A DNA stretch of 64,000 bases, taken from positions 543 to 64,542 of the forward strand of contig JANNYZ010000030.1 of the NCBI GenBank assembly GCA_031410335.1. Direction: 5' to 3'. The position numbers and the translations under genes were made by a program. The notes beneath the pieces were generated by a model. It made no database searches and was not told where the DNA came from. It saw nothing but the letters and a program-made list of their open reading frames with translations. The DNA is from Polaromonas sp. Lineage in GTDB: Bacteria > Pseudomonadota > Gammaproteobacteria > Burkholderiales > Burkholderiaceae_C. Positions within the stretch are counted from its first letter, which is position 1; every line of letters starts with the position of its first letter. This document shows positions 1-64,000 of this stretch, piece after piece.

Positions 1-2
1 CT

Positions 3-242
3 GAAGCGCAGCAGTTCCTGGACTTTTTAAACGACTGGACGCGCCTGACCACGCTGCTCAATGAAATGTCGCGCAGCATGGGGCAGCCTGATTTTTACCC
101 GTTTGTGTTGCCACGCGTGGTGGTGGCCAAGCTGCACTTCATTCATTTGCTGGTCACATCGGGTGGCAGCCCACCGCCAGCAACTGCCGAACTGGATGCG
201 GTGCAGGCGCAGACTCAGAGTCAACTTCAAATCGCTATTTAA
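3..242 (+). CDS. 3' end of a putative zinc-binding metallopeptidase (DUF2248/Peptidase_Mx-like), truncated by the window start
   Basis: Hand translation of frame 3 (absent from the ORF track): ...WTRLTTLLNEMSRSMGQPDFYPFVLPRVVVAKLHFIHLLV...QIAI*. LN-x-x-RSMG-x-x-D-x-YPFVL...KL-x-FIH is the C-terminal signature I recall for this family. Confidence 0.65.
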   Translation, partial: EAQQFLDFLNDWTRLTTLLNEMSRSMGQPDFYPFVLPRVVVAKLHFIHLLVTSGGSPPPATAELDAVQAQTQSQLQIAI

Positions 243-287
243 TCAATAGCTGCTCACGCACGTATCTATTGGCTTGGAGCCATAAAT
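234..287 (+). repeat. Dispersed ~55-bp repeat, copy 1
   Basis: GCTAT-TTAATCA-ATAGC head followed by TGCTCACGCACGTATCTATTGGCTTGGAGCC. Shares an exact 19-mer (GCACGTATCTATTGGCTTG) with the copy at 30.75-30.80 kb. Confidence 0.8.
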
Positions 288-294
288 AAGCATT

Positions 295-310
295 AAAAAG
301 GCCTTTTTTT
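295..310. terminator. Possible bidirectional intrinsic terminator between convergent genes
   Basis: Perfect palindrome AAAAAGGCCTTTTT (295-308) with A and T tracts; the GC stem is very short. Confidence 0.3.
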
Positions 311-380
311 CTCAAAATAAAGGCTCAAAACAAGCTGTCAAGGCTCCGGTGAGACGGCCATCGCCAGTTCTGCAAGCGTT

Positions 381-2909
381 TCAAACCGTTTCCAGTTCGC
401 CCTGAATATCAGCTTGCTGCACAGAGTCTTGTGCTGAAAGGTGTTGCGCCGTAGCACTGAGCGTTACCGCATCCAGCGCCTGCGCCACCACGCCCTGGGT
501 ATCCACAGGCCGGAGCAGCCGCTGCGCAATCAGTTTTTCGCAGCTGCGTTTGGTCATTGAATGGGGTCGCCCGCCATGGCTGATGAACATGAACAGCGTG
601 CCATGGCTGCTGGCCCACACCAGCTGGGCGCGCAGCCACTGGCGTTTGGAATACAAGTCCACCCAGCGGCCTGTTCGCAGGCTTTGCAAGACAAGCGAGG
701 CCTGCTCTTTGGCGTCAGGCGCGTTGTGGTCGAGTGTTAGTAATTCGGGCGTTGGTTCAAGCTCCGCTTCGGCGTCCCGGTTTTCCTCAACTGTCCGGTC
801 ATCCATCAGCTCGTCGCTGCCCAGCTCGGCAGGTGCCGTCGGCTGCGTGTCTTCAAAGCCCGCAGCGTCGAGGTCATTGCGGCCCATCCACAACGGCGCG
901 TCTCCTTTAGCGCGCAGTTTCTCCAGCCGCTCGGCGGGGCTGACGGGTGCTTCTTCGGGTTCCAGCAGCGCTGCGCTTGATTCTTGAGCGTCGCGCTGGC
1001 TTTTGAGCCGCCTCAGCTTGAGCACCGGGCGGTGCAGTTTCATCAGGGATTCAAAAAATGCTTCGTTCTCTTTCGGGTCCTGGCCCAGCAACGCCAAGCC
1101 GCTGTGCAGCTTGTCCAGCAGGCCAGGAATCATCTCAATCAGTTTGGCAGGCTGCTTGAGGGTTACGTCGCGTTTGACGCTCCACACCAAATCAGGCACC
1201 ACCGAGCCATAGCCCTCGGGGTCAATCTGGTTGCGGGTGTCCGTCAGCCGGGCGTGGGCCATGGCCAGTGCCCAGGGGCCAAACAAAAAGTCCAGCACCC
1301 TGCCGGGTACTTTTTCCAGGTCAGACCGGGCGCTCAGGTCAAACGCAATCTGGTCCGCTGTGCTTTGGCGCTCTTCTGCAAAACGCAGCGCCTGCAAGAC
1401 CTGCTGGCGTCTTTCAAAGTCCTGCTGGTCTTGCGTAGCCCAGGTTTGCTCCAGCGCGGCCAGCGCCATGCCGAAAGGCTGAATGTCGTCAATCGCGCTG
1501 GCATTGAGCTGCTTGAAGCTGCTGCTGATGTCCTGAAAAAACGCGGCGAATTCAGGGCTGAACTCGTCGTTGTATTTGAAGCTGCGCTGAGCCACCCGCT
1601 CCATTAACTGGCGGCCTGCATGACGATCGTCGCTAAAAAAGCGTGGGTCGACCAGCGCCAGCCGCAGCAGCGACGGTTCCAGTGCCACGATGGCCTCACG
1701 CACCGGCGCCAACAGGCGTGGGTCTTGCGCCACCTGGTTAACAAGCTGGCGCACCACGTCCAGACCCAGCGCCTGACTGACTTTGGTGGCTTCTTTTTTG
1801 AGCTGTGTGCGTACCAGGCTGCGTGCACGTGATGTGCCGTACGGGCCCCACACCTGTTCGCTCAAGGGCGTGGACGCATCGACTGCGCGCTGCGGCCTGT
1901 CCACCGCAGGGATGCGCGCCAGCCGTTCCTGCGCGGCGGCTGAAAAGGGCGCGGCGCTGGACGCAGGTGCGGCTTTCAGGTCGGCCAGTTCCTGCTCAAT
2001 GTTGTCATAGTAGGGCGCAGCCAGGGCAGGGTCCGGGCGTTGGTGATGACCGCGAAAGTCAGGTGACAAAAAGTCCTGCAAAAGCCGCGCTTTGAGATGC
2101 TCGTCCGACAGGTCAGACTCAATGTATGGTGGCTTCGCTGATGCGTTGCCCGCGCTGCCCATGACCAGGTCACCAGGCCTGTCGGTCAGCTGATGAGACT
2201 GGCTGAAGTCTGATTTGGGGGCTGTTTTGGGCGCTACAGCCTGCACGCGAAACTGGTAGCCGGCCGAGCGAATCTGGGCCTGCTTCAGGGTCTGGGTGCA
2301 TTGGCGATAAATTTTGTCCAGTTCCTCGCCCAATGGCTTTGCCAGCAGGCCAAACGACAAACTGGTGGCTGCGTTGTCTTCCACAGTGACTGTCATCAGG
2401 CCTTGCAGGAGGCGGGCCATCACAGCAGGCCTCAGAGGATTGCGCTCAGGGGCTACATAGCCCAAGCCCATGGCCGAGCAAACCAGCGGATCGAGTTCGG
2501 CCAGAGCCTGCTCCACCACGGGCATCAGGTCTTGCAGCAGGCGCTGGCCGCGAATCACCTGAGTCATGTCGTCTTCAGCGACCAGACCTACCGCATCCAT
2601 CTTGAAACGGCCTGAGACTGCGGGCCGCGCAGGCAGCACTTGACGGTCGGCTGCATTGGCCTCTTTTGAAATCGCCTGGTTCAGTTCTGCCAGCAGGCTC
2701 TCGGCAAAGCGGGCGGGCCATTCGGTTTTGCGGGCATCGAGGTAGCGCCAGCTGTTGCCAAGCGCATCACGTTCGTTCACCTGCATGCAGCGTATTTCGC
2801 TGGTTTGCAGCTCTGCAATGGCACGCACCATGCAGCGCTCGAGTGCCGGCCGGGCTGCGCTGGCGGCGTCCTGAAAGCATTGCAGTAGCAGGTCGGGGTG
2901 TGCGGTCAT
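381..2909 (-). CDS. DUF1631 family protein
   Basis: 842-aa largely helical ORF: LAELDPLV...NPLRP, IVALEPSLLRLALVDPRFFSD-x-x-HAGRQL, and C-terminal GRWVDL...AQLVWAS-x-x-GTLFMF typical of DUF1631. Confidence 0.8.
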   Translation of the reverse strand: MTAHPDLLLQCFQDAASAARPALERCMVRAIAELQTSEIRCMQVNERDALGNSWRYLDARKTEWPARFAESLLAELNQAISKEANAADRQVLPARPAVSGRFKMDAVGLVAEDDMTQVIRGQRLLQDLMPVVEQALAELDPLVCSAMGLGYVAPERNPLRPAVMARLLQGLMTVTVEDNAATSLSFGLLAKPLGEELDKIYRQCTQTLKQAQIRSAGYQFRVQAVAPKTAPKSDFSQSHQLTDRPGDLVMGSAGNASAKPPYIESDLSDEHLKARLLQDFLSPDFRGHHQRPDPALAAPYYDNIEQELADLKAAPASSAAPFSAAAQERLARIPAVDRPQRAVDASTPLSEQVWGPYGTSRARSLVRTQLKKEATKVSQALGLDVVRQLVNQVAQDPRLLAPVREAIVALEPSLLRLALVDPRFFSDDRHAGRQLMERVAQRSFKYNDEFSPEFAAFFQDISSSFKQLNASAIDDIQPFGMALAALEQTWATQDQQDFERRQQVLQALRFAEERQSTADQIAFDLSARSDLEKVPGRVLDFLFGPWALAMAHARLTDTRNQIDPEGYGSVVPDLVWSVKRDVTLKQPAKLIEMIPGLLDKLHSGLALLGQDPKENEAFFESLMKLHRPVLKLRRLKSQRDAQESSAALLEPEEAPVSPAERLEKLRAKGDAPLWMGRNDLDAAGFEDTQPTAPAELGSDELMDDRTVEENRDAEAELEPTPELLTLDHNAPDAKEQASLVLQSLRTGRWVDLYSKRQWLRAQLVWASSHGTLFMFISHGGRPHSMTKRSCEKLIAQRLLRPVDTQGVVAQALDAVTLSATAQHLSAQDSVQQADIQGELETV

Positions 2910-3021
2910 GAGGGGCGAACGTCGGTTGTCGGCTATCTAGAGTAGCGAGCAATGATGCAAAACCGCCCATCTTCTGCAAACTCTTTCAACGCTTGCGATT
3001 GCACACACTTTTTATGGGACC

Positions 3022-3558
3022 TTAACGGTCCGCGCTGTGCAAAACCCAAGGCGTTGCCAGTACGGCCAGCAAACGAATGAGTGCAATATCGCTCGGTAGC
3101 CACTGTGCGCAACCACCGAGTACATTGAACGTTGCGGCGCAACGACCGTCGATCAGAAGCGGAACATTGACCACGCTATGCAGGCCCAGCGCCATGATGC
3201 GCGCGTGGTCGTCAAACGCCTGCGCAAGCGCAGCATCACCTTCACCCACAAAAACGTCATGATGCAGGAGCAGTTGGCGTGACCAGGGTGTCAGCGTTTT
3301 ACGCTTCAGCCCCGCCACTGGATATGCGTGCAAGTTGGATGACCACAGGCGCTGCAGCTCAAACCCGTCCGCGTTGGCAGGCAGCGTGCAGACCTTGTTG
3401 ACAGTTAACAGTCCATCGCCCAGCATGGCCTGCCGTACGCGTTCGATCACTGCCAGTGCGGCATCAAAACTACTGGAGCGGGGTAGCGCCTCGCATAGCA
3501 AGACACATACTGCAGCCGGGAGTCGCAGGTCTTCTGATGCTGGATCTGCTTTGTTCAC
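3022..3558 (-). CDS. Stand-alone GAF domain protein
   Basis: 178 aa; LWSSNLHAYPVAGLKRK...FDDHARIMALGLHSVVNVPL...ATFNVL is GAF-like. Starts 7 nt after the Bug gene stop. Confidence 0.7.
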   Translation of the reverse strand: MNKADPASEDLRLPAAVCVLLCEALPRSSSFDAALAVIERVRQAMLGDGLLTVNKVCTLPANADGFELQRLWSSNLHAYPVAGLKRKTLTPWSRQLLLHHDVFVGEGDAALAQAFDDHARIMALGLHSVVNVPLLIDGRCAATFNVLGGCAQWLPSDIALIRLLAVLATPWVLHSADR

Positions 3559-3564
3559 TTCGTC

Positions 3565-4551
3565 TTACTCGTTTTTGATACCCAACTCACGGATGACTTT
3601 GCCGTAGCGGTCTGCGTCACGCTGCAATACGCCTGCAAAGTCTTGCGGTGTGCTTCGCACCACCTCAACGCCAATGGCGTCCATGCGCAATTTGATGTCG
3701 GGTGAAGCCATGACTTTGTTGATTTCGGCATTCAGCCTGCTGGCCAAATCTCTGGGCAAACCAACAGGTCCAAAAGCGCCGTACCAAACGCTCATCTCGT
3801 AGCCTGGCAAGGCCTCGCCTACTGTCGGTGTATCAGGCAGCAGGGCCGATCTTTTAGACTCTGTCACGGCCAGCAGGCGCAGCTTGCCTGTCTTGACATG
3901 CGGCAGCGTTTGCGTGCCGGCAGAAAACAGCACCTGGGTCTGATTGCCCACCGTGTCGAGCACGGCAGGTGCCCCGCCTTTGTACGGCACATGCAGCATT
4001 TCAATACCTGCGGCTTTTTCAAACAGCACCGCGGCAAGGTGGTTGGTTGAGCCAGCACCGGCTGACGCGTAGGCCAGCTTGCCCGGGTTGGCTTTGGCGT
4101 AGGAAATGAATTCTTTGACTGTTTTAACAGGCACGGATGGGTTGACGACCATGGTGTTGACCACGTTGGCAATCTGTGCAATCGGAGTGAAGTCGTCAAC
4201 CCCTTTAAAAGGCATGTTGGGCATGAGTGCCGGGTTCATGGCGTGCGTGCTCATGGAGCCGACCAGCAACGTGTACCCGTCTGGCTTGGCTTTGGCCACC
4301 ATGTTCGAGCCAATATTGCCCGAAGCGCCCGCCTTGTTGTCAACAATGACGGTTTGGCCCAGCGACTTGGTCAGTTGCTCACTGAGCGTACGGGCCAAAA
4401 TATCGGTCGAGCCACCAGGCGCCCACGGCACGATGAGGGTGATCGTGCTTTCGGGCCAGGCAGCGTGTGCCCACGGCGAAACGCTGCCCATCAAGGTGGC
4501 CGCAGAGGCCAGCATGGCATGGCGACGAGTGACTGAAAAAGAAGGCGACAT
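3565..4551 (-). CDS. Bug/TctC tripartite tricarboxylate transporter substrate-binding protein
   Basis: Signal peptide, PWAPGGSTDILAR, VDNKAGASGNIG, YASAGAGSTNHL, HVPYKGGAPA. Confidence 0.95.
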   Translation of the reverse strand: MSPSFSVTRRHAMLASAATLMGSVSPWAHAAWPESTITLIVPWAPGGSTDILARTLSEQLTKSLGQTVIVDNKAGASGNIGSNMVAKAKPDGYTLLVGSMSTHAMNPALMPNMPFKGVDDFTPIAQIANVVNTMVVNPSVPVKTVKEFISYAKANPGKLAYASAGAGSTNHLAAVLFEKAAGIEMLHVPYKGGAPAVLDTVGNQTQVLFSAGTQTLPHVKTGKLRLLAVTESKRSALLPDTPTVGEALPGYEMSVWYGAFGPVGLPRDLASRLNAEINKVMASPDIKLRMDAIGVEVVRSTPQDFAGVLQRDADRYGKVIRELGIKNE

Positions 4552-4605
4552 CGTAAAACTCCTTGGTTTGAGAATAATGTGTTTGTTGACTCAGGTCGAT
4601 GAGAA

Positions 4606-6441
4606 CTAGCGCCCCACCGCATAGCCCTGCATGCCGCGCGGATTGGCGGCTGCCCGCAGCACGAGCCGGCCCTGCGCATCACGGCTGCGGCTGCAAGCCG
4701 ACAGGCGACTTTCAGACCAGGGTTCTCCGACTTTCACGTCATGCCCGGCGGCGCGCAGCTCGTCCAGTACCGCAGGCGAAAAACGCGACTCAATCGTCAA
4801 GCGGTTAAGCGCTGTCGAACGCGGCCAAAAAGACGAGGGTCCGTGGTCTACATGCCAGGCGGGTGCGTCGATGGCCTCCTGCAGGTTCATGCCGTGCACT
4901 GCGTGACGCAGAAAAAATGCGGCAGACCACTGGTCTTGCTGGTCGCCACCCGGCGTGCCAAACACCATGTAGGGCTCACCATCACGCAAGGCAAGCGTCG
5001 GCGACAGCGTGGTGCACGGTGCAACGCCAGGGGCAAGGCTGTTGGGCAGACCGTCATCGAGCCAGGTCATTTGCAGGCGGGTGTTGATGGCAAAGCCAAG
5101 TGCGGGCACCACCGGGCTGGACGACAACCAGCCGCCTGATGGCGTCACGGCCACCATGTTGCCGTCCTTGTCGATGACATCAATGTGGCAGGTATCGCCC
5201 ACAAACACTTCGCGCTCGGCCCATTCGGACACGGGCGGAAGTGCTGCAAATGTAGGCTCACCGATGCCAAAGCGGGTGTCTGCCGTCAGCAGTGTGCGCA
5301 GGCTCACATCAAGGTCGGGCAGGCGCGCTGCGTTGGCGTTGGGGGTGCCCGGTTGCAGCCCTTGTGAGGCACGTTGGCCAACACCTTGCCAGCGTTTGAG
5401 CAGATAGTCATTCGACAACAACGCCGTCTGGTCTTGCGCCGACGACTCCAGCGCAGTGCCATACCAAGCCAGCCGGTCGGCCAGTGCCAGCTTCGCAGCT
5501 TCTGCAATGCGGTGTACAAACCCGGCGCTGTCAGGTGCGTGGTTTTCAAGCCCCGCATGTTTGAGCATGCCCAGTTGCTCCAGCAGGGTTGGCCCCTGGC
5601 TCCAGAAGCCGCATTTGGCCAGCGTGTAGCGACCAAAATCAAGGCACAAGGGCGCTTCAACTTTTGTTTGCCAGCGCGCCATGTCTTCATAGCGCAGCAG
5701 GCCGCTGTGCGCTTGCCCTGTACCGTCCATGATTTTTTCAGTGCGGTAAAAATGATCAATTTCTTTGGCCACAAAACCCTGGTACCAGGCTGTGCTGGCG
5801 GCATCAATCACTTCACTGCGGGTTGAGCCTTCACTTTGGGCAAGCTTAATTAACTTCTCATACGTGGCCGCCAGAGCAGGCTGCGTGAACAATGCGCCGG
5901 GTGCGGGGACTTTGCCATCAGGCAGCCAGACCCTTGCTGATGACGGCCACTGCTGTCTGAACAATTCTTGCACCGCTACGATGGCCTGCACGGCGCGCCC
6001 AATGAGTGGATAGCCATCACGTGCATAACCAATTGCAGGAGCCAGCACATCGGCCAGTGACCAAGTGCCGTGGTCACGCAACAGCGTCATCCAGGCGCCG
6101 AAAGCGCCGGGTACGGTGGCTGGCAGCAGGCCAAGGCCGGGCACTTGCTCCAGGCCCATGGCGCGAAAGGCCGCGCTGCTCGCAGCCATGGGAGCAACGC
6201 CCTGGCCACACACCGACAGCATCCGTTTTTCGCGCTCGCTCCATAGCAACATGGGCGCTTCGCCTCCCGGGCCATTCAGATGCGGTTCCACTACCTGAAG
6301 CACGAAGCCGCCTGCCACCGCTGCGTCAAAGGCATTGCCGCCACGCTCGAGCACACCCATGGCAGTTTGTGAGGCTAGCCAGTGCGTGGACGCGGCAACG
6401 CCAAAGGTGCCAGTGATCTCGGGGCGGGTGGTGAAACGCAT
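4606..6441 (-). CDS. Gamma-glutamyltransferase-family Ntn hydrolase (cytoplasmic)
   Basis: Start placed at the ATG at 6441 (MRFTTRPEITGTFG); GGNAFDAA motif, nucleophile Thr in GDTCHIDVIDKDGN, FGTPGGDQQDQW. No signal peptide. Confidence 0.9.
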   Translation of the reverse strand: MRFTTRPEITGTFGVAASTHWLASQTAMGVLERGGNAFDAAVAGGFVLQVVEPHLNGPGGEAPMLLWSEREKRMLSVCGQGVAPMAASSAAFRAMGLEQVPGLGLLPATVPGAFGAWMTLLRDHGTWSLADVLAPAIGYARDGYPLIGRAVQAIVAVQELFRQQWPSSARVWLPDGKVPAPGALFTQPALAATYEKLIKLAQSEGSTRSEVIDAASTAWYQGFVAKEIDHFYRTEKIMDGTGQAHSGLLRYEDMARWQTKVEAPLCLDFGRYTLAKCGFWSQGPTLLEQLGMLKHAGLENHAPDSAGFVHRIAEAAKLALADRLAWYGTALESSAQDQTALLSNDYLLKRWQGVGQRASQGLQPGTPNANAARLPDLDVSLRTLLTADTRFGIGEPTFAALPPVSEWAEREVFVGDTCHIDVIDKDGNMVAVTPSGGWLSSSPVVPALGFAINTRLQMTWLDDGLPNSLAPGVAPCTTLSPTLALRDGEPYMVFGTPGGDQQDQWSAAFFLRHAVHGMNLQEAIDAPAWHVDHGPSSFWPRSTALNRLTIESRFSPAVLDELRAAGHDVKVGEPWSESRLSACSRSRDAQGRLVLRAAANPRGMQGYAVGR

Positions 6442-6499
6442 AGGATGGGACGACAGTAGGAAGTGATGCCGCCAGGCTCTGTCAGTGTACTTACGAAAT

Positions 6500-7921
6500 T
6501 CAGTGCATGGCATCTCTTAACCGCGCAAACACCTTCCAGAACGCCGCATCCTGGGTGGTGGCAAAGTTGATCCGCATCAATGTTCCGGGCTGCTGGGTAC
6601 TGTGAAACAAGGCACCGGGCGCCAGCAAATAGCCCTCGTCCAGCATGCGCTGGGCCAGCGCCTCGGTGTCGGTTCCCGTATCAACCCAGCCGAAAAGACC
6701 TGCGGGTTCTGCGGCAAAGGTGCAGCCGTGCGCCAGCGCCAGCCGGGCCGACCGGGCCCTGGCAACGTCCAGCCGGTTGCGAATTCGCTCTGCGTGGCGG
6801 CGCAACTGGCCTTGGTCAATACACCAGGCCAGTGCTTTTTCAAGCAACGCGGGCGTGGTCAGCGAGGCTAGCAGTTTGGTGTCGAGCAGGCGCTCAAACA
6901 GATGGGTGGGCGCGGCGATGTAGCCTACCCGCCAGCCAGGCGCCAGTATTTTGGCGAAACCGCTGACGTAAATCGTGCGCTGCAGACCGTCCAGCGCGCA
7001 CAGACGGGTGGCGTGCTCGGCCGCCAGGTGGCTGTAGGTGTCGTCTTCCAGAATATGAAAGTCATGCAGGGCGGCCAGCTGAAGCACACGGTGGGCGCTG
7101 CCGGGGGTGAGGCAATAGCCGGTGGGGTTGTGCAGCACGCTGACGCTGACAAACAGCTTGGGCGCATGCAGTTTGCAGTAGCTCGCCATCACGTCGAGGT
7201 CAGGCCCGGCAGCAGTGCGCGGCACCGGCAAAATGCGCATGCCCAGTGCATTGAGCCGCGCAAATTCAATCGCCCAGCCCGGCTCTTCCACCATCACGAA
7301 GTCGCCAGCGCGCAGCAGGGTGCGGCTGACAATGTCCAGCGCATGGGTGGCGCCGACGGTGGTGATGATCTGCTCGGGCGCGGCGTGAATGTTCAGGGCA
7401 TCCAGCTTTTTTGACAAGGCGCGGCGCAGGCCGCTGTCGCCCGCAGGCTCGCCATAGTGCAGCGACAGGTCATGAAGTGCCTTGGCGCCGGTGTAACGCC
7501 GCACGGCAGAGGCTAAAAACGTGGTCTGCAGCCAGTCGGACGGAAACACGCCCATGCCGGGCTGCGGCTTGGTACTGACACCATGAAACATGCCGCGAAT
7601 AAGCGCCGTGGCGTTGATGGGGTTGTGCTGGGGCGGGGAGTTGTCTGCTATTGAATCAGGAGCTGGTCGCGCATGATTTTGTTGGTCTGCAGCTATATTT
7701 CGCACATAAAAACCACGGTTTTTGCGGGCTTCAACAAGGCCTTGAGCCAGCAACTGGTCATAGGCGGCCACCACGGTGGATGCGCTCACGCCCTGCTGCT
7801 CGGCGCATTGGCGTACTGATGGCAGGCGCGCGCCGCTGGCCAGCAGCCTGCTTTTGATGCGTTCGGCAAAGCGGTTGGCCAGTTGCTCGGTCAGCGACTG
7901 GGAGGCGGTTCTCATTAGCAT
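6500..7921 (-). CDS. MocR/GabR-type GntR regulator (wHTH plus PLP aminotransferase-like domain)
   Basis: RLPSVRQCA...VSASTVVAAYDQL wHTH; LHNPTG, EDDTY, SGFAKILAPGWRVGY. Confidence 0.95.
   Translation of the reverse strand: MLMRTASQSLTEQLANRFAERIKSRLLASGARLPSVRQCAEQQGVSASTVVAAYDQLLAQGLVEARKNRGFYVRNIAADQQNHARPAPDSIADNSPPQHNPINATALIRGMFHGVSTKPQPGMGVFPSDWLQTTFLASAVRRYTGAKALHDLSLHYGEPAGDSGLRRALSKKLDALNIHAAPEQIITTVGATHALDIVSRTLLRAGDFVMVEEPGWAIEFARLNALGMRILPVPRTAAGPDLDVMASYCKLHAPKLFVSVSVLHNPTGYCLTPGSAHRVLQLAALHDFHILEDDTYSHLAAEHATRLCALDGLQRTIYVSGFAKILAPGWRVGYIAAPTHLFERLLDTKLLASLTTPALLEKALAWCIDQGQLRRHAERIRNRLDVARARSARLALAHGCTFAAEPAGLFGWVDTGTDTEALAQRMLDEGYLLAPGALFHSTQQPGTLMRINFATTQDAAFWKVFARLRDAMH
7647..7698 (+). 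repeat. Dispersed repeat, copy 2, inside the MocR interdomain linker (antisense to the gene)
   Basis: GCTAT-TGAATCA-GGAGC-TGGTCGCGCATGATTTTGTTGGTCTGCAGC matches the repeat consensus. Confidence 0.65.
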
Positions 7922-7954
7922 AAGGCTGTCCTTTCAGGCTGGGATTGCTCGCCG

Positions 7955-8009
7955 TGTATCGCTATCTCCACCAGCACAGTTTTGATAAATGTATCTCGAA
8001 CTGTATTGG
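7955..8009. promoter_or_regulatory. Candidate MocR operator in the divergent promoter
   Basis: TGTATC (7955, 7990) and TGTATT (8002) direct repeats, plus imperfect inverted repeat CCAGCACAG (7971-7979)-N21-CTGTATTGG (8001-8009). Confidence 0.35.
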
Positions 8010-8042
8010 TAGTGTGTTGATAACAACTATAAAGTCAAACCC

Positions 8043-9011
8043 ATGAACGGGCAACTCCCTCACCTGACCGGCGCTGACCGCATGACAACAGAAGCGGTCA
8101 AGGCTGCGGCTATCTCCAAAGGCCTGTGGATGGGCTTTCTGGGCATTGTGATTTTTTCAGTCACTCTGCCCATGACGCGGCTGGCTGTGGGCACGCCTGA
8201 AGCACCTCAAATGTCGGGCCTGTTTATCGCCATGGGGCGAGCCACGGTGGCGGCCGTGTTGTCCGCTGCGCTATTATTTTTTACCCGCGCGCCCTGGCCT
8301 GCGCGTGCTGACTGGCTGCCACTGGCCGTGACTGCTGGTGGGGTGGTGTTTGGTTTTCCGCTGCTGACCTCTGTGGCCATGCGTCATGTCGAGGCCATGC
8401 ATGCCAGCGTGATAGTGGGGGTGCTGCCGCTGGCCACTGCTGCGGTGGGCGCGTTGCTGCATCGCCAGCGGCCATCGACCGGCTTCTGGCTTTGTGCAGC
8501 AGTGGGCAGCGCGCTGGTGGTGGTGTTTGCGGTGCTGCGGTCGGGTCAGGCAAGCAGCATGATTGCCATCAGTTTTGCAGACTTGCTTTTGCTGGCGGCC
8601 ATGCTGTGCGCAGCGGTAGGTTACTGCTATGGGGGAAAGCTGGCAGGCCACATGCGCGCTGAGCATGTGATTTGCTGGGCGCTGTTGCTGTCCTTGCCGC
8701 TAACCCTGCCGCTGGCTGTGCTGTCCTGGCCCGATCATGCAGTCAAGCCAATAGCCTGGCTGGGCTTTGCTTACCTGGCTGTATTCTCCATGTGGCTGGG
8801 ATTTTTTGCCTGGTACCGTGGGCTGGCGCTGGGCGGCGCGGTACGGGTCAGTCAGGTGCAATTGGTGCAGCCGTTTTTGTCCATGTTGTTTGCGGTGCCC
8901 TTGCTTGGCGAAAAGCTTGATGCGGTCACTTCTGGTTTTGGTCTGGCAGTCATTGCCACCGTTTTTATCGGCAGAAAGATGCCGGTGGGTACGTCAAATG
9001 GAAGGAAATAA
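8043..9011 (+). CDS. DMT/EamA family transporter
   Basis: About 10 hydrophobic segments in two repeats; FSVTLPMTR, VSQVQLVQPF. The start may be 8082. Confidence 0.9.
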   Translation: MNGQLPHLTGADRMTTEAVKAAAISKGLWMGFLGIVIFSVTLPMTRLAVGTPEAPQMSGLFIAMGRATVAAVLSAALLFFTRAPWPARADWLPLAVTAGGVVFGFPLLTSVAMRHVEAMHASVIVGVLPLATAAVGALLHRQRPSTGFWLCAAVGSALVVVFAVLRSGQASSMIAISFADLLLLAAMLCAAVGYCYGGKLAGHMRAEHVICWALLLSLPLTLPLAVLSWPDHAVKPIAWLGFAYLAVFSMWLGFFAWYRGLALGGAVRVSQVQLVQPFLSMLFAVPLLGEKLDAVTSGFGLAVIATVFIGRKMPVGTSNGRK

Positions 9012-9013
9012 AA

Positions 9014-10192
9014 ATGAAATGGACACAAGCGCAGCGCGCTGAAAAAATGAACCCCTCGGTGATCCGGGAGATCCTGAAGGTGGCTGAAAAGCCCGGCATC
9101 ATCAGCTTTGCGGGTGGCTTGCCATCGCCCAAAACATTTCCGATCGATGCGTTTGCAGCCGCCTGCGCCAAGGTGCTGTCCACCGATGGTAAGGCAGCGC
9201 TGCAGTACGCCGCCAGCGAAGGCTATGCGCCGCTGCGCGAATGGGTAGCCGAGTCCTTGCCGTGGGAGGTCGACCCTGCGCAGGTGCTGATCACCACAGG
9301 CAGCCAGCAGGCGTTGGACCTGATCGCCAAAATTTTGATCGATAAAGACTCAAAGGTGCTCGTCGAAACGCCCACGTATCTGGGCGCCTTGCAGGCATTC
9401 ACGTCAATGGAGCCCGAGTATGTCAGCGTGGCCAGCGACGCCGAAGGCGTTGACATTGGCGACTTGAAAGCCAAGGCAACAGACGGCCGTTTTTTATATG
9501 TGTTGCCCAACTTTCAAAACCCAACGGGTAACTCAATGAGCGAGGCGCGCCGCGCAGCGCTGAGTGCCGCCGCTGCGCAACTGGGTCTGCCGATTGTGGA
9601 AGACAACCCCTATGGTGATTTGTGGTTTGACACGCCACCGCCGTTGCCGCTGGCGGCGCGCAATCCCGACGGCTGCATTTACATGGGCAGCTTCAGCAAA
9701 ACACTGGCGCCGGGCCTGCGGTTAGGTTTTCTGGTCGCACCCAAAGCGCTTTACCCCAAGCTGCTGCAAGCCAAGCAGGCCGCAGATTTGCACACGCCCA
9801 GCTTTAACCAGCGCATGGTGGCTGAGGTACTGAAAGACAACTTTCTGGATCACCATGTGCCGACCATTCGTGCGCTATACAAATCGCAGCGCGATGCGAT
9901 GCTGGCCGCATTAAATACCCATCTGGCAGACACCGGAGTAAGCTGGAACACGCCCGACGGCGGCATGTTTTTATGGCTTAAATTGCCTGTTGGCATGAAT
10001 GCTGTTGACCTGCTGCCCCAAGCCGTTGCGCGCAATGTCGCCTATGTGCCAGGCGCAGCTTTTTATGCCGATACCCCTGAACACAACACGCTGAGGCTGT
10101 CTTTTGTGACGGCAAGTGTTGATCAAATCAATACCGGCATGGCCGCACTGGCCGATGTTTTCAAAGCACACATGAAGGAACAAAAATTATGA
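9014..10192 (+). CDS. PLP-dependent class I/II aminotransferase (LysN/ARO8-like)
   Basis: ISFAGGLPSP, LPNFQNPTG, EDNPYGDL, GSFSKTLAPGLRLG (PLP lysine). Confidence 0.92.
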   Translation: MKWTQAQRAEKMNPSVIREILKVAEKPGIISFAGGLPSPKTFPIDAFAAACAKVLSTDGKAALQYAASEGYAPLREWVAESLPWEVDPAQVLITTGSQQALDLIAKILIDKDSKVLVETPTYLGALQAFTSMEPEYVSVASDAEGVDIGDLKAKATDGRFLYVLPNFQNPTGNSMSEARRAALSAAAAQLGLPIVEDNPYGDLWFDTPPPLPLAARNPDGCIYMGSFSKTLAPGLRLGFLVAPKALYPKLLQAKQAADLHTPSFNQRMVAEVLKDNFLDHHVPTIRALYKSQRDAMLAALNTHLADTGVSWNTPDGGMFLWLKLPVGMNAVDLLPQAVARNVAYVPGAAFYADTPEHNTLRLSFVTASVDQINTGMAALADVFKAHMKEQKL

Positions 10193-10815
10193 GCCAGCTC
10201 AAAATCTGGGGCCGCATGAGCTCTATTAATGTCAAAAAAGCGGTCTGGACAGCGCAAGAGCTGGGCCTGGACTTTGAACGTCATGAAGCTGGTGGTGTAC
10301 ACGGTGTCGTGAAAACACCTGCGTATGTCGCGCTGAATCCGAATTCACAAATCCCGGTTCTGGAAGATGGGAATTACGTTTTGTGGGAATCGAATGTCAT
10401 CACGCGCTACCTGTGTGCCAAATATTCACCGGGTAGTTTTTATCCGATGGATTTGCAAGAACGCTTTGACGCCGAGCGCTGGATGGAATGGCAGCAAACC
10501 ATGGTGAACCCTGCCAGTCGCAACGGCTTTTGGCATTTGATCCGCCTGCCTGCCGAGCAGCGCGACATGGCTCTGGTCGCGCAGTCGAATGCACTGGTCG
10601 AGCCGTTGATGGCGATACTGGACGCGTACTTGGCAACGCGCAGCTTCATGGTGGGTGAGCGTTTCACGATGGCCGATATTCCGCTGGGCTGCGAAGTACA
10701 GCGCTGGTTTGGCTTGCCGCAAACGCGTGAAAAGCGGCCCCATATCGAGCGCTGGTTTGCATCGCTTTTAGACCGGCCTGCGGCCAAGGGTGTGCTGGAT
10801 TTGCCATTGGCTTGA
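10189..10815 (+). CDS. Glutathione S-transferase (GstB/YliJ-like)
   Basis: KIWGRMSSINVKK, NPNSQIP, LWESNVI, FTMADI. Confidence 0.9.
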   Translation: MSQLKIWGRMSSINVKKAVWTAQELGLDFERHEAGGVHGVVKTPAYVALNPNSQIPVLEDGNYVLWESNVITRYLCAKYSPGSFYPMDLQERFDAERWMEWQQTMVNPASRNGFWHLIRLPAEQRDMALVAQSNALVEPLMAILDAYLATRSFMVGERFTMADIPLGCEVQRWFGLPQTREKRPHIERWFASLLDRPAAKGVLDLPLA

Positions 10816-10825
10816 AAGGTTCTCC

Positions 10826-11740
10826 ATGCAGCAACGCCCCTTCAAACAAATCGACGTTTTCACGTCCACCCCCTACCTTGGCAACCCTGTTGCCGTGGTG
10901 TTGGCAGGCGACGGTCTGAGCGACACGGAGATGGCCAGCTTTGCCCGCTGGACAAATCTGTCTGAAACGACTTTTGTACTGCCGCCCGTCAACACATCGG
11001 CCGACTACCGCCTGCGCATCTTCACGCCGGGCAGTGAATTGCCCTTTGCCGGCCACCCTACGCTGGGTAGTTGCCATGCCTGGCTGGAGGCAGGCGGGCG
11101 GCCCCGAAACAAAGACTTCATCGTGCAGCAGTGCGCGAAAGGCCTGGTCAAAATTCGCCGCGATGGGACGGGCAAGCGCCTGGCATTTGCAGCCCCTGAA
11201 TTGAGCCGTGCTGCCCCCAGTCCGGTGGTGCTGGCCCAGGTTGCGGCAGCGCTTGGCATCAAGGCAGCGCAGGTGACAGCGGCTCAGTTGCTGGACAACG
11301 GTCCGGTGTGGCTGGGCTTGCTGCTGGACAGCCCCGAGACGGTTTTGCAAATCACGCCCAATCACCAAGAACTGGCCAAACTGGGAGTCAAGGTGGGTGT
11401 GGCAGGCGTTTATCCGGTGGATGCAGCAGCGCCCCTGATTGCCAGGGCCAACCGGGAGGCCAGGGCTTTTGCGCAGGACAAGCCTGACATCATCCCCAAT
11501 CTGGAAGTTCGGGCCTTTGCGGCCAGCATCGGCATCAACGAAGACCCTGTGACTGGCAGCCTGAACGCCAGTCTGGCGCAATGGCTGATGGCTGATGGTG
11601 TCATGCCAGCGCAGTACACCGCCGCGCAGGGCGTATGCCTCAGACGCGCGGGACAAATTGACTTACAGCGCGACGCAGATGGGCAAGTATGGGTCGGTGG
11701 GCAGTCGGTGACGTGCATCGACGGGACAGTAACGCTGTGA
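10826..11740 (+). CDS. PhzF-family epimerase/isomerase
   Basis: Start at ATG 10826; QIDVFT...GNPVAVV, NLSETTF, ELPFAGHPTLG, EDPVTGSLNA. Confidence 0.92.
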   Translation: MQQRPFKQIDVFTSTPYLGNPVAVVLAGDGLSDTEMASFARWTNLSETTFVLPPVNTSADYRLRIFTPGSELPFAGHPTLGSCHAWLEAGGRPRNKDFIVQQCAKGLVKIRRDGTGKRLAFAAPELSRAAPSPVVLAQVAAALGIKAAQVTAAQLLDNGPVWLGLLLDSPETVLQITPNHQELAKLGVKVGVAGVYPVDAAAPLIARANREARAFAQDKPDIIPNLEVRAFAASIGINEDPVTGSLNASLAQWLMADGVMPAQYTAAQGVCLRRAGQIDLQRDADGQVWVGGQSVTCIDGTVTL

Positions 11741-12423
11741 CAGCGCACGTCGATCACCTGGTCGTCGCCGCCAGCACGCTTGACGAAGGCGTGGCCTGGT
11801 GCGAGCAAACGCTGGGCATCACCCCCGGCCCTGGTGGTGAACACCCGCTGATGGGGTCGCACAACCGGCTTTTTAAAATTGCATCAGCCCAGTACCCAAG
11901 CACCTATTTCGAAATCATTGCTATTGATAAAGGAGCTGCTTGTGCGCGTAAAAACGCCGAGAAGCGCTGGTTTGATCTTGACAGTGAGGCACTGCAACAG
12001 CAGTTGAAGCGATGCGGGCCGCAACTGGTTCATTTTGTCGCCAGCACGCTGCGTGCTGCACCTGCCCTGCAAGCGCTGGCTGCACTAGGCATAGGCCGCG
12101 GCGAGCTACTAGAGGCATCGCGCATGACACCGCACGGCATGCTGTCCTGGAAGATCACCGTGCGCGCAGACGGTCAGCGGCTGATGAACGGTACGCTGCC
12201 CACGTTGATCGAGTGGGCGGGCGTGCACCCCACAGGCAACATGCCCGCCAGCGGCATCACCCTGCAATCGTTGGCGGCAAGCCAGCCCGATGCAAAAACC
12301 TTACAAGCCGCTTATGCCGCCATTGGCCTGCAAGGCGTGTCGGTCAGCCAGGGGCCAGCCAACTTGATAGCCACCCTGCAAACGCCACGCGGCGTGGTCA
12401 CGCTCGAATCCAGAGGCGTCTGA
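11737..12423 (+). CDS. VOC/glyoxalase-like domain protein
   Basis: GTG start in a GTGA overlap; DHLVVAA, GGEHPLMGSHNRL, EIIAID, RWFDLD, PTLIEW. Confidence 0.85.
   Translation: MTAHVDHLVVAASTLDEGVAWCEQTLGITPGPGGEHPLMGSHNRLFKIASAQYPSTYFEIIAIDKGAACARKNAEKRWFDLDSEALQQQLKRCGPQLVHFVASTLRAAPALQALAALGIGRGELLEASRMTPHGMLSWKITVRADGQRLMNGTLPTLIEWAGVHPTGNMPASGITLQSLAASQPDAKTLQAAYAAIGLQGVSVSQGPANLIATLQTPRGVVTLESRGV
11920..11970 (+). repeat. Dispersed repeat, copy 3 (degenerate, in-frame within the VOC gene)
   Basis: GCTAT-TGATAAA-GGAGC-TGCTTGTGCGCG, read as AIDKGAACAR. Confidence 0.55.
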
Positions 12424-12476
12424 CCCCCGACACGCTGGCGACAGGTTTCAAGTGACACCCGCCGCACAATAACGGC

Positions 12477-13145
12477 ATGGGAACCCTCTATTTAGTGCGC
12501 CACGGTCAGGCCTCGTTTGGCGCTGACGACTACGATGTTCTGAGCCCCCTGGGCCACAAGCAGGCGCTGCGTCTGGGCGAGTATTTCAAAACCAGAGGTA
12601 TCACTTTTGATGCTGCCATGACGGGTACTTTGCAGCGACAGATCAGCACCTTTGAGGGAATTTGCAAAGGGATGGGATCGCCGATTGAGGTATTACAGTG
12701 GCCGGGTCTGAATGAATACGACAGCCACGCTGTGATTGCCACCGTTTACCCGGGCAAACTTGAAAAACCAGACTCGCCCGAGCAGTATCGTCACCACTTT
12801 CGCTTGCTGAAAGATGGTCTGAAGCAATGGATGGACGGTGTGGTCAGCCCGCATGACATGCCCAGTTACAGCGACTTTGTGCGCGGCGTGACAAGTGCGC
12901 TCGACCATGTCCGCAAAGCCCATGACGGAAAGGTGCTGCTGGTGTCCAGCGGCGGCCCTATTTCAACGGCGGTGGGTCATATTCTGGGTTGTAGCCCTGA
13001 GGCGACGATTGAGCTCAACCTGCGCATCCGTAATGCGTCAGTGACCGAGTTTGCCTTTACTCCAAAGCGCCACATGCTGGTGACGTACAACACGCTGCCG
13101 CACCTGGACGCGCCTGAGTATGCTGACTGGGTGACGTACGCCTAG
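12477..13145 (+). CDS. Histidine phosphatase family protein
   Basis: LVRHGQAS catalytic motif; SSGG; NASVT. Confidence 0.9.
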   Translation: MGTLYLVRHGQASFGADDYDVLSPLGHKQALRLGEYFKTRGITFDAAMTGTLQRQISTFEGICKGMGSPIEVLQWPGLNEYDSHAVIATVYPGKLEKPDSPEQYRHHFRLLKDGLKQWMDGVVSPHDMPSYSDFVRGVTSALDHVRKAHDGKVLLVSSGGPISTAVGHILGCSPEATIELNLRIRNASVTEFAFTPKRHMLVTYNTLPHLDAPEYADWVTYA

Positions 13146-13993
13146 TGGACAGAGCGCAGGGTATCGGCAGGCAACTGGTCAATTTCACTTAGCAACGCGG
13201 CCAAGCTGCGGCCTGCCGCCTTCAAAATCTTGAGGCCTTTCTCAGCCGTTGCCGCGGCTGCATTGCCTGCTGCACCGTGCTGGTTGTAGTCCTGCATTTG
13301 CCAGGCGAGTTTGGCGCTTTTGCCATTGCCCAGAATGCTGAATTTTTCAGCCCGGTCCTGCGCGCTTGAACGGAAATTTTGCGCCTGGTTCATGTCCACC
13401 AGTTCGGGTTTCAAGGCCAGCATCATGGACGTCTCGATGTCGCCGCCATGAATGCCAAAGCGGTGCTCCTCAGCGCTGAAGAGGTCGTTCACCGACTCGC
13501 CAAGTTCAGTGACCAATGGCAAATTAAACCAGCTCACGCTGTACACCAGCATGCCTAAACGGGTCCGAAGGTCACGCGCCACCACATCCAGCAAGCTGAC
13601 CTGCCCGCCGTGTGCATTGAGCAGTACGAGTTTTTGAATGCCGCTGGCGTGGACCGACTCGGCAAGTTCTGTCCACAGTGATATCACCGTGGTCGCCTTG
13701 AGCGTTAAGGTGCCATGGAATGCCGCGTGCTCAGGGCTCAGGCCAACGGCCTGCGTTGGCAAAAAAAGAACGGGTAAATCGGCAGGCAAATGGGATAGCG
13801 TGGCGGCCACAACGCCGTCAACCAGTGCAGCGTCAACGTTGAGTGGCAGGTGCGGACCATGTTGTTCCATAGCCGCTACGGGCAACACGGCGATGCACCG
13901 GGGCAGATCGATGCCAGCGAAATCCGGACTTTTAAGATCAGCCCAGAACCGCGACAGGGCGACGGTTGGAGCATGAGTAGGTAGAGGATTCAT
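13142..13993 (-). CDS. Creatininase/creatinine amidohydrolase family protein
   Basis: EQHGPHLP-x-x-x-D, NAHGG, HGGDIETSMML metal-binding motifs. Confidence 0.92.
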   Translation of the reverse strand: MNPLPTHAPTVALSRFWADLKSPDFAGIDLPRCIAVLPVAAMEQHGPHLPLNVDAALVDGVVAATLSHLPADLPVLFLPTQAVGLSPEHAAFHGTLTLKATTVISLWTELAESVHASGIQKLVLLNAHGGQVSLLDVVARDLRTRLGMLVYSVSWFNLPLVTELGESVNDLFSAEEHRFGIHGGDIETSMMLALKPELVDMNQAQNFRSSAQDRAEKFSILGNGKSAKLAWQMQDYNQHGAAGNAAAATAEKGLKILKAAGRSLAALLSEIDQLPADTLRSVH

Positions 13994-14244
13994 GTATATC
14001 GATTGATAGGTTCAGAAACGGTTGAATTCGTAATCACAGGCCTGCGGACGCTTGTCAAACTCCTCCCGTCGTTCATTTCGTCGGTCTTGTGCAGTTCAGC
14101 CTTTAGCCTACATGCAAACGGGCGCAACGTAAGAGTCAGTCAAAGCAAGCCTCGCCTAGCATGTTAATGATTCGGCAAGCGGGCCGTGCATTTATCTGTC
14201 CATCTGTATCTCGCAACTCAAACCGCATAGTCAATGGAGTCCTA

Positions 14245-14460
14245 ATGAGGTATCTTAGTGTTTTAATGATGACGATTTCGCTGTTGGCGTGTGGCAAGCC
14301 AGCGCCTCCAGGCCCGCCTGGTGAGCCTGGCAAGCCGGGCAAGGCTGGGGCAGCAGGGCTGCCCGGGCCACCCGGGAAACCTGGGAAACCCGGAGCCCCA
14401 GGCAAACCCGGTGTCGCTGGCCCGTCAGGCCAGTCTGGCGACCCCGGACCACCCCCTTAA
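14245..14460 (+). CDS. 71-aa collagen-like lipoprotein
   Basis: GGAG RBS before ATG 14245; [16 protein letters not shown] lipobox, then 16 uninterrupted Gly-X-Y triplets up to the stop. Confidence 0.8.
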
Positions 14461-16055
14461 TGTGGGGCAGGCGGCTCTTGACCTCGATGGCTGGGCTGGT
14501 GTTGCTGATTCAAGTGTCTGGCTTGGCGGTCAGCTCTTGACGATGTGCTGCGCGCGCGCTGCGAGGTTCGCGTTCGAGCCAGCAATTTCTCAAGGCAATG
14601 TGGACGGGACCGAGCTCCGCTGGCAACGTAGTCTGCCAGCAACGCCGACTGTACTTGGTCAACTGGCAGTACCAACTCCATGCTGAGGTAGTCAAATAGC
14701 AAATCAACCAGCTTTTCCAGCGCAAACTCGTGCGTCTTGCCTGTGGTTTGCCAAAGCCAGTCGCTGAAACTCAGGAAGTGATGGAAAGCTGAGCCGCCGT
14801 TCATGAGCAGCTTCAATCCATTGCCAAATCGCCCATCATTGACCACCAGGTCCCAGTAGCGTGCAAAGCGTTTGATGCGCTGCATGGTGACAAAGTCGAC
14901 GGTGGAGTTTTGCAAAATGGTGTACGGCGTTTGCGGCTCGTACACCATGGCGTAGTCGCTGGTGTGACGGGTAATCGGCGTGCCGCGAAGCCGCTTCAAA
15001 ATGCCGAACTGGATTTCATGGGGGGCCAATTCGTACAGCTTGTCAAAGCCCTCGGCGAAGCTTTCCAGTGTCTCACCGGGCAGGCCGAAAATCAAATCGG
15101 CATGCACGTGAGCGTTACTTTGGCCCACCAACCAGCGCAGGTTGTCAGCGGTTTTGAGGTTGTCTTGCCTGCGTGAAATGCGTTGCTGCACATCGGGGTT
15201 GAAGCTTTGAATGCCCACTTCAAACTGCAACGAACCCGCCGGGAACTGTGCAATCAATTCTTTCAGTTTGTCATGCAGGCTGTCCGGAACGACTTCAAAA
15301 TGGATGAACAAGTCAGGTGTCAATCTGCTGAGAAAAAACTGCAAAATTCGCACAGAAAAATCCACCTTCAGATTAAACGTCCGGTCTACAAATTTAAAGT
15401 TGCGTGCGCCGCGCTTGTAAAGCGTGTCCATCTCGGCCATGAAAACGTCCAGATCAAACGCCCAGGCGGTTTTATCGAGCGAACTCAAACAAAACTCGCA
15501 CTTGAACGGACAGCCACGCGATGCCTCTACGTACAACAGGCGCTTGGCCAGGTCTTCTGCTGTGTATTCCTTGTAGGGCAGCGCAATACGTTCTAGCGCG
15601 GGTTGCTCGCCAGCGATGACTTTCATCAAAGGCTGCGGACCATCCAGCAAAGCCCGGCACAGCTTTGGAAAGCTCACATCGCCCCAGCCCGTCACCACAT
15701 GGTCAGCCAGGTGGCAAATTTCCTGGGCTTCAGTTTCAAAACTCACTTCTGGCCCACCAAGAACGATTTTGATGTCGGGCCGCAAGGCTTTGAGCAAAGC
15801 GACGACTTGCGTGGTTTCCACCACATTCCAGATGTAGATGCCCAGACCAATGATGCGGGGCTGCATGGCCAGCAGCTCTTCCACAATCTGCAACGGCCGC
15901 TGCGCAATGACAAACTCACGCAACCGGGTTTGGGCCTTCAGACCCGTCCCGCCATGCACATCCATATTGGCCAGCAGGTAGCGCAGGCCCAGCGACGCAT
16001 GAATGTACTTGGCATTCAGGGTGGCTAAGACAATGGAGCATGTTGCAGTGGGCAT
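14457..16055 (-). CDS. B12-binding radical SAM protein (DUF4080-type)
   Basis: N-terminal [16 protein letters not shown] and GIYIWN cobalamin-binding domain; CPFKCEFC motif; FKFVDRTFN. Confidence 0.88.
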
Positions 16056-16154
16056 CGCCTTATTATCTAAGCTTGTAAGAAATACGCCTGTTATCAGACT
16101 AAACGGGTAAACCTGCCGGAACTATTGCCCACGCCACCTGCTCAAATTTTGACC

Positions 16155-18314
16155 ATGAATTTTCGCCTTTTAAAAAACGCTCTGCTTTTTATAGCTGCTT
16201 GCGCACATATTCATTGGGCTACAGCCCAAATTAATCCCTTAAATGCGCCTCCAAAGGCTGCTAGCAGTGTTGTTGCAACGGACCAGGTGCGTGCCGAGCT
16301 GATGGCCTTCGCCCCCGACGGCGTGGGGCCAGGAAAACAGATTTGGCTGGGCTTGCAACTGGCACACCAGCCAGATTGGCACACTTACTGGAAGAATTCG
16401 GGCGATTCTGGCTTGCCCACAGTGCTTGAATTCAAACTGCCTGCGGGCATTGACCCCGGCGAGATTGCATGGCCGACGCCTAAAAAAATTCCCATTGGGA
16501 CGCTGGCCAACTATGGCTACGAGGGCACGGTGCTGCTGCCTGTGCCGCTGACGGTTGCGCAAAACTTCAACGCGGGGCAGCTCGACATCAAGCTCAAAGC
16601 CGCCTGGCTGGTGTGCAAAAAAGAATGTATTCCGCAAGAAGGCGACTTTGCCCTGAGTATTCCCGCCAAAAGCTCAACGGCCATCAACGCTGCCGTTTTT
16701 CAGGCGGCGTTTGATGCCAGCCCCAAAGCTCTGAAGACAAGTGCCAGCCAGATTGAAGTCGCTGGGAACACGATCAAAGTGTCATTGAGCGATTTGCCTG
16801 GCACCATGACCGGAAAGACCTTGGCGTTTTTCCCGGAAACAGGCAATGTGATCGAGCCCGCCGCGAAGTGGACGCAAAGCTGGCAGGGCAATGTGTGGAC
16901 TGCTCAAGTTCCGCTATCAGGCCAGCGCACTGAAAGCCCCACCGTCATGCCGGTCGTCGTGGCACTGGACAAAATCGCATACCGGATTGAAGCGCCTGTC
17001 AAAGGGGAATGGCCCAAAGTCGCGGCAGCCGCCCAAGTGCCGCCAGCGCTGGAGGCCGCTTTAAAAGCCAACGCCACCAGCGGTGCAGCGCCGATTCAGG
17101 CAGCCGCTACATCGCTGACTTTCTGGGCCGCTTTACTGGGCGCCTTCATCGGAGGCATGATTTTGAACCTGATGCCCTGCGTGTTTCCCGTGCTGGCCAT
17201 CAAGGTGGTGAGCTTTGTGAACGTCAAAGACCAACGCACCCGGGTTGCCACCGGGGTGGCCTACACCGCCGGTGTCACGCTGTCATTTTTAGCCTTGGGC
17301 GCACTACTGCTGGGCCTGCGCGCGGCGGGCGAGCAACTCGGCTGGGGCTTTCAATTGCAAAGCCCTGGGGTCGTGGCTGGGCTGGCCGTGCTGTTCACTC
17401 TGCTGGGTTTGAACCTGGCGGGCTTGTTTGAGTTTGGCAACTTTTTGCCCAGTCGCGTAGCCAGTTTGCAGGCCAGGAACCCGACAGTTGATTCGTTTTT
17501 ATCAGGCGTGCTGGCCACGGCTATTGCATCGCCCTGCACCGCGCCGTTTATGGGTGCATCGCTGGGCTATGCGGTCGGTTTGCCTGCGGTGCAGGCGCTC
17601 GCCGTGTTTGCGGCGATCGGCCTGGGCATGGCGCTGCCGTACCTTGCTGCCAGCGCCGTGCCGGCCATTGCACGGACCCTGCCGCGCCCTGGCGCGTGGA
17701 TGGTGACGTTCAAGCAGCTGATGGCTTTCCCGATGTTTGCCACGGTCGTCTGGCTGGTCTGGGTGCTCGGCCAGCAAAGCGGTATTGATGGTGCGGGCGC
17801 GCTGCTGGGCTTGCTGGTGCTGATGGCTTTGGCCATTTGGGCTTTGACCTTGAAGGGCCGTACGCGAACTGTAATTGCTACATTTTCAATATCAGCTCTC
17901 GCCGGTGGAATATGGTCTGTAGGGCCAAACATTACCAAATTACAGGACATTGGCACGCCTTCTTTTCAGTTAGCGAACGGCTGGCAAGCCTGGGAGCCGG
18001 GCCGTGTAGACCAGCTCACGTCAGCAGGTCAAAGCGTGTTCGTTGACTTCACGGCTGCTTGGTGCGTGACCTGCCAGTACAACAAGAAGACCACCCTGAG
18101 CAATGCGTCTGTACTGGCCGATATTGCCGCCAAAAAAGTGGTTTTGTTGCGCGCCGACTGGACACGCCGTGACCCTGCCGTGACCGCCGCCCTGACGCAA
18201 CTGGGTCGCAGTGGCGTGCCGGTGTATGTGATTTACAAGCCGGGCCGTGCGCCTGTCGTTTTGAGTGAGATTTTGTCTGTGGATGATGTCAGGGCTGAAC
18301 TGGCCAAACTTTAA
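16155..18314 (+). CDS. DsbD/ScsB-type membrane electron transporter
   Basis: Start at ATG 16155; WHTYWKNSGDSG and CKKEC N-domain; MPCVFP and SPCTAPFM membrane cysteines; C-terminal thioredoxin WCVTC. Confidence 0.9.
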   Translation: MNFRLLKNALLFIAACAHIHWATAQINPLNAPPKAASSVVATDQVRAELMAFAPDGVGPGKQIWLGLQLAHQPDWHTYWKNSGDSGLPTVLEFKLPAGIDPGEIAWPTPKKIPIGTLANYGYEGTVLLPVPLTVAQNFNAGQLDIKLKAAWLVCKKECIPQEGDFALSIPAKSSTAINAAVFQAAFDASPKALKTSASQIEVAGNTIKVSLSDLPGTMTGKTLAFFPETGNVIEPAAKWTQSWQGNVWTAQVPLSGQRTESPTVMPVVVALDKIAYRIEAPVKGEWPKVAAAAQVPPALEAALKANATSGAAPIQAAATSLTFWAALLGAFIGGMILNLMPCVFPVLAIKVVSFVNVKDQRTRVATGVAYTAGVTLSFLALGALLLGLRAAGEQLGWGFQLQSPGVVAGLAVLFTLLGLNLAGLFEFGNFLPSRVASLQARNPTVDSFLSGVLATAIASPCTAPFMGASLGYAVGLPAVQALAVFAAIGLGMALPYLAASAVPAIARTLPRPGAWMVTFKQLMAFPMFATVVWLVWVLGQQSGIDGAGALLGLLVLMALAIWALTLKGRTRTVIATFSISALAGGIWSVGPNITKLQDIGTPSFQLANGWQAWEPGRVDQLTSAGQSVFVDFTAAWCVTCQYNKKTTLSNASVLADIAAKKVVLLRADWTRRDPAVTAALTQLGRSGVPVYVIYKPGRAPVVLSEILSVDDVRAELAKL
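16179..16232 (+). repeat. Dispersed repeat, copy 4, encoding the DsbD signal peptide core
   Basis: GCTCT-GCTTTTT-ATAGC-TGCTTGCGCACATATTCATTGGGCTACAGCCCAAA = ALLFIAACAHIHWATAQ. Confidence 0.75.
17877..17931 (+). repeat. Dispersed repeat, copy 5 (degenerate), encoding a DsbD membrane segment
   Basis: By hand count, 35 of 55 positions match the 27281 copy without gaps; same reading frame (ATFSISALAGGIWSVGPN). Confidence 0.45.
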
Positions 18315-18333
18315 TTTTCAAGGAGTCCTGATC

Positions 18334-18954
18334 ATGTTGAATCGCCGAACGTTTTCGTCTTCTGTGGCCCTGGCGACTTTCGCTGCTGGAACGCAACAAG
18401 CGCATGCCGCCGCTGCTGTCGGTCAGGCTGCGCCTGACTTCACGGCGACCGATACCTTGGGTAAAACCCACAAGCTGAGCGACTTCAAGGGCAAGCACGT
18501 GGTGCTGGAATGGACCAACCCCGGCTGCCCGTTTGTTGTCAAGCATTACGGCGGCAACATGCAGGCGCTGCAAAAAGAATTTACTGAAAAGGGCGTGGTC
18601 TGGCTGTCCATCACCTCCACCGAAAAAGGCAGCTACGAGTATTTCCCGCCTGCCAAAATGGCGAGCTGGGTCAACGACAAGCAGGCCAGGCCCACAGCGC
18701 TGCTGATGGACGAGCCAGGCAAAATTGGCCAGCTTTACAACGCCAAAACAACGCCGCACATGTACATAATCAACCCGCAGGGCGTGCTGGTGTACTCGGG
18801 CGCGATTGACAGTGTGTCCTCGGCCAGGGCAGAGGACATCAAAACCGCGACCAACTATGTGCGACAGGGATTAAATGAAGCCCTGAGCGGTAAGGCCATC
18901 AGCGTGGCGTCAACCCGCTCGTACGGTTGTTCCGTTAAGTACAAAGACGCATAA
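18334..18954 (+). CDS. Exported redoxin/peroxiredoxin-like protein (thioredoxin fold)
   Basis: AGGAG RBS; twin-arginine-like MLNRRTF leader; GQAAPDF, EWTNPGCPFV, AKTTPHMY, C-terminal YGCSVKY. Confidence 0.88.
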   Translation: MLNRRTFSSSVALATFAAGTQQAHAAAAVGQAAPDFTATDTLGKTHKLSDFKGKHVVLEWTNPGCPFVVKHYGGNMQALQKEFTEKGVVWLSITSTEKGSYEYFPPAKMASWVNDKQARPTALLMDEPGKIGQLYNAKTTPHMYIINPQGVLVYSGAIDSVSSARAEDIKTATNYVRQGLNEALSGKAISVASTRSYGCSVKYKDA

Positions 18955-18958
18955 AGCG

Positions 18959-19378
18959 ATGACACCCGGCCAGACCATCCAGCACATTCTGGCCGACTGC
19001 CACACTATCGCTGTGGTGGGTCTGTCGCCCAAGCCCCATCGCGTCAGCTTTGACATTGCCCGCTACATGCAGGCCTGCGGCTATCGTATCGTGCCCATCA
19101 ACCCGAACGCAGCCGTCCCGGAAATATTGGGCGAGAAGGTCTACGCCACATTGCGGGAAGCCAGCGAGGTTGAAAAGATCGATCTGGTCAATTGCTTCAG
19201 AAACAGCCCGGACATTCCCCCTGTTGTTGATGAAGCAATAGCCATCGGTGCCAAAGCCGTGTGGATGCAGCTGGGAATTTCCCACCCCGCAGCCGCCGCC
19301 AAAGCGCAGGCGGCAGGCTTGTGGGTGGTGCAGGACCGCTGCCTGAAAATTGACCATCGGGCCCTGCCTGCCGCCTAG
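18959..19378 (+). CDS. CoA-binding domain protein (YccU-like)
   Basis: TIAVVGLSPKPHRVS, IVPINP, VWMQLGI, VVQDRC. Confidence 0.9.
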   Translation: MTPGQTIQHILADCHTIAVVGLSPKPHRVSFDIARYMQACGYRIVPINPNAAVPEILGEKVYATLREASEVEKIDLVNCFRNSPDIPPVVDEAIAIGAKAVWMQLGISHPAAAAKAQAAGLWVVQDRCLKIDHRALPAA

Positions 19379-19428
19379 TCAGCCGCAGTGCTGACTGAAA
19401 ATCAGCCTAAAGGTCGTTAAAGTAAGGC

Positions 19429-20190
19429 ATGCCAAGCCTGCTGAACCATCACCCGCGTATCAAGCAAGGCCGGACGGGGATGGTTTGCCTGCTGACACTG
19501 TTACTCGCCGGCTGCGGCGTCGCTCCCCCCGCACCTACCTCGCGCGGCGAAGCGCCTGCCGCGCCCATGACGTCGAGTGAGTTGGCGCAGTCCGATGTCA
19601 ACCGCATGGCCACACTGGGCATGCGTGACAACCTGGCCAGCTTGAACTTGCTGGCCGACAAGCTATACCGCCGCAATCCTGCCGAATGGCGCAAGGTTCA
19701 ACCGACGCGCGAGGCTGCGTTGGCCAAGCTCAAAACGGCCATTGACACCAACATGCCGTGGCCCGAGTTGCAAGGCAAACGTGACATCGCGGCACTGTCG
19801 CTGGCCCTTGGCCCGGACTTCAAGGGCGACAGGGTGGCTGCCTTTATCGCGGCCAGTGCAGACATGCTGGTGACAGCTCACGGAAACAAAACCACCTTTT
19901 ACCTGACCGACCCGCTCGACGCGCAATACATTTATAACGCTGCCCGCAACATTGAAATTGCGGTGTGGCTGTTGGCCAGCCGCAAAAATGCACAGGGCCT
20001 GCCCCTGTTACTGTCTGACGAGATCAATGACCGCGAGCGCAATCTGAGCTTTGAGCGCGAGTTTGGCAAAATCATCGGTAGGCTGGATTTGCTGTCTGCA
20101 GTGCTGACAGAAAAGTACCGCCGCGCGGTCATTACCTATGTGCAAAACCTGCTGGGCGGCACCTTCTTACAATTCTTGCCTGTACGCTAA
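19429..20190 (+). CDS. Hypothetical lipoprotein
   Basis: Lipobox LLLAGC followed by a helical domain; coherent codon usage. The start may be 19480. Confidence 0.7.
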
Positions 20191-20242
20191 GGCGCACGCT
20201 CAACATTACGCTGAAAATCCACCCCAAGAGACAAGTCACAAC

Positions 20243-21340
20243 ATGTACGCACCGCTCCAAAACGACACCTTCATCCGCGCGTGCATGCGCCAGGCCACCG
20301 CCCATACGCCCGTCTGGCTAATGCGGCAAGCGGGTCGCTATTTGCCTGAATACCGGGACACCCGCGCCAAGGCCGGCAGCTTCATGGGCCTGGCCACCAA
20401 TACCGACTACGCCACCGAGGTCACGTTGCAGCCACTGGAGCGCTACAAGCTGGACGCGGCCATTTTGTTCAGCGATATCCTGACCATCCCCGACGCGATG
20501 GGCCTCGGCCTGAGTTTTGCCTTGGGCGAAGGCCCCAAGTTTGCCCACAACGTGCGCGACGAAGCCGCTGTTGCCAAGCTGGCTGTGCCCGACATGGCCA
20601 AGCTGCGCTATGTGTTTGATGCGGTCACGTCCATCCGCAAAGCTCTCAATGGCCGTGTGCCGCTGATCGGCTTTTCAGGCAGCCCATGGACGCTGGCCTG
20701 TTATATGGTCGAAGGCGCAGGCTCTGACGACTACCGGCTGGTCAAAACCATGATGTACCAGCGGCCTGACCTGATGCACAAAATGCTGGCCATCAATGCG
20801 GACTCCGTGGCTGCTTACCTCAATGCTCAAATTGAAGCCGGCGCGCAAGCGGTGATGATTTTTGACAGCTGGGGCGGTGTGTTGGCCGATGCGGCGTTCC
20901 ATGAGTTCAGCTTGGCTTACACCAAGCGCGTGCTGTCCCAGATCAAGCGCAGCCATGACGGCGTAGTCATTCCGCGCCTGGTGTTTACAAAAGGCGGCGG
21001 ATTATGGCTGGAGGCCATGGGTCAGCTCGACTGCGAGGTGCTGGGTCTGGACTGGACAGTGAATTTGGGCAAGGCGCGCGCTCAAGTGGGCCACAAGATG
21101 GCCTTGCAGGGCAACCTCGACCCCAATGTGTTGTTTGCCAACCCGACTCAGGTCGAAGCCGAGGCGATCAAGGTGCTGGACAGCTTTGGCAAACCCCACA
21201 CGGATGCCCAAACCACAGGCCCCACCCATATTTTCAATCTTGGCCATGGCATCAGCCAGTTCACGCCGCCTGAAAACGTCGCTGTGCTGGTTGACGCGGT
21301 ACATGCGCATTCGCGCAAAATGCGTGCTGCTGCGGCCTAG
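20243..21340 (+). CDS. hemE: Uroporphyrinogen decarboxylase
   Basis: Start at ATG 20243; [44 protein letters not shown]. Confidence 0.97.
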
Positions 21341-21726
21341 CTTGCTAGCTATTTGTGACCAAGCACATCCTGCATGCATTTTTCAGGCGCCCCTAGCACA
21401 CATATGGGCAAGGGTGTTGTGACTTATGCACAAAATTTGTGCTGCAGTGCAGTAGGAAAGCGCCTACAGTGCTTCTATCGCTATCAAAGCCATAGCGCTT
21501 CTAAGTTGTTGATTTATATAGACTTCTTAAAATGCTTTTTTTACGGGCAATCTGGCGAAAGCCTTGATTTACAAGGCCTTCAGCGGTATGGGGGTAATCT
21601 ATCAACAAAGTTATCCACAGAAAAAGTGGGCTTCTTCAAAGCACTTGTAAATCAAGCACTTAGCGCGCTCTTTGCATGTGTTTCCAAAGAAGTGCCAACA
21701 ATTTCACACCAATTTGAACTCTGCGT
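21341..21726. other. Candidate chromosomal replication origin (oriC)
   Basis: Perfect DnaA box TTATCCACA (21611-21619), one-mismatch box TTATGCACA (21424-21432), two perfect IHF consensus sites (21502-21514 on minus, 21650-21662 on plus), one near-perfect site (21557-21569) and an AT-rich stretch at about 21500-21545. Confidence 0.6.
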
Positions 21727-23826
21727 ATGACCCATTGGCTAAGCGTTGTGGTGGCGACGCCTGCCCACAGTGCGGTTGCGGGGCCTCTGACCTACAGAAG
21801 TGAGTTGCCACTTGCCCCCGGCACTTTGGTGCGCGTACCCCTGGGCCGGCGTGAAGTACTGGGCGTGGTCTGGGAAAGCGCTGCCGACAGTGGCGGCCTG
21901 CTGGAAATGCAGACCAAAAACGTCGCGGGTGTGCTCGACGGCCTGGCGCCACTAAACGCGAACTGGCGGGCACTGGTCAGCTTTACAGCCAGTTACTACC
22001 AGCGCTCTTTGGGTGAAGTGGCGCTGGCCGCGCTGCCGCCGCAGTTGCGGGAACTGACCGGCCTACAACTCGCCAGGCGTTTGAAACGCCCTGTTCTAGA
22101 CACCAGCCACGCGCCGGGCGCGACTGACCTCATCGCGCTAAGCGCACAACAACAAACGGCCCTGACCGGATTCGAGGCTGAAAACAGCGAAAAAAAGCGA
22201 CCCGCACTGCTGTTTGGCGCCACAGGCAGCGGCAAAACCGAGGTGTATCTGCGTCTGGCGGCCCAAGTACTGGCGCAAGATTCGTCAGCGCAGGTCTTGG
22301 TGATGGTGCCCGAGATCAACCTCACACCGCAGCTGGAAGCGCGCTTTGCAGAGCGCTTTGCCCACCTAGGTAGCGAACGCGTGGTGGCGCTACACAGCGG
22401 CCTCACGCCCGCCCAGCGCCTGAAAAGTTGGTTGGCCGCCCATTCAGGCAACGCCCGTTTGATCTTGGGTACCCGCATGGCTGTGCTGGCGTCCATGCCC
22501 AGCCTCAAACTGATCGTGGTCGATGAAGAGCACGACCCCAGCTACAAGCAGCAGGAAGGCGCACGCTATTCAGCACGTGACCTGGCGGTGTACCGCGCCA
22601 GCATTCACGATGATTGTCGGGTGCTGCTGGGTTCAGCCACGCCGTCTCTGGAGAGTTGGCAGGCGACGATCAGCGGCAAGTACCAGCTCTTGAAAATGGA
22701 TGAGCGGATTGGCTCAGGCATTGACTCCGGCGGTTTGCCAACAGTCCGGGGTGTCGACATGAACCACCAGCCCAAGCACTGCGTGATTGCCCCGCCGCTG
22801 GTCAAAGCCATTGAAGAACGCATCGATAGAGGCGAGCAGTCGCTGATTTTTCTCAACCGCCGCGGCTATGCCCCCGTGCTGGCTTGCCAAGACTGCGGCT
22901 GGAAGAGTGAATGCCCGCATTGCAGCGCCTACCGCGTGTTTCACAAAATCGACCGCACCCTGCGCTGCCACCACTGCGGCTTTACCGAGCGCGTGCCGCG
23001 CGCCTGCCCTGCCTGCGGCAATATCGACATTGCACCTGTGGGCCGTGGAACGGAACGACTGGAAGAACACCTGGCCGAGTTGCTGGCTAACGTCAAGCGA
23101 CCCGACGGCAGCCCCGTGTGCATCGCGCGGATTGATGCCGACAGCACCCGATTAAAAGGCGCCCTGCAATCACAGCTGGCCAGCGTGCATGCTGGCGAGG
23201 TCGATGTGCTGGTCGGTACCCAGATGATCGCCAAGGGCCACGACTTCAGGCACATCACGCTGGTGGCCGCCATCAACCCCGACGGGGCGCTTTTTTCAAG
23301 CGACTTTCGGGCGCCTGAGCGTTTGTTCAGCCTCTTGATGCAAGCCGGTGGTCGGGCCGGCCGCGATGCCGCCCGCAGCGGCGCAAGTGAAATGTGGGTA
23401 CAAACCTTTCACCCCACACATCCGCTGTTTGCAGCGCTTAAAACGCACGACTACCGAAAATTTGCCGCCCAGCAACTGGAAGAACGCCAAGCCGCAGGCT
23501 TGTCACCGTTCGGCTTTTCAGCATTGATCCGCGCCGAAGCCAAAGCACAGGACGTGGCGCAGGGCTTTTTAAACGCAGCGATAGCCGCAGCGTTGGCGGC
23601 TGAGCTGGAAGGCCACAATCACATCACCGCCTACCCGGCAGTCCCCATGACCATCCAGCGAGTCGCCAACATCGAGCGCGCACAAATGCTGGTGGAAAGC
23701 GCATCACGCACTGCCTTGCAACGCTTTTTAGCCGCGTGGCAGCCCGTGCTGTTCGAGACGCGAAAGCAGGGCGACTTCAAGAGCCTGATTCGCTGGGCGA
23801 TTGATGTGGATCCACTGGCGATTTGA
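21727..23826 (+). CDS. priA: Primosomal protein N'
   Basis: GATGSGKTEVY, VPEINLTPQL, DEEHD, two CxxC pairs of the Zn region, GTQMIAKGHDF. Confidence 0.97.
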   Translation: MTHWLSVVVATPAHSAVAGPLTYRSELPLAPGTLVRVPLGRREVLGVVWESAADSGGLLEMQTKNVAGVLDGLAPLNANWRALVSFTASYYQRSLGEVALAALPPQLRELTGLQLARRLKRPVLDTSHAPGATDLIALSAQQQTALTGFEAENSEKKRPALLFGATGSGKTEVYLRLAAQVLAQDSSAQVLVMVPEINLTPQLEARFAERFAHLGSERVVALHSGLTPAQRLKSWLAAHSGNARLILGTRMAVLASMPSLKLIVVDEEHDPSYKQQEGARYSARDLAVYRASIHDDCRVLLGSATPSLESWQATISGKYQLLKMDERIGSGIDSGGLPTVRGVDMNHQPKHCVIAPPLVKAIEERIDRGEQSLIFLNRRGYAPVLACQDCGWKSECPHCSAYRVFHKIDRTLRCHHCGFTERVPRACPACGNIDIAPVGRGTERLEEHLAELLANVKRPDGSPVCIARIDADSTRLKGALQSQLASVHAGEVDVLVGTQMIAKGHDFRHITLVAAINPDGALFSSDFRAPERLFSLLMQAGGRAGRDAARSGASEMWVQTFHPTHPLFAALKTHDYRKFAAQQLEERQAAGLSPFGFSALIRAEAKAQDVAQGFLNAAIAAALAAELEGHNHITAYPAVPMTIQRVANIERAQMLVESASRTALQRFLAAWQPVLFETRKQGDFKSLIRWAIDVDPLAI

Positions 23827-23850
23827 TCCGCGGGTCAAACCCAAACTGCA

Positions 23851-24804
23851 TCACGTTAACAGCGCTACCGCGCCAGAAAAAGTAAAAAACGCCAACACCG
23901 TTGACAGCAAAATAATCCGCGCAATCCGCCCGTTGTCGGCGTTAAAGCGCTCGGCCAGCAGGGCCACGTTGCTGGCGCTTGGCAGGGCTGCTACCAGTAC
24001 CACCACTGTCAGGGCGAAATGGTCCAGCGGCAAACCCATGCGGATAGCGGTCAGTCCCATCATCAGCAGCAATACAGGGTGCAGCACCAGCTTGATCAGC
24101 ACCACCGGCAAATAATCATCAAGCGGTGTTCCACGCGTGCTGTTGGCTTGCGACCGGGCCAGCACCGCACCAATCGTGAACAATGCCACCGGCGATGCGG
24201 CATCGGCCAGCAGGCCCACGGTTTGCATCACGGGCAGCGGCAGCGTCAATTCAAAAGCCGACGCCAGTGCGCCACCCAAAATCGCCCACGGCATCGGGTT
24301 CATGGCCACGCCTTTGAGCGCGGTTTTAGCCGCCACACTCGCACCATGGCTGCCTGCTGCATCCAACCGCGACAGTGCAATGCACAGCGAGCTTGTCACC
24401 ACCAGGTCAATCACAATCGTCACAATTGCCGGGCCTGCCGCCTTAGCCCCCAGCAAAGCCACCAGCAGTGGCACGCCCATGAAACCCGTGTTGGGGAAGG
24501 CGGCCACCAGCGCGCCAAACGAGGCATCGTTCCAGCCGATATGGCCCCGGTGCGTGACGGCAGTCGTGAAACCCACCATCACCAGTGCACAAGCCAGGTA
24601 TACCGCCACCAGACTGCCATCGAGCAACTGCGCAATCGGCGTGCTGCTGCCAAAGCGGTATAGCAGACATGGCAGCGCAAAGTACAGCACAAAGGTGTTC
24701 AAACCCGGAATCGCCACCTGCGGCAGCCATCCGCGCCGCGCCGCGACATAGCCGCACAAAACCAGCGCAAAAAAGGGAAAGGTGACGAGAAGAATGGCGA
24801 GCAT
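23851..24804 (-). CDS. AEC (auxin efflux carrier) family transporter
   Basis: FALPCLLY, FPNTGFMGVP, ALPSASNV; about 10 TM segments. Confidence 0.9.
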   Translation of the reverse strand: MLAILLVTFPFFALVLCGYVAARRGWLPQVAIPGLNTFVLYFALPCLLYRFGSSTPIAQLLDGSLVAVYLACALVMVGFTTAVTHRGHIGWNDASFGALVAAFPNTGFMGVPLLVALLGAKAAGPAIVTIVIDLVVTSSLCIALSRLDAAGSHGASVAAKTALKGVAMNPMPWAILGGALASAFELTLPLPVMQTVGLLADAASPVALFTIGAVLARSQANSTRGTPLDDYLPVVLIKLVLHPVLLLMMGLTAIRMGLPLDHFALTVVVLVAALPSASNVALLAERFNADNGRIARIILLSTVLAFFTFSGAVALLT

Positions 24805-24840
24805 GTGGAAAAAGCGGTGATTTGGGTAATTTGTTGTAAC

Positions 24841-24894
24841 GCTATCAAATAAATAGCTGCTCGCGCACGATTTTATTCGTCTGAAGGCCTAAAA
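24841..24894 (+). repeat. Dispersed repeat, copy 6 (intergenic)
   Basis: GCTAT-CAAATAA-ATAGC-TGCTCGCGCACGATTTTATTCGTCTGAAGGCCTAAAA. Confidence 0.8.
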
Positions 24895-25112
24895 CAGGGG
24901 TGAAAAGACCAGTTTTCGGGCTTTTTGGCGCGTTCAGGGCCTGCCAGGCTTGTTTCAGGCGCTCCTACACGGTCGCCAGACCGTCATTTGTGTCTGGTGT
25001 CAGTGACAGCAACCCATGGGCAGCACCAACTGCCCGTTATGATTTGAAGCCAGCCCTTATGAATCTTTCTGCAGCGTCCCCGCCAGAACCCACTCCCGAA
25101 TCGACTCCCTGA

Positions 25113-27251
25113 ATGCTTGAACCCCTGGCCGACGGCCTGAACTTGGCCCAGCAAGAAGCTGTTAACTATTTTGAAGGCCCTTGCCTCGTGCTGGCTGGTG
25201 CTGGGTCAGGCAAAACGCGGGTGATCACCCACAAGATTGGGCGACTGATTCAGTCGGGCCTGAAGGCTGAGCAGATCGCGGCCATCACCTTTACCAACAA
25301 AGCCGCTGCCGAGATGCGGGAGCGGGCCAAAAAACTGATTGGCCGGCCCGCCAAGGGCGTACTGATTTGCACTTTTCACTCGCTGGGCATGCGCATGCTC
25401 CGGCAAGACGGCGAGGTGCTGGGTTTAAAGAAGCAGTTTTCGATTCTGGACACCGACGACGTGACCAGCATCATCAAGGACGCGGGTGGCGGCACCGATG
25501 CAGCCACCGCGCGGCAGTGGCAGTGGACGATCAGTCGCTGGAAGAACATGGGGCTCAATTCATCACAGGCCGCAAGCATTGCCAGCGGTGAAGAAGAAGC
25601 GCTGACCGCCCGCATCATGGCGCGCTATGAAGAGCGCTTGACGGCCTACCAGAGCGTGGACTTTGACGACTTGATTGGCTTGCCGCTCAAGCTGCTGAAA
25701 GAGCACGATGCGGTGCGTACCAAGTGGCAGGAATCGTTGGGTCATGTGCTGGTCGATGAATACCAGGACACCAACGCCACCCAGTACGAGGTGCTGAAGT
25801 GTTTGGTGGGCGAACGCGGCCGATTCACCGCTGTGGGTGACGATGACCAGTCGATCTACGGCTGGCGCGGTGCCACGCTGGACAACCTGAAAAAACTGCC
25901 GGTGGACTACCCGAATTTGAAAGTGGTGAAGCTGGAGCAAAACTACCGCTCGACCAGCGCTATTTTGCGTGCCGCCAACAACGTGATTGGCCCCAACCCC
26001 AAGCTCTTTTCTAAAACGTTGTTTAGCGAGCTGGGTGAAGGCGAGCCGGTGCGGGTGGTGGATTGCGACAGCGAAGAACACGAAGCCAGCCGCGTGGTGG
26101 CGCGTATCCAGAGCCTGCGGGCTGAGGGCACGCTGCAAGCCGCAGGCGGCCAATACCGCGAATGGAAAGACTTTTGCGTGTTGTACCGCGCCAACCACAT
26201 GGCCAAGCCGTTTGAAAAAGCTTTTCGCAAAGCCAACATCCCGTACAAGGTGTCGGGCGGGCAAAGCTTTTTTGACCGGGCCGAGATCAAGGACCTGTGC
26301 TGCTGGCTGCGCCTGCTGGCCAACAACGACGACGACCCGGCCTTCATGCGCGCCGTGACCACGCCCAAGCGCGGCATTGGCCACACCACGCTGGGCACGC
26401 TAGGCACCTTTGCCAGCCAGTACAAACTCAGTTTGTTTGAAGCGCTGTTCAGCCACTCGCTCAGCTCGGTGCTGCCTGCCAAGGCGCTGGCGTCGCTCAA
26501 TGAGTTTGGCCGCTACCTGAACGACCTGGAATACCGCGCCAAACGCACGGTGGGAGCAGAGGATGCGCTGGTGTTTTTAAAAGACTGGCTGAAAGAAATC
26601 GACTACGAAAAGAATCTGTACGACGGCGAAGACAGCGAAAAAATAGCCGCCGCCAAATGGACCAACGTGATGGACTTTTGCGAATGGATGGCGCAGCGCT
26701 GTGGTGGGCAGGACGATGATGAAGCTGTGGGCGCTGTGATGGCCAAACCAACCAAGACCATGCTCGAAGTCGTGCAAAGCATCGCGCTGCTGTCAACCCT
26801 GAGCGAACGCGAAGGCGACCAGAACGTGGTGACCCTGTCTACCCTGCACGCCGCCAAGGGGCTGGAGTGGCCGCATGTGGTGCTGGCGGGCGTCAACGAA
26901 GGCTTGCTGCCCTTCAAGATGGACGACGACGATGGCAACAATACGGACGACATCGCCCTGCGCCTGCAGGAAGAGCGCCGTCTGATGTACGTTGGCATCA
27001 CGCGCGCGCAACGTACCCTCAGCGTGAACTGGCTGCGCCGCCGCAAAAAAGGCCGCGACACAATTGCCGGATTGCCCAGCCGGTTCATTGCCGAGATGGC
27101 GCTCAATAAGGACACGGTGCGTGAAGACCCGCGCGAAAAAATCAAGGCGTTGCGGGCTGAATTTGCGCAGCGTGCGCTGGATGCCGCCGCTGCCCAAGCG
27201 ACGACCCAAGCTGCGACGCTGGAGACAGCGCATGGTCCTGCTTGGGAATGA
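25113..27251 (+). CDS. rep: ATP-dependent DNA helicase Rep (UvrD/Rep family)
   Basis: AGAGSGKTRVI, TFTNKAA, VDEYQDTN, VGDDDQSIYGWRGA, LEQNYRS, EERRLMYVGITRA; located near priA. Confidence 0.9.
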   Translation: MLEPLADGLNLAQQEAVNYFEGPCLVLAGAGSGKTRVITHKIGRLIQSGLKAEQIAAITFTNKAAAEMRERAKKLIGRPAKGVLICTFHSLGMRMLRQDGEVLGLKKQFSILDTDDVTSIIKDAGGGTDAATARQWQWTISRWKNMGLNSSQAASIASGEEEALTARIMARYEERLTAYQSVDFDDLIGLPLKLLKEHDAVRTKWQESLGHVLVDEYQDTNATQYEVLKCLVGERGRFTAVGDDDQSIYGWRGATLDNLKKLPVDYPNLKVVKLEQNYRSTSAILRAANNVIGPNPKLFSKTLFSELGEGEPVRVVDCDSEEHEASRVVARIQSLRAEGTLQAAGGQYREWKDFCVLYRANHMAKPFEKAFRKANIPYKVSGGQSFFDRAEIKDLCCWLRLLANNDDDPAFMRAVTTPKRGIGHTTLGTLGTFASQYKLSLFEALFSHSLSSVLPAKALASLNEFGRYLNDLEYRAKRTVGAEDALVFLKDWLKEIDYEKNLYDGEDSEKIAAAKWTNVMDFCEWMAQRCGGQDDDEAVGAVMAKPTKTMLEVVQSIALLSTLSEREGDQNVVTLSTLHAAKGLEWPHVVLAGVNEGLLPFKMDDDDGNNTDDIALRLQEERRLMYVGITRAQRTLSVNWLRRRKKGRDTIAGLPSRFIAEMALNKDTVREDPREKIKALRAEFAQRALDAAAAQATTQAATLETAHGPAWE

Positions 27252-27754
27252 CCATGAAGCGCCAGACATTCAAATCAATTGCTATATTGTTAATAGCTGC
27301 TAGCGCACATATAAATTGGGCTAGAGCTCAAAACAACCTCCAAAACCAGCTCAAACCAGCCTGTCCGGCGCCCAAAACCGTCAAAGCGCAGCAGCTCTAT
27401 GGTGTTTGGCAAGTCACCTTCACTGACCCGCCTGCTGGAATGCCCGCCAGGGCCGTCATGCTGCTGGAAAAGCATGAAGAATTTGCCGACAGCCTGGCGG
27501 GCATCGTCAGCCGTGACCCGGTCACGGCCACCGGTCATGCCGCCAAGGCCGCCTTGGCAGGTGATGTCGACGACGGCTTTGTGATTCTGGACGAGTCCAG
27601 CGACAACATCAGCATTTCTGGCACCTGGAACGGCGAGCTGGTGCAAAGCAGTTGTGGCCGTGAAGTCAAAGGCGTGTGGAAAGACACCAGTGCCACTGCA
27701 TTGCCTGATGCGCCCGATGTGCCGTTCACCATGGTCAAGCGTCCGGGCTGGTAA
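27248..27754 (+). CDS. Hypothetical exported protein
   Basis: ATGA overlap with the rep stop; signal peptide ending ARA|Q; beta-rich domain (LYGVWQV...ISGTWNG). Confidence 0.7.
   Translation: MTMKRQTFKSIAILLIAASAHINWARAQNNLQNQLKPACPAPKTVKAQQLYGVWQVTFTDPPAGMPARAVMLLEKHEEFADSLAGIVSRDPVTATGHAAKAALAGDVDDGFVILDESSDNISISGTWNGELVQSSCGREVKGVWKDTSATALPDAPDVPFTMVKRPGW
27281..27335 (+). repeat. Dispersed repeat, copy 7, encoding a signal peptide core
   Basis: GCTAT-ATTGTTA-ATAGC-TGCTAGCGCACATATAAATTGGGCTAGAGCTCAAAA = AILLIAASAHINWARAQ. Confidence 0.8.
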
Positions 27755-27796
27755 TTTGAGGCTGACGCGGCTGCTCTTGGCAGCGCTTGGCAATGA

Positions 27797-29299
27797 TCAG
27801 CGAATCACCGCAAAGTCAATAAAGCCGCGCTCCACGTTGGTGCCCACCAGCTCAACCTGTACCCGGTCGCCGACCTTGAGGTCGTGCGGGTTTGAGATGA
27901 CTCTGCCCTCTGCAGGCGGTGAGAGTACGCGCACCCATACGCCGTCAGGGCTGCTACCGGTGACGATCGCGGAGAAATGCTGACCGATTCGGGATTCGAG
28001 CAGCATTGCCGCTTCTGATTTGCGCAAATGCCGCTCTACTTTTTGTGCCGCATCTTCCTGTTGTGTGCAATGCAGCGCCAAATGCGCCAATTCGCCCGCG
28101 CTGTAGGGCGGCGGGTTGCCTGCTAGCAGGGCCTTGGTAATGCGCTGGGTGATGAGATCTGGAAACCGACGATTGGGTGCGGTGGCATGGGTGTAGTCAC
28201 GCACGGCCAGACCAAAGTGGCCGATGGGCAGGCCGCCTTTGGCCTGCACCACGTACTCGCCACGGCCCATTAATTTGACGACCACCAGCGACAAATCGGG
28301 AAAGCGCAGCGGGTCTGCGCGGCGGCGCTTTATCAAGAAAGCTTCCAGCGCCATCGCGTCGGGTTGCGGGGGTAGCGTCACGCCATAGTCGTTGGCCAGC
28401 GCCACGATGCGCAACCAGCGTTCGGGCGAACGCACCACGCGCCGAAGTGAGGCTGCGCCTTTTGATGCCAGATAACGCGCTGCACAGCCGTTGGTCGCGA
28501 TCATGATTTCTTCAATCAGCTGGCGAGCCCTGTTTTGCACTTGCTGGGCAATGGACACGACCCGATCACCATCAAACACAGCCCGTGGCTGAAAGGTCTC
28601 AAACTCAAGTGAGCCAGCAGCGTGGCGCTGACTGCGCAGTTGCTGGGCCAACGCATCTTGCGTCCGCAGTTGGCCGTCGAGGCCAGGTACCGCTGCGGCA
28701 GCGTCAGGCAGTGCGGCACTGCCTTCCAGCCAGGCGCTGACCGCGTCGTATGCCAGTTGCGCTTTATTACGCACTCTGGCGCGGTAAATGGTGGCGCTCA
28801 CCAGGGCGGCAGACGGGCTGAATATCATTTCCGTGACGATGGCCTGCCGATCCTGCCCGGGGTTGAGCGACGTCAGGTCGCATGACAAGCGCTCGGGAAG
28901 CATGGGAAATATTCGAGCCGATGTGTAAACGGAGGTCGTATTGGCGTGCGCATGGTCGTCAATGGCGCTGCCTTTTTTGACCAGCGCATCGACATCGGCA
29001 ATGGCTACCAGCAGCTTGATGGCGCCATGCGCCTTGCCTTGCGTCAAGACCTCACAAGTCGTCAGCTGGTCGAGGTCCCGCGAGTCGTCGTTGTCGATGG
29101 AGCACCACAACAAATCGGTCAGGTCGGTGATGGGCTGTGCTTGACCTTCGTCGGCGGTTGCAGCGCCTTTCAGGCCTTCGAATGAATGCAGCTGCTGCGC
29201 GACACGGTTTGAAAATTCGGGTTGCAAACCGCGCTCTGCCATGACGTGTGTCGCAATACGCATCAGATCAAGGCGGCTGTGATGACGGCGGTGAGTCAT
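27797..29299 (-). CDS. Short RNB-domain (RNase II/R family) ribonuclease
   Basis: SIDNDDSRDLDQ, VAIADV, TSVY, HFGLA...YTHATAPNRRFPDL, C-terminal S1-like domain; no N-terminal cold-shock domains. Confidence 0.88.
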   Translation of the reverse strand: MTHRRHHSRLDLMRIATHVMAERGLQPEFSNRVAQQLHSFEGLKGAATADEGQAQPITDLTDLLWCSIDNDDSRDLDQLTTCEVLTQGKAHGAIKLLVAIADVDALVKKGSAIDDHAHANTTSVYTSARIFPMLPERLSCDLTSLNPGQDRQAIVTEMIFSPSAALVSATIYRARVRNKAQLAYDAVSAWLEGSAALPDAAAAVPGLDGQLRTQDALAQQLRSQRHAAGSLEFETFQPRAVFDGDRVVSIAQQVQNRARQLIEEIMIATNGCAARYLASKGAASLRRVVRSPERWLRIVALANDYGVTLPPQPDAMALEAFLIKRRRADPLRFPDLSLVVVKLMGRGEYVVQAKGGLPIGHFGLAVRDYTHATAPNRRFPDLITQRITKALLAGNPPPYSAGELAHLALHCTQQEDAAQKVERHLRKSEAAMLLESRIGQHFSAIVTGSSPDGVWVRVLSPPAEGRVISNPHDLKVGDRVQVELVGTNVERGFIDFAVIR

Positions 29300-29405
29300 A
29301 CGGTGAATATAGCGTGTCCCGTGGCGTGCGCGCGAGTCTGAGCCTAACGCCTACAGGCAGCATCGCCCTTGTTGCACATGCATTCCAGCAAATTGGCTCT
29401 ATTCT

Positions 29406-30719
29406 GTGCGGATGATTGAACCAGACGCCTTTACCCTCGGCTGCATCATTGTTGGCATGCTGCTGATTGCCAAAACGCTTGGCGGCTCTTTCATTGCTAG
29501 GCTGCCACTCAGTGCCGCGATGTTGTACCTGGCGGTCGGCGTGGCGATAGGGCCCTGGGGCTGGGGGCTGCTCAAGCTGGATGCTTTTAAAAACACCGTA
29601 TTACTGGAGCGACTCACCGAGGTGGCGCTGCTGATATCGCTGTTCACAGCTGGCATGAAGCTGGAGCTGCCGCTCAAGGACAGGCGCTGGCGCATCCCGG
29701 TGCAGCTGGCGACGGCCTCGATGCTGCTGACGGTGGCGGCCGTCACGGGTGCAGGCGTCTGGCTTTTGAATCTGCCACTGGGCGCCGCCGTGTTGCTGGG
29801 CGCGATTCTGGCGCCGACTGACCCGGTACTGGCCTCTGATGTGCAGGTGTCCAACCCGGGTGATCGTGATCGGCTGCGCTTTGGTCTGACGGGGGAGGGC
29901 GGGCTTAACGACGGTACGGCTTTTCCACTGGTCATGCTGGGGCTGGGCTTGCTCGGCCTGCATGAACTGGGCGACCTGAAGTGGCGCTGGTGGTCTGTGG
30001 ATGTGCTGTGGGCGGTGGCAGGGGGTCTGGCTTTGGGTTATGCCCTCGGTACGCTGGTGGGGCGCGCCATCATTTACTTGCGGACCCAGCGGCTTGAAGC
30101 GCTGGGCTCGGATGAGTTCATCGCACTTGGCTTGATTGCGTTGACCTACGGGCTGGCACTGCTGACGCTCACTTACGGGTTTTTGGCTGTGTTCGCCGCC
30201 GGGCTGGCGCTCAGGCGCATTGACGAGCCAGATGCCGTTGCAACACCAACGGTCAACACAGAACTCAGTGCTGAAGACCGGCGCGCCACGGGCAGCCATG
30301 CGCCTGCCCATATGATGCGGCAGGTGGAGCGCTTTAACAGCCAGTTGGAGAGCTTCGCGGAAGTCGCCATCGTGCTTGTGGTGGGTGTGCTGCTGGCCAG
30401 TGTCAGGTTTCATACCGCAGTGTGGTGGTTCGTGCCGCTGCTGTTTTTGGTGATACGGCCGGTTGCCGTGGCGATTGGCCTGTTGGGTACCGATGCGCAA
30501 CCCGCCCAGCGCCGCCTGATGGCCTGGTTTGGTATACGCGGCATTGGCTCGTTGTATTACTTGCTCTACGCCATCAGCCACGGTATTGAGGTGCCGCTGG
30601 CCAGGCAGTTGCTGTCCATCACGCTGGCCGTGATCGTGACGTCTGTGATTGCGCACGGTGTTTCGGTCACGCCGTTGATGAAACGATACGAAACGCGCAA
30701 AAGCGCCAGAAAATCATAG
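29406..30719 (+). CDS. CPA1/NhaP-type cation:proton antiporter
   Basis: LAPTDPVLAS, GEGGLNDG, WFGIRGIGSLYY; multiple TM helices. Confidence 0.9.
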   Translation: MRMIEPDAFTLGCIIVGMLLIAKTLGGSFIARLPLSAAMLYLAVGVAIGPWGWGLLKLDAFKNTVLLERLTEVALLISLFTAGMKLELPLKDRRWRIPVQLATASMLLTVAAVTGAGVWLLNLPLGAAVLLGAILAPTDPVLASDVQVSNPGDRDRLRFGLTGEGGLNDGTAFPLVMLGLGLLGLHELGDLKWRWWSVDVLWAVAGGLALGYALGTLVGRAIIYLRTQRLEALGSDEFIALGLIALTYGLALLTLTYGFLAVFAAGLALRRIDEPDAVATPTVNTELSAEDRRATGSHAPAHMMRQVERFNSQLESFAEVAIVLVVGVLLASVRFHTAVWWFVPLLFLVIRPVAVAIGLLGTDAQPAQRRLMAWFGIRGIGSLYYLLYAISHGIEVPLARQLLSITLAVIVTSVIAHGVSVTPLMKRYETRKSARKS

Positions 30720-30749
30720 AGAAAGCGAAAAGCACCGTTTTCAGGTGAC

Positions 30750-30803
30750 GTTTCGTGTTTCAAGCCAATAGATACGTGCACTAGTAGCTCCTGAATAAAT
30801 AGC
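30750..30803 (-). repeat. Dispersed repeat, copy 8 (intergenic, between convergent genes)
   Basis: Reverse complement: GCTAT-TTATTCA-GGAGC-TACTAGTGCACGTATCTATTGGCTTGAAA. Confidence 0.8.
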
Positions 30804-30820
30804 GTCTGAATTTGCTAAAT

Positions 30821-31609
30821 TCAGTGCATTTCAGCCAGCATGCCCATCCCCGGCAACTTGTCATCAATGCCCAGCCTGCGCATGGCCAGCCAGTAGGTCG
30901 CCACGTTCACGCCAATCAGCGGCTTGCCAAACCTCTTTTCAATCTCAGGCGTCATGCTCGACACAGGCAGGTTGGTGCCGACGTGGATCAGTGCCTCGGC
31001 CTCGGGGGTGTTGGTAGCTTCAAAGCCCTGCATGATCTGCTCGCGTGTGAAGCGGGCCACGGCGGTAGGGCCAACCGACTTCAAGCCGTGCGTGGCCACC
31101 ACGTCGTAGCCGCAGGACCTGAAAAAATCAGCAATCATGTTGTCTGCGGGCGGCCAGTAGGGCGTGAGGATGGCAATGCGTTTGGGGTTGCCGATCGCCT
31201 GAAGGCCCGCCAGTACCGCGCGTGACGGCGTGATGAAGGGCACGCCGCACAGGGCTTCAAGCCGCTTTTCTTCATCAATCGCGCGCTGACCGTCACCGCG
31301 AAACGAGTGGATGGAATGGCCGTGCGCCACGACGTGCGGCTCGCACACCATCACCAGTTTGAGGGCGTCTTCCAGATTACCCTCTTCAGTTTCGAGTGCT
31401 TTTTTGTAGGCGTCCTGATCGTCGTAGGGGCGCGGTGGCAGGTGCATGCGGGTGACGTGGTTGGTCACACCCGGCGGGCGCATGGCCTCCATTTCGGGCT
31501 GCACCACGGTATTGGTGGCGGGTACCACCACAGCGACTTTGGCGCGGTAGGCAATCGTGTCGGTGCTGGGAGCGCGTGCTATGGAATGGGTCACATGTGG
31601 GTCAGTCAT
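30821..31609 (-). CDS. Asp/Glu racemase-maleate isomerase-AMDase superfamily protein lacking the usual catalytic Cys
   Basis: Start at ATG 31609; VVVPATNTVVQPE, RIAILTPY, VGTNLP, KPLIGVNVATYW. Confidence 0.8.
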   Translation of the reverse strand: MTDPHVTHSIARAPSTDTIAYRAKVAVVVPATNTVVQPEMEAMRPPGVTNHVTRMHLPPRPYDDQDAYKKALETEEGNLEDALKLVMVCEPHVVAHGHSIHSFRGDGQRAIDEEKRLEALCGVPFITPSRAVLAGLQAIGNPKRIAILTPYWPPADNMIADFFRSCGYDVVATHGLKSVGPTAVARFTREQIMQGFEATNTPEAEALIHVGTNLPVSSMTPEIEKRFGKPLIGVNVATYWLAMRRLGIDDKLPGMGMLAEMH

Positions 31610-31613
31610 TGAC

Positions 31614-32615
31614 TTATTCAATTTTGAGGTTGCTGGCTTTGGCGGCCTCGGCCCAGGTGGCTGAATCCGCACGCAGGGTATCGGCAAACTGCGCGGGTGT
31701 ATCGCCAATCGCATCGACGCCCAATTGCCACAGGCGCGCACGCATTTCGGGCTTGCTGACGGCGGACTGCACGGCTGATGCGACGCGGTTGACGATGGCA
31801 GGCGGTGTGCCAGCCGGCGCGACGATACCGTTCCATGTCAAAGTCTTGAAGCCCGGGTAGCCTGATTCTGCCAATGTAGGGACGTCAGGGATCTGTTTGG
31901 CGCGGTCAAGGCTGGACACAGCGATGATGCGGATCTTGCCGCCCTCTGCATGCGGCGCAAGCTCGGACAGGTTACCGAAATACATCTGCACCTGGCCGCC
32001 CAGCAAATCAGCAACGGCAGGGCCGCCACCCTTGTAGCTGATGTGGGTCATGTTGATGCCGGCACGCTTGAGGAAGAGCACGGGCGACAGGTGCGACACG
32101 CTGCCGGAACCGCCCGAAGCAAAGTTGAGCTTGCCGTCGTTCTTTTTGGCGTAGGCCACAAACTCTCGCACATTTTTGGCGGGGACAGAACTGCTGATGG
32201 CCATCACAAACGGGTTGCTGCCAACATTGCTGACGGGGATGAAATCACGCGCGGGATCGAACTTGGTTTTGGTGATGGACGGCAGTATGGCCAGGACCGG
32301 CATCGCCGCCATGAGCAGCGTGTAGCCGTCAGGCGGTGACTGGGCCACAAAGTCTGCAGCAATGGCCCCGTTGGCACCGGCTTTGTTTTCAACAAGGACA
32401 GGCTGGCCCAACGACTGGGAAATACGCTCGGCCGTCAGGCGCGCAATGCCGTCGGTGTTGCCACCGGCTGCAAACGGCACGATGATCTTGATGGGGCGCT
32501 GCGGCCAGTTGCCTGTTTGGGCTTGGCCCAGTTGGGTGGCGCCCAGTAACCCCAGCGCGATGCAGCTGAGGTGAAGGCGACGCGATAAATGGCGTATTGG
32601 GTTGGGGTTGGTCAT
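31614..32615 (-). CDS. Bug/TctC substrate-binding protein
   Basis: Start at ATG 32615; PFAAGGNTD, VENKAGANG, FASGGSGSVSH, YKGGGPA. Confidence 0.95.
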   Translation of the reverse strand: MTNPNPIRHLSRRLHLSCIALGLLGATQLGQAQTGNWPQRPIKIIVPFAAGGNTDGIARLTAERISQSLGQPVLVENKAGANGAIAADFVAQSPPDGYTLLMAAMPVLAILPSITKTKFDPARDFIPVSNVGSNPFVMAISSSVPAKNVREFVAYAKKNDGKLNFASGGSGSVSHLSPVLFLKRAGINMTHISYKGGGPAVADLLGGQVQMYFGNLSELAPHAEGGKIRIIAVSSLDRAKQIPDVPTLAESGYPGFKTLTWNGIVAPAGTPPAIVNRVASAVQSAVSKPEMRARLWQLGVDAIGDTPAQFADTLRADSATWAEAAKASNLKIE

Positions 32616-32638
32616 GGCGGCCTTTTTGAAGCAAAAAA

Positions 32639-33859
32639 TCACGTTATTGCATTCGCACGTTTGATGCTGTTGATCATGGATGACATCAGCAAATACTCAC
32701 GCGTCTTTTGCGGGCTGGCCGCTGTGTCCCGCAGTTCGGCAAATCGTTTTAACCGGGAAGGCAAATCTTTTTCTTCCAGGTTTTGCTTGTTCTTGATGGA
32801 GGCGTTTTGCACGTATTCCATCGCTACCGTGCGCCGCTGTCTTTCATACAAATTCAGCAAGTCATGGTTTGCAGAACCCTGCACAACACGTGCCAGCTTG
32901 TCACCCAAGTTGATGGCGTCATGAATGCCGCTGTTCAAACCAAAGCCGCCCAGTGGGTTGTTGACGTGCGCCGAGTCCCCCGCCAGCAGCACTCGGCCGG
33001 CGCGGAACTGATTGGCTACCCGCTGATGGACGTTGTAAACGCTTTGATGAACGATGGGATAAACAGTCGTTGCCGGCGCGTTGATGGCGCGGTTGATGGC
33101 GTTTTGTGCAAACGCAGGTGCCAGCACTTCTTCGTCTGTCGTGTCGGGCTGTACCGGCAGCGTCATGCGCCACAGGCCGGGCGGCCCTTTGTCCGGCATG
33201 CGGAAAAATGCCAACCACTGCTCTGGGTCACTGATGTAGGCGTTGTCGGCATAACCTGCGGGCGCAAAGTCGTGCGTCGTGCTGATCACGCTATACCGCT
33301 CTGGCCAGGTGTAGCCATCAAACCCTATGCTGGACGCCTTGCGCACCAGGCTGCGGCCACCGTCTGCACCAATCAGCCAGCTGCCAGTCATCTGTACCTC
33401 GCCTTGCGGCGTTTTGGCCACTGCCGTCACGCCGTCGTCGGCTTGCGTTAGCGACACAAACGCATGCGAGAACAGGACTGTTGCGTGACTGTGCTCAAGA
33501 AGCATCTTGAGCAAAATGGGCGTCAATCGGTGCTGCTCCAAGTGCAGCCTGAAAGGAAATAGCGTGTCATCTTTCAACACCGACAAGTCCCACTCCACAA
33601 TCAGGCCGTACTCGCGGTCACGTGACTGCCAGCGCGGCACCTGAATGCCGATGGCCATCATCGCGTCTGTCACGCCGGATGCTTGCAGCATCTCCAGCGT
33701 AGGCGGGTGAAAGGTTCCGGCGCGAAGGTCAATGGTGGTAGCGGGTTCGGCTTCAATCACCGTGACAGCCACGCCCCGACGTGCCAGCTCAAGTGCGCAC
33801 AGCAAACCCACCGGGCCCGCGCCCACAACGATGACTGGGGATGGTTTTTGTATGTTCAT
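32639..33859 (-). CDS. FAD-dependent monooxygenase (class A, PheA/MhpA-like)
   Basis: Start at ATG 33859; VVGAGPVG, LIGADGGRS, LAGDSAHVNNPLGGFGLNSG. Confidence 0.88.
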   Translation of the reverse strand: MNIQKPSPVIVVGAGPVGLLCALELARRGVAVTVIEAEPATTIDLRAGTFHPPTLEMLQASGVTDAMMAIGIQVPRWQSRDREYGLIVEWDLSVLKDDTLFPFRLHLEQHRLTPILLKMLLEHSHATVLFSHAFVSLTQADDGVTAVAKTPQGEVQMTGSWLIGADGGRSLVRKASSIGFDGYTWPERYSVISTTHDFAPAGYADNAYISDPEQWLAFFRMPDKGPPGLWRMTLPVQPDTTDEEVLAPAFAQNAINRAINAPATTVYPIVHQSVYNVHQRVANQFRAGRVLLAGDSAHVNNPLGGFGLNSGIHDAINLGDKLARVVQGSANHDLLNLYERQRRTVAMEYVQNASIKNKQNLEEKDLPSRLKRFAELRDTAASPQKTREYLLMSSMINSIKRANAIT

Positions 33860-34746
33860 TGCAGCGTCACGCGGGCTTCGATGCCAATGTGCCCCGTGTT
33901 GTTGGTTGACCAGAGCTGCCATACCTTCGCCTCGTCGGTTTTGGAGGCATGCAGGTGAAAACCGCTCAAGTCAAAGGTAGGCCGCATGGCCCGAAAGTCA
34001 AACGACTGGATGAACACGCCAGGTGCGATTTGGTTTTCAATGAAACCCAGCAGCAGTGTGGCAATGAGCGGCCCGTGCACCACCAGGCCCGGATAGCCTT
34101 CAACTTGGCGGCAATAGTCCACGTCATAGTGGATGCGGTGGCCATTGAAGGTGGCTGCCGAGTAGCGGTACAGCATCACGGCATCGGCTTTGACGGGCTG
34201 GCTGTGCTCGCCCTGGCGCTCAAAGCGGTGTTCGCCTGCCTGGATTTGCGCGGCGACTGCTTGCAACGCTTCTTTCTCAAGCTCACTGGGCATGCCCCGG
34301 TAAACAATGTCGTGCTCCTCAAGCAGCAACAAGCCTTGGGAGTCTGCGTAGCGATGCGCAACAGTCACAAACACCATCTCGCCCGTGCGGCCACTCTTTC
34401 GATTCACGCTGATGATCTCAGACGCTTTGTTGACGCTGGACCCAACATGAAGGGCGCGATGCCAGGTCAGCCGGCCGCCTGCCCACATGCGGCGTGGCAA
34501 GTCTACCGGTGGCAAAAAAGTGCCGCGCTGCGGGTGGCCGTCGTCACCGAGCAGGGACTGCACCTCCAGCGGGTTGAAGTACAGCCAGTGCCAGCCTGCA
34601 GGCAAGGGCGCAATGTCTGGCTGCTGCATGCGTGCGGCATCATTCAGCGTTGCCGCCATCTGGCGCACCTGAACCGGGCTGATGGTGTCGGTGACGGTTT
34701 GCTGTCGGCCTACCCAGTCTTCAAGGGCCGGTGTTGTAACTGTCAT
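33856..34746 (-). CDS. Double hot-dog MaoC/FAS1-like acyl-CoA hydratase (Meh/Ich-like)
   Basis: Start at ATG 34746; GWHWLYF, DGHP, RRMWAGG, YSAATFNGHRIHYD, GLVVHGPL. Confidence 0.88.
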   Translation of the reverse strand: MTVTTPALEDWVGRQQTVTDTISPVQVRQMAATLNDAARMQQPDIAPLPAGWHWLYFNPLEVQSLLGDDGHPQRGTFLPPVDLPRRMWAGGRLTWHRALHVGSSVNKASEIISVNRKSGRTGEMVFVTVAHRYADSQGLLLLEEHDIVYRGMPSELEKEALQAVAAQIQAGEHRFERQGEHSQPVKADAVMLYRYSAATFNGHRIHYDVDYCRQVEGYPGLVVHGPLIATLLLGFIENQIAPGVFIQSFDFRAMRPTFDLSGFHLHASKTDEAKVWQLWSTNNTGHIGIEARVTLQ

Positions 34747-34747
34747 G

Positions 34748-35917
34748 TCAATACGACCTCGGCATACCCAGCACGTGTTCGCCGACGTACGACAGGATGA
34801 GGTTGGTTGAAATCGGTGCCACCTGGTAAAGCCGAGTTTCCCGGAACTTGCGTTCAATGTCGTATTCGGCGGCAAAGCCAAATCCGCCGTGCGTTTGCAG
34901 GCACACGTTGGCGGCTTCCCACGACGCATCAGCCGCCAGCAGTTTTGACATGTTGGCCTCTGACCCGCAAGGCAAGCCGGCATCAAACAGCTCGCAGGCC
35001 CGATAGCGCATCAGGCTGGCGGCTTCCACGTTCACAAACGCGCGAGCAATCGGGAATTGCACACCCTGGTTTTTGCCAATCGGCCTGTCAAATACCACGC
35101 GGTCGTTGGCATAGGCGCTGGCTTTCTCGACAAACCAGTAACCATCGCCCACGCATTCGGCAGCGATCAAAATACGCTCAGCGTTCAGACCGTCCAGGAT
35201 GTACTTCAGGCCCTGGCCTTCTTCGCCAATCCGGTTTTCAACCGGGATGCGCAGGTTGTCAATGAAGATTTCGTTGGTCTCATGGTTGACCATGTTGCGG
35301 ATCGGCCGCACAGTGATCGACTTGCCGATTTCTTCACGCAAGTCCACCAGGAAAACCGACAGGCCTTCGGTCTTCTTTTTCACATCAGCCAGCGGCGTGG
35401 TGCGTGCCAGCAGCAGCATGTAGTCTGAATGTTGCAGGCGTGATGTCCAGACTTTTTGACCCTGCACCACGTAATGGTCGCCCTTGAGTGTGGCGGTGGT
35501 TTTGAGTTTGGTGGTGTCGCTGCCCGTGGTGGGCTCGGTCACCGCCATCGACTGCATGCGAATCTCGCCGCTGGCGATGCGCGGCAACAGGTCCTGCTTT
35601 TGCTTGGCAGAACCATGGCGCACCACGCAGCCCATCACATACATCTGGCCGTGGCAGGCACCTGAATTGCCGCCGGCACGGTTGATCTCTTCCATCACCA
35701 CGCTGGCCTCGGTCAGCGACAGGCTGGAGCCGCCGTATTCCTCAGGAATCAATGCAGACAGCCAACCTGCGTCGGTCAGGGCCGTGACAAACTTTTCAGG
35801 AAACGCGCGCGCCTCATCGACCTCTTGCCAATAGCGCGAGTCAAATTGCGTGACCACCGCGCGAACGCCTTCGCGCAGCTCGGTAAATTCGTATTTATGG
35901 TTGTTTTGCTTGATCAT
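34748..35917 (-). CDS. Acyl-CoA dehydrogenase
   Basis: IPEEYGG, AVTEPTTGSD, GQKVWTS, HGGFGFAAEYDIER. Confidence 0.93.
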   Translation of the reverse strand: MIKQNNHKYEFTELREGVRAVVTQFDSRYWQEVDEARAFPEKFVTALTDAGWLSALIPEEYGGSSLSLTEASVVMEEINRAGGNSGACHGQMYVMGCVVRHGSAKQKQDLLPRIASGEIRMQSMAVTEPTTGSDTTKLKTTATLKGDHYVVQGQKVWTSRLQHSDYMLLLARTTPLADVKKKTEGLSVFLVDLREEIGKSITVRPIRNMVNHETNEIFIDNLRIPVENRIGEEGQGLKYILDGLNAERILIAAECVGDGYWFVEKASAYANDRVVFDRPIGKNQGVQFPIARAFVNVEAASLMRYRACELFDAGLPCGSEANMSKLLAADASWEAANVCLQTHGGFGFAAEYDIERKFRETRLYQVAPISTNLILSYVGEHVLGMPRSY

Positions 35918-35937
35918 GAAACGTTTGGAAAATAAAT

Positions 35938-36717
35938 TTATTGGGGTGTGGCGTACATCTGCCCGCCGTCGACGTTGATAACCGTGCCCGACAAATAGCT
36001 GGACAGTGGGGAGCAGCTGAAGGCCGTGAGGTCTGCAATTTCCTGTGGCTCGGTCATGCGGCCAAAGGGCATTTTGGCGGTCAGTTCCATCCAGCGATTT
36101 TCATCGCCCAGCTTTTGCGTGGCCTGCGCGCGCAGCATGCCCTCCATGCGGTCACTGCGGGTGGGTGAGGGGTTGATGCCAAACACGCGCACGCCTTTGC
36201 GCGGGCTGGTCGCTCCTACAGCTTGTGTAAACGCCATCAGCGCTGCATTGGCGGTGGAGCCGCAAATGTATTCAGCACGCGGCACGGCACCGGCCATGCC
36301 AATGATGTTGGCAATCACACCGCTGCCGCGCTGCTCCATCTGCGGCAACACGGCGCGTATCAAGTTGATGTAGCCAAAGAGTTTGAGCTCCCAGGCGGCG
36401 CGCCATTTGGCATCGTCTACCGCAGCCAGTGCACCGCCGGGAATCGCGCCTGCGTTGTTGACCAGAATATCAATGGCGCTCGCACCAGACATTAGCACGT
36501 CAATACCGGCCTGCGTGCCGAGGTCAGCAGCGACTGTCCCCGCTGTCACTCCTGTAGCCTGCCGGATGCTGGCCACCGCTTTGGCCAAAGATTCAGCCGA
36601 GCGCGACACGATGATGGGCACAGCACCTTCACGCGCAAAGGTGGTGGCAATCGCCAGGCCAATGCCCTTGGAGCCGCCCGTGACCAGCACGCGCTGGCCT
36701 TGAAGTTTTAAATCCAT
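35938..36717 (-). CDS. Short-chain dehydrogenase/reductase
   Basis: VTGGSKGIG, LVNNAG, INVDGG; the usual YxxxK is not obvious (EYICGSTAN). Confidence 0.85.
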   Translation of the reverse strand: MDLKLQGQRVLVTGGSKGIGLAIATTFAREGAVPIIVSRSAESLAKAVASIRQATGVTAGTVAADLGTQAGIDVLMSGASAIDILVNNAGAIPGGALAAVDDAKWRAAWELKLFGYINLIRAVLPQMEQRGSGVIANIIGMAGAVPRAEYICGSTANAALMAFTQAVGATSPRKGVRVFGINPSPTRSDRMEGMLRAQATQKLGDENRWMELTAKMPFGRMTEPQEIADLTAFSCSPLSSYLSGTVINVDGGQMYATPQ

Positions 36718-36732
36718 TTTTTAAATCTGTAG

Positions 36733-37611
36733 TTAGTGTGAAGGAGCGGCCACCTGCGCGGTGTACCAGTCGGCAATGTCATGGCCCTGCATGAAGCAAA
36801 CGCCGGGTGTTTTCATCAGCAAGTCGAGCATCTGCTCAAACGAGCCAAAGCGGTGCGGTACACCGATCAGGTGCGGGTGCAGGCCCAGTGTCAGGACTCT
36901 AGGCCGGGTTTTGGCTTCACGCTCGAACAATGCCACCGTGCGTTTGAGGCGTTCCAGCATTTCATCGGACGAATGTTTTTCAACCGCGTAAATGATGGAG
37001 TCGTTGATCTCCAGGTTGTACGGCAAGCTCAGCAGCGGGCCGCGCGTCGTCGTCATCCAGTTGGGTACATCGTCCACCACCCAGTCAAACACATAGTCAA
37101 TGCCTGCGGCTTTCAGATTTTCAGGTGTGTCGTGGCTTTCCCGCAGCCCTGGGCCGAGCCAGCCGCGTGGGCGTGTGCCGGTGAACGCTTCAATCATGTC
37201 AAGGCTGGTTTTGATGACGTCCTGCTCTGCTCCAGCGTGGTTCAGCGCCTTTTGATGCACGCCATGGCCAATGAATTCCCAGCCTGCGCTGTGCATGGCC
37301 TCAGCGGCGCGCGGGTAGGCGTCAATCACGCTGGCGTTGAAGCTTGTCGACGCGGTGAGGCCGCGCGAGGTGATGGCATCAATGATGCGCGGCAGGCCGC
37401 AACGCATGCCGTAATCGACCCAGCTGAAGTTGGGCACATCGGGCACGGTTTCCTTGCCGTGCGGCGGCGTGATGATGGTGCGCGGCATGGGCGCGTCAAA
37501 CGACCAGTGCTCCACGTTCACCACCAGGTGCACCAGAATGTTGCCACTTGCGGTTGCCTTGAGTGGTGGGCCTTCGTTAGAAAAGCGGTACGGGATGCGC
37601 GGGTTGGCCAT
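36733..37611 (-). CDS. Polysaccharide-deacetylase-fold amidohydrolase (PuuE-like)
   Basis: LVVNVEHW, DYGMRCG, WEFIGHG, GWLGPG, DWVVDDVP, LGLHPHLIG. Confidence 0.8.
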   Translation of the reverse strand: MANPRIPYRFSNEGPPLKATASGNILVHLVVNVEHWSFDAPMPRTIITPPHGKETVPDVPNFSWVDYGMRCGLPRIIDAITSRGLTASTSFNASVIDAYPRAAEAMHSAGWEFIGHGVHQKALNHAGAEQDVIKTSLDMIEAFTGTRPRGWLGPGLRESHDTPENLKAAGIDYVFDWVVDDVPNWMTTTRGPLLSLPYNLEINDSIIYAVEKHSSDEMLERLKRTVALFEREAKTRPRVLTLGLHPHLIGVPHRFGSFEQMLDLLMKTPGVCFMQGHDIADWYTAQVAAPSH

Positions 37612-37630
37612 AAATGTTGTGAATGAAAAT

Positions 37631-38380
37631 TCAATGTCTGATCTGCTGCAATATCTCGCGTTTCATCGCGTTGAACGCTTCAGATGTAGTGTCTTCAATG
37701 GTGCGCGGTCTGGCCAGCGGTACCGTCATGCGTGCCTGAATTCGGCCGGGGCGGGCCGACATCACGTAAATGGTGTCGGCCAAAAATAGCGCCTCGTCAA
37801 TGTCATGTGTGACAAACACAATGGTTGGCTTGAGCTGCTGCCACACCGACAGCAACAGCTCTTGCATGGTCAGTCGGGTTTGTGCGTCCAGTGCACCGAA
37901 AGGCTCGTCCATCAGCAGCACGCGTGAACCGAGTGTCAGGATGCGCGCAATACCTACCCTTTGGCGCATGCCACCGGACAGTTGCACAGGCAGGTGATTT
38001 TTAAAATCAGACAAACCCACAATATGCAGCATCTCGTTGGCGCGCTCAACATAGTCCGTGGGCGACTGGCCCTGGGTTTTGGGGCCGAAGATCACGTTTT
38101 CCCACACGCTGAGCCACGGGAAAAGCGCCGCCTCCTGAAACACCACGCCACGGTCTGGCCCGGGTTTGTCAACTGGCTCGCCATGCACTAGCAGCGTGCC
38201 ACCGCTGGCTTGTTCAAAGCCAGCCACCAAATTTAAAAGTGTTGACTTGCCGCAACCCGAAGGCCCCAACAGCGCGACAAATTCACCATCGCCGACCTCC
38301 AGGTCGATCTTGTCGAGCGCATGGACGGGCGGCTGTGCCGGGTAGGTCTTGTCGAGTTTTTGAATGCTGATTGCGGACAT
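37631..38380 (-). CDS. ABC transporter ATP-binding protein (TauB/SsuB-type)
   Basis: GPSGCGKST, LSGGMRQRV, LLMDEPFGALD, VTHD. Confidence 0.95.
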   Translation of the reverse strand: MSAISIQKLDKTYPAQPPVHALDKIDLEVGDGEFVALLGPSGCGKSTLLNLVAGFEQASGGTLLVHGEPVDKPGPDRGVVFQEAALFPWLSVWENVIFGPKTQGQSPTDYVERANEMLHIVGLSDFKNHLPVQLSGGMRQRVGIARILTLGSRVLLMDEPFGALDAQTRLTMQELLLSVWQQLKPTIVFVTHDIDEALFLADTIYVMSARPGRIQARMTVPLARPRTIEDTTSEAFNAMKREILQQIRH

Positions 38381-38395
38381 ACGGACTCGAAAGTT

Positions 38396-39196
38396 TTAAT
38401 GGTTTTGAAGAATGCGCCAACGCAGGACGCGCTGCTCTGCAAACACAATCAGGCGGTCACTGAGGTAGCCCATGACGCCAATCGACACCATGTCGGCCAG
38501 CACGATGTCCATGCGGCCCACGTAGTAAGCGTCCCACAGCACATAGCCCAGGCCGGATTTGACAGCTACCATTTCAGACACGATGACGGCTGTCCATGAA
38601 ATGCCCAAACCAATACGCAGACCCGTAAATATCGACGGCATGGCCGACGGAAATACCACCCGCCGCAGCAGTTGCATGCGGGTCGCGCCCATCATCATGG
38701 CGGCGCGCATCAGGTTGCGTTCTACATCGCGCGCACCCTGCGTGGTGTTGACGACGATGGCGTAAAACCCACCCAGGAAAATCAAAAAAATCGAACCCAT
38801 GTCACGGATGCCAAACAGCGCAATTGAAAACGGCAACCAGGCAGTAATGGGGATGGGCCGCAGGCCCTGAATGAAAGGGTCAAACATTTGCGAGGCCAGT
38901 TTGCTCCAGCCAATCATCAAGCCCAGCGGCACACCCAGCAGCGTTGCCAGCGCAAAGCCCTGCGCCACGCGCATGGCTGAGTACTGCACATTGGCCAGCC
39001 AGGTGCCCAAATAAGGATTCAGCCCCATGCCCGGCTTGCCGAACACCCACTGATTAAAGCCCTCCAGCACGGCCAGCGGCGTGGGCACAATGCCGGCCAT
39101 GTTGGGCTGGCTGCCGGCGACTTGCCAGAACACCAACACAGCCACAGGCACCACCGCGCCAAGTAAGAGTTGCTTCATGCGTGACATGGATGACAT
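38396..39196 (-). CDS. ABC transporter permease (TauC/SsuC-type)
   Basis: LRPIPITAW, EAA-like region, SEMVAVKSGLGY. Confidence 0.93.
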   Translation of the reverse strand: MSSMSRMKQLLLGAVVPVAVLVFWQVAGSQPNMAGIVPTPLAVLEGFNQWVFGKPGMGLNPYLGTWLANVQYSAMRVAQGFALATLLGVPLGLMIGWSKLASQMFDPFIQGLRPIPITAWLPFSIALFGIRDMGSIFLIFLGGFYAIVVNTTQGARDVERNLMRAAMMMGATRMQLLRRVVFPSAMPSIFTGLRIGLGISWTAVIVSEMVAVKSGLGYVLWDAYYVGRMDIVLADMVSIGVMGYLSDRLIVFAEQRVLRWRILQNH

Positions 39197-39208
39197 TTGT
39201 TGTTCAGA

Positions 39209-40186
39209 TCAGCGCTTGATCTCGCGCACCATGCTGTCGTCATATAGCGCAGCGGCATCAGTTGCAACATCCTTTTGTACGATACCTTGCTTGAAGGCAG
39301 CATCAGCCTGCAGTCGCACCTGTTCTTTGGTCAGCACGCCGCCCAGCTTGATGATTTTGGATGACTCTTTGGTCACCGCAATCGGCAGGCCGGTGTACTT
39401 TGAATACGCATCGGCAAACGCATCGTTGTTTTTGGCCATCTGCTCTTCAGCATTCATGTACACCCACAAAAAACGGCGAATGGCTTCTTTCTTATTGGTC
39501 ATGGCCTCACGCGATGCGGCCAGCATGCCCAGCTCTGCACCGACTGACTTGGCCTGACTGTATTCCAGACTCTTTGCAAAGTAGGCATCGCCTTCAGCCA
39601 CGGCTTGCGACTCAAACGGCTCCCAGAGCACCATCGCGTCAATATCGCCACGCTTGAGCGCCTGCAAGAAAGCTGTGCCGCCACCCTGAATATTGACCGG
39701 TGTGAAGGTGCTGTAGGGCACTCCTTTTTCAACCATGGTCATGGCCCACTGAAACCACACCGCAGAGCCGGGGGCAATGCCAATCTTTTTACCCGCCAGA
39801 TCTTTCCAGTCATTGATGACCACGCCTTTGCGCACCACCAGATTTTTCAGCGAGCCCCCTACACCTGTCAGGCCCACCAGGTTCTTGCTGCCTTGCGATG
39901 CTGCAATGGCCAAGTCACCAGGGCCGACAGCCGACACATCTACCGAGTTGGACAGCAGGGCGGTCCGTGCGTCGGCGTAGCGCACAAATTCAGCGCGCTT
40001 GACATCGATGTTGAATTTTTTAAGTTCTTCTTCAATGTTGAGCATGGGCGACAAGTGCCCCACTTTGACGAAGCCAACCGTTAGCGTTTCACGCTGTGCC
40101 AGGGGTGCAGGTGCAGGCCCGATGGCCTGAACGGCGGTGGTGATGGCCGTCATGAAGACGGCTGTTATCGCTGCAAAAAGTTTCAT
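39209..40186 (-). CDS. ABC transporter substrate-binding protein (TauA/SsuA/NMT1-type)
   Basis: Signal peptide; DLAGKKIG, GDIDAMVLWEP. Confidence 0.88.
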   Translation of the reverse strand: MKLFAAITAVFMTAITTAVQAIGPAPAPLAQRETLTVGFVKVGHLSPMLNIEEELKKFNIDVKRAEFVRYADARTALLSNSVDVSAVGPGDLAIAASQGSKNLVGLTGVGGSLKNLVVRKGVVINDWKDLAGKKIGIAPGSAVWFQWAMTMVEKGVPYSTFTPVNIQGGGTAFLQALKRGDIDAMVLWEPFESQAVAEGDAYFAKSLEYSQAKSVGAELGMLAASREAMTNKKEAIRRFLWVYMNAEEQMAKNNDAFADAYSKYTGLPIAVTKESSKIIKLGGVLTKEQVRLQADAAFKQGIVQKDVATDAAALYDDSMVREIKR

Positions 40187-40233
40187 GATTCAAACTCCAT
40201 TCAGGTTAAAAAACACACAAGGAAATCCAGACA

Positions 40234-41010
40234 CTACTGACCATTGAAATTCGGTACCCGCTTTTCGGCAAACGCCTTGCGGCCTTCCGCATAGTCGCTG
40301 CTGGCAAAACAGGCTTTGACTTGTCTATCTACTGTCTGCACATCAGCATCGAGGCTCCCTGAAAGCAGCGTACTGAACGCGTTCTTGGCCGTTGCAATGG
40401 TCATGGGGGCGTTGCTTGCAATTTCTGCACCCGTTTGCGCAGCATAGGCAAATACATCCTCATGCACTGAATTGATCACACCCATGCGTTCTGCTGCTGC
40501 AGCGTCCAGTACACGGGCCGTGTAAAACACTTCGCTGGCGCGCGCTACCCCCAGCACATCGAGCAGCCGTTTCATACCCTTGAGTGCATAGCCCAGGCCC
40601 AGCCGCGCGGCAGGCATTCGAAACCGTGCATTGGGTGCAGCGTAGCGCATGTCGCATGCCATCGCCAGGCCCAAACCACCGCCATAACAAATACCGCTGA
40701 TGGCGGCAATCACCGGGCGCGGAAACTGCGCAAGGGCTGTCTGGGCGCGGTCAACTGCCGCATCGTAAGTAGCAACATTGGCGGGGTCGTTGCGCTGCGT
40801 ATCAAACTCGCTGATGTCAGCGCCCGATACAAAAGCCTTGTCGCCATCACCGCGCAAAATAACACAGCGAACCGATGTGTCGTTGCGCAATATCTCCAGC
40901 GTGTCGCCCAGCTTTGCCCACATCGCCATCGACATGGCGTTGTGTCGGCTGGGGTTAGACAGCGTGATGGTCGCCACGTGGCTTTCAATCTGGTGGGTCA
41001 CATCAGCCAT
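40234..41010 (-). CDS. Enoyl-CoA hydratase/isomerase
   Basis: Start at ATG 41010; AFVSGADISEF, GICYGGG, DYAEGRKAFAEKRVPNF. Confidence 0.92.
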   Translation of the reverse strand: MADVTHQIESHVATITLSNPSRHNAMSMAMWAKLGDTLEILRNDTSVRCVILRGDGDKAFVSGADISEFDTQRNDPANVATYDAAVDRAQTALAQFPRPVIAAISGICYGGGLGLAMACDMRYAAPNARFRMPAARLGLGYALKGMKRLLDVLGVARASEVFYTARVLDAAAAERMGVINSVHEDVFAYAAQTGAEIASNAPMTIATAKNAFSTLLSGSLDADVQTVDRQVKACFASSDYAEGRKAFAEKRVPNFNGQ

Positions 41011-41014
41011 ATTT

Positions 41015-42211
41015 TTAAACGACTCCGTTTGAATGAAACTGTTCAATGTCAGTTTCAGAATAACCGGCTTCAGCCAACACCTCGTCGGTGTGTTGTCCCC
41101 AACCTGGTGCCTGCGCCACCACTGTTGCCGGGGTGCGCTGTAGCACCACTGGCTGGTTGATGTAGTGCATTTCCTTGCCGAAGTCAGTTACCAAGGATGT
41201 CGTCACACCCAGGTGCTGAACCTGCTCGTCTTCAAACACCTGGGGTACGGTGTACACCGGACCGGCGGGGACGCCTGCATCGTTGAGCAATTTGACCCAA
41301 TGCTGCACGCTTTGGGTTTTGAAAATATCAGCCAGCAGGGGGGTGAGCCTCTCACGGTGCTTGACGCGCAGTGGCTCGGTTTTAAACTCTTCGTCGTTCA
41401 ACCACTCAGGGCGATACAGCAGCTTGCACAAGCGGATCCAATTGCCTTCGCCCGATGCGCCGAGGTTAAACACGCCGTCGGCTGCTTCAAACAAACCCAT
41501 CGGGCTGCTGGTCGGGTGGTCGTTGCCGACTTGTATCGGCAAGTCGTTGTCGTTCAAATAGCGCGCCATCTGGAAATCCATCATGGCGATTTGGGAATGG
41601 AGCAGCGACGCATGCACCCACTGGCCCTTGCCGGAGACTTCGCGCTCCAGTAGAGCCGTCAAAATACCCAGCGCGGCATACAGACCAGCGCTCATGTCAG
41701 CCACTGCCAGCCCGGCGCGTACCGGGCCATGGCCGGGCAAACCTGTCACGGACATCAGCCCGCCCATGCCCTGCACGATCTGGTCGAAGCCGGGGCGACC
41801 CGCCAGCGGGCCATCCTGGCCAAAGCCTGAAATACTGGCCAAAATAATCCGTGGATTCACAGCCGCCAAAGATTCGTAGTCAATGCCGAGCTTGGTTTTG
41901 ACATCGGGCCGCCAGTTTTCAACCAGCACATCGGCGTCTTTCACCAGGCGCATCAACACATCACGCGCGCCTGGTTTTTTCAGGTTGAGCGTCATCGACC
42001 GCTTGTTGCGGTTGATGTTCTGAAAGTCTCCGCCCTCGCGGTTGGCGGCAAACATGGCTTCGTTTGGATCAATGCCGGGGGGTGGCTCGATGCGAATCAC
42101 GTCGGCACCAAAGTCAGTCAGCATGCGCACGCAATTGGGGCCAGCGCGCACGCGGGACAAGTCAAGGACGCGAAACCTGGCCAGCGCGCTGGAAGCCTGA
42201 ATTTTGGGCAT
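41015..42211 (-). CDS. Class III (CaiB/BaiF) CoA transferase
   Basis: RVLDLSR, FGADVIRIE, NRNKRS, ENWRP, SGFGQDGP, catalytic-type D in VADMSAG. Confidence 0.93.
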   Translation of the reverse strand: MPKIQASSALARFRVLDLSRVRAGPNCVRMLTDFGADVIRIEPPPGIDPNEAMFAANREGGDFQNINRNKRSMTLNLKKPGARDVLMRLVKDADVLVENWRPDVKTKLGIDYESLAAVNPRIILASISGFGQDGPLAGRPGFDQIVQGMGGLMSVTGLPGHGPVRAGLAVADMSAGLYAALGILTALLEREVSGKGQWVHASLLHSQIAMMDFQMARYLNDNDLPIQVGNDHPTSSPMGLFEAADGVFNLGASGEGNWIRLCKLLYRPEWLNDEEFKTEPLRVKHRERLTPLLADIFKTQSVQHWVKLLNDAGVPAGPVYTVPQVFEDEQVQHLGVTTSLVTDFGKEMHYINQPVVLQRTPATVVAQAPGWGQHTDEVLAEAGYSETDIEQFHSNGVV

Positions 42212-42224
42212 GTTTAGGATTTAC

Positions 42225-42259
42225 GTATATTTATTAAAATGTTATAAATATAAATATAC
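42225..42259. promoter_or_regulatory. AT-rich palindromic candidate GntR operator
   Basis: TATATTTAT (42226-42234)-N9-ATAAATATA (42244-42252) is a perfect inverted repeat in the 88-bp divergent intergenic region. Confidence 0.5.
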
Positions 42260-42299
42260 AGCAATAAAAGATACATGGCAACATGAGAAACTCGCATCC

Positions 42300-43040
42300 A
42301 TGAAACCCGCCAAAAAGCCTGTGACTCGCGCCAAAACAGCCAAAGCCATCAAGCCTGCGACTGCTGACGCCAAGTTCACCAAGGCCAGCGACAAGATACG
42401 CCTGGACATTGAAACCGCCATCAAAGACGGCGCACTGCTGCCAGGCGACCCGATTGACGAAGCCCAGCTGGCCAGCCAGTACAAGGTGTCACGCACGCCG
42501 ATACGGGAGGCATTGATCCAGTTACAAGCCCAGGGCATGCTGACCAGCTTGCCACGCGGCGGTATGGTAGTGGCCAAGATGGACTTGCAGCAGCTGCTGC
42601 AACTATGGGAGCTGCTGGCCGAGCTCGAAGGCGTAGCGGTGCGCCTGGCGTGCCAGCGCATGAGCACCGAGGAGCGCGAAGCCATCGCCCAGCACCATGC
42701 CAAAAGTCGCGCTGTGGCCGAGGCCGACGACATGGCGGGCTGGCAACAAAGCAACCTGCAGTTTCACGAGCTGATTTACCGCGCCTGCCGAAACCCCTAC
42801 CTGCGCCAGGAGGTGCTGCGCATGCGGGCCCGCACTGGCTACTACCGCCGCCACGCCTTTGGCGCGCTGGGTCAGGTCAAGGCCTCATTCGAGCAGCATA
42901 CCCAGATCGTCGACGCTTTCAACAAAAGCGATGGCGAAGCAGCCGCCCAAGCCATGCTGGCCCACATGCGCCCAGCCAGTGATGCCAAGGGGTTGACAGA
43001 CTTTATTGTGAATTTGCCGAAGGAACTGCTGGCACGGTGA
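42300..43040 (+). CDS. GntR family regulator with FCD domain
   Basis: Start at ATG 42300; LASQYKVSRTPIREAL wHTH; NLQFHELIY...NPYL; EHTQI-like FCD motif. Confidence 0.93.
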   Translation: MKPAKKPVTRAKTAKAIKPATADAKFTKASDKIRLDIETAIKDGALLPGDPIDEAQLASQYKVSRTPIREALIQLQAQGMLTSLPRGGMVVAKMDLQQLLQLWELLAELEGVAVRLACQRMSTEEREAIAQHHAKSRAVAEADDMAGWQQSNLQFHELIYRACRNPYLRQEVLRMRARTGYYRRHAFGALGQVKASFEQHTQIVDAFNKSDGEAAAQAMLAHMRPASDAKGLTDFIVNLPKELLAR

Positions 43041-43048
43041 TGCTTATT

Positions 43049-43102
43049 GCTCTTATTTTAAGAGCTGCTACCGCATGTATCCATTGGTCTGGAGGCTTAT
43101 TT
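43049..43102 (+). repeat. Dispersed repeat, copy 9
   Basis: GCTCT-TATTTTA-AGAGC (compensatory variant of the head), then TGCTACCGCATGTATCCATTGGTCTGGAGGC. Confidence 0.78.
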
Positions 43103-43293
43103 GGCAGCTAAAAATGGCCTAAAAACCTCCGTAAATCGCGCAAAGTGCCAAAAAGTGCCGCTAAACCATGCCTGACATGGCTTAAAACCGACAAAAAAAA
43201 GCTACTACTGAGTTGGGAAATAGACGCGTTGGTATTTATGTGGCAATATTTGGGGGTTAGTTTTTAAACCCCACTATCGATAACGAGATCAAC

Positions 43294-43611
43294 ATGAACA
43301 ACACTACACGCCGCGTATTTTTTATGCAGGTTGCCGCTGGTACTTCGGCGCTGGCAGCAAGCCAAGTCATGGCCCAGGCTCCTGCCATGGTCAATGAAAA
43401 AGATCCTGCTGCCGCTGGTTTGGGCTACGTCGCTGACACCACCAAGGTTGATGCCAAGAAATACCCAAAGCACGCCAACGAGCAAATGTGCAGCAATTGC
43501 CAGCTGTACGCCGGTAAAGCCAAGGAAGCAGCTGGCCCATGCCCACTGTTTGCTGGCAAGCAGGTCGCGGCCAAAGGCTGGTGCAGCGCTTACGTTAAAA
43601 AAGCCGCTTAA
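43294..43611 (+). CDS. High-potential iron-sulfur protein (HiPIP), Tat-exported
   Basis: TTRRVFF Tat leader; LGY, CSNC...C...GWCSAY four-Cys HiPIP pattern. Confidence 0.93.
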   Translation: MNNTTRRVFFMQVAAGTSALAASQVMAQAPAMVNEKDPAAAGLGYVADTTKVDAKKYPKHANEQMCSNCQLYAGKAKEAAGPCPLFAGKQVAAKGWCSAYVKKAA

Positions 43612-43630
43612 GGTTCAACTTGGCTGTCTG

Positions 43631-43666
43631 GCGCTAGCCAGCTCGCAGGAGCTGCTAGCGCTTTTT
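43631..43666 (+). terminator. Intrinsic terminator after HiPIP
   Basis: GCGCTAG(C)CAGCTC-GCAG-GAGCTGCTAGCGC hairpin followed by TTTTT. Confidence 0.7.
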
Positions 43667-43942
43667 GCATTTGATTACGAGGTCAGCCACATGAGCAACG
43701 CCAGCAGCCGTTAAGAAAAGGGCAATGCCTTGTGTTTGTTTTGATAGAGCGCACCACACGGCCATCATCAAAAACAAGCCTGAAATCACGTTCCAAAGGT
43801 AATCCTTCGGGGCAATCCCTCGACCAGTCATACGGTGATGAACCAACAGCACAAGGACTTCCAAGGCTGTGACGACCATGACCAATTGCAACAGCTTGCC
43901 GCTCAGTACCCATTCATCCATGACCGCGTAAGCTGAGTTCAC
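43655..43942 (-). CDS. Small hypothetical membrane protein coupled to bchP
   Basis: About 3 hydrophobic segments; GTG start overlaps the bchP stop (GTGA). The start may be 43921. Confidence 0.7.
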   Translation of the reverse strand: MNSAYAVMDEWVLSGKLLQLVMVVTALEVLVLLVHHRMTGRGIAPKDYLWNVISGLFLMMAVWCALSKQTQGIALFLTAAGVAHVADLVIKCKKR

Positions 43943-45144
43943 ACTTTGGCCAGGCCCAGCAGATGGCCCATGTCCTTGATGAAAATGCGCACATGAGCCA
44001 TGGGTTTTTTGCGCACCAGCTTTTTATTCATGTAGGACTCAAAAGTCAGTTGCTGAACGTCACGGTCTTCGCACATTTTGACAAAGCGTTCGCGCCGCTT
44101 TTCGCTGCCATACCAGAACCACTGCATGACGCCCAGCACGCCAAAAACCAGGCCGTGGGCCTTCATAAAGCGTTTGCGGGCCAGCTTCAGGGTGCTAACG
44201 TCACCTGTCTGCAGCAGCTCATGCACCGATTGGGCAGCCAGCTGGCCGCCGTACATGGCGTAGTAAATGCCTTCGCCTGAGGCTGGAGCCACCACGCCAG
44301 CAGCGTCGCCTGCCAGCACCACGTCGCGGCCGTTGTCCCAGCGCTTGAGGGGCTTCATGGGCAGCGGCGCCCCTTCACGGCGCAAGACCTCGGCGGTTTC
44401 CAGGCCGGCGATTTGCCGCAACTGTCCCACCGCACCGCGCAGTGAAAAGCCTTTGTCGGCGCTTCCGGTACCAATACTCAGCGTATCGCCATGCGGGAAC
44501 ACCCAGCCGTAAAAATCAGGCGACAGCTTGCCCTGGTAGTACACGTCGCAGCGCGTGTCGTCATAGCCCGCAGGTTTGACGGCTGGGGCGCGTACGATCT
44601 CGTGGTACGCAAAAACACATTTGGGGTGGCTCGCGCCCGGCACGGTCTGGCGTGCCACTTCAGACCTTGCGCCGTCGGCGCCAATGATGCTGCGCGCGCG
44701 AACGCGGGCAGCAAAGCCCCCGGATTTTTGCGCATGTGAGCGTGCTTCAAAATGCACCACAGCCATGCCGTCGGGGTCACGCTCGATGCGTTCAAAAGTG
44801 CCAATTCGGCGTACTGCACCGCTGGTTGCAGCGCGCTCGCGAAGCCATTCGTCAAACTCTTCACGATTGACCATGCCCACAAAACCGTTGTCGATAGGAA
44901 TGTCGACCTGGTTGTTTTTGGGTGAAACCATGCGTGCCGATGTGGCGCGTGCAACCAGCAGTTTGTCGGGGATGGCAAAGTCTTTGATGAGGCGAGGGGG
45001 AATTGCGCCTCCACAGGGCTTCACGCGGCCTGCACGGTCAAGCAGCAAGACAGATCGGCCCCTCCGTGCCAGATCATGCGCCGCTGTTGCGCCAGCTGGA
45101 CCGCCGCCCACAATCACCACGTCAAAAGTTTCTGTCATGCTCAT
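43939..45144 (-). CDS. bchP: Geranylgeranyl reductase
   Basis: VVGGGPAG, KPCGGAIPP, YGWVFPHG, GDAAG...GEGIYYA; ATG 45144 has an AAAGG RBS. Confidence 0.96.
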   Translation of the reverse strand: MSMTETFDVVIVGGGPAGATAAHDLARRGRSVLLLDRAGRVKPCGGAIPPRLIKDFAIPDKLLVARATSARMVSPKNNQVDIPIDNGFVGMVNREEFDEWLRERAATSGAVRRIGTFERIERDPDGMAVVHFEARSHAQKSGGFAARVRARSIIGADGARSEVARQTVPGASHPKCVFAYHEIVRAPAVKPAGYDDTRCDVYYQGKLSPDFYGWVFPHGDTLSIGTGSADKGFSLRGAVGQLRQIAGLETAEVLRREGAPLPMKPLKRWDNGRDVVLAGDAAGVVAPASGEGIYYAMYGGQLAAQSVHELLQTGDVSTLKLARKRFMKAHGLVFGVLGVMQWFWYGSEKRRERFVKMCEDRDVQQLTFESYMNKKLVRKKPMAHVRIFIKDMGHLLGLAKV

Positions 45145-45162
45145 GTTGTTCACCTTTAGTGA

Positions 45163-46527
45163 CTATGCATTACTTGCTAGGGAGAAAGAAGTCGGTTGGT
45201 ACTGGCTTGCCGGCGCGTCGTTTTTGGCGGGGTTACCCACCCGCCAAGCCAACACCGCAGACAGCACAAACAGTGCTGCCTCAAAGCCAAACACGCTGGC
45301 ATAGGCCACGCCAGGCGATGTAATCAGCCAGCGCGCGATGTCACTGGCGGCTGTACCCATCAAACCACCAAGGCCAAAAGCCACCGCCTGCGCTGCGCCC
45401 CACAGGCCCATGCGCACGCCCTCGCGCGCATGCCGGCCCTGGTTGGCCAAACGCATCATTGAGCTGATGGCACCGATTGAAAACGCACCGTTCGCCACGC
45501 CGAGTGCAAAGACGGTTGTCTTGAGCGGCCAGCCAGGCCCAACAAAACCGGCGGCGCTCAAAGCTGACAGTGCCAGGGCTGATGCGATGCAGCCGCCCAC
45601 ACTCCACCCGCGCAAAGAGCCGATATGACGCAGACCGGGCTTGTGTGAGCAGCGGGCGCCCAGCACGCCCGCCAGTGCCACCAATAACATGCCTGCCAGC
45701 ACGCCGCCGTGCTGCAAGCCAGACAAAGACGTTGACGCACCCGGTGTGAAGCCAAATACGGTGCCAGCAAAGGGCTCCAGAATCAGGTCTTGCGCGCTGT
45801 AGGCCAGCATGGAAACAAACACAAAAATAGTGAACTGCCGGGCGGCTGGCTCGGCCCAGACCCCGGCCAGCGCCTGGACAAAGCCGGGTTGTCCCGCTTC
45901 GCTGGTCCGAGGCGTTTCAGCTGCCCTCGGCGCATGGCCTTCAAGCCCATAAATGGCGATCAGTGCAAGCACAAAAGCAGCGCTGCAAACCCCTGCGGTG
46001 ACCAGCACCAGTCTTAGTGGTGAATAAGGATCAAGCAGCTTGCCAGCCAGCCCTGACGTGACCGCAAAGCCAAAAATCATCATCATCCAGACAATCGTTG
46101 CGGCCGCTGCGCGCCTGCCTTCGGGTACACGCTTGGCTAGCATGACCAGCAATGACGTGCCACTGGCACTCACGCCCAAGCCGATCACGCAAAACGCCAA
46201 AACGGCCAGTGCAATGCCCGCGATACGGTTGCTGGCCATCCATGCCGTAGCCATAGACGCCAGCACACCACCTGAAGCCAGTACTGCCATGCCACCCACG
46301 ATCCAGGGCGTGCGACGACCGCCCACGTCAGAGCCAAAACCCATGCGTGGTCTGGCTAACTGCACGATGTAATGCAGCGCCACCAAGAAGCCGGGCAGCA
46401 GTGCAGGCAAAGCCAGCTCGACCACCATGACCCGATTCAGCGTTGAGGTGGTCAGGACCACCATGGCACCCAGCGCCGCCTGTACCAGGCCGACACGCAC
46501 GATCTGCAGCCAGCCAAATGGGATCAT
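45163..46527 (-). CDS. pucC: BCD/PucC-family MFS protein
   Basis: Start at ATG 46527 (MIPFGWLQIVRVGL); TSTLNRVMVVEL, SDVGGRRTPWI, QDLILEPF; lies between bchG and bchP. Confidence 0.85.
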   Translation of the reverse strand: MIPFGWLQIVRVGLVQAALGAMVVLTTSTLNRVMVVELALPALLPGFLVALHYIVQLARPRMGFGSDVGGRRTPWIVGGMAVLASGGVLASMATAWMASNRIAGIALAVLAFCVIGLGVSASGTSLLVMLAKRVPEGRRAAAATIVWMMMIFGFAVTSGLAGKLLDPYSPLRLVLVTAGVCSAAFVLALIAIYGLEGHAPRAAETPRTSEAGQPGFVQALAGVWAEPAARQFTIFVFVSMLAYSAQDLILEPFAGTVFGFTPGASTSLSGLQHGGVLAGMLLVALAGVLGARCSHKPGLRHIGSLRGWSVGGCIASALALSALSAAGFVGPGWPLKTTVFALGVANGAFSIGAISSMMRLANQGRHAREGVRMGLWGAAQAVAFGLGGLMGTAASDIARWLITSPGVAYASVFGFEAALFVLSAVLAWRVGNPAKNDAPASQYQPTSFSLASNA

Positions 46528-47435
46528 GCGCTGACTCCCGGCAAGCCTGCAGACAGGCTTCGCAATGCAAATGCGCTGATCATCATGCCCGCGACAAACA
46601 GCGGCACACCAAAGCCGCTGTACCACAGCGCACGCTGCGTGACGCTGGCCAAAAACCGCCACATCATCATGAGCTGGAGCACAACCAGAGCGGCAATGGC
46701 CAGTGCATGCCAGGGGCGTTCCCAGCCCAGCAGCAACACGATCACTACCAGCTGCGACACCACCATCACGGCGCATGCCACGCGGGCAGCATTTTGAACG
46801 CCCAATTGAACGGGCAGGGAGCGCACGCCCATCTGGCGATCACCCTCTACGGCTTTAAAGTCATTGAGCGTCATGATGCCGTGGGTGCCCACGCTGTATA
46901 GCGCCGCCAACAGCAGTGAACGGCTGTCAGGCATGATTCCGCCAGCCATCACAGCCGCACCGGTTACCCAGGCAATCCCTTCGTAGCTGAAACCGCAAGC
47001 AGCGTTGCCCCACCAACCATTTTCTTTCAGGCGCACGGGCGGCGCACTGTAGGCCCAGGCGAGCAGAAGCCCCACCATCGCTGCCCCAAAGCCCCAAGGC
47101 CCCAGCACGGTCGCCACCAGTAATGAAATCATGGTCCACAGCACCGCCAGATACAAACCCCAGCGCCCAGGCATTCGGCCTGAAGGAATCGGCCTTTGCG
47201 GCTCGTTGATGGCATCCACATGGCGGTCAAACCAGTCATTCACCGCTTGGCTGGTGGCGCAAACGAATGGTCCGGCCAGAGCGACGCCAACGACGGCCAG
47301 TATCCATTTGCCCTGCATGGCCATCCCGGAAGCCACCACGCCGCAAGTGAATGCCCACATGGGCGGAAACCACGTGATCGGCTTGAAAAGCTCAGCCACG
47401 GTAGACAGGCTGGGCCTGGGGTTGATTACAGACAT
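46524..47435 (-). CDS. bchG: Bacteriochlorophyll synthase
   Basis: KPITWFPPMWA, NDWFDRHVDAINEP-x-RPIPSGR, NDFKAVEGD. Confidence 0.96.
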   Translation of the reverse strand: MSVINPRPSLSTVAELFKPITWFPPMWAFTCGVVASGMAMQGKWILAVVGVALAGPFVCATSQAVNDWFDRHVDAINEPQRPIPSGRMPGRWGLYLAVLWTMISLLVATVLGPWGFGAAMVGLLLAWAYSAPPVRLKENGWWGNAACGFSYEGIAWVTGAAVMAGGIMPDSRSLLLAALYSVGTHGIMTLNDFKAVEGDRQMGVRSLPVQLGVQNAARVACAVMVVSQLVVIVLLLGWERPWHALAIAALVVLQLMMMWRFLASVTQRALWYSGFGVPLFVAGMMISAFALRSLSAGLPGVSA

Positions 47436-47438
47436 AGT

Positions 47439-47482
47439 TGTATTATTTGATTGACAATGTATAGTGTCAACTATTATTTACA
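47439..47482. promoter_or_regulatory. Tandem PpsR/CrtJ boxes in the bchG / ppsR-paralogue divergent promoter
   Basis: Two exact TGT-N12-ACA palindromes (47439-47456 and 47465-47482), 8 bp apart, each containing a TTGACA in opposite orientation. Confidence 0.85.
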
Positions 47483-47622
47483 CTGACATTGAATTTCAGC
47501 TCCGTCGAGCGGTTCAAGAGTTCAGTGCTGCAAATCAACCACAGCATGGCTGCCATCCAATTCATGCTGCGGGCCAGGGTCTATCGTGACCTGTTGGCCG
47601 CCAAATGGATGAAGGGGATGTG

Positions 47623-49029
47623 ATGACGACATCAAACAATGCCATGACTTTTTCACAGTCGCTGTCAGAGTGGGCGCCTGAACTGGCGCAGACCATGGTC
47701 AGTCTGGGCGGTGACATTGCACTTGTGCTCGACCAACACGGCATCGTGCGCCGCGTAGACCAGCGTGCATCAACACCTCTGGCCAGTGATGCCAACACCT
47801 GGATAGGCCAGCGCTGGACGGACACGGTCACCCTTGAGAGCAAGCCCAAGCTTGAACGTCTGATTGCCGAGGCTTCGGCTGATTGCGCAACGCGCAAACG
47901 CGAGGTCAATCACTCGGCTGACAACGGCACAACCATCGCCGTAGCCTACACCGCCATGCGGCTAGGAACGGGCGGTCCCATTTTGGCTGTGGGGCGTGAC
48001 TTGGGCATCAGCGCTGCGTTGCAGCAACGCTTTTTGGGTGCGCAGCAAGAAATGGAGCGCAACTACAGTCGCGCGCGCCAGTCTGAAGCGCGTTACCGGC
48101 TGCTTTTTCAGGTGGCTACCGATGCCGTTATTGTTGTTGACGGCACAACGCTTTGCATTGTTGAGGCCAACCAGAGTGCGACCGACTTGTTTGACCTGAC
48201 GGCGGCGCAGGTGGTTGGACAGAACGCTGAGTTTGCGTTTGAGCGCGAGTCGCGTCGCGTGATGACAGCTGGCCTGAAGGCAGCCCTGAGCAGCGGACAG
48301 TCCACACAAACACGCACCTTTTTGCGCGGCAAGGCTCGCAGCGCTTGTGTGACGGCCACACCCTTCAAGGTGCTGGACACCACACAGTTGCTGGTGCGAA
48401 TTCGCACGACCGAACAATTGGCCACCTCCAGCGATCTGGGTGCTACGCTGGCGCGACTGGTTGACAGTGCCACGGAAGGTGTGGCCGTGACGGATGTTGA
48501 CGGTTGCGTTCTGGTGGCGAACCCGGCATTTCTAAAGCTGGTGGAAGCTAGCACAGAGGCTTCAGTCAGAGGCCGGCCTTTGTCCGACTGGATCAGTCTG
48601 CCAAATGAACCCTTCACCGCGCTGCTGCATCAGGTCAAGCAGGAGGGCATGACTGACTATGCGCAGTCGCAGGTGATGCTCAGCAACGCCTTACTCAAAC
48701 CGGTTGAAGTTGCCGCAACGCTACTCAGTGAAATTGACCCGCCCTGCATTGGCTTCAGTGTGCGGCTGGTTGCTACGGCCAACGGTGATGTGTCTGCCAC
48801 GGTAGAGCCGGTGCAGGCAGCTGTCAAGGTGCTGTGCGATCAGGTGGGCAGTCAGGCTCTGCCAGAGCTGATGAGGCGCGCCGCAGACATGTTGCAGCGT
48901 AACTTTATTCGCCTGGCGATGGAGCGCGCAGGAGCCGATCTGAACAAGGCCGCGACGATTTTGGGCATTAACCGGCAGCAGCTTGAGATGTTGTACCAGC
49001 CTGGCACTGGGACGCAAAGTAACGGGTGA
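47623..49029 (+). CDS. Divergent PpsR paralogue (PAS domains plus Fis-type HTH)
   Basis: Aligns by eye with the neighbouring PpsR (DIALVLD, YRLLFQVA, C-terminal VG...L...AA-x-x-LG). The start may be 47605. Confidence 0.85.
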   Translation: MTTSNNAMTFSQSLSEWAPELAQTMVSLGGDIALVLDQHGIVRRVDQRASTPLASDANTWIGQRWTDTVTLESKPKLERLIAEASADCATRKREVNHSADNGTTIAVAYTAMRLGTGGPILAVGRDLGISAALQQRFLGAQQEMERNYSRARQSEARYRLLFQVATDAVIVVDGTTLCIVEANQSATDLFDLTAAQVVGQNAEFAFERESRRVMTAGLKAALSSGQSTQTRTFLRGKARSACVTATPFKVLDTTQLLVRIRTTEQLATSSDLGATLARLVDSATEGVAVTDVDGCVLVANPAFLKLVEASTEASVRGRPLSDWISLPNEPFTALLHQVKQEGMTDYAQSQVMLSNALLKPVEVAATLLSEIDPPCIGFSVRLVATANGDVSATVEPVQAAVKVLCDQVGSQALPELMRRAADMLQRNFIRLAMERAGADLNKAATILGINRQQLEMLYQPGTGTQSNG

Positions 49030-49059
49030 CAGGCTGCCCGATGCACAGGCTGAACGGAT

Positions 49060-50520
49060 TTAGCTGGTTGTTTCAGACAGGGCATCGCCCACGCCAAAAC
49101 GCCTGAGCTTGACGTAAAGACTTTGTCGCGAGAGGCCCAGCATTTCTGCCGCTGCAGCGCGGTTGTCGCCTGTCAGCTCAAGTGCTGCCTCGATGCACAG
49201 CTCTTCAATCAGATCGGTGGTTTCCCGAACGATATCGCGTAAAGGAACACGGCCGACTAGCTCGGTCATCTGACCGGGTGAACGTGGCATGTCCTTGCCC
49301 GCAACCTGTGTCTCGCCCATCAGGCGTCTGCCGACGTCGCGAATGGTGAAAGCCAGACACGCCTGGTCTCCAGTGCCAACGGATACTGCTGAAATCTCAA
49401 CATCAGCTTTGGCACCATACTCACCCTGCATCGTAGTGGCATACAAACGCACCGCACCGCGCTGCTTTAAATTTGACACCAGCACATTCATGTCCACTCC
49501 GCTACGACCCAGCCATTTTTGAAGCGACTCACCGCGAACCAGCGCGTCGCTGGCAAGCTGGGTCAGCTCCAGAAAAGCGCGATTTACCGACTGAACGCGA
49601 CCCTCAGCATCGGTCATTGCAAATGCGTCGGGGGCGTTTTCCAGCGCTTTGAGCAGTAACTGGGTCGCGCTGTTTTCGCTGGATTCAACCTGGGGACCGG
49701 TAGAGTTGATACGCAACAGCAGGTGGGTGGAATTCTCTTGCCTGAACAGCGATCCCGACAATGAAAACGCCTCGGCCAAGCCATCAAAACAAACGGTGAT
49801 GGGATCAGCACGACCATTACTGCGCAACGCGGCAAACAGCTGCTGTACGCCCGGAACACTCAAGGAGTCCAGACTGTCAGCAAATGTCCAGCCTGCGGTA
49901 CGTGCCCTGTCACCGAGAAGCTTGTAGGCAGCGGGATTGGCTTCTTCGAGTTTTTCTGAAGTGGCATCCAGAATCAGCACGGCCTCCGACGCCACCTGAA
50001 ATAACAGTCGGTAGCGGGTCTCAACATGGCGTAAGCGCCAGTAATCTCTCTCCATTGACAACTGTGCACTGACAAGGCGCTGCTGCAAAGCCACTTGCGA
50101 ACGCAGGTCCCGCCCGAATGCGACCGAATGCCGGCGTCCAGCCTCGCGCCTGATCGGCACAATCGTGTACGAAAGCGCCAGGTCGGCCTTGTTGACCGAG
50201 GGGTGGTTAATATGCCGCCACTTGGAACTGCCCCCTTGTGCCGCTTCCTTGAGCATTTCCTGAACTTTGGGTTGACTTTCAACCGTGACGGTTTGAAGCC
50301 AAGGCTTGCCCAGCCAGTCCGCGTCTGCGTGTTCTTTGAGTTCATCGCTGGCAAAAGCCATGTCCTGAATGACACCGGCTTCATCCAGAATAAGTGCGAC
50401 ATCAGCTGCAGCCGAAATCAGCGAGGCCGCAGTTTCCGCGTCCAGTCCTGCCAAAAACTGTTCGGGCTGATCAAAATGCCCAAGAACATTTTCTTTAGTC
50501 AACTGTAGGGTGGCATTCAT
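49060..50520 (-). CDS. ppsR: Transcriptional repressor PpsR/CrtJ
   Basis: SMERDYWRLRHVETRYRLLF; ETTDLIEELCIEAALELTGDNRAAAAEMLGLSRQSLYVKLRRFG. Confidence 0.95.
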   Translation of the reverse strand: MNATLQLTKENVLGHFDQPEQFLAGLDAETAASLISAAADVALILDEAGVIQDMAFASDELKEHADADWLGKPWLQTVTVESQPKVQEMLKEAAQGGSSKWRHINHPSVNKADLALSYTIVPIRREAGRRHSVAFGRDLRSQVALQQRLVSAQLSMERDYWRLRHVETRYRLLFQVASEAVLILDATSEKLEEANPAAYKLLGDRARTAGWTFADSLDSLSVPGVQQLFAALRSNGRADPITVCFDGLAEAFSLSGSLFRQENSTHLLLRINSTGPQVESSENSATQLLLKALENAPDAFAMTDAEGRVQSVNRAFLELTQLASDALVRGESLQKWLGRSGVDMNVLVSNLKQRGAVRLYATTMQGEYGAKADVEISAVSVGTGDQACLAFTIRDVGRRLMGETQVAGKDMPRSPGQMTELVGRVPLRDIVRETTDLIEELCIEAALELTGDNRAAAAEMLGLSRQSLYVKLRRFGVGDALSETTS

Positions 50521-51485
50521 TAAGTAGAGGGGGTTTTCGGCAAATCGCTGCTTTTGGGTTTACCCGACGATTGTGCCGCAACAAGTCGAGCGGCCAAAGT
50601 CGGGGCCTGCGCACCGTCGGTGGATGCTGCATCCGCGTTGACATAAGAAACGTACTCGGGATGAGCCAGAAACAAAGGTCCGCCAACAAGAATGCTGATG
50701 GCCGAGTTCAGTGCAGATTTTCGAATCTGTTTGATGCATTCAGCCAACGCGTCAAGCCGCGTGGCGTCGCCAAGTGAAAACCCCACCACATCGAACCACT
50801 CGCTTTGCACCATCATCACTGGATCGGCTCCCGCTTCCCAAGGGCCGCCACCAACATCCCAGCCAGCCCGTCGGAAAAACTCAGACACCATCACCAGGCC
50901 AAAAGTGTGTTGTTCTCCCGGGGCCGGCAGCAGCAGGGCTCGCCGACCATTGGCCTTGTGATGAGACTGGCTAAACGCGGGACTCAGCTCGCGCAAAACC
51001 TGATGCAATCGGCCCAGTCCAAGCGTGACTTCTGTGAAGTCGCACAAGTCTTCTTCCCACAACTCGCCCAGATACCGTGCAACAGGGGCCAGCAGGTCGG
51101 TATAAATTGTTTCCACCGATACACCGCTGCTGCGCATGGTTTCAATGCATGCGTGGGCTACGTTTTCATCAGGCGCAAGCACCAGTTTTGCGAAAGCGGT
51201 GACATCCTCAGCGCTGACTTTGGGGCTTGAAGACGGCGCAACGGCGAGGCAGTCCTCTGCCGTCGGATGAGCAAGCATCAAACGCGGAATGATTTCGTGC
51301 TCTATGGCACGCGAAAGTACAGCAAGCCGTAGTTCAACTGCCTCTCTATTTGCATCCGTTGCTATGCGCGCCAGTGCCTGGCTGCCGTTGGTATAGGTTT
51401 GGCTGACAGCTTCAGAATCTACAGACCTGTTCGCTGGGCTGGATTCACTGGATGTGATTGCCTGGTTGTTGGTGTAAGCGTTCAT
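50520..51485 (-). CDS. aerR: Cobalamin-binding antirepressor AerR/PpaA
   Basis: IEHEIIPRL, LGELWEED-x-CDF, PGEQHTFG, GWDV; TAATG-coupled to ppsR. Confidence 0.9.
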   Translation of the reverse strand: MNAYTNNQAITSSESSPANRSVDSEAVSQTYTNGSQALARIATDANREAVELRLAVLSRAIEHEIIPRLMLAHPTAEDCLAVAPSSSPKVSAEDVTAFAKLVLAPDENVAHACIETMRSSGVSVETIYTDLLAPVARYLGELWEEDLCDFTEVTLGLGRLHQVLRELSPAFSQSHHKANGRRALLLPAPGEQHTFGLVMVSEFFRRAGWDVGGGPWEAGADPVMMVQSEWFDVVGFSLGDATRLDALAECIKQIRKSALNSAISILVGGPLFLAHPEYVSYVNADAASTDGAQAPTLAARLVAAQSSGKPKSSDLPKTPST

Positions 51486-51763
51486 CGATTTGTCTCCTGG
51501 CGTCTACTATGTAGATTCCCTTGGCGGTTTTAGCGCTACAGCTCCGAACAATATCGTTGCATTTTTACGCTGCTTGTCATGAATACGCTTTACGTCGCCC
51601 GAAAGCGATATCGACGCGGGACCTCTATTTTGTAGGCCAAAAGCACGCCAGCTTGTCATCTCGCATCGGGTTGTACATGCTGCCACTGAATTGGTCAACC
51701 TAGTCTTTACTTACTTTGATGATCTTTTGAATTTAAAAGTGACTTTAGCGCGCACCATAAAAA

Positions 51764-51797
51764 TGTCAATTTAAATTTACGTCAATATAAGTTGACA
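51764..51797. promoter_or_regulatory. Overlapping near-consensus PpsR boxes upstream of bchF
   Basis: TGT-N12-ACG (51764-51781) and CGT-N12-ACA (51780-51797), one mismatch each. Confidence 0.7.
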
Positions 51798-51826
51798 CTT
51801 TCCAAAAGCACGGTTAAATTGGGGGC

Positions 51827-53625
<1,799 letters not shown>

Positions 53626-53634
53626 GAGCTACAG

Positions 53635-55195
53635 ATGCAGCTGACCCTCTGGACATACGAAGGCCCCCCCCACGTAGGAGCGATGCGCGTCGCGACTGCC
53701 ATGGAGGACGTGCACTACGTGCTTCACGCGCCCCAAGGCGACACCTACGCTGATTTGCTGTTCACGATGATTGAGCGCCTGCCCAAGCGCCCACCCGTGA
53801 CCTACACCACTTTTCAGGCGCGCGACTTGGGTGGTGACACCGCAGAGCTGTTTAAGACAGCCGCACGGGAAGCCTTTGAACGCTTTAAGCCTAAAGCCAT
53901 GCTTGTTGGCGCGTCATGCACGGCTGAGCTGATTCAGGACGATCCAGGTGGTCTGGCCAAGGCGCTTGATTTGCCGATCCCGGTAGTTGCGCTTGAACTC
54001 CCGAGCTATCAGCGCAAGGAAAACTGGGGCGCGTCAGAGACTTTTTATCAATTGGCGCGGTCGCTGGCCCGGCCAAAAACACAAGGAACGAACAGCGGAC
54101 GCAAGTCCTGCAATATTCTTGGCCCGACCGCGTTGGGTTTCAGGCATCGTGACGACTTGCGCGAAATCACGGGTCTGCTGGGCCAATTGGGTATTGACAT
54201 CAATGTCGTTGCCCCGTTGGGCGCAATGCCTGCAGACATGGCGCGCTTGGGTGATGCTGATTTCAACGTGGTTCTTTATCCTGAAATCGCTTCAGTGGCT
54301 GCCCAATGGCTCACGCGCACATTCGGCCAGCCCGCGACCAAAACGGTGCCCATCGGCTCTGGTGCCACACGCGACTTCGTCAACGAAGTTGCGCAATTGG
54401 CCGACATCGATGCCAGCAAGGTCGCTGCGTTGCTGGCCAGCGCAGATGCCAGAGCTCCCTGGTATGCCAAGTCAGTTGACTCTACCTACCTGACCAACAA
54501 GCGCGTGTTTGTGTTTGGCGACGCCACGCATGCCGTCGCTGCCGCGCGTATTGCCAGCCGCGAACTGGGTTTCACAGTGGTCGGCTTGGGCACTTACAGC
54601 CGCGAACATGCACGGGAGGTGCGCGAGGCTGCCAAGCTGTATGGCATTGAGCCCTTGATCACCGACGACTATCTGGAAGTTGAGGCCAAAGTGGCAGAGC
54701 TGCAACCCGAGCTTGTGCTGGGCTCACAAATGGAGCGGCATATTGCGAAGCGTTTGGGCATACCATGCGCCGTGATTTCTGCGCCTGTGCATGTGCAGGA
54801 CTTCCCGGCGCGCTACTCACCCCAAATGGGTTTTGAAGGTGCCAACGTCATGTTCGACACCTGGGTGCATCCTCTGATGATGGGTCTGGAAGAACACCTG
54901 ATTGGCATGTTTCGGGGTGATGCGGAATTTCATGAAGACGCCAGCCCATCACATCTCGGGAAATCAGCGATCGTCAGCAAAGCTGCCGTTGAGGTTGAAG
55001 CCAGCGAAGCTATTTCAAGCGCAGCCAAAACGTCAGCCGAGGCCATTGGACAGGTTGGCCACGCGGTTTGGGGGGCTGATGCGGAGAAAGAACTGAAAAA
55101 AATTCCGTTTTTCGTCCGCGGTAAAGCCAGACGGAACACCGAGCAATACGCCAAAGATATGGGTTTGCACACCATTACGCTAGAGACACTTTACG

Positions 55196-55221
<26 letters not shown>
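53635..55221 (+). CDS. bchB: Dark-operative protochlorophyllide reductase subunit B
   Basis: [25 protein letters not shown]-terminal PCP-red domain [15 protein letters not shown]. Confidence 0.96.
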
Positions 55222-60664
<5,443 letters not shown>

Positions 60665-60680
<16 letters not shown>

Positions 60681-62125
60681 AAATCCCAAGCTTTAAAAAC
60701 GGCATTCGCCGCCTTCCCATGCAGTACCTGCCATTTGCAGATGCGGCAAGTGCGGGCTTGCCGATGGGTCGACTGCTGCGGCTATCCCTGTTTCAGGTGA
60801 CAGTCGGCATGTCGGCTGCCCTGATGGTTGGCACACTCAATCGGGTGATGATTGTTGAGTTGGGTGTTGCGGCATGGCTGGTCGCGCTCATGGTGGCGAT
60901 TCCTCTGCTGGTAGCGCCGTTTCGGGCTGTCACGGGTTTTCGATCAGACACCCACCGGTCTGCTTTCGGGTGGCGGCGTGTGCCCTTCATCTGGACGGGC
61001 ACGATGCTTCAGTTCATGGGACTGACCTTCATGCCATTTGCATTGCTGGTGTTGACAGGGCAAGGCGATATACGTACGCCCGATTGGCTGAACCAGGCCA
61101 TTGCTGGCTTGTCATTTTTATGTGTGGGCATAGGCTTGCAAACCTCGCAGACGGCTGGTTTGGCGCTTGCCACGGATCTGGCCGATGAGCCCACCCGTCC
61201 CCGGGTTGTGGCGCTGATGTACGTTATGTTGCTGCTGGGTATGGTCGGTAGCAGTTTTGTCTTCAGTTTGATGCTGCAAGACTTCACGCCTAAAAAAATG
61301 ATTCAGGTCATACAGGGTCATGCAGTTCTGACGCTGGTTCTGAACGCGATTGCGCTTTGGAAGCAGGAGGCACGTGACCCGGTGCGAGCCGCAGCACTTA
61401 AATTGGAACCTGTGCCTGTCTTCAAGGATGCCTGGCAGCGTTTCATCAGCAACGGTAAGGCACGCCGGTTTCTGGCCATGGTGGCCTTGGGTACCGCCGC
61501 TTTCAACATGCAGGATATTGTCCTGGAGCCCTACGGCGGCGAGATTCTCAAACTCACTGTCAGCGCGACTACTCTGCTGACGGCGCTATTGGCCAGCGGC
61601 TCGCTGGTAGCGTTTGCCGTGGCCTCCCGCAAGCTGTCTCAGGGCATTGACCCCTGCCGATTGGCTGCATACGGCGTAGTGTGCGGCTTGCCTGGGTTCT
61701 CAGCGGTCATTTTTGCTGCTCCGCTGGACGCCACCTGGCTGTTTTATCTTGGTGTTTTTTGCATCGGCTTTGGTGCCGGGCTATTTTCTGTCAGCACCTT
61801 GGCAGCGGCCATGGGCATGGAGCGCAAAGAGTTTGTCGGCCTGGCGCTTGGTGCCTGGGGCGCTGTTCAGGCCACTTCCGCAGGAATCTCGATTGCCTTT
61901 GGTGGCGCGGCGCGAGACTTTGTGTCCAGCTTGGCCCTGCACGGCTCGCTCGGTCCCGCGTTGGCGGTCCCCGTTACGGGTTACAGCTTCGTCTACTACA
62001 CCGAGATTTGTCTGCTGTTTGTCACCCTCGTAGCCATTGGCCCGCTGGTACGGCGTGCCAGTTTGCCGTCTGCCAGTCAGCCCACAAAAAATGAACGTTT
62101 TGGCTTGGCTGACTTGCCGGGCTGA
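60665..62125 (+). CDS. lhaA: LH1 assembly protein (PucC family)
   Basis: LPFADAA...LLRLSLFQV, GTLNRVMIVEL, QDIVLEPYGG; lies between bchM and puhA. Confidence 0.9.
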
Positions 62126-62198
62126 GAGATTTTCAGCAAGTCCTTAACTGTTTTAACCGTTATCAAGCAACCGCAACCGCATTTTTAGGAGTCCCACC

Positions 62199-62972
62199 AT
62201 GCAACAAATAGGCGCCATCACAGGATATCTCGATCTGGCCCAGATCATTTTGTACATGTTCTGGCTGTTCTTTGCCGGCATCATTTTCTATCTGGTGCTT
62301 GAAAACCACCGCGAAGGCTATCCGATGGAGTCTGAAGGCCCGCCCGGCTCAGCCACCATCACGGGCTGGCCCATTCCTGCACCCAAGACGTTCAAGCTAG
62401 CAAGCGGCAAAGAGGTCACTGTGCCCGAGCTGAACCGTCCAGAGCCGCCACAAAACACGCGTCGCGACGGCGCGTCTTATGGCAACCCTTACATTCCAAC
62501 CGGTGACGTGATGACGTCTGGCGTAGGTGCAGGTGCTTACACCATGCGCGCTGATGTGCCCGACATGGACTTGCACGGCCACCCCATCATCAGGCCTTTG
62601 CGTGTGCTCGATGGATTTGATGTGTCCAAAAACGATACCGACCCGCGCGGCTTGCCTGTCGTCGGCACAGACAACAAAGTCGCTGGTAGGGTTGTGGACA
62701 TGTGGGTTGACACCTGCGAGATGATGTTTCGCTTCATTGAAGTAGAGCTGAATGCCGAAAACGGAGGTCGCCGCATCCTGCTGCCAGTACCTTTTGCCCG
62801 CATTAAATCGGGCAGCGTCAAGGCGCACAGCATTTACGCCGCCCAATTTTCGAACGTGCCTGCTACCAAAAGCCCTGACCAGGTCACGCTTTTGGAAGAA
62901 GAAAAAATCAGTGCCTACTACGGCGGCGGAACACTTTACGCAGATCCAACGCGTGCGGAGCCGCTGCTGTGA
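62199..62972 (+). CDS. puhA: Photosynthetic reaction centre H subunit
   Basis: GAITGYLDLAQ...ENHREGYP, PAPKTF, DPRGLPV, DQVTLLEEEKISAYYGGG. Confidence 0.97.
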   Translation: MQQIGAITGYLDLAQIILYMFWLFFAGIIFYLVLENHREGYPMESEGPPGSATITGWPIPAPKTFKLASGKEVTVPELNRPEPPQNTRRDGASYGNPYIPTGDVMTSGVGAGAYTMRADVPDMDLHGHPIIRPLRVLDGFDVSKNDTDPRGLPVVGTDNKVAGRVVDMWVDTCEMMFRFIEVELNAENGGRRILLPVPFARIKSGSVKAHSIYAAQFSNVPATKSPDQVTLLEEEKISAYYGGGTLYADPTRAEPLL

Positions 62973-63658
62973 ACGTTCAGGGCAACGGACACGAGCATGA
63001 GTTTGAAGCAGCTTATGGGCTGCCCGAGCCCTTGCCAAAAGGCGAAAGTATTTTGTGGCAAGGCGCGCCAGATTTTTATGATCTGGCAGTGCGGGTTTTT
63101 CACCTGAAAAAAGTGGCAGTGTATTTCGTGGTGCTGATGATCGTCAGGGGTACATTTTTGTATTCGTCTGACGCATCGCCCGTGACCATCCTGGCGGGCG
63201 TCTTGCTGGTGGTGGCGCTGGGGTTAACGGCCATGGCCGCTTTGGGCATATTGGCCTGGCTTACGGCTCGCACTACAGCCTACACCCTGACTGACCAGCG
63301 CGTGGTCATGCGCATCGGCATCGTGCTGACGCTGACCTTCAATTTGCCACTCAGGCGGATTGAAACCGCTGGACTGTTGCTGACTGGCAAAGGCTTTGGC
63401 GATATTCCTTTGGCCCTGAGCGGCGGTGACCGGATTGGCTGGCTGAATTTGTGGCCGCACGCAAGGCCATGGCGCCTTGGCAAGCCAGAACCGATGCTGC
63501 GTTGCATACCGCAGGCTCAAGCGTTTGCCGCCACATTGCAAAAAGCATGGACACAAGCCACCGGTAAAACCAGCGCGTCGGTCCATGCGCAGAGCGAGAT
63601 TGACAGTGCCAATGCTGACTTTTGGCAAACCAACGTATTGACCAACAAACCTGTCTGA
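62969..63658 (+). CDS. puhB: Photosynthetic complex assembly protein PuhB
   Basis: GLPEPLP-x-GE-x-ILWQG, YTLTDQRVVMRIG, LWPHARPW...EPMLR. Confidence 0.92.
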   Translation: MNVQGNGHEHEFEAAYGLPEPLPKGESILWQGAPDFYDLAVRVFHLKKVAVYFVVLMIVRGTFLYSSDASPVTILAGVLLVVALGLTAMAALGILAWLTARTTAYTLTDQRVVMRIGIVLTLTFNLPLRRIETAGLLLTGKGFGDIPLALSGGDRIGWLNLWPHARPWRLGKPEPMLRCIPQAQAFAATLQKAWTQATGKTSASVHAQSEIDSANADFWQTNVLTNKPV

Positions 63659-64000
63659 TGAACATGTCCAGCACAGCTTTTTCAAATCCTATGCCGACAC
63701 GCACCACTGACACTTTTCCGCGCTGGGTACTCTGGTCGGTCGCGGGCTTGCTCGCGTTCACGATAGGAGCTGTGGCTTTGGTTCGGATCACAGGCAATGG
63801 CCCCGACCAACTGGCCGCTGCCACCGCGGTCGAAAGACTGCTGCGCTTTGAAGACAGAGCGGGTGGAGGTGTTGCGGTGATTGACGGCGAAACAGGCCAG
63901 TTGCTGACCACCGTTACCGGCGAGCAGGGGTTTTTTCGCGGCGCGCTGCGTGCGCTGGCCCGGGATCGCATCGCCCGAAAAATTGGGCCGGAGCAGCCTT
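63658..64000 (+). CDS. puhC: Photosynthetic complex assembly protein PuhC (truncated by the window end)
   Basis: Hand translation from ATG 63658 (TGATG overlap): one TM helix, then LRFEDRAGGGVAVID and GFFRGALRALAR. Confidence 0.88.
   Translation, partial: MNMSSTAFSNPMPTRTTDTFPRWVLWSVAGLLAFTIGAVALVRITGNGPDQLAAATAVERLLRFEDRAGGGVAVIDGETGQLLTTVTGEQGFFRGALRALARDRIARKIGPEQP

Follow-up and report, generated by a model that had tools for sequence, protein, structure and literature searches.

Results

Repeat copies and their genes in the window

The window analysed here is the whole 64-kb stretch of Polaromonas sp. DNA, and a dispersed repeat lies in both its intergenic and its coding DNA, as a sequence-only reading had claimed (Table 1). 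Eight of the ten sites listed in that reading were significant with a window HMM built from the listed copies (E 1.5e-15 to 1.2e-9). The same eight were borne out by a family HMM made from 131 copies from across genomes, c11920 being the weakest. The dispersed repeat family is genuine. In addition, the head pattern GCTAT-N7-ATAGC was found 4 times in the window (0.03 expected), and a relaxed head pattern gave 15 strand-matches (0.59 expected). The density is about one copy per 5-8 kb.

Table 1. Copies of the repeat in the window
Copy	Position	Strand	Context	Score
c234	231..296	+	intergenic, convergent genes	nhmmer E=1.5e-15; 43.4 bits (family HMM)
c7647	7645..7708	+	antisense in MocR-type (GntR + aminotransferase) regulator gene 6500-7921(-)	36.3 bits
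c11920	11917..11975	+	sense, weak and degenerate, in Glyoxalase_3 gene 11689-12423 (Pfam)	E=1.2e-9 (window HMM); 20.2 bits (family HMM)
c16179	16176..16236	+	sense, dsbD gene 16155-18314	45.6 bits
17877 (decayed copy)	17874..17935	+	in DsbD transmembrane helix (VIATFSISALAGGIWSVGPN)	E about 5 in window
c24841	24839..24902	+	intergenic, divergent Mem_trans and rep helicase genes	43.9 bits
c27281	27278..27342	+	sense, signal peptide of small secreted protein, gene about 27248-27754	43.4 bits
c30803	30752..30805	-	intergenic, convergent genes	E=5.8e-14 (window HMM); 25.1 bits (family HMM)
c43049	43046..43110	+	intergenic	42.8 bits

Among the intergenic copies, c234 supplies the stop codon of the upstream Peptidase_Mx-like gene (TAA, 240-242) from within its head loop, in agreement with the first reading, and in the ortholog of locus L120 the stop likewise lies inside the head loop. 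Two other copies begin shortly after genes, c30803 18 bp past the stop of a minus-strand Amdase-like gene and c43049 9 bp past the stop of a GntR/FCD regulator gene (42204-43040, Pfam). At the c24841 site, copies of 47 bits (L124) and 25 bits (L123) were found in relatives, and only the head is left in L125. The copy was not found in L126, whose spacer is shorter.

Five sites lie inside genes, the number given before. Two of them are in dsbD, one in the signal peptide and one in a membrane helix, and the others are in the MocR-type linker, in Glyoxalase_3 and in the signal peptide of the small secreted protein. For instance, c7647 encodes linker residues roughly 72-93 (..AP-DSIA..) between the two domains defined by Pfam. 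This site scored 50, 20 and about 4 bits in three fetched orthologous loci (L122, L120 and L121), and a similar linker peptide is retained across 21 aligned ortholog proteins. In the DsbD signal peptide (MNFRLLKNALLFIAACAHIHWATA/Q), c16179 codes for both the hydrophobic core and the AxA cleavage site, and orthologous copies of c16179 reached 45 bits in L121 and 17 bits in L123 and were weak in L120. Furthermore, the signal peptides orthologous to that of c27281 hold the copy at 21-39 bits in L123-L126.

The two remaining listed sites fared differently. Site 17877 is not significant in the window itself, but it represents the decayed counterpart of strong orthologous copies, because the same dsbD position holds copies of 42.4 bits in L124 and 28.1 bits in L120 (13.7 bits in L123). 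The head-only site at 21480 (E about 3), which had been counted as a family member, does not belong to the family but is part of a separately conserved hemE-priA intergenic block. In this regulatory block, a stand-alone GCTAT-N7-ATAGC palindrome is kept.

Structure of the unit

The repeat had been described as a unit of about 55 bp, but the alignment of copies gives about 65 bp: TT-GCTAT-N7-ATAGC-TGCTTGCGCA-N10-GGGCTAGAGGCC-nATTT. The unit carries ~52 bits of information and includes three palindromic modules (GCTAT-N7-ATAGC, TGCGCA and GGGCT-NN-AGCCC). As reported, copies 1 and 8 have the 19-mer GCACGTATCTATTGGCTTG in common.

Distribution across genomes and gene contexts

In a pattern scan of reference genomes, matches were found almost only in Comamonadaceae, where orthologous positions hold copies across genera. 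On large Comamonadaceae plasmids the copies are about 6-10 times sparser at the same BLAST threshold, and no copies were found in phages. Of 191 copies, 66 fell in ORFs, which is an upper bound given the crude gene calls in the fetched loci. Confirmed in-gene cases are PurK, PGI, PhzF, MocR and DsbD. The ORF-internal copies comprise 35 sense and 31 antisense ones, co-directional intergenic copies divide 29 to 27 by orientation, and a GC-skew test gave no strand bias (96 vs 93). These counts are near even, and therefore the motif is orientation-neutral.

Coding copies predominantly use frames +0 and -0. The sense frame reads A-I-x-x-I-A-A-C-A and is found in signal peptides and membrane helices, and the antisense frame reads A-Q-A-A-I-x-x-I-A and is found in alanine-rich helices or linkers. 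Intergenic copies are enriched at gene 3' ends, with 36 copies between convergent and 12 between divergent genes.

Discussion

The sequence-only reading had proposed a conserved hairpin. However, at the sole head pair that varies freely, 29 breaks stood against 3 compensatory changes. RNAalifold gave no consensus structure (-0.43 kcal/mol), pairing of the head helix was 94.7% against 94.0% in shuffled sequence, and single-strand folds were no better than those of shuffles (z from -2.6 to +1.0). These results bear on whether the repeat works as RNA, such as a 3'-UTR stabiliser, small RNA or terminator module. Many intergenic copies do begin 0-50 nt past stop codons, some being followed by A/T-flanked hairpins, as an RNA element would predict. 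However, besides the missing structure and covariation, the copies show no orientation preference relative to genes, and the purK copy is conserved in antisense. In addition, there was no Rfam 15 match in the window at the gathering threshold and none around c24841 at E<=1. Thus, we regard an RNA-level element as very improbable.

The coding copies were informative about how the repeat arises. The PhzF copy of L122 reaches 40.6 bits, yet the alignments of this protein with three orthologs and with yeast YHI9 are free of gaps. Similarly, the PurK of L079, with a copy of 57.6 bits, gave an ungapped alignment with Burkholderia PurK (4izo), and the PGI of L033 shows no insertion at the motif against 6bzb and 3hjb, with a single-residue gap nearby. 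For the DsbD helix copy, the window and L120 align without indel, and the scores run from about 4 to 42 bits over four genomes. The comparison of filled and empty orthologous sites that had been proposed earlier gave graded substitution states instead of clean insertions. These cases show that four coding copies (PhzF, PurK, PGI and the DsbD helix) came by substitution and not by insertion. Some other copies may be insertions, for example that in the AcnA linker of L004, which coincides with 18 extra residues.

The five PurK orthologs keep the motif at 42-58 bits. Their GC3 is 0.22-0.30 in the motif and 0.65-0.86 in the remaining gene. At identical residues, the same codon is used in a fraction of 0.81 inside and 0.58 outside the motif (p=4e-9), whereas amino-acid identity is lower inside (0.67) than outside (0.83). 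This pattern shows that the constraint acts on DNA, not on protein. It also bears on the idea that the coding copies are chance resemblances, arising because peptide motifs like signal peptides and Ala-rich helices are common. Both translations are indeed generic hydrophobic or Ala-rich peptides, and by our own estimate chance alone could yield about 300 matches to the scan pattern in 596 Gb. However, copies found independently of the pattern reach 20-58 bits, the copies use rare AT-ending codons and keep them despite the high GC3, and the matches are almost confined to one bacterial family. Because of the synonymous-site result in PurK, chance resemblance is effectively refuted, and we give it hardly any credence.

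Furthermore, the 10-nt variable block is more similar within genomes (identity 0.50) than between them (0.32, p<=0.002), and the flanks are equal. Thus, every genome has a dialect of its own. Identity of the MocR copy is 57-60% with paralogs from its own genome and only 36% with its ortholog, and at this one locus the orthologous copy appears to track the local dialect. Single copies decay in close relatives, that of the dsbD signal peptide from 46 to 17 to about 10 bits. Because individual copies decay freely in this way, selection on each site is weak.

The family is partly on record already. A 2017 survey listed a spaced motif, ATAGCT(N)22CAAAAG, in Polaromonas naphthalenivorans CJ2 as a 'potential novel motif' of two hexamers, without explanation, and gave 125 copies, 101 of them intergenic and 18 inside genes; 34 copies lay between convergent genes (PMC5217627). 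The sole instance of this motif in our fetched loci (L060, 1626) is a 38-bit subtype copy, and a CJ2 plasmid copy displays the full unit. The CJ2 motif belongs to the same family as the present repeat. That survey gave neither the full unit nor its spread through the family, and neither coding copies of the substitution type nor constraint at the DNA level. Another repeat, BRE (Betaproteobacterial repeat element), has been reported from Bordetella as well as from Polaromonas, Rhodoferax, Acidovorax and Delftia, and some of its copies fall in coding sequence, but its sequence is unrelated and it is about 90 bp long, about 69% GC and arranged in tandem arrays (PMC3110155).

Several classes of mobile repeat were compared with the family. 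Like REP/BIME elements and REPINs, it consists of short dispersed repeats with a species-specific consensus, near gene 3' ends or convergent genes, which persist vertically. However, REPs lie outside genes, fold as stable imperfect palindromes that are often paired in inverted doublets, and have a cognate RAYT, whereas the present copies are single units without a stable hairpin, up to a third of them lie in ORFs, and no RAYT gene was found in the window. REP/REPIN was therefore rejected for the lack of a stable hairpin and the copies inside ORFs. Like Rickettsia palindromic elements (RPEs) and other MITEs (Correia/NEMIS, ERIC), the repeat is small and may be in frame in genes and translated. 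However, RPEs and MITEs are residue-adding insertions with an inverted-repeat structure, and the copies in PurK, PGI, PhzF and DsbD add no residues and overlap conserved ones. The Rickettsia-type in-frame element was rejected since PurK, PGI and PhzF have no added segment against homologs of solved structure. A MITE was rejected since there is no unit-length indel at coding orthologous sites and no terminal inverted repeat.

The earlier proposal of a REP/MITE-like element was thus not upheld in its simple form. In a broader form, a REP/REPIN- or MITE-like selfish element would be mobilised or homogenised by a trans-acting, possibly domesticated enzyme, and gene conversion among copies would account for the dialects and for coding copies that look like substitutions. 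This is consistent with the many copies of a whole 65-bp unit at high information, which suggests templated copying, with genome-specific subfamilies, with the REP-like gathering of intergenic copies at gene ends, with the residue gain in AcnA, and with the isolated heads and isolated cores that also exist and could be remnants. However, the 131-copy alignment shows no terminal inverted repeats (5' end TTGCTAT, 3' end ATTTGG..AAA), the only dyad in the head being internal, and there is no stable palindrome. The proportion in ORFs, the unchanged length of the four well-tested coding copies, the orthologous retention across genera and the rarity in plasmids and absence from phages also speak against it. 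In line with the first reading, none of about 40 window ORFs searched against Pfam gave a transposase domain. In addition, the perfect identity blocks are 15 bp or less, which makes them poor substrates for RecA-dependent conversion. We consider a selfish element unlikely.

The repeat could also be an array of sites bound by an abundant chromosomal protein that is specific to the family, such as a nucleoid-associated, topology or condensation factor. Ordinary per-site selection would keep the array, with dimers on the three palindromic modules. The evidence for substitution in place, constraint on DNA, neutral orientation and dialects fits equally well here, and dyads without hairpin covariation suit protein dyads. 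Furthermore, the enrichment at 3' ends and between convergent genes recalls gyrase-binding REP/BIME sites, and the palindrome of the hemE-priA block is conserved on its own. However, about 52 bits is far above the need for a few hundred sites. The free decay of copies in close relatives, with its weak per-site selection, and the finding of neither regular spacing nor promoter association count against it as well. We consider such an array possible but rather unlikely.

We tentatively prefer, short of thinking it probable, that the repeat is a DNA-level recognition signal held in place by a directional process and closest in behaviour to USS/DUS. It would be a Comamonadaceae-specific signal of ~65 bp read in double-stranded DNA, neither a transposable element nor an RNA. 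Within genes, base substitution in existing sequence would create and keep copies where they are tolerated, namely at gene ends, in short spacers, signal peptides and membrane helices, and in alanine-rich helices or linkers. A lineage-specific directional force would tie the copies to a genome-wide dialect. We infer that this force is biased uptake or recombination, and the favoured mechanism is molecular drive as for DNA uptake signal sequences. A DNA-handling apparatus, most likely for uptake and recombination, would prefer motif-bearing DNA, and better-matching alleles would therefore spread by recombination.

Cyanobacterial HIP1 (highly iterated palindrome), an 8-bp palindrome in coding and non-coding DNA kept by a non-transpositional process, is likewise an abundant DNA-level motif, although the present unit is 65 bp long and composite. 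USS and DUS originate by substitution without indels and are frequent in genes, in particular frames and at weakly constrained residues (PMC2817400). Like the USS of Pasteurellaceae and the DUS of Neisseriaceae, the present repeat is over-represented, orientation-neutral and family-wide, has lineage dialects, is enriched at gene ends with further copies in genes, and is scarce in foreign DNA. However, several points count against this reading. The length and information (~65 bp and 52 bits) far exceed those of known uptake sequences, which have a core of 9-12 bp with weak flanks. A few hundred sites would also require much less information, and templated copying would be the more natural inference from this excess. 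The density is about 5-8 times lower than their roughly one per kb, and neither a bias in uptake nor a dedicated receptor is known from Comamonadaceae. In the literature searched, there was no record of sequence-specific DNA uptake, or of natural competence generally, for these genera.

Comamonadaceae might then be a third bacterial lineage whose genomes carry a signal for self-recognition or uptake, a proposal that we hold as doubtful. This signal would be unusually long (~65 bp) and composite. Molecular drive would have written it into housekeeping genes, signal peptides and gene ends, and its dialects would be those of genera. If this is true, abundant freshwater and soil bacteria would possess an as yet undiscovered system for the sequence-specific uptake or recombination of DNA.

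The repeat family and its species distribution

The sequence-only reading had proposed a dispersed repeat in the window, and our results showed that it is real, because its counts were far over expectation and eight copies were significant in an HMM search. The window had 4 occurrences of the head GCTAT-N7-ATAGC where 0.03 were expected (pattern count), and a relaxed head pattern gave 15 strand-matches against 0.59 expected. A common unit was visible when the ten sites listed by that reading were aligned. The HMM built from these copies (window HMM) recovered eight of them, with E from 1.5e-15 to 1.2e-9, but the sites at 17877 (E about 5) and 21480 (E about 3) were not significant. Copies 1 and 8 did share a 19-mer, as described.

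Repeat copies and neighbouring features in the window and in the syntenic locus L126
Sequence	Feature	Position (strand)	Remark
Window	Significant copy	234 (+)	
Window	Significant copy	7647 (+)	
Window	Significant copy	11920 (+)	
Window	Significant copy	16179 (+)	
Window	Significant copy	24841 (+)	
Window	Significant copy	27281 (+)	c27281
Window	Significant copy	30803 (-)	
Window	Significant copy	43049 (+)	
Window	Repeat core	16186-16227	Metagenome pile-up
Window	hemE-priA intergenic block	21341-21726	
Window	Head-only palindrome	21480-21496	GCTATCAAAGCCATAGC
Window	DnaA box	21611-21619	TTATCCACA
Window	rep helicase stop	27248-27251	Overlaps start of small secreted-protein gene (ATGA)
Window	HiPIP gene	43294-43611	Just upstream of photosynthesis cluster
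Window	Photosynthesis gene cluster	43939-64000	
Window	Weak partial match	53107-53146 (-)	Only match in photosynthesis cluster
L126	Copy	21822-21883 (+)	Convergent spacer
L126	Copy	21992-22052 (-)	Same spacer

A pattern scan over 185,579 reference genomes matched at least 119 stretches. Among the matches listed, nearly all were from Comamonadaceae or unnamed Burkholderiales MAGs, and the genera included Polaromonas, Rhodoferax, Curvibacter, Comamonas, Acidovorax, Variovorax, Simplicispira, Giesbergeria, Ottowia, and Aalborgicola. With the window HMM, 129 copies were detected across 92 of the scan loci. From 131 copies, which aligned almost without gaps, the unit was defined as about 65 bp with the form TT-GCTAT-(AT-rich N7)-ATAGC-TGCTTGCGCA-N10-GGGCTAGAGGCC-nATTTgg-n4-AAA, in which the head dyad, TGCTTGCGCA, and GGGCT-NN-AGCCC are sub-modules. 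Copies not picked by the scan pattern had the same consensus, with about 52 bits of information.

In addition, three loci (L019, L109, and L113) of the MAG CALRUM02, labelled as the acetic-acid bacterium Asaia bogorensis, matched the scan pattern, and L109 and L113 carried clear HMM-supported Comamonadaceae repeat copies of 26-28 bits. This bin is probably mislabelled or contaminated.

The Polaromonas-like organism of the window was seen in freshwater-sediment metagenomes. In four sediment metagenomes, one repeat core of the window was covered by dozens of contigs whose flanks were unrelated, and word depth there reached 1,640-2,700 against roughly 2-970 in the other bins. This pile-up of foreign contigs indicates that the repeat family is very abundant in the sediment community. 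The contigs were also tried as filled and empty alleles, and they were too short and too mixed, so that the core pile-up was the sole outcome.

Secondary structure

The sequence-only reading regarded the head as a conserved hairpin, and this was not borne out. RNAalifold gave a consensus energy of -0.43 kcal/mol and no conserved structure, and the head helix was paired in 94.7% of cases, which is the level of shuffles (94.0%). At the freely varying pair of the 5-bp head stem, 99 copies had A-T, 29 had a broken pair, and 3 had a compensated one. Furthermore, mutual information was confined to neighbouring alignment columns, and single-strand DNA folds of nine copies gave z-scores from -2.6 to +1.0. 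Conserved RNA or DNA structure was therefore rejected, and the GCTCT/AGAGC variant, taken earlier as a compensatory change, has no statistical support. The head dyads look like conserved sequence rather than structure, and they are possibly protein dyads. Rfam gave no match for the window at the gathering threshold and none around the copy at 24841 at a permissive E-value, and a tRNA scan found nothing. It is very improbable that the repeat acts as an RNA element.

Genomic placement of the copies

Placement was counted over 1.08 Mb with crude gene calls. Among 191 copies, 125 were intergenic and 66 were in ORFs, the latter being an upper bound because start codons were over-called. The in-ORF copies were 35 sense and 31 antisense, and almost all of them used two reading frames, since the TAG of ATAGC falls in the other frames. 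Intergenic copies lay 0-50 bp from stop codons, with 36 in convergent spacers against 12 in divergent ones, and those in co-directional spacers showed no orientation preference (29 vs 27). Chi- or KOPS-like replication-strand bias was absent (GC-skew split, 96 vs 93). Promoter, sigma-54, IHF, Fis, and FNR-like readings were compared with the conserved positions by eye, and none fits.

In the window, five copies are genic, as had been counted before. Two of them fall in DsbD, one in its signal peptide and one in a membrane helix. The other three are in a Glyoxalase_3 gene, in a small secreted protein, where copy c27281 encodes the signal peptide, and, antisense, in the linker of a MocR-type regulator. 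One copy does supply a stop codon: the TAA that ends the upstream peptidase gene lies in the head loop of copy 1, and the same was seen in the syntenic locus L120. In L126, the gene caller missed the N-terminus of the small secreted protein and started 24 codons downstream. Two convergently oriented copies fill one convergent intergenic spacer of L126, and each begins 23-43 bp past the stop of the gene it follows.

The hemE-priA intergenic DNA is strongly conserved in L123-L125. It contains an AT-rich stretch, a head-only palindrome, and the sole perfect DnaA box of the window, and this region could be regulatory or replication-related. The palindrome shows that GCTAT-N7-ATAGC can be conserved alone. 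The photosynthesis cluster (bchF, protochlorophyllide-reductase-like N/B subunits, bchH, bchL, bchM, two pucC/lhaA, and puhA, accompanied by PAS/Fis-type regulators) has no significant repeat copy. This gap is only weakly informative, because the preceding 12 kb (30.8-43.0 kb) is also empty of the repeat.

Constraint and origin of the coding copies

To compare constraint, the 23 motif codons of purK were set against the rest of the gene in five orthologs (78-90% protein identity; motif scores, 42-58 bits). GC3 was 0.22-0.30 in the motif codons and 0.65-0.86 elsewhere. At identical residues, the same codon was used in 0.81 of cases inside the motif and 0.58 outside (Fisher p=4e-9), whereas amino-acid identity was 0.67 inside and 0.83 outside. 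Thus, the constraint is on DNA, not on protein. Since the purK copy is antisense and the whole family is neutral in orientation, double-stranded DNA is the target of this constraint. A resemblance produced by chance or driven by the peptides is hardly credible.

The coding copies, in the cases tested by alignment, are not insertions. The purK copy of L079, a locus from another genome, was the best outside the scan pattern (57.6 bits), and its protein aligned without gaps to Burkholderia PurK, whose native helix reads DAQQAAARIA. The pattern NMPxAQxxRAQAATxxIA was kept at equal length in all 120 Polaromonas-type PurK orthologs. In the more distant genome of L122, a 40.6-bit copy inside phzF overlaps the conserved residues GVA...LIAR with rare codons such as ATA, AGA, GTA, and TCT, and the motif region was gap-free against three orthologs and yeast YHI9 (PDB 1ym5). 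PGI of L033 also had no insertion at the motif relative to solved structures. However, the copy in the linker between domains 3 and 4 of AcnA in L004 coincides with 18 extra residues, so some copies may be insertions. No PDB homolog was found for the gene of the Glyoxalase_3 copy.

Syntenic loci (L120-L126) were fetched through MocR and Rep orthologs. The copies in the MocR linker, the DsbD signal peptide and helix, the Mem_trans/rep spacer, and the small-protein signal peptide each lie at an orthologous position in relatives; their differences are substitutions, and their scores span about 4-50 bits. Filled/empty comparison of intergenic sites, downstream of the Na+/H+ exchanger and in the Mem_trans-rep spacer, met breaks in gene order or spacer differences well above one unit. 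Among close relatives (Rep about 96% identical), L120 and L123 scored markedly lower than the window and L124 at several shared sites; at the dsbD signal peptide, for instance, the copy of the window had 46 bits, that of L123 had 17, and that of L120 had about 10. The motif may thus have become less strictly maintained in some sublineages.

The repeat as observed is confirmed, and the earlier reading of it as a REP/MITE-like element with a hairpin has only partial support.

Genome-level dialects

The 10-nt "variable" block had an identity of 0.50 within genomes against 0.32 between genomes (permutation p<=0.002), whereas flanking DNA had no same-genome effect (0.26 vs 0.27). The block reads ..ATT-GG(G/C/T)CT in the window and near relatives, GACGG-GGGCT in L122, ACGC-TGGCT in 8/8 copies of the MAG GL74_DN, and GCGCT in OS-4, R. 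bucti, and RYN_585. The MocR copy of the window was 57% identical to window paralogs and only 36% to its L122 ortholog, which in turn was 60% identical to L122 paralogs. At this orthologous site, the copies thus match the dialect of their own genome, which is suggestive only because this is one locus.

Published motifs and interpretation of the repeat

In a spaced-motif survey (PMC5217627), the pattern ATAGCT(N)22CAAAAG was reported for P. naphthalenivorans CJ2, where it has 125 copies; 101 of them are intergenic and 18 genic, and 34 lie between convergent genes. The survey named it a "potential novel motif" and left it unexplained. This pattern had one instance in the loci studied, a subtype copy of the Comamonadaceae repeat, and a copy on the CJ2 plasmid displays the full unit. 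The family is thus one that was noticed before and never characterised. A second unexplained motif of that survey, GCTTAT(N)5AAGCG of Acidovorax ebreus TPSY (114 copies, 94% intergenic, many between convergent genes), had no instance in the loci studied; it may be an Acidovorax dialect or a sister family. Identity with BRE, a repeat known from Bordetella and other Betaproteobacteria, was rejected, because BRE sequences are different and GC-rich.

Substitution-type origin in genes, synonymous-site constraint, orientation neutrality, and genome-wide dialects reaching at least one orthologous site together point to a DNA-level signal rather than a transposable element. We consider it likely that the repeat is such a signal, maintained in place, and neither an insertion element nor an RNA. 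A directional, lineage-specific process would keep it there. Among known sequences, DNA uptake signal sequences (USS/DUS) behave most like the repeat; their behaviour in coding regions was described by Findlay and Redfield (PMC2817400), and by analogy the mechanism might be the same, which we propose only tentatively. We found no literature report of uptake sequences in Comamonadaceae. The main difficulty is length and information content, since a few hundred sites could be specified with far fewer than about 52 bits. This excess suggests a composite multi-protein site or some templated homogenisation. A rival reading, in which a chromosomal protein binds the copies as an array of sites, we regard as rather doubtful.

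Another rival, a REP/RAYT-like system with conversion, seems somewhat more unlikely still. No transposase domain was present in the window ORFs tested, in agreement with the earlier statement, and an unsystematic look at the fetched loci showed no RAYT-like inverted copy pairs around a small gene. At one fixed BLAST threshold, the consensus was found on only about 8 Comamonadaceae plasmids, at 1-3 places each (the 353-kb plasmid of CJ2 had 2 and a 305-kb plasmid had 1), and in none of 50,697 phage records, against 7 places in chromosomal loci that total 210 kb and had been chosen for synteny with the window.

Whatever the mechanism of the proposed DNA-level signal, the motif overrides codon usage within essential genes and shapes signal peptides and protein linkers; its presence within housekeeping genes, contrary to their codon usage, is unusual and can be tested. 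It will also mislead repeat, MITE, and horizontal-transfer annotation, because AT-rich 65-bp islands in GC-rich genes resemble insertions, yet are not in the cases tested. In addition, it is a simple Comamonadaceae marker with genome-level dialects, as the flagged Asaia-labelled MAG illustrates. A signal that labels DNA as "self" for uptake, recombination, or chromosome handling would imply a previously unrecognised sequence-specific DNA system in Polaromonas, Rhodoferax, and their relatives, and this would affect our view of gene flow among these major environmental bacteria.

Follow-up and report, generated by a model that had tools for sequence, protein, structure and literature searches.

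Two unrelated Polaromonas genes carry predicted signal peptides encoded by a dispersed, mostly intergenic repeat

In a 64,000-nucleotide stretch of Polaromonas sp. DNA (contig JANNYZ010000030.1; below, the window), the predicted signal peptides of two unrelated proteins, a DsbD/ScsB-type thiol:disulfide reductase and a small barrel protein, coincide with in-frame copies of one dispersed repeat. This overlap is real and conserved across related species, and it is a further example of a phenomenon already described in Yersinia, not a new system. Dispersed copies of the repeat probably took over the role of the Sec signal peptide in these two genes for periplasmic proteins. The relevant genes and repeat copies of the window are as follows.

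16155-18314, plus strand: gene for a DsbD/ScsB-type thiol:disulfide reductase, 719 aa (Pfam DsbD_N, DsbD_TM, Thioredoxin_7)
16179-16271, plus strand: in-frame sense repeat copy in the DsbD gene, core 16179-16235, weaker tail to about 16271 (nhmmer, PWM)
17875-17936, plus strand: possible third in-frame repeat copy, much decayed and tentative, encoding DsbD TM8 (best non-copy PWM position)
27248-27754, plus strand: gene for a 168-aa protein, predicted 8-stranded calycin/avidin-like barrel (AlphaFold, Foldseek)
27279-27373, plus strand: in-frame sense repeat copy in the small-protein gene, core 27280-27333, weaker tail to about 27373 (nhmmer, PWM)
233-312, plus strand: intergenic repeat copy (repeat grouping, nhmmer, extended profile)
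7646-7722, plus strand: intergenic repeat copy, diverged (repeat grouping, family D1; rank 5 in free-column PWM scoring)
24840-24942, plus strand: intergenic repeat copy between divergent genes (repeat grouping, nhmmer, extended profile)
30711-30805, minus strand: intergenic repeat copy in the opposite orientation (repeat grouping, I1; nhmmer E=0.0023; extended profile E=1.2e-4; PWM)
43048-43140, plus strand: intergenic repeat copy, 8 nt past the stop of the upstream gene (repeat grouping, nhmmer, extended profile)

The two in-ORF segments are statistically supported members of a dispersed, mostly intergenic family. A degenerate 35-nt pattern covering both of them, scanned over the window, matched at 16191 and 27293 only, with 0 matches expected by chance, and repeat grouping within the window clustered both segments with the copies at 233, 7646, 24840, and 43048 on the plus strand and 30761-30804 on the minus strand. 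Using a profile HMM derived from 113 intergenic copies, all from other genomes, nhmmer detected 16179-16235 (E=8.3e-15) and 27280-27333 (E=1.7e-13), on par with the intergenic copies of the window. To control for circularity, PWM scoring was limited to the 44 profile columns left free by the search pattern. Among 127,878 window positions, the seven highest were exactly the seven repeat copies, the DsbD copy ranking second (34.6 bits) and the small-protein copy fourth (30.7 bits); the best non-copy position scored 9.7 bits. With the extended profile, the two copies scored 59.0 bits (E=1.6e-17) and 54.2 bits (E=4.9e-16), respectively. Identity to the consensus is 44/58 for the DsbD copy and 43/58 for the small-protein copy, and 39–46/58 for the intergenic copies of the window. 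Derivation of one in-ORF copy from the other was considered and rejected, as their mutual identity (44/58) is no closer than that to the consensus.

A first-pass annotation of the window had described the two N-termini and proposed that the h-region and the A-x-A site of both are the repeat read in one frame. The translations agree, giving MNFRLLKNALLFIAACAHIHWATA|Q for DsbD (ATG at 16155) and MTMKRQTFKSIAILLIAASAHINWARA|Q for the small protein (ATG at 27248), and the in-frame copies are supported by nhmmer, down to its residue-level alignments, and by free-column scoring. Signal anatomy was judged by inspection and from the hydropathy profile. The predicted signal peptide of DsbD comprises M1-A24 (16155-16226) with putative cleavage at A24|Q25; its n-region is charged at R4 and K7, its hydrophobic core is ALLFIAACA (the 9-residue Kyte-Doolittle mean peaks at 2.7), and the site A-T-A|Q has small uncharged residues at -3 and -1. 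The repeat copy encodes ALLFIAACAHIHWATA|Q and about the first 12 mature residues, the DsbD_N domain starting downstream of the repeat-coded part. For the small protein, the predicted signal peptide comprises M1-A27 (27248-27328) with putative cleavage at A27|Q28, positive charges at K4, R5, and K9, the core IAILLIAASA (peak 2.9), and likewise small uncharged residues at -3 and -1 of the site A-R-A|Q; here, the repeat copy encodes AILLIAASAHINWARA|Q and the Q/N-rich start of the mature protein. Both resemble ordinary Sec signals of signal peptidase I substrates in the charged n-region, the hydrophobic core of 9–10 residues, and A-x-A before the cut. Unlike such signals, they are encoded by DNA that belongs to a repeat family, draws on rare AT-rich codons, and recurs nearly unchanged in two unrelated genes. 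Actual export and the cleavage sites are what we infer from these features.

Both passengers are extracytoplasmic. The N-terminal domain of DsbD matches the N-domain of ScsB (6C29) from query residue 46 onward. The small protein, whose start overlaps the stop of an upstream UvrD-type helicase gene (ATGA), had no match in a Pfam search. Its AlphaFold model (pLDDT 81) is matched in Foldseek by the N-terminal barrel of PvdP, avidins, and lipocalins, the best structural match being the periplasmic PvdP barrel, and its aligned relatives share two invariant Cys. The mature parts of the two proteins are unrelated (best BLASTP E=0.86); the annotation had likewise called the two proteins unrelated. Both host genes are intact and conserved, with the reading frame kept.

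The codons of the signals point to the repeat as well. The genes of the window have a GC3 of 0.67, ATA accounting for 6% of Ile, GCT for 16% of Ala, TTA for 3% of Leu, and AGA for 3% of Arg codons, and it is exactly these rare codons that both signal segments use, as does the repeat. GC3 is 0.29 in the signal segment of DsbD (rare codons ATA, GCT, TTA) and 0.38 in that of the small protein. Between relatives, codons at identical residues are the same in 60/74 cases in the repeat part vs. 364/607 in the mature part (Fisher p=3e-4, the pairs not being independent).

The repeat-type signals are conserved among relatives. The small protein has 580 homologues at E<=0.001, and all of the best 120 of the 580, 65–96% identical, carry IA..A.I.WA.AQ. 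Ala occurs at -3 in 112/117 and at -1 in 115/117 relatives, and the Cys position is variable. An alignment of 40 relatives shows no variation at A17 and Q28 and hardly any at A25 and A27, which argues that the repeat-coded signal has been kept by selection. At the codon that is Arg in the consensus, the relatives have H (77), C (11), Q, N, and Y (6 each), and R (3), the H, C, and Q codons being one base away from CGT. At the DNA level, L116, L118, L121, and L122 retain ATA GCT GCT TGC GCx CAT ATx xAT TGG GCT.

Among DsbD relatives, at least 41 of 99 retain the repeat-type peptide. Comparison with orthologues lacking the repeat, which the annotation had suggested, shows ordinary Ala/Leu-rich signals at the same place in others (L127, Variovorax, Hydrogenophaga, and some Ramlibacter records); such relatives do exist, but neither a closely related empty site nor a target-site duplication came to light. 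The annotation had counted the same signal in repeat-less orthologues as evidence against its proposal. This holds in part: the GC-rich relatives L120, L123, L124, and L126 have a similar peptide, with the motif F(L/F)IA..A....A.AQ, but on drifted codons, and no repeat is detectable in the surrounding 5–21 kb. We take this to mean that the peptide outlives the repeat and that the capture is old. A search for lineage-specific intergenic variants in Rhodoferax-like and GC-rich genomes found no repeats in 3–21 kb around DsbD.

Conservation in the repeat is strongest over a core of about 60 nt and fades along a tail that reaches about 95 nt. Exactly one of the six frames of its consensus is open and reads AINLIAACARIYWARG, A-I-x-L-I-A-A-C-A-R-I-x-W-A-R-G, that is, a hydrophobic stretch followed by small residues. 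Since there is one open frame, the frame common to both genes is forced and less remarkable than it sounds. Even in this frame, 52 of the 113 intergenic copies contain stops; in the window, stops previously noted in the signal-peptide frame are present in copy 24840-24942 (GCT ATC AAA TAA) and copy 233-312, where GCT ATT TAA also closes an ORF entering at the left edge of the window, with GCT and ATT as its final two codons.

Like REP/BIME elements, the repeat is short, abundant, and mostly extragenic, with a few inverted pairs and a small hairpin (GCTAT-N7-ATAGC, 5 bp, 59–86% pairing), and the 5' hairpin of copy 43048-43140 shows a double compensatory change (GCTCT...AGAGC). Unlike them, it shows this hairpin alone and no imperfect 20–40 nt palindrome, folding yielded no consensus structure (alifold -3 to -4 kcal/mol; as one hairpin arm was fixed by the search pattern, this search is uninformative on covariation), and just 6 of 118 copies have an inverted partner, four Giesbergeria-type copies forming inverted pairs 40 nt apart. 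We know of no REPs encoding signal peptides. Terminal inverted repeats, expected of a MITE, are not evident in the consensus. Rfam 15 gave no gathering-level match in the window and nothing credible at E<=1 for two intergenic copies, and no relevant account of a Comamonadaceae repeat turned up in a literature search.

Intergenic copies abound in Polaromonas, Giesbergeria, Simplicispira, and other Comamonadaceae. The core pattern of the repeat occurs in at least 115 stretches, from Polaromonas, Giesbergeria, and Simplicispira genomes, Variovorax sp. PCZ-1, and one Rhodoferax MAG, and in these nearly every copy lies outside plausible ORFs. On plasmids, BLASTN with the consensus gave three weak matches, and TBLASTN with the signal peptide none.

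Taking this into account, we propose that, in two genes for periplasmic proteins, copies of the repeat ended up in the open frame just past the start codon; the direction, from repeat to gene, and the mode of repeat spread are what we infer here. The host gene would provide the start codon and the Lys/Arg n-region, and the repeat the h-region, the c-region, and the signal-peptidase-I site (A-x-A|Q), probably along with the first dozen mature residues. Two point changes from the consensus would have fitted the repeat to this job: CAT in place of CGT turns the Arg after the h-region into His, and GCY in place of GGC turns the Gly at -1 into Ala. The capture would be old, being common to many Polaromonas-like species and, for DsbD, also to Rhodoferax-like ones, and selection on the peptide would have kept the signal thereafter. 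The idea of a portable signal that retargets proteins to the envelope finds no support in these genes: because both passengers (DsbD/ScsB N-domain, calycin-like barrel) are periplasmic anyway, the repeat would have replaced an existing signal and retargeted nothing.

Several other explanations were weighed against this one. Signal peptides are rich in Ala, Leu, and Ile, so two of them might look alike merely through constrained composition, but chance or convergence is scarcely credible and was rejected given the DNA-level statistics (the 35-nt pattern, nhmmer, and free-column PWM scores), the rare codons common to both segments, and the fact that 3,433 six-frame ORFs from about 1 Mb of related DNA yielded no further N-terminus of this kind. 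It is also very improbable that translation truly begins further downstream, an ORF finder having simply read through a repeat that belongs to the 5' UTR or to intergenic DNA, although intergenic copies often adjoin gene ends: the frame is open through the repeat in the best 120 of the 580 small-protein relatives and in all DsbD relatives with a complete N-terminus, the peptide is conserved at the residue level, four small-protein genes aligned by codon keep the frame despite amino-acid gaps, and no other hydrophobic segment precedes the periplasmic N-domain of DsbD. The motif F/L-I-A-A-C raises the prospect of a lipobox, whereby DsbD and most small-protein relatives would be cut by signal peptidase II before the Cys and lipidated. 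I-A-A-C fits the lipobox consensus [LVI][ASTVI][GAS]C, LolB in L054 has its lipobox Cys at the corresponding repeat position, and Cys is present in 88/117 small-protein relatives. We nevertheless consider lipidation improbable, because S, Y, G, F, or W replaces the Cys in the other 29/117 (Ser in the small protein of the window), DsbD relatives vary at this position too, and there is almost no variation in Ala at -3 and -1 or in the Q that follows.

The relation between repeat and genes might also run the other way, a gene segment for a hydrophobic helix (the DsbD signal, TM8, or a TrpF helix) being the parent that spread between genes later. The peptide motif in DsbD of GC-rich relatives without a nearby repeat, the in-frame resemblance of DsbD TM8 to the repeat in three genomes, and an internal in-frame TrpF copy in two Polaromonas MAGs, whose length is apparently unaltered relative to E. 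coli TrpF, would fit this direction. It seems improbable all the same: at least two unrelated genes, LolB, and one lipoprotein carry the sequence, so that some transfer from repeat to gene is required in any case; ordinary signals are present in other DsbD relatives; the segment is AT-rich with rare codons, unlike native coding DNA of the host genome; and the intergenic copies often have stops even in the open frame. Somewhat less improbable, but still unlikely, is that the in-ORF copies remain active members of the family, held near the consensus by gene conversion or a DNA- or RNA-level role, the repeat being a reusable "hydrophobic helix cassette" that still exchanges with in-gene copies and with which the signal co-evolves. 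This agrees with the DsbD copy of the window matching the foreign intergenic consensus at 12/12 third-codon positions from ATA to the -1 codon, with the conservation of rare codons among relatives (81% vs. 60%), and with the in-ORF copies being as near the consensus as the intergenic ones. Moreover, the variant in both genes is I-x-W, as is typical of intergenic copies in Polaromonas, and Rhodoferax-like DsbD relatives and several distant small-protein relatives have L-S-T-G instead. On the other hand, the c-region varies freely in DsbD signals of other Polaromonas MAGs (VATTGATA, AFGTSAAA, ALPNWASA), and in general translation and export favour AT-rich, rare codons, both at 5' ends and within signal peptides. 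Were the cassette real, one 60-nt unit would serve as a signal-peptidase-I signal (DsbD, barrel), a lipobox (LolB), a signal-anchor helix (TM8), and a cytoplasmic helix (TrpF), with hundreds of intergenic copies as gene conversion partners, and essential envelope proteins would have export signals that evolve in step with a selfish repeat family.

The capture of a signal-peptide role by a repeat, our preferred reading, has a precedent, and the suggestion that the window holds an undescribed system is not supported. The Yersinia MITE RU-2/YPAL forms part of the predicted signal peptide of YPO1552, whose homologues in other genera have unrelated signals (Delihas 2007, PMC2759123; review PMC2229807). 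In both cases, the repeat is dispersed between genes, has a hydrophobic open frame, is joined in frame to a gene, and contributes to a predicted cleavable signal. However, RU-2/YPAL constitutes part of a 41-residue signal of one hypothetical protein, in Y. pestis and Y. pseudotuberculosis only, whereas the Comamonadaceae repeat, a different and undescribed one, encodes the whole h-region, c-region, and predicted cleavage site in two conserved proteins, one of them a well-known envelope enzyme, kept across many species. ERIC/RU-1 frame-shift fusions form predicted transmembrane helices (Delihas 2007) and similarly have a repeat-encoded hydrophobic stretch serving as a membrane or export motif, but they are mostly small, poorly conserved ORFs of doubtful function, while DsbD and the barrel are conserved, recognisable passengers. 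Rickettsia palindromic elements (RPEs), palindromic selfish repeats inside ORFs, are likewise reported to lie in frame within coding genes that stay intact (Ogata et al. 2000, cited in PMC2759123). The closer analogue of RPEs is the internal TrpF copy of L040 and L074. In RPE cases, proteins that are otherwise complete and mostly cytoplasmic gain an additional internal segment, whereas the copies described here substitute for an N-terminal targeting sequence.

The case is a statistically solid one of non-coding selfish DNA supplying a predicted protein-targeting sequence in bacteria, with a recognisable envelope enzyme, conservation in many species, and visible, apparently adaptive point changes (Arg to His, Gly to Ala). 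It offers an experimentally easy system for the origin of signal peptides, in which intergenic "proto-signals" are natural controls. For annotation, repeat maskers or repeat-avoiding start rules would truncate both genes; conversely, such repeats can produce false signal-peptide predictions in spurious ORFs.

The generality implied by a portable signal is not supported by the scans. In about 1 Mb of related DNA, at loci chosen as each holding a repeat copy, the peptide-motif scan of the six-frame ORFs recovered the DsbD and small-protein families only. The 51-aa concatenation of three signal variants gave no candidates in a 5.8-billion-protein collection, and a metagenome DNA-pattern scan for signal-competent copies, with GCA required at a codon variable among relatives, gave 0 matches; the relaxed pattern gave two, one DsbD and one small-protein relative, too few to judge how general the arrangement is. 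The DNA profile scan of the same 1 Mb added the repeat-encoded lipobox L-I-A-G-C of LolB in L054 (E=2e-8), the n-region of one lipoprotein in L026 (E=2e-6), and the internal TrpF copy. In DsbD itself, the tentative third copy at 17875-17936 encodes the last transmembrane helix, directly ahead of the exported thioredoxin domain, and the orthologous TM8 ranks next after the signal as a match to the repeat in L120 (38/58 nt shared with the consensus) and, when all profile columns are scored, in L121.

The DsbD/ScsB-type ORF (ATG at 16155, stop at 18314) and the 168-aa ORF (27248–27754) begin with MNFRLLKNALLFIAACAHIHWATAQ and MTMKRQTFKSIAILLIAASAHINWARAQ, respectively, and both predicted signals have the standard anatomy of n-, h-, and c-regions. 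A 35-nt degenerate pattern covering both N-termini has two sites in the window, namely these two (chance expectation, 0), and no other ORF within the window has such an N-terminus. Repeat clustering places both in-gene copies in one family with five intergenic copies:

16179–16235, +, in-gene copy, DsbD signal (profile E=8.3e-15)
27280–27333, +, in-gene copy, small-protein signal (profile E=1.7e-13)
233, +, intergenic copy
7646, +, intergenic copy
24840, +, intergenic copy
43048, +, intergenic copy
30761–30804, −, intergenic copy

The settings of these copies vary, including divergent-gene gaps, positions 3' of stop codons, and both orientations. The stop codons that the first-pass annotation had noted in the signal frame of the copies at 233 and 24840 are indeed present. 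The ORF entering the left window edge (3–242, +) ends with ...QSQLQIAI*, its final two codons and TAA stop being part of the repeat copy at 233.

The core pattern ATAGCTGCTNNCGCACRTAT, scanned against bacterial and archaeal genomes (one per species), occurs in at least 115 stretches, nearly all from Comamonadaceae among the matches listed (Polaromonas, Giesbergeria, and Simplicispira genomes, Variovorax sp. PCZ-1, and one Rhodoferax MAG); the listed copies lie nearly all outside plausible ORFs, and their consensus is tGCTAttAAtTT.ATAGCTGCTtGCGCACGTATTtA.tGGGCTAGAGGCctATTTgac. A profile was built from 113 foreign intergenic copies and then run on the window, where the in-gene copies score on par with the window's own intergenic ones. 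Because the search pattern had been derived from the window copies themselves, scoring was repeated with the 44 profile columns unfixed by it: the seven copies take the top seven ranks among 127,878 window positions, with the in-gene copies in second and fourth place (34.6 and 30.7 bits), and the best non-copy position reaches 9.7 bits. A longer gapped profile gains about 8 bits for each in-gene copy, which suggests that the homology extends over about 95 nt, reaching the first dozen mature codons. No Rfam family matches the repeat, and no conserved secondary structure of it was found; the 5' hairpin of the intergenic copy at 43048–43064 (+) reads GCTCT...AGAGC, not GCTAT...ATAGC, and this pair of compensating substitutions hints that the hairpin is structurally constrained. 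An inverted partner is present for six of 118 copies, with a spacing of exactly 40 nt in four; some copies in the Giesbergeria-type loci L020, L026, L045, and L083 form such pairs, resembling a MITE-like unit, whereas Polaromonas copies are nearly always single.

Five of the six frames of the repeat consensus contain stops, and the sixth, which is open, reads AINLIAACARIYWARGLFD. Thus, copies surviving within genes must have this one frame and orientation, and, since the frame is hydrophobic, a copy is most likely tolerated as a signal peptide or a membrane helix. In 61 out of 113 intergenic copies, the signal frame runs through 18 codons with no stop. Against a baseline of 41 long window ORFs (GC3 0.67; ATA, 6% of Ile; GCT, 16% of Ala; TTA, 3% of Leu; AGA, 3% of Arg), the signal segments have GC3 of 0.29 (DsbD) and 0.38 (small protein), and both use precisely these rare codons, base-for-base as the repeat does. 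In the DsbD copy, third bases equal those of the consensus in 12 out of 12 codons, from ATA to the −1 codon. The key departures from the consensus are CGT to CAT, by which the Arg adjoining the hydrophobic core is lost, and GGC to GCC or GCT, by which position −1 becomes Ala. At the consensus-Arg position, 117 small-protein relatives have His (77), Cys (11), Gln, Asn, or Tyr (six each), and Arg (three); His, Cys, and Gln are at single-base distance from CGT.

Beyond their signals, the two proteins show no relationship to each other (best E=0.86). The DsbD-type protein contains the Pfam domains DsbD_N, DsbD_TM, and Thioredoxin_7, and the match of its N-terminal domain to the solved N-domain of ScsB (6C29) begins at residue 46, so that the repeat-coded part precedes the fold. 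Its periplasmic N-terminal region is long (16155–17020, +; about 290 aa), and as 6C29 ("putative metal resistance protein") is the only solved sequence relative of this region, what is called DsbD here may in fact be an ScsB-like protein and no classical DsbD. The small protein (27248–27754, +) has no Pfam domain; it represents a conserved family of 580 homologues with a predicted calycin/avidin-like barrel. AlphaFold models it as an up-and-down barrel of eight strands (pLDDT 81), whose closest structural counterparts are the periplasmic PvdP barrel, avidins, and lipocalins, and two Cys are invariant. In several genomes, its gene adjoins that of a UvrD-type helicase with a 4-nt stop/start overlap.

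All of the best 120 of the 580 small-protein relatives (65–96% identical) have the motif, with consensus AIFLIAACAHI.WA.AQN. Ala occupies position −3 in 112 and position −1 in 115 out of 117 relatives, and the potential lipobox Cys is substituted in 29 out of 117 (by Ser in this window); such near-constant Ala and replaceable Cys argue for predicted cleavage between A-x-A and Q. Among 50%-cluster representatives, many distant relatives retain ..(I/F)(L/F)IA..A.....A.(A/G)QN, and others have ordinary signals. The DsbD relatives have the motif in at least 41 out of 99 complete N-termini, the regular expression undercounting; ordinary Ala/Leu signals occur in Variovorax, Hydrogenophaga, several Ramlibacter, and other records (e.g., the relative L127, 68% GC).

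The codons ATA GCT GCT TGC GCx CAT ATx xAT TGG GCT ... GCC CAA are kept in a second DsbD gene and in the small-protein genes of three further assemblies, and at identical residues the codons agree in 60/74 cases for the repeat part vs. 364/607 for the mature part (p=3e-4; the pairs are not independent). The DsbD gene of a Rhodoferax MAG (L125) matches the repeat profile (E=6e-9), and in it the loss of one nucleotide and the gain of another change R-I-Y-W to L-S-T-G; that of a Polaromonas MAG (L128, 64% GC) retains both ends of the copy and has lost the middle. The relatives L120, L123, L124, and L126 (63–68% GC) still encode the peptide F(L/F)IA..A....A.AQ, with codons that have drifted and are GC-rich; around the gene, no repeat can be detected.

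Enterobacterial intergenic repeats are known to carry open frames that have been found fused to genes. One of them, the hydrophobic RU-2/YPAL, contributes a part of the signal peptide predicted for Y. pestis YPO1552, a protein with unrelated signals in its homologues elsewhere (Delihas, 2007, PMC2759123; review, PMC2229807). The classic in-frame repeats are the Rickettsia RPEs (cited in PMC2759123). Hence, of the "undescribed system" initially proposed, the kind of event, an intergenic repeat forming a signal peptide, has a precedent, and the repeat family is apparently distinct and undescribed, as our literature search brought up no description of a Comamonadaceae repeat. Unlike the Yersinia case, the Comamonadaceae repeat encodes the entire predicted h-region, c-region, and cleavage site, and serves two conserved proteins in an arrangement common to many species; for these reasons it is the better supported of the two.

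Coding use of the repeat is not general. In about 1 Mb of Comamonadaceae DNA (3,433 six-frame ORFs), a peptide-motif search for the proposed portable secretion signal yielded only DsbD and small-protein relatives and no further families, and a relaxed-pattern metagenome scan gave two matches, one relative of each. The repeat DNA profile run over 896 kb found 244 copies, a few of which are in-frame coding uses:

L054, 6835–6776, −, LolB (PF03550) lipoprotein signal, Polaromonas MAG (E=2e-8)
L026, 6182–6211, +, lipoprotein n-region LNLIAASARRTRAAA, Giesbergeria MAG (E=2e-6)
L040, 4738–4682, −, internal in-frame stretch EIIAACARIQGA of TrpF (PRAI, PF00697), Polaromonas MAG (E=4.6e-9)
L074, 2623–2679, +, the same TrpF stretch EIIAACARIQGA, Polaromonas MAG (E=3e-8)

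The LolB lipobox, L-I-A-G-C, differs from I-A-A-C of the repeat by a single substitution. In the Giesbergeria lipoprotein, which has no Pfam match, the repeat-coded n-region precedes the true hydrophobic core and lipobox. The length of TrpF is presumably unchanged relative to the E. coli protein, and thus this would be a cytoplasmic, RPE-like case. Given so few coding uses among the 244 copies, co-option is recurrent yet rare and provides no general export system. Nor are proteins retargeted, as had been suggested, since both window proteins would be periplasmic whatever the signal.

Most simply, the repeat would have been captured long ago, and the copies would then have descended vertically with selection acting on the peptide. 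As the peptide persists on drifted codons with no repeat nearby, the direction from repeat to gene is one that we only infer. Two other explanations, that the repeat originated from a gene segment or that gene conversion still overwrites the in-gene copies, are less likely than old capture, and the persistence of rare codons, the TrpF copy, and a match within DsbD leave some room for them. The match within DsbD concerns TM8, its final transmembrane helix, immediately before the exported thioredoxin domain: the DNA encoding TM8 (17875–17936, +) is the best non-copy repeat match in the window and lies in the repeat's open frame. The orthologous TM8 is likewise the next-best repeat match after the signal in L120 (11757–11818; 38/58 nt identical to the consensus) and, using all profile columns, in the relative L121 (about 1686, −).

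Follow-up and report, generated by a model that had tools for sequence, protein, structure and literature searches.

Between hemE and priA of a Polaromonas genome lies a 386-bp spacer with consensus DnaA boxes and IHF-type sites, and the question is whether it is a replication origin, a locus that controls DnaA, or an operator of priA. The first-pass annotation of the window (the whole 64,000-nucleotide stretch of DNA that was analysed) proposed a candidate oriC, with a DARS- or datA-like DnaA control locus as the alternative. To our knowledge, the DARS and datA loci have been experimentally characterised only in Escherichia coli, and how DnaA is reset between replication rounds outside E. coli is largely unknown. 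Homologues of DARS2 have been reported only for Gammaproteobacteria close to E. coli (PMC8682772). Our literature search returned nothing relevant on DARS outside the Gammaproteobacteria or on an oriC at hemE–priA in Burkholderiales.

Motifs of the hemE–priA spacer

The flanking genes were identified as hemE and priA by their Pfam matches (Table 1), and dnaA is indeed not nearby, being located on a different contig (C174). The motifs that had been listed for the spacer could be read directly from the sequence: the perfect DnaA box TTATCCACA, the second box TTATGCACA, an exact 13-bp inverted repeat (CTTGATTTACAAG, 21563–21575, and its reverse complement CTTGTAAATCAAG, 21644–21656), and perfect matches to the IHF-type pattern WATCAANNNNTTR at 21502–21514 (minus strand) and 21650–21662 (plus strand). 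The AT-rich stretch is also present, as a tract at 21502–21545 which contains an IHF-type site. An inverted-repeat search lengthened the 13-bp arms to 18 nt at 89%.

The 'symmetric architecture' claimed for the spacer stood only in part. The 13-bp repeat is real, but its exact form is lineage-specific in the family alignment. Because the family keeps only TTGATTT/AAATCAA, the symmetry is that of two oppositely oriented IHF-type motifs, not of a conserved palindrome.

There are 15 copies of TTATCCACA genome-wide compared with ∼14 estimated from base composition, so that a single perfect box is at chance level. Two perfect TTATNCACA boxes within 400 bp of each other were found at only two places in the genome, the hemE–priA spacer and the dnaA–dnaN spacer, and WATCAANNNNTTR has four matches in the whole 64-kb window (1.0 expected from shuffles), two of them inside the 386-bp spacer. 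Taken together, the listed motifs far exceed chance. The dnaA–dnaN spacer (contig C174, 8176–8330) contains two perfect TTATNCACA boxes and one near-match; the region upstream of dnaA is at 6666–6716. A tandem pair in an 11-bp register, TTATAAACA-GG-TTATCCACA, was also noted at 50109–50128 of contig C153, which has uniformly negative skew.

Table 1. Features of the hemE–priA spacer and its flanks (window coordinates)
Feature	Position	Strand	Remarks
hemE (uroporphyrinogen decarboxylase)	20138–21340	+	upstream flank; Pfam URO-D, E = 5.9e-130
Distal consensus DnaA box TTATGCACA	21424–21432	+	187 bp upstream of box II
Fis-consensus match GCACAAAATTTGTGC	21428–21442		lead only; 15-nt consensus pattern match; overlaps distal box
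Palindrome CGCTATCAAAGCCATAGCG	21479–21497		in 61/101 aligned sequences; replaced by unrelated sequence in the others
IHF-type site A, TAAGTTGTTGATTTATATAG (reverse strand AATCAACAACTTA)	21502–21521	-	perfect WATCAANNNNTTR; 109 bp upstream of box II
Block TGC-T7-ACGG-GCA (TGC N11 GCA)	21533–21549		TGC and GCA invariant in 101 sequences
Palindrome GAAAGCCTTGATTTACAAGGCCTTC	21557–21581		10-bp arms, 5-nt loop; inverted-repeat search
DnaA box III CTATCAACA	21599–21607	+	7/9; head-to-tail with box II, 3-bp gap AAG
DnaA box II TTATCCACA	21611–21619	+	full consensus; centre of invariant 25-nt block
DnaA box I position AGTGGGCTT	21625–21633	-	4/9 in window; inverted relative to box II, 5-bp spacer GAAAA
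IHF-type site C AATCAAGCACTTA	21650–21662	+	perfect WATCAANNNNTTR; 39 bp downstream of box II
priA (primosomal helicase PriA)	21727–23826	+	downstream flank; Pfam PriA_3primeBD, DEAD, Zn_ribbon_PriA, PriA_C

Position of the element relative to the origin

The origin is expected at the minimum of the cumulative GC skew. The window genome is a draft of 206 contigs, 93% complete, and the origin test was therefore run on complete relatives, with 400 kb around the element fetched in three complete genomes of other genera (G179, G067 and G276). In G179, skew is negative in 19 of the 20 20-kb windows between 2.154 and 2.554 Mb, with the element at 2.354 Mb. For G067 the corresponding figure is 16 of 20 (3.237–3.637 Mb); the cumulative skew drops across the element at 3.438 Mb, and the KOPS motif GGGNAGGG lies mostly on the reverse strand over the same region. 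In G276, where the element is at 1.748 Mb, skew is mostly positive and KOPS mostly forward between 1.31 and 1.93 Mb; the cumulative skew minimum (1,311,796) is 18 kb from dnaA. GC skew and KOPS polarity are thus unchanged in sign over 200 kb or more in each direction from the element in all three genomes, which places it inside a uniformly polarised replichore. Because the element is off the cumulative-skew minimum, the origin reading fails in these relatives.

In the window's own genus, the complete 4.51-Mb genome G203 has its element at 1.8436 Mb. Skew is essentially zero over the 200 kb to its left and to its right, with no V-shaped profile; the cumulative minimum of this genome is at 1.524 Mb, 320 kb away, and its terminus is near 3.5 Mb. 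No DnaA-box cluster was found at this minimum, and polarity does not change across dnaA (1.407 Mb). Around the element, G203 is collinear with the G276 stretch of uniform polarity. On contig C30, no negative-to-positive skew switch was found over the 22 kb left and 44 kb right of the element; skew on the left is not negative but slightly positive, and the three KOPS all point forward. On contig C174, neither GC skew nor KOPS changes polarity across dnaA, so that dnaA is not at a polarity switch there. Across 19 complete or near-complete genomes, the element lies 240–675 kb from dnaA, or about 8–18% of the chromosome. The skew check that had been proposed for the oriC claim thus located no switch at the element, and the origin reading is refuted for the three relatives and unsupported for the window's genus.

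Two further observations were made on these chromosomes. Comparison of G203 (C1, 1.43–1.59 Mb; L071–L079) with G276 (C1, 1.31–1.38 Mb) revealed a ∼66-kb inversion just upstream of dnaA, split in G203 by a ∼65-kb strain-specific insert (1.49–1.556 Mb) which holds the skew minimum at 1,524,094. In G179, G067 and G276 (L125–L184), hemE and priA are transcribed in the direction of the origin and so meet the replication fork head-on, and both of the dnaA/element configurations seen among the 19 genomes are consistent with this head-on orientation being general.

Coding, RNA and promoter content

A 118-aa ORF with an ATG start (21374–21730) runs the length of the spacer and overlaps the start of priA by ATGA, and gene callers may annotate it. 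As a small protein gene it was rejected: it has no Pfam match, its frame is not conserved (at most 22 of 103 relatives keep any one frame open) and the variability across relatives lacks a codon-type 3-nt period. A structured RNA, sRNA or leader was rejected as well. No Rfam match was obtained at E ≤ 10 on either strand, and RNAalifold on the plus strand of 101 sequences gave −0.39 kcal/mol with 3 invariant pairs, no covariation and no consensus fold; the exception is the palindrome at 21557–81, with a few paired changes. A scan of 21200–21900 found no terminator-like site after hemE and no sigma-70-like promoter.

None of the RNA sequencing runs carries the window sequence, which was found only in metagenome DNA runs. 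Contigs from RNA runs of Variovorax relatives span hemE, the spacer and priA in three of four runs; DNA carry-over is possible, and these contigs are weakly consistent with read-through transcription from hemE.

Conservation and distribution

Within the genus, 32 of 36 genomes have a match to the spacer; the identity, 70–85%, is unusually high for non-coding DNA. In the alignment, invariant blocks alternate with stretches that vary in sequence but not in length. With up to two mismatches allowed, a 25-nt core, CTATCAACAAAGTTATCCACAGAAA, was found in 114 of the 301 family genomes, spread over 87 of the family's 201 genera, and nearly all of these genomes have it at a single locus. This core lies between hemE and priA, in the same orientation, in 30/30 fetched loci, and between these genes in most of 120 named loci. 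Conservation of the motifs in hemE–priA spacers, which had been suggested as a check, is thus strong. Because of it, the fallback explanation given with the oriC claim, that the sites are ordinary priA promoter elements, is too weak.

An exact-pattern scan of named genomes found the element in Rhodoferax, Polaromonas, Hydrogenophaga, Acidovorax, Variovorax, Limnohabitans, Comamonas and Simplicispira, and also in Janthinobacterium, Undibacterium, Noviherbaspirillum and several Gammaproteobacteria, most with priA just downstream. Two records stand apart by their labels: the hemE–priA loci of a 'Bordetella parapertussis' MAG (L212) and a 'Synechococcus sp. UW140' MAG (L226) are 80–85% protein-identical to the Comamonadaceae window, and both are probably mis-binned or mislabelled contigs.

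According to the 101-sequence alignment and the motif offsets, the distances between blocks vary by no more than ±1 bp across >80 genera. The family layout starts with ACTTAT[G/T/A]CACAAAA, followed 81 bp on by TAAGTnnTTGATTTATATAG, an IHF-type site on the reverse strand. It continues with TGC-N11-GCA, a palindrome, AAAGCCTTGATTTnCAAGGCTTT, and the invariant CTATCAACAAAGTTATCCACAGAAA, and ends 42–44 bp past this with AAATCAAGnACTTAG, an IHF-type site on the forward strand. The conserved part of the spacer is ∼260 bp (about 21412–21681). In Comamonadaceae the core keeps a constant distance of ∼100–145 bp from the priA start. In Acidovorax/Paracidovorax and some other genera, two to four copies of the module are arranged in tandem between hemE and priA, with a period of about 325–370 bp (L034–L037, L057, L058, L208, L213–L215, L252, L258, L296, L299, L305 and L320).

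Anatomy of the element

In the family alignment of 101 sequences, DnaA box II is invariant. Box III, read in tandem with it, has 7/9 matches in 89/101 relatives. The position on the other side of box II, in inverted orientation, has the family consensus TCTGGATAA and matches a DnaA box at a mean of 5.4/9 in this register, compared with 1.5–3.1 in shifted registers. This box I is the perfect TGTGGATAA in gammaproteobacterial copies; it is weak in the window genome (4/9) and in its genus, and it is lost in the Janthinobacterium copies. The core of the window element reads CTATCAACA(III)-AAG-TTATCCACA(II)-GAAAA-AGTGGGCTT(I), and the spacer as a whole holds two consensus and two weak DnaA boxes, one pair being inverted.

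The distal box has invariant TTAT-CACA, with only the N of TTATNCACA varying (G/T/A), and its distance to the tandem box is a constant 185–186 bp. Of IHF-type site A, TAAGT..TTGATTT is near-invariant, and the IHF-type motif at −109 reads TAAGTTGTTGATT in the window. IHF-type site C overlaps the right arm of the 13-bp repeat and keeps ATCAA..ACTTA family-wide. The one-mismatch IHF-type site is part of the palindrome at 21557–21581, as is the left arm of the 13-bp repeat; this palindrome keeps its −45 position relative to the tandem box, and some of the changes in its arms are paired. The TGC and GCA of the TGC N11 GCA block show no covariation among the 101 sequences. A Fis-type match between the distal box and the IHF site was found in only 30/101 relatives, and the consensus pattern gave no convincing conservation of Fis-type sites across these 101.

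A second module and other gene contexts

A second module of the same design is present in the window genome on contig C69 (about 17,590–17,900, minus strand), between a 465-aa gene and an exbB/tolQ-like gene and upstream of the latter. It has an IHF-type motif, TAAGTCATTGATTTA, at −107 and the core TTGCCCACA-AAG-TTATCCACA-ACTTC-TGTGTATCG, in which box I matches at 6/9, better than in the hemE–priA element. This locus type recurs in five other betaproteobacterial loci (L270, L278, L281, L295 and L301). Global alignment of the hemE–priA and C69 modules was not significant overall (score 98, against 87.5 ± 7.2 for shuffles), and only the motif blocks and their spacing are common to the two.

In several Gammaproteobacteria the module lies away from priA, and the region upstream of priA in E. 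coli has no such DnaA boxes. Over the beta- and gammaproteobacterial loci in their varied contexts, most of the IHF-type motifs that were found fall between −107 and −111, and the distal boxes between −164 and −192. Since it is found in differing gene contexts, on C69 and away from priA in Gammaproteobacteria, the module behaves as an autonomous element.

Function of the element

What could be established directly is the sequence anatomy of the element, its conservation, its fixed spacing and its position within a replichore in relatives. The other suggestion of the first-pass annotation, a DARS- or datA-like DnaA control locus, is supported by the order and orientation of the boxes and the 3-bp and 5-bp gaps, which are those of DARS, with the IHF-type site and the distal box also placed as in DARS2. 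We give about an even chance to the reading that the element is a DARS2-type DnaA/IHF locus, and not an origin, which would remodel DnaA oligomers and most likely regenerate ATP-DnaA.

Three other readings were weighed against this. That the element is oriC, or a second, cryptic or ancestral origin kept beside hemE as in Alphaproteobacteria, would fit its DnaA boxes ∼185 bp apart, IHF-type sites and AT-rich tract within ∼260 bp, which resemble a minimal oriC; the element has the hemE neighbour in common with the oriC of Caulobacter and other Alphaproteobacteria, and DnaA boxes, IHF-type sites and a size of about 250 bp in common with these origins and with E. coli oriC. It would also fit the fact that dnaA is off the polarity switch in G203 and on contig C174 and that the 93%-complete draft has no strong DnaA-box cluster elsewhere; in Cupriavidus metallidurans, too, the skew switch is 90 kb from dnaA (PMC2864759). 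However, unlike the origins of Caulobacter and E. coli, the element is off the skew switch in relatives (skew and KOPS in G179, G067 and G276), the flat skew of G203 and the slightly positive left side of contig C30 speak against it, and its few boxes have the head-to-head layout of DARS, unlike the head-to-tail arrays of origins. Nor was any evidence of an unwinding element seen. We regard an origin as very improbable.

According to the second reading, the element is only a promoter or operator, at which DnaA and IHF regulate priA, or read-through from hemE to priA, with the activity of DnaA unaffected. The constant placing of the core before the priA start in Comamonadaceae fits a transcriptional operator, and the link to priA extends to Oxalobacteraceae and some Gammaproteobacteria; there is no terminator after hemE, and the RNA-run contigs of Variovorax relatives, with the proviso of DNA carry-over, weakly point the same way. 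Against this, an operator does not require ∼260 bp of rigidly spaced blocks or tandem modules of ∼330 bp, and the promoter scan gave no sigma-70-like site. Modules of this design are also present in unrelated contexts (the exbB/tolQ-like gene, and Gammaproteobacteria away from priA), and priA of E. coli is without such boxes. Since E. coli DARS1 is also upstream of a gene (uvrB), the two roles are compatible; a purely regulatory role seems distinctly unlikely. In the third reading, the element would be datA-like or a purely titrating sink, restraining re-initiation by DnaA-ATP hydrolysis or by sequestration of DnaA after initiation. At E. coli datA (94.7 min), a weak and a perfect box in tandem 3 bp apart (TTGTAAACA-GAG-TTATCCACA) are accompanied by an IHF site and a box ∼160 bp off (PMC10950094). 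Like the element, datA is intergenic and about 10% of the chromosome from the origin (for the element, ∼10% from dnaA); it is read through from the upstream gene, as the element may be. The window box I (4/9) scores no better than the same position at datA, and the two to four tandem modules in some genera would fit titration. However, the layout of datA, with boxes 7 and 2 in tandem, one IHF site downstream of box 2, and boxes 3(-4), was not found: the IHF site and distal boxes of datA are on the box 2 side of the tandem pair, whereas in the window element and DARS2 they are on the box III side. In addition, datA has no conserved inverted box at 5 bp; such a box, register-specific at exactly 5 bp, conserved in the family and perfect in Gammaproteobacteria, is a mark of DARS, and from datA the opposite biochemical outcome would be expected. 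We therefore consider a datA-like role unlikely.

On the DARS2-type reading, DnaA bound at the perfect box II would recruit more DnaA molecules, head-to-tail on box III and head-to-head on the inverted box I. Bending of the DNA by IHF ∼109 bp upstream would bring DnaA at the distal box to the core, perhaps together with a Fis-like protein. The resulting oligomer, under strain, would then alter the nucleotide state of DnaA, most likely through ADP release, and would thereby restore ATP-DnaA following its Hda-dependent hydrolysis, as DARS2 does. Transcription reading through from hemE, and the nearby start of priA, may modulate or exploit the binding of DnaA and IHF. The window genome has genes for IHF-alpha, IHF-beta and Hda, each of which scores above its curated cut-off, and carries a dusB-fis-like gene pair.

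Several observations count against this assignment. Box I is weak in the genome and genus and lost in the Janthinobacterium copies, Fis-type sites are not convincingly conserved, and the distal box is oriented opposite to box V of DARS2. Distance from dnaA also resembles that of datA more than that of DARS2. In E. coli, Gln208 of DnaA is needed for DARS-dependent ADP release and makes the head-to-head contact (PMC6868365). The DnaA of the window genome has Ser at this position, with V211, Q215, F239, K243, L290 and R285 conserved.

More tentatively, and with a little less than even confidence, the spacer may belong to an old family of DARS2-type DnaA/IHF elements that is widespread in Beta- and Gammaproteobacteria and keeps a fixed layout of distal box, IHF site at about −108 and three-box core. 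Its members would often be linked to priA and sometimes be repeated in tandem, and a genome of this lineage would have two or more paralogous loci. If such elements regenerate ATP-DnaA, DARS-type recycling would be ancestral to a large part of the Proteobacteria and not a peculiarity of E. coli relatives, and it would use a different DnaA interface, with Ser instead of Gln208. A rigid DARS2-type element across a betaproteobacterial family is a candidate for DnaA control in environmentally dominant bacteria, among them Rhodoferax, Polaromonas, Acidovorax, Variovorax and Hydrogenophaga. For annotation, clusters of DnaA boxes and IHF sites beside hemE should not be called oriC in Burkholderiales, and it should be borne in mind that dnaA is not always at the skew switch in this lineage.

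Comparison with DARS1 and DARS2

The core of a DARS locus consists of three DnaA boxes, with boxes I and II head-to-head at a 5-bp space; in DARS1, box II is a full consensus and recruits DnaA to boxes I and III (PMC6868365). In E. coli MG1655, DARS1 reads TTATCCACT-ATTCC-TGTGGATAA-CCA-TGTGTATTA and the DARS2 core reads TTATTCACC-TTTTC-TGTGGATAG-AGT-TGTGAAGAA. The three-box core of the window is identical to both in orientation and in its 3-bp and 5-bp gaps, with box I matching at only 4/9. By gene context, hemE–priA, it is not orthologous to either locus of E. coli, as the uvrB or mutH neighbourhood is absent.

DARS1, a 101-bp element in the bioD–uvrB spacer, has the same core geometry and a perfect box II, and it is likewise located just upstream of a DNA-repair or replication gene (uvrB in E. 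coli, priA in the window). It has no distal box and works without IHF or Fis (PMC11724364), whereas the window element carries conserved IHF-type sites. DARS2 is 256 bp long and its core needs the IHF site IBS1-2 and Fis sites (PMC11724364). It differs from the window element in being located in the rppH–mutH spacer, in having a weak box II where the window has a perfect consensus, and in having Fis sites where no convincing ones were found in the window element. Box I, in turn, is weak in the window lineage, the distal box is in the opposite orientation to box V, and the window element has two extra IHF-type motifs and the conserved TGC-N11-GCA block; in some genera that carry the hemE–priA element there are 2–4 tandem modules. 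The likeness to DARS2 is nevertheless extensive. In both, box II lies between box III (head-to-tail, 3 bp) and box I (head-to-head, 5 bp), and even the spacer GAAAA is identical. On the box III side, measured from box II, an IHF-type site in the same orientation is located at −109 in the window and −99 in E. coli (TAATGCATTGACT), followed by a full-consensus distal box at −187 in the window and −197 in E. coli (box V), and the overall size is about 260 bp.

Follow-up and report, generated by a model that had tools for sequence, protein, structure and literature searches.

The native substrate of PuuE is a cyclic ureide, and in the fungal route a short-chain dehydrogenase/reductase (SDR) is followed by an imidase and then an amidase, the imidase and SDR genes forming a conserved pair. 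Documented cyclic-imide hydrolases include BpIH of the PuuE family and HxnM/CIH of the CE4 type (PMC11424739, PMC9304392). In 2025 the acyl-CoA dehydrogenase (ACAD) of the itaconate/methylsuccinate clusters of C. necator and P. aeruginosa was shown to be a (RS)-methylsuccinyl-C4-CoA dehydrogenase (PMC12290011). The locus analysed here, in a 64,000-nucleotide stretch of Polaromonas sp. DNA (the window), resembles both systems in part. Its SDR-CE4(-amidase) trio parallels the fungal HxnW/HxnM/HxnN steps and its ACAD-MaoC pair corresponds to the 2025 methylsuccinate route, so the view of the earlier note that the cluster matches no described pathway does not hold for these parts. It does hold for the whole, as no published bacterial pathway matching the entire cluster was found in the literature.

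Organisation and conservation of the operon

An ORF check found all 13 genes intact and where they had been placed before, with 12 on one strand at 30821-42211 (-) opposite a divergent GntR/FCD regulator. The domain assignments of the earlier note were each matched in Pfam, NCBIfam and PDB searches, with refinements for the crotonase and the racemase-fold protein. The features are as follows.

30821-31609 (-), Amdase/maleate-isomerase-fold protein with a single conserved Cys (PF17645)
31614-32615 (-), Bug/TctC-family periplasmic carboxylate receptor (PF03401, 239 bits)
32639-33859 (-), group A FAD monooxygenase, PnpA/HspB-like, accessory module (PF01494, FAD_binding_3, 220 bits)
33856-34746 (-), MaoC double hot-dog hydratase, itaconyl/mesaconyl-CoA hydratase-like (PF13452)
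34748-35917 (-), ACAD, probable (RS)-methylsuccinyl-C4-CoA dehydrogenase (three ACAD domains)
35938-36717 (-), SDR (adh_short), always paired with the CE4 gene
36733-37611 (-), PuuE-like CE4-fold cyclic amidohydrolase, proposed imidase (PF01522, Polysacc_deac_1)
37631-38380 (-), ABC ATPase, NitT/TauT type (PF00005)
38396-39196 (-), ABC permease, NitT/TauT type (PF00528)
39209-40186 (-), periplasmic substrate-binding protein with signal peptide, NMT1/SsuA (NitT/TauT) family (Pfam NMT1, NMT1_2, Phosphonate-bd)
40234-41010 (-), crotonase-fold protein, decarboxylase-like (PF00378, ECH_1; alternative TTG start at 41046)
41015-42211 (-), family III (CaiB/BaiF) CoA-transferase, dicarboxylate type (PF02515, 390 bits)
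42212-42299, divergent control region, AT-rich, 88 nt
42300-43040 (+), GntR/FCD-family transcriptional regulator (Pfam GntR and FCD)

Intergenic distances in the 12-gene run, computed with three start codons each shifted by one codon, range from -4 to +47 nt, which agrees with the earlier figure of at most about 50 nt, and a scan of the run saw no terminator-like sites between the genes. All 13 genes are under strong purifying selection (dN/dS 0.005-0.17; 0.005 for ACAD and 0.06-0.10 for the regulator). The host is a freshwater phototrophic bacterium, and the runs that hold the window sequence are of metagenomic DNA only.

The cluster-level synteny search that had been proposed as a check was run on 80 species-level genomes together with an Azospirillum plasmid and a Variovorax replicon, and gene order was counted in the 37 full-length relatives, those with at least 6.5 kb on each side of the CE4 gene. 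The conserved core consists of the regulator, (amidase), family III CoA-transferase, crotonase-fold protein, NitT/TauT ABC importer, PuuE-like CE4 hydrolase and SDR. Its genes stand in the same order in 31-36 of the 37, an arrangement far beyond chance that is found in Polaromonas, Rhodoferax, Limnohabitans, Hylemonella and others, and the regulator is divergent from the operon in 34. The Azospirillum plasmid carries amidase-CoAT-ECH-ABC-CE4-SDR (CoAT, CoA-transferase; ECH, crotonase) with LysR as the regulator, and the Variovorax replicon amidase-CoAT-ECH-CE4-PrpD-like with GntR; one relative (L092) is missing the CE4 gene. The amidase-signature amidase lies between regulator and CoA-transferase in most relatives. 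Neither it nor a Ccl lyase gene is present in the window, both having been lost from the window lineage.

Two accessory modules join the core, downstream of the SDR gene or upstream of the regulator depending on the relative. One (methylsuccinate/itaconate) combines ACAD either with an Ich-like MaoC and Ccl lyase or with a true hydratase plus a PrpD-like protein; the other holds the FAD monooxygenase, Bug receptor and Amdase-fold protein. Among full-length relatives ACAD is present in 23/37, MaoC in 13/37 and the FAD monooxygenase in 19/37. A RipC/Ccl-like lyase is encoded in the cluster of 10/37, and another 10/37 have a true hydratase, seven of these with a PrpD-like protein as well. The PrpD-like family acts on substrates with C4-dicarboxylate substructures.

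Predicted functions of the encoded proteins

The CE4 protein is 76-96% identical across 80 species. Its score of 101 bits against TIGR03212 is far under the cut-off of 424, and its PDB matches are PuuE (1Z7A/3CL6) and 3S6O at about 1e-18; by sequence it is a distant PuuE relative only. His116 and His245 have aligned counterparts in PuuE and the motif N32-x-E34 is invariant, its N-terminal Glu being mapped to PuuE by motif and not by alignment, whereas an invariant Gln120 stands where PuuE has Trp. The Asp-His-His metal triad is absent from the protein in the alignment. The ring or amide hydrolysis suggested earlier is supported by the PuuE-type residues, by the known cyclic-imide hydrolases of the family and by the amidase of most relatives. 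The SDR belongs to NCBIfam subfamily PRK06125 (365 bits, over the cut-off of 261), and its gene adjoins the CE4 gene in 35/37 relatives, and also in Azospirillum and at a Mesorhizobium paralog locus.

Among NCBIfam models the CoA-transferase scores best with succinate-glutarate CoA-transferase (308 bits, cut-off 750), followed by succinyl-CoA:mesaconate CoA-transferase (256 bits, cut-off 700), and in the PDB it matches SUGCT and formyl-CoA transferase. It differs from Ict of canonical itaconate clusters, with only 32-34% identity. The adjacent crotonase-fold protein scores over the cut-off of PRK06127 (322 against 291 bits) and under that of the methylmalonyl-CoA decarboxylase (ScpB) model (172 against 257 bits). 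The fold named in the earlier annotation as enoyl-CoA hydratase stands, but a canonical hydratase function was rejected because both catalytic Glu positions are Gly126 and Ala146 in 50/50 orthologs. CaiD retains both Glu, and the Azospirillum ortholog the first. Arg148 and Tyr153 are invariant in the same 50 orthologs; Tyr153 has its only counterpart in the Tyr of E. coli ScpB (GVPY), whereas CaiD, PaaF, PaaG and one true hydratase have Pro there. These residues hint that the protein might be an ScpB-like decarboxylase of an alpha-carboxy acyl-CoA, although His66, a catalytic residue of ScpB, is replaced by Ala.

Processing of a branched dicarboxylate as CoA esters, also foreseen in the earlier note, is supported by ACAD, MaoC and the lyase of relatives. 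The ACAD, probably a methylsuccinyl-C4-CoA dehydrogenase, shares 73-80% identity with ACADs from canonical itaconate/methylsuccinate clusters; in Ralstonia, Paraburkholderia and Cupriavidus these are encoded next to Ich-, Ccl-, Ict- or PrpD-like genes. MaoC matches itaconyl-CoA hydratase (8KHG/8HUC, E = 2e-58), with 43-45% identity to Ich of canonical clusters.

The solved structures nearest to the FAD monooxygenase are PnpA (2e-63) and HspB (9e-55). Its gene never occurs in relatives without the Bug and Amdase-fold genes, and the occurrence of this trio in about half of the relatives argues against flavin hydroxylation as an early core step, as had been supposed. The Amdase-fold protein scores far under the cut-offs of the EutA (77 bits) and AMDase (58 bits) models and matches maleate isomerase in the PDB (7e-16). 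Cys90, kept in 32/33 orthologs, takes the place of the first catalytic Cys, and at the second position stands an invariant Gly212. The racemase-type fold assigned before is therefore confirmed without its two-Cys catalytic pair, and a two-Cys maleate isomerase was rejected. The family is small, at 598 proteins, and all the contexts inspected place it next to the core cluster.

For uptake, the substrate-binding protein reaches 105 bits with SsuA_fam (cut-off 163.5) and 61 bits with the taurine model (cut-off 304), and a taurine/sulfonate equivalog was rejected on these scores; its PDB matches are at E = 2e-6 or weaker only. The permease falls under the SaoP, NtrB, SsuC and TauC cut-offs, and the ATPase scores 245 bits with TauB (cut-off 357). 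The Bug receptor gene co-travels with the Amdase-fold gene and is an orphan, there being no TctAB genes near it.

Proposed pathway and alternatives

Our tentative reading, to which we give somewhat less than an even chance, is one GntR-controlled operon that imports and catabolises, by a CoA route, a small N-heterocycle with a -CO-NH-CO- (cyclic imide/ureide-like) or hydroxy-lactam unit. The compound would enter through the NitT/TauT-type ABC system. By analogy with HxnW, which turns a hydroxy-lactam into an imide, the SDR could make or adjust a ring carbonyl. The CE4 enzyme, with its PuuE-like fold and residues, would open the ring to a half-amide. The amidase of most relatives would release NH3, a step that in the window would be done in trans or bypassed, as the gene is missing. 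The resulting substituted C4/C5 dicarboxylate would be activated by the family III CoA-transferase, and the crotonase-fold protein would act on the CoA ester, most likely by ScpB-like decarboxylation of an alpha-carboxy acyl-CoA. Oxidation by ACAD would turn methylsuccinyl-C4-CoA (or a closely similar ester) into mesaconyl-C4-CoA, which the Ich-like MaoC would hydrate to citramalyl-CoA. Cleavage to acetyl-CoA and pyruvate is predicted for the Ccl lyase, encoded in the cluster in relatives; as it is missing from the window, its gene would have to lie at another place in the genome. The FAD monooxygenase/Bug/Amdase-fold trio may form a module that travels with the core and feeds in a related carboxylated substrate or adjusts its stereochemistry. 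Against this scheme, the amidase and lyase it requires are both missing from the window, and it gives the alpha-carboxy intermediate no origin on the way to methylsuccinyl-CoA.

ACAD and MaoC are missing from about a third of relatives and so may be a separate pathway parked nearby. The locus would then be a mosaic of a core N-compound operon (CoA-transferase to SDR), a methylsuccinate/itaconate module (ACAD-MaoC) and a (hetero)aromatic hydroxylase module with separate substrates, as the patchy distribution and variable positions of the accessory genes and the free-standing ACAD-Ich-Ccl clusters elsewhere would suggest. We think this unlikely. The window modules are translationally coupled, with borders of 20 nt, 1 nt (MaoC starts 1 nt past the ACAD stop) and a 4-nt overlap (monooxygenase gene with the MaoC stop), and the ACAD module here comes without a dedicated CoA-transferase. 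Moreover, three C4/C5-dicarboxylate modules (ACAD-Ich-Ccl, ACAD-ECH2-PrpD-like and PrpD-like alone) are each joined to the same core, and the Amdase-fold family is seen only beside it. A Cai-like operon for an N-acylated amino or sulfonate compound or betaine, with CE4 as a true N-deacetylase/deformylase, is very improbable. CE4 does fall in the polysaccharide deacetylase family of Pfam, the importer is TauABC-like, and the CoA-transferase, crotonase and ACAD echo CaiB, CaiD and CaiA. However, CE4 has PuuE-type residues in place of the metal triad, the Tau, Ssu and Cai models all score far under their cut-offs, the crotonase lacks the Glu pair of CaiD, and the ACAD groups with those of itaconate clusters.

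Two further readings keep the ring opening by CE4 and change the substrate. With a pyrimidine-type ureide (barbiturate, 5-methylbarbiturate or dihydropyrimidine-like), the amidase would split the acyl-urea and the ScpB-like crotonase would decarboxylate the CoA ester of (methyl)malonate. PuuE itself uses a cyclic ureide, NMT1/ThiY-type binding proteins bind pyrimidines, the amidase of relatives fits the AtzE and allophanate-hydrolase-type NCBIfam models about equally well, the crotonase has the ScpB-like Tyr without hydratase Glu, and the Amdase fold is linked with malonate decarboxylation. We still hold this improbable, as it leaves the methylsuccinyl-CoA dehydrogenase ortholog, Ich-like hydratase, Ccl lyase and PrpD-like proteins unexplained, the cluster has no uracil/thymine dehydrogenase, and no matching literature was found. 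We put equally little weight on a bacterial equivalent of the hydroxypyridine/nicotinate routes of hydrolytic (non-dioxygenolytic) type. After Bug uptake, the monooxygenase would hydroxylate a hydroxypyridine carboxylate, whose ring would next become a piperidine-dione, to be opened by the CE4 imidase and deamidated to a glutarate-type acid, carried on as its CoA ester. HspB and PnpA are both ipso-hydroxylases, the SDR-imidase-amidase order is that of HxnW/M/N, the top CoA-transferase model is the succinate-glutarate type, and one Bordetella Bug protein binds nicotinate. Yet half of the relatives are without the monooxygenase trio, the cluster has neither ene-reductase nor Mo-hydroxylase, the ACAD is of the methylsuccinyl-CoA and not the glutaryl-CoA dehydrogenase type, and a two-Cys maleate isomerase is ruled out for the Amdase-fold protein.

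Regulator and control region

The regulator scores under all NCBIfam equivalog cut-offs. The control region holds a promoter-like site, TTGCCA-17-TATATT at 42281-42253 (-), which matches at 10/12 positions and is directed toward the operon, and a 10-nt perfect inverted repeat (42225-42234/42250-42259), which stands in AT-rich sequence and could be due to chance. The core of the region is also kept in a close relative (L002).

Operon structure and control region

The twelve co-directional genes and the divergent regulator that the earlier note had described at 30821-43040 are all intact, with the operon on the minus strand, and family searches confirmed every one of its family assignments. Gaps between genes, put there at about 50 nt at most, were computed to range from a 4-nt overlap to 47 nt, with three starts shifted by one codon each.

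Genes of the cluster, in operon order after the regulator
Regulator; divergent from the operon; GntR+FCD
CoA-transferase; minus strand; family III
Crotonase-fold protein; minus strand; ECH_1 fold
Importer; minus strand; NMT1/SsuA-type binding protein, permease and ATPase
CE4 protein; 36733-37611, minus strand; Polysacc_deac_1, sole specific match the PuuE model (101 bits, cut-off 424)
SDR; minus strand; short-chain dehydrogenase/reductase, part of the operon
ACAD; 34748-35917, minus strand; acyl-CoA dehydrogenase, three domains
MaoC; 33856-34746, minus strand; double hot-dog protein
FADMO; 32639-33859, minus strand; group A FAD monooxygenase
Bug receptor; minus strand; TctC/Bug family
Amdase-fold protein; 30821-31609, minus strand

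The divergent intergenic region (42212-42299, 88 nt) is AT-rich and holds a single promoter-like site, matching at 10 of 12 positions, that faces the operon. No terminator-like sites were found between the operon genes. The gene spacing, the single promoter-like site and the absence of terminators are consistent with transcription as one operon. An inverted repeat in the control region sits in AT-rich DNA, and just one of its arms is conserved in L002, the locus of a close relative. An Rfam search of the window found no riboswitch or other RNA, and in a search for RNA-seq runs those holding the sequence were of metagenomic DNA only.

Conservation and gene loss among relatives

A pattern scan with one genome per species found relatives of the CE4 protein in at least 507 species-level genomes. 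The synteny set is the best 80 of these 507 CE4-encoding genomes (CE4 identity 76-96%), which belong mostly to the abundant freshwater genera Limnohabitans, Polaromonas and Rhodoferax and nearly all keep the cluster. Genes were counted in the 37 loci that extend 6.5 kb or more to either side of the CE4 gene. The cluster-level synteny search that the earlier note had proposed shows the core to be kept, with the ABC genes in 36/37 loci, the SDR in 35/37, the CoA-transferase and the regulator in 34/37 each and the crotonase-fold gene in 31/37. ACAD, Bug receptor and Amdase-fold genes each occur in 23 of the 37 loci, FADMO in 19 and MaoC in 13. All 13 window genes, compared with two relatives, are under strong purifying selection (dN/dS 0.005-0.17 at dS 0.4-1.8).

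The core is also found on a plasmid of Azospirillum, a plant-associated alphaproteobacterium (LysR / amidase-CoAT-ECH-ABC-CE4-SDR, where CoAT is the CoA-transferase and ECH the crotonase-fold gene), and on a Variovorax replicon (GntR / amidase-CoAT-ECH-CE4-PrpD-like). Isolates carrying the cluster include Limnohabitans sp. 2KL-51, JirII-31, G3-2 and WS1, Polaromonas sp. CG_9.7, Azospirillum argentinense Az39, A. brasilense and Variovorax paradoxus VAI-C. The CE4-SDR pair is the tightest association within the cluster. CE4 homologues of no more than 44% identity on Mesorhizobium, Streptomyces and Cupriavidus plasmids have unrelated gene neighbourhoods and were excluded as paralogues. One of these, on Mesorhizobium plasmid pB2-1-1 (L083, 4358-9894; 44% identity), likewise has an SDR as its partner, next to genes for an asparaginase, a tartrate dehydrogenase and an enolase-superfamily protein; CE4, SDR and amidohydrolase seem to recur together as a building block of three. 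A variant on a JGI 3300047524 contig (L092, 7621-20319) reads ACAD-Bug-Amdase-amidase-CoAT-ECH-ABC-SDR without the CE4 hydrolase, and the presumed ring-opening enzyme is therefore dispensable in some versions of the cluster. Some variant loci contain additional genes, for a second SDR, a 2-hydroxyacid dehydrogenase and 2-oxoacid:ferredoxin oxidoreductase-like and ketopantoate-reductase-like proteins, and these follow no consistent pattern.

In most relatives the regulator and CoA-transferase genes are separated by a gene for an amidase-signature amidase, which evolves fast (38-55% identity, against >75% for adjoining genes). Ten of the 37 carry an HpcH/HpaI lyase between MaoC and FADMO, for which the best model is the itaconate-pathway lyase RipC/Ccl. 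Neither gene was found anywhere in the 64-kb window. The amidase is also missing from the closest relatives (L001, L002 and L004) and from one Limnohabitans lineage, and the lyase from L003 and L004. An alternative downstream module in relatives has a canonical hydratase with both catalytic Glu residues in place of MaoC-Ccl, often together with a PrpD-like protein. The loss of amidase and Ccl-like lyase from the window and its nearest relatives is clean and lineage-specific (compare 3990-5354 and 13802-14635 of the relative locus L010). What the deletions left behind is a control region of 88 nt and, between MaoC and FADMO, a 4-nt overlap (33856-33859); the other genes remain under strong purifying selection.

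Predicted functions of the encoded proteins

PuuE allantoinases and 3S6O can be aligned to the CE4 protein at about 1e-18, and its score against TIGR03212 (PuuE allantoinase) is 101.4 bits, below the equivalog cut-off of 424.6. His116 and His245 align with conserved PuuE histidines, and an invariant N32-x-E34 motif resembles the N-x-E of PuuE and BpIH, the role of Glu34 being placed by motif only. A classical metal-dependent CE4 deacetylase was rejected, as the defining Asp-His-His triad (TFDD, H-S/T-x-x-H) is missing; the protein reads NVEHW and H116-G-V-H-Q120, without a DD pair or a His at position +4. BpIH, a PuuE-family protein 91% identical to 3S6O, is an imidase (PMC11424739), and HxnM and P. 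putida CIH, also CE4 proteins, hydrolyse cyclic imides (PMC11424739, PMC9304392). The window protein shares with PuuE/BpIH (PMC11424739) the CE4 fold without a metal triad, the two aligned histidines and the N-x-E motif, but the similarity is distant, an invariant Gln120 replaces the Trp of the PuuE Glu-His-Trp triad, and there are no purine or ureide genes nearby. An exact-protein look-up of the CE4 protein gave no match. Because of its fold, residues and gene context, we read it as a probable cyclic amide (imide or ureide) hydrolase.

The fungal nicotinate pathway offers an analogy, in which an imide formed by the SDR HxnW is opened by HxnM and ammonia is set free by the amidase HxnN, with hxnM-hxnW a conserved gene pair (PMC9304392, PMC8478523). 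The amidase of the relatives completes the same SDR-CE4-amidase trio, so that the three enzyme classes and their logical order are alike and the imidase-SDR pair is conserved in both systems. HxnM, however, belongs to an HpPgdA-like CE4 subgroup, whereas the window CE4 is nearer PuuE (70 vs 33 bits); the fungal product is not handled as a CoA ester, and the amidase is missing from the window. The isonicotinate route of Mycobacterium sp. INA1 reportedly combines a CoA thioester with a reductase, an imidase and an amidase, and the cyclic-imide route of Blastobacter is said to run through an imidase and then a half-amidase to a dicarboxylate. To our knowledge the genes of neither route are sequence-defined.

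The ACAD is 73-80% identical to ACADs encoded on Ralstonia, Paraburkholderia and Cupriavidus replicons beside genes for Ich-like (itaconyl-CoA hydratase), Ccl-like (citramalyl-CoA lyase), family III CoA-transferase or PrpD-like proteins, the figure referring to these ACADs and not to Q0K3E4 or PA0879 directly. Gonner et al. identified the cluster ACAD of C. necator and P. aeruginosa as (RS)-methylsuccinyl-C4-CoA dehydrogenase; the PrpD-like protein, whose gene always adjoins the dehydrogenase gene, is a methylsuccinate isomerase (PMC12290011). We assign the window ACAD, by sequence, as a predicted orthologue of this dehydrogenase. MaoC matches the P. aeruginosa itaconyl-CoA hydratase in the PDB at E = 2e-58, yet is just 43-45% identical to Ich of the canonical clusters. 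The CoA-transferase is 32-34% identical to canonical-cluster CoA-transferases and is not an orthologue of Ict (itaconate CoA-transferase); its best models, succinate-glutarate and succinyl-CoA:mesaconate CoA-transferases, both match far below their cut-offs. The likeness to the itaconate/methylsuccinate cluster of P. aeruginosa and C. necator (PMC12290011) thus lies in the ACAD, the Ich-like MaoC and, in relatives, the RipC/Ccl-like lyase or the PrpD-like gene beside the ACAD. The differences are that the window lacks the lyase and PrpD-like genes and that its CoA-transferase is distant from Ict, while the ABC importer, the CE4 ring hydrolase, the SDR, the non-hydratase crotonase and the relatives' amidase are foreign to that cluster. 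Because of the ACAD, MaoC and these comparisons, the lower half of the operon probably corresponds to the known route from methylsuccinyl-CoA through mesaconyl-CoA to citramalyl-CoA, with the lyase presumably encoded elsewhere in the genome.

The crotonase-fold protein, called an enoyl-CoA hydratase in the earlier note, does have the ECH_1 fold, but the catalytic Glu positions are Gly126 and Ala146 in 50/50 orthologues. Both residues (in the GGGxE and PE motifs) are present in E. coli PaaF, in CaiD and in the relatives' accessory hydratase. Arg148 and Tyr153 are invariant among the 50 orthologues from the loci, and Tyr153 aligns only with the Tyr of ScpB (GVPY), where CaiD, PaaF, PaaG and a relative's true hydratase have Pro. 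These residues make a solid case that the Comamonadaceae proteins are not canonical hydratases. E. coli ScpB (YgfG) and ScpC provide a likeness in a crotonase fold without the second Glu, a Tyr at GxxY and an adjacent CoA-transferase gene, but identity is 31%, the methylmalonyl-CoA decarboxylase model NF008506 gives 171.6 bits (cut-off 257), the CoA-transferase is of family III and not of the ScpC type, and no mutase is present. The His of ScpB, which we take to be catalytic, is Ala in the window protein. In the Azospirillum plasmid locus (L081, 8328-9137) the orthologue, which is more distant, keeps the first Glu (GGGLELA, against GGGLGLA in the 50 Burkholderiales orthologues); like them, it has the conserved Tyr and lacks the second Glu. 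The crotonase-fold protein may be decarboxylase-like, which we put forward only as a hypothesis because the ScpB score is below cut-off and the Azospirillum orthologue keeps the first Glu.

The "racemase-fold enzyme" of the earlier note aligns over its full length to maleate isomerases, but has only Cys90 (32/33 orthologues), and its second catalytic position is an invariant Gly212. With Gly in place of the second Cys, the protein, judged by these residues, cannot be a two-thiol isomerase or racemase. It scores 57.8 bits against the arylmalonate decarboxylase (AMDase) model NF052327 (cut-off 225), and its invariant segment HVGTNLP holds no Cys where AMDase has Cys188 as the second catalytic position. 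The Cys/Gly arrangement would be the inverse of the Gly74/Cys188 that we take AMDase to have, a tentative mapping because the local AMDase alignment is ambiguous at the first position. With 598 proteins the family is small, and in the 33 loci that encode it, as in the two further contexts looked up, its gene is a neighbour of the core cluster. A protein with only the "other" Cys may interest biocatalysis for a possible opposite stereochemistry.

The ABC importer belongs by sequence only to the wider NitT/TauT family; a taurine or sulfonate importer (TauABC, SsuABC) was rejected on model scores (binding protein 61 vs 304 bits, permease 123 vs 342, ATPase 245 vs 357). PDB searches gave no hint of a ligand for either the binding protein or the crotonase.

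Candidate route, alternatives and genomic neighbourhood

From the gene content and order, conservation, selection, residue patterns and high ACAD identity observed here, we propose, tentatively and at somewhat less than even likelihood for the model as a whole, that the operon channels a small N-heterocycle of imide or ureide type into the methylsuccinate/itaconate CoA route. Each substrate in this scheme is predicted, as is the order of steps. The ABC system would import the compound, a step by the SDR would follow, and the CE4 enzyme would open the ring hydrolytically. Deamidation would then be catalysed by the amidase in relatives, and in the window lineage would occur in trans or be bypassed. 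CoA would be transferred to a substituted C4/C5 dicarboxylate, after which the crotonase would carry out a non-hydration step, possibly decarboxylation of an alpha-carboxy acyl-CoA. The methylsuccinyl-CoA dehydrogenase orthologue would oxidise the product, and the Ich-like enzyme would hydrate it to citramalyl-CoA. The FADMO-Bug-Amdase-fold trio may be an accessory feeder or a stereochemical module.

A mosaic of independent modules appears unlikely, since translational coupling spans the module borders, the ACAD module has no separate CoA-transferase, and the same core has recruited three different dicarboxylate modules. Degradation of a pyrimidine or barbiturate-type ureide to (methyl)malonate would suit the crotonase and the Amdase fold but leaves the ACAD, Ich, Ccl and PrpD-like genes unexplained, and we consider it improbable. 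So, to the same degree, is a hydrolytic hydroxypyridine or nicotinate route, which accords with the FADMO and the Hxn analogy, although the FADMO trio is optional and the ACAD not of the type required. The maleamate branch of nicotinate degradation (NicC/HspB, NicX/Hpo, NicD/Nfo, NicF/Ami, NicE/Iso) likewise has counterparts in the HspB-like FADMO, the maleate-isomerase-fold protein and the relatives' amidase, but the cluster lacks a ring-cleaving dioxygenase, its isomerase-fold protein lacks the second Cys, and CoA-dependent enzymes are added. Both residues and model scores fail a deacetylase or Cai-like reading, which is very improbable; for the carnitine cai operon the scores are 126 vs 413 bits (CaiB) and 163 vs 540 (CaiA), and identity to E. 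coli CaiD is 30% with other catalytic residues. Ectoine (EutA), allantoin and classical maleamate pathways were rejected in the same manner, on curated model scores or defining residues.

The earlier note had matched the cluster to no described pathway. Full-text literature on the whole gene combination, on cyclic-imide gene clusters and on an oxidative pyrimidine pathway indeed yielded no bacterial pathway of this composition, but the methylsuccinate route and the SDR-imidase-amidase logic are already described. A NitT/TauT importer together with a family III CoA-transferase that forms a type of its own, a crotonase lacking the hydratase glutamates and an Amdase-fold protein with a single Cys appears to be an undescribed combination. 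The cluster, as we read it, couples the hydrolytic stripping of nitrogen from a small cyclic compound with the methylsuccinate/itaconate CoA route. The authors of the 2025 study of this route (PMC12290011) note that where methylsuccinate comes from in the environment had until recently been unclear, and naming the substrate would therefore add a freshwater carbon and nitrogen source. It would also give functions to two subfamilies with odd active sites, the glutamate-less crotonase and the single-Cys Amdase-fold protein.

Alkyl maleimides and succinimides occur naturally as monopyrrolic breakdown or photo-oxidation products of chlorophylls, bacteriochlorophylls and bilins. There is a slim chance that, in freshwater, alga-associated and phototrophic Burkholderiales, the operon serves as a dedicated route for the use of alkyl-substituted maleimides or succinimides (methyl-, methyl-ethyl-, carboxy-). 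Methylsuccinate-type acids would then have in these imides an environmental source that has gone unrecognised, and two activities would be new, a crotonase-fold alpha-carboxy-succinyl-CoA ester decarboxylase and a single-Cys Amdase-fold enzyme with the Cys/Gly arrangement of AMDase inverted.

The sequence derives from freshwater sediment metagenomes, and the host is a phototrophic Comamonadaceae bacterium near Polaromonas MAGs. The genes flanking the operon are unrelated to it. A Na+/H+ exchanger gene lies convergently on the left. To the right, the 900 bp that separate the GntR gene from bchP contain a HiPIP (high-potential iron-sulfur protein) gene (43294-43611, plus strand), after which comes the edge of a photosynthesis gene cluster (window 43939-62125 and beyond). 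The latter encodes a bchP-like geranylgeranyl reductase, PucC/LhaA, a bchG-type UbiA prenyltransferase, a bchN/B/L-type protochlorophyllide reductase, bchH, bchM, a second PucC, a B12-binding AerR/PpaA-like protein and two PAS regulators, of which one is PpsR-like and bears a Fis-type HTH; these genes mark the organism as a phototroph that relies on (bacterio)chlorophyll. Adjacency of operon and photosynthesis cluster is common only to the closest relatives, L001 and L004. Elsewhere in the window, a second Bug/TctC receptor, 40% identical to that of the cluster, adjoins a gamma-glutamyltranspeptidase and a MocR-type GntR-aminotransferase regulator (3565-7921, minus strand), and together these make up a further small locus for nitrogen compounds, likewise uncharacterised. 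A B12-binding radical SAM protein with DUF4080 (14457-16055, minus strand) and an RNase II/RNB-family exoribonuclease (27797-29299, minus strand) are ordinary housekeeping-type neighbours.

Follow-up and report, generated by a model that had tools for sequence, protein, structure and literature searches.

A conserved maleate isomerase/arylmalonate decarboxylase-fold protein of Polaromonas with histidine and glycine at the two catalytic cysteine positions, encoded beside a PnpA/HspB-like monooxygenase

The window analyzed here, a 64,000-nucleotide stretch of Polaromonas sp. DNA, contains a long minus-strand operon whose last gene encodes a protein of the maleate isomerase (MaiA)/arylmalonate decarboxylase (AMDase) type; we call this gene cysteine-free with respect to the catalytic positions of that fold (Table 1). 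In order, the operon encodes a class III CoA-transferase, an enoyl-CoA hydratase, an NMT1-type ABC importer, a PuuE-like hydrolase and an SDR, followed by an acyl-CoA dehydrogenase, a MaoC-like hydratase, a group A FAD monooxygenase, a TctC receptor and the cysteine-free gene. The longest open reading frames of the operon overlap their neighbors: the MaoC-like frame (33856-34986, minus strand) shares about 240 nt with that of the dehydrogenase, and its real start therefore probably lies further downstream; the probable start of the monooxygenase at 33859 forms an ATGA overlap with the MaoC stop.

Table 1. Genes, codons and conserved residues at the locus, in window coordinates.
Feature	Position	Strand	Remarks
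Cysteine-free MaiA/AMDase-fold gene	30821..31609	minus (31609->30821)	262 aa; Pfam PF17645, AF2 model, Foldseek; 119 orthologues
TctC/Bug-type periplasmic carboxylate receptor	31614..32642	minus	stop 4 nt before ATG of the cysteine-free gene
Group A FAD monooxygenase, PnpA/HspB-like	32639..33922	minus	likely true start ATG at 33859, giving 406 aa
Linked module	33856..42211	minus	MaoC-like hydratase, acyl-CoA dehydrogenase, SDR, PuuE-like (polysaccharide-deacetylase fold) hydrolase, ABC ATPase, permease, NMT1-type binding protein, enoyl-CoA hydratase, class III CoA-transferase
His98 codon	31316..31318	minus	position of MaiA Cys76 / AMDase Gly74; 119/119 orthologues
Gly211 codon	30977..30979	minus	position of MaiA Cys194 / AMDase Cys188; Gly in 106/121 nearest cluster representatives
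H96-G97-H98-S99-I100-H101 segment	31307..31324	minus	with H209, the orthogroup-specific four-histidine set
H209 codon	30983-30985	minus	fourth His of the set
Cys89 codon (MVCEP)	31343..31345	minus	helix 79-89 ends at this residue; strand 93-96 follows
Carboxylate-binding residue N33			kept in 116/121 representatives
Carboxylate-binding residue S/T99			kept in 102/121 representatives
Carboxylate-binding residue Y151			kept in 90/121 representatives
Carboxylate-binding residue T212			kept in 91/121 representatives
Carboxylate-binding residue N213			kept in 86/121 representatives

The product is a member of PF17645 (Amdase), which it matches with 65.6 bits against a gathering threshold of 25.9, and its AlphaFold2 (AF2) model (pLDDT 95.6, pTM 0.92), together with Foldseek, shows the two-domain alpha/beta fold of the MaiA/AMDase type; the racemase/maleate-isomerase fold assigned in the sequence-only reading is thus borne out. 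Foldseek ranked MaiA first (TM 0.76-0.83), followed by 4IX1 (an unannotated hypothetical protein of Rhodococcus opacus), ST0656 and AMDase, and MaiA was the best match by both sequence and structure (profile E 1e-43). The Pfam search gave no match of the protein to PF01177, the family of the Asp/Glu/hydantoin/allantoin racemases, and the Foldseek TM to these racemases was only 0.47-0.56. EutA and the allantoin and hydantoin racemases belong to the same superfamily, and the EutA equivalog (TIGR02990) was the best NCBIfam match. An identity as EutA was rejected: the match, confined to the C-terminal half, scored 77.3 bits, far below the cut-off of 318, and the EutA-like proteins that we sampled have a Cys/Cys pair (GCTS ... 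SCT). The arylmalonate decarboxylase equivalog NF052327 similarly scored 57.8 bits, far below its cut-off of 225. AMDase (EC 4.1.1.76; Bordetella bronchiseptica 3DG9/3IP8) shares the fold and the Pfam family of the window protein and is defined by a Gly74/Cys188 pair (PMC4996985), in place of which we found His98 and Gly211, and this identity was rejected as well. Automatic names follow the family: the ESM Atlas gives 'putative maleate isomerase / AMDase family', and the JGI label on the orthologues, which are 69-95% identical to the window protein, is 'maleate isomerase'. A full-text search for PF17645 and IPR026286 found no literature.

Recent papers (bioRxiv 10.64898/2026.01.14.699310; PMC12661438) treat one or two catalytic cysteines as characteristic of this fold, and the racemases of the superfamily use two (PMC12661438). 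We found no cysteine at either catalytic position of the window protein. The two segments that had been read from the sequence as the active-site positions, AHGHSIHSF (residues 95-103) and IHVGTNLP (residues 208-215), were confirmed as such by a profile, a multiple alignment and the AF2 model. In the comparison of a 108-sequence profile with PDB chains, H98 lies opposite Cys76 of Nocardia MaiA (ILYAC76LVA) and position 74 of AMDase, and G211 lies opposite AMDase Cys188. For the MaiA counterpart of G211, the profile alignments as printed disagree by one residue in the Cys193/Cys194 region; when the segment is read without gaps from the conserved proline, G211 falls at Cys194, with the chain numbering compared with that of the C194 mutant entry 2XED. 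Similarly, when 121 full-length sequences, each representing a 50%-identity cluster and chosen as those nearest to the window protein, were aligned with MAFFT, the Cys/Cys relatives (VDVILYGCTSGSF ... FISCTNFP) align without gaps with PHVVAHGH98SIHSF ... LIHVG211TNLP, such that YGCTSGSF stands against HGH98SIHSF at the first site and ISCTN against HVG211TN at the second. At the first site, the AF2 model runs from helix 79-89 through strand 93-96 and a turn at G97-H98-S99 into helix 100-103, and at the second it has strand 206-209 followed by V210-G211-T212-N213, so that H98 and G211 are each two residues past the end of a strand, at the start of a helix; this location places both residues at the catalytic positions of the MaiA/AMDase fold. 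Together, these results show that the gene is real and strongly conserved, and that its two-domain product has His98 where MaiA has its nucleophilic Cys76 and Gly211 where MaiA has its second catalytic cysteine, which upholds the earlier claim that His or Gly replaces both cysteines.

The MaiA/NicE/Iso enzymes (Nocardia farcinica 2XEC/2XED; Pseudomonas putida S16 4FQ5/4FQ7) have, like the window protein, the two-domain fold, VPxxN, TPY and the H..R strand motif, at an identity of about 20%. N33 and Y151 align in the profile with the VPSSN and TPY of MaiA, and we take them to be the equivalents of MaiA Asn14 and Tyr133, with the carboxylate-binding roles known from the MaiA structure papers. 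The dioxyanion hole of AMDase (T75, S76, Y126, G189), which aligns with S99, I100, Y151 and T212, seems only partly matched. Given the changes from Cys76 to His98 and from Cys194 to Gly211, the covalent succinyl-cysteine mechanism of MaiA is impossible in this protein; the same positions lead us to infer that the protein can use neither covalent Michael addition, as MaiA does, nor Cys-to-carbon protonation, as AMDase and the racemases do.

Could another cysteine of the protein serve instead? A pairwise phmmer comparison with PDB 4FQ5/2XEC does pair C89, in the motif MVCEP, with MaiA Cys76, and both this pairing and the JGI label would fit an ordinary maleate isomerase or racemase that uses C89, C121 or C166. 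We rejected the pairing as a slip of 9 residues, since it conflicts with the profile, with the alignment to the Cys/Cys relatives and with the secondary structure of the AF2 model; in these, C89 closes the preceding helix and lies on the other side of the sheet. C89, C121 and C166 each lie at a junction between a helix end and a strand start in the model, a topology that would put all three on the face of the sheet away from the cleft. None of the three is invariant among the 119 orthologues (C89 is present in 115, C166 in 116 and C121 in 89); C89 is replaced by Ala or Ser in the four exceptions, and its column is Cys in just 48 of the 121 clade-wide representatives. Moreover, the second cysteine position is Gly regardless, and a true Cys/Cys MaiA is encoded elsewhere in the genome. 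We therefore consider an enzyme of this ordinary kind highly improbable, and, judged from the alignments and the model, C89 is not a catalytic substitute. A cysteine such as that of MVCEP within the active site was the finding that the sequence-only reading had named as its own refutation; the alignments, the AF2 topology and the 119 orthologues neither place nor conserve one there. Annotation from the pairwise match could wrongly infer an intact nucleophile, as phmmer pairs the non-catalytic C89 with MaiA Cys76.

The loss of the thiols extends well beyond the window protein and its orthologues. Among the 121 nearest representatives, only 10 have a Cys/Cys pair; position 98 is Met in 36, Val in 19, Leu in 13, Cys in 12, Ile in 11 and His in 10, 81 have Gln at position 209 and 9 have His there, and the carboxylate-binding residues are largely kept (Table 1). 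The 'GTN' clade of PF17645, as we provisionally define it, lacks Cys at 98, has Gln or His at 209 and reads G-T-N at 211-213. The window protein has all three features, and in common with other members it is encoded next to a PnpA/HspB-like monooxygenase, as many of them are. In most members, position 98 is Met, Val, Leu or Ile, position 101 is Glu or Pro and position 209 is Gln; the orthogroup of the window protein differs in having His at 96, 98, 101 and 209. Since His98 is absent from most of the clade, it is not the clade's universal catalytic solution.

With the MaiA of this genome as root, a FastTree phylogeny puts the Cys/Cys proteins, the EutA-like ones included, outside the cysteine-free clade (support 0.80). 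That clade contains a subclade with H98, Asp101 and Gln209 (support 0.976), and nested in this subclade is the window orthogroup, in which 96, 101 and 209 are all His (support 1.0); the corresponding labels on the tree are LHDQG/VHDQG in the nearest clade versus HHHHG in the orthogroup. Read from this nesting, the order of events would be that both thiols were lost, His98 was then gained, and three more histidines were then gained around it. On the evidence of these sequences, the cysteine-free clade is large and conserved, and the orthogroup is a derived subclade of it with four histidines (H96, H98, H101 and H209). We found no biochemical work in the literature on any member of the cysteine-free clade.

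The genome has three PF17645 genes. One, on contig C83 (L002: 1495-2256, minus strand), encodes a canonical Cys/Cys maleate isomerase (STACLVAIM ... LSACVQMP) and lies directly downstream of a hisD-like gene; with this enzyme present, the window gene is not needed for maleate isomerization. A paralogue on contig C66 is cysteine-free and of the Met type (VMGMSAATFW ... VQVGTNLS). It is the last gene of an operon (L100: 2383-8035) that also encodes an FAD monooxygenase, a PrpB-like enzyme of the PEP-mutase/isocitrate-lyase family and an isochorismatase-family hydrolase, and that is adjoined by a LysR regulator and a TctC gene. The C66 monooxygenase is 46% identical to that of the window and has the same best matches, PnpA and HspB. 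The earlier inference that the chemistry must differ from thiol-based isomerization, racemization or AMDase-type protonation still follows, and is strengthened because the loss of the cysteines is common to a large, conserved clade and because the genome keeps a Cys/Cys maleate isomerase. The two reactions offered as examples in that reading, cofactor-free decarboxylation and His-based tautomerization, are hypotheses. From the sequences, the window protein probably catalyzes thiol-free chemistry of a type so far undescribed.

We found that the histidines are better conserved than any cysteine of the orthologues: H51, H92, H98 and H101 are present in all 119, and H96 and H209 in 118. From sequence position and secondary structure, H96, H98, H101 and H209 would be clustered around the cleft. 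Relatives outside the orthogroup have a hydrophobic residue at 96, Asp, Glu or Pro at 101 and Gln at 209. This four-His cluster, which is new here, could equally mean metal binding as acid/base catalysis. HxH at the end of a strand with a distal His is a common metal-binding pattern, and the three extra histidines that surround H98, in comparison with the nearest clade, are conserved in 118 or 119 of the 119 orthologues. H96-x-H98, H101 and H209 might then have been gained together as a Zn, Fe or Mn site between the domains that polarizes a carboxylate or carbonyl for decarboxylation, hydration or isomerization. However, the same histidines could instead bind the carboxylates of a polyanionic substrate or relay protons, and we know of no metal-dependent member of the MaiA/AMDase fold. 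Nor is such a member included in bioRxiv 10.64898/2026.01.14.699310 or PMC12661438. We therefore regard a metal-dependent enzyme as unlikely; if it is one, it would be a metalloenzyme inside a superfamily known as cofactor-free.

The gene neighborhood provides a second line of evidence, and the pairing with the monooxygenase, like the four-His cluster, is new here. The closest solved relatives of the window monooxygenase are PnpA (1e-63) and HspB (1e-54), enzymes that hydroxylate para to a ring hydroxyl with expulsion of the substituent. HspB is encoded in P. putida S16 in the same nicotine-degradation gene cluster as the maleate isomerase Iso. Across the 68 orthologous loci with enough upstream DNA, an orthologous monooxygenase (at least 55% identity) lies directly upstream on the same strand in 60; a monooxygenase 38-41% identical occupies that place in four further loci, and in the last four the gene lies between the acyl-CoA dehydrogenase and the PuuE-like/SDR genes. 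In most orthologous loci, the TctC gene stands between the monooxygenase and the cysteine-free gene. A TctC receptor gene beside the enzyme gene is also found in beta-proteobacterial amd clusters (PMC4996985). The same pairing recurs in the family of the C66 paralogue, in which a monooxygenase homologue is near, and often immediately adjacent to, the gene in 18 of the 34 metagenome loci with more than 3.6 kb of upstream sequence. From this second pair on C66 and the metagenome loci, we conclude that the monooxygenase and the cysteine-free protein form an old, repeatedly retained unit. These linkages show a shared pathway, not the order of its steps.

Such a tight and repeatedly duplicated pairing with one monooxygenase subfamily, together with the loss of both canonical catalytic residues and the retention of the binding-site residues, might also be expected of a non-catalytic partner: a ligand-binding, chaperoning or regulatory subunit of the flavin monooxygenase that, for example, delivers or sequesters a reactive carboxylate intermediate. 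Yet the loops HGHSIHSFRG and HVGTNLPVS are invariant (H96 and H209 in 118 of 119), which is more than plain binding requires. In addition, relatives occur beside enzymes of other families: those with H98/D101 adjoin a luciferase-like monooxygenase, a WelO5-like oxygenase with a TRAP transporter, or an MmgE/PrpD protein, and a Met-type relative adjoins a molybdenum hydroxylase. Because these partners are unrelated to one another, a pathway enzyme fits better than a dedicated subunit, and we judge the non-catalytic alternative to be quite unlikely, slightly more so than a metal site.

Several further arrangements were seen in the surroundings of these genes. In locus L009 (6673-8783), the gene of P0128, a relative of the H98/D101 type, overlaps an MmgE/PrpD-family gene at its stop, and a divergent LysR gene is also present; locus L004 has two MmgE/PrpD and TctC pairs just downstream of the orthologue. 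In L007/L008 (1276-5458), a gene for a molybdenum-hydroxylase large subunit, with soxYZA-like genes after it, is found a few kb upstream of the triad of monooxygenase, TctC and Amdase genes.

Our data favor, at about even confidence, a thiol-independent acid/base enzyme centered on His98, either a proton-shift isomerase/tautomerase or a decarboxylase; this reading draws on the sequences and the model. In the mechanism that we propose, the family's carboxylate-binding framework (N33-T34, S99, Y151 and T212-N213) would be retained, and proton transfer would occur without a thiol at a carbon adjoining a carboxylate or carbonyl. His98 would act as the acid/base on the face occupied by MaiA Cys76, helped by H101, H96 and H209, and the protein would act on a carboxylate intermediate that the neighboring monooxygenase either produces or receives. 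As to the class of reaction, we prefer a 1,3- or 1,1-proton-shift isomerization or tautomerization (of a substituted maleate, an aconitate-like acid, or the keto/enol forms of a hydroxylated ring), a choice that is tentative and still somewhat doubtful. Substituted maleate or aconitate-like acids as substrates would suit the PrpD-like and PrpB-like neighbors and the receptor of tricarboxylate type, and keto/enol forms of a hydroxylated ring would suit the monooxygenase neighbor.

Second in our preference, and less likely, is a decarboxylative protonation that would be the natural mirror image of AMDase, with His98 protonating the carbanion from the face opposite that of AMDase Cys188. The engineered (S)-selective AMDase variants G74C/C188S or C188G offer a parallel, since they too have their sole candidate proton donor at position 74 and a small residue at 188; the window protein differs from them in having His, not Cys, at position 74. 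AMDase relatives are valued for chiral acids, and the window enzyme would be a natural counterpart of these variants if its sole candidate donor is on the opposite face.

The wider module may point to a pathway. The CoA/PuuE/SDR/ABC genes occur, in varying order, within 8 kb of most orthologues, and in some genomes an amidase is part of the module. An amidase-signature gene lies immediately before the CoA-transferase gene in L004 (1-1328) and in L007/L008 (11743-13032), the latter with a GntR/FCD regulator between the two modules; the window cluster has no ORF of at least 150 aa immediately upstream of the CoA-transferase on the same strand. The lower nicotinate pathway of Aspergillus nidulans comprises FAD monooxygenases, an SDR, a PuuE-related cyclic imidase and an amidase (PMC9304392). 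Taken with the CoA-transferase, dehydrogenase, hydratase and NMT1-type importer, the window cluster resembles a CoA-dependent breakdown of hydroxypyridine carboxylates or cyclic imides, and by this analogy it might, in the weakest of our readings, serve the CoA-dependent catabolism of an N-heterocycle (a hydroxypyridine carboxylate) or a cyclic imide. Candidate substrates that we considered from the linked genes are citrazinate, 2,6-dihydroxynicotinate, glutarimide-type imides, tetrapyrrole-derived maleimides and aconitate-like tricarboxylates.

A large and conserved cysteine-free clade would mean an unrecognized reaction type in a well-studied scaffold, and its extent makes public labels such as 'maleate isomerase' on its proteins probably wrong; the pairing with the monooxygenase gives a concrete handle on the substrate. 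Taking the branch as a whole, we put forward a broader picture that we hold possible, with clearly less confidence than the acid/base reading itself: that cysteine chemistry was swapped for another kind (in the orthogroup, a His cluster serving acid/base or metal chemistry), that the proteins are obligate partners of PnpA/HspB-type monooxygenases, that they catalyze a reaction new to the fold (an allylic or tautomeric proton shift, or a mirror-image enantioselective decarboxylation), and that they serve an undescribed N-heterocycle or tricarboxylate catabolism in abundant freshwater Comamonadaceae.

A scan with one genome per species gave 152 relatives, and among the best 80 of these the carriers are mostly freshwater Comamonadaceae and Burkholderiaceae MAGs, with the labels Polaromonas, Limnohabitans, Variovorax and Hylemonella. 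As these are common freshwater bacteria, the pathway may matter for the turnover of dissolved organic nitrogen or carbon. Within the operon, the acyl-CoA dehydrogenase (34748-35917, minus strand) is by far the more strongly conserved gene: it is 99% identical in the closest genomes (L010-L012), versus 90-95% for its neighbors, and it keeps 84-94% identity where the cysteine-free protein has 70-85%.
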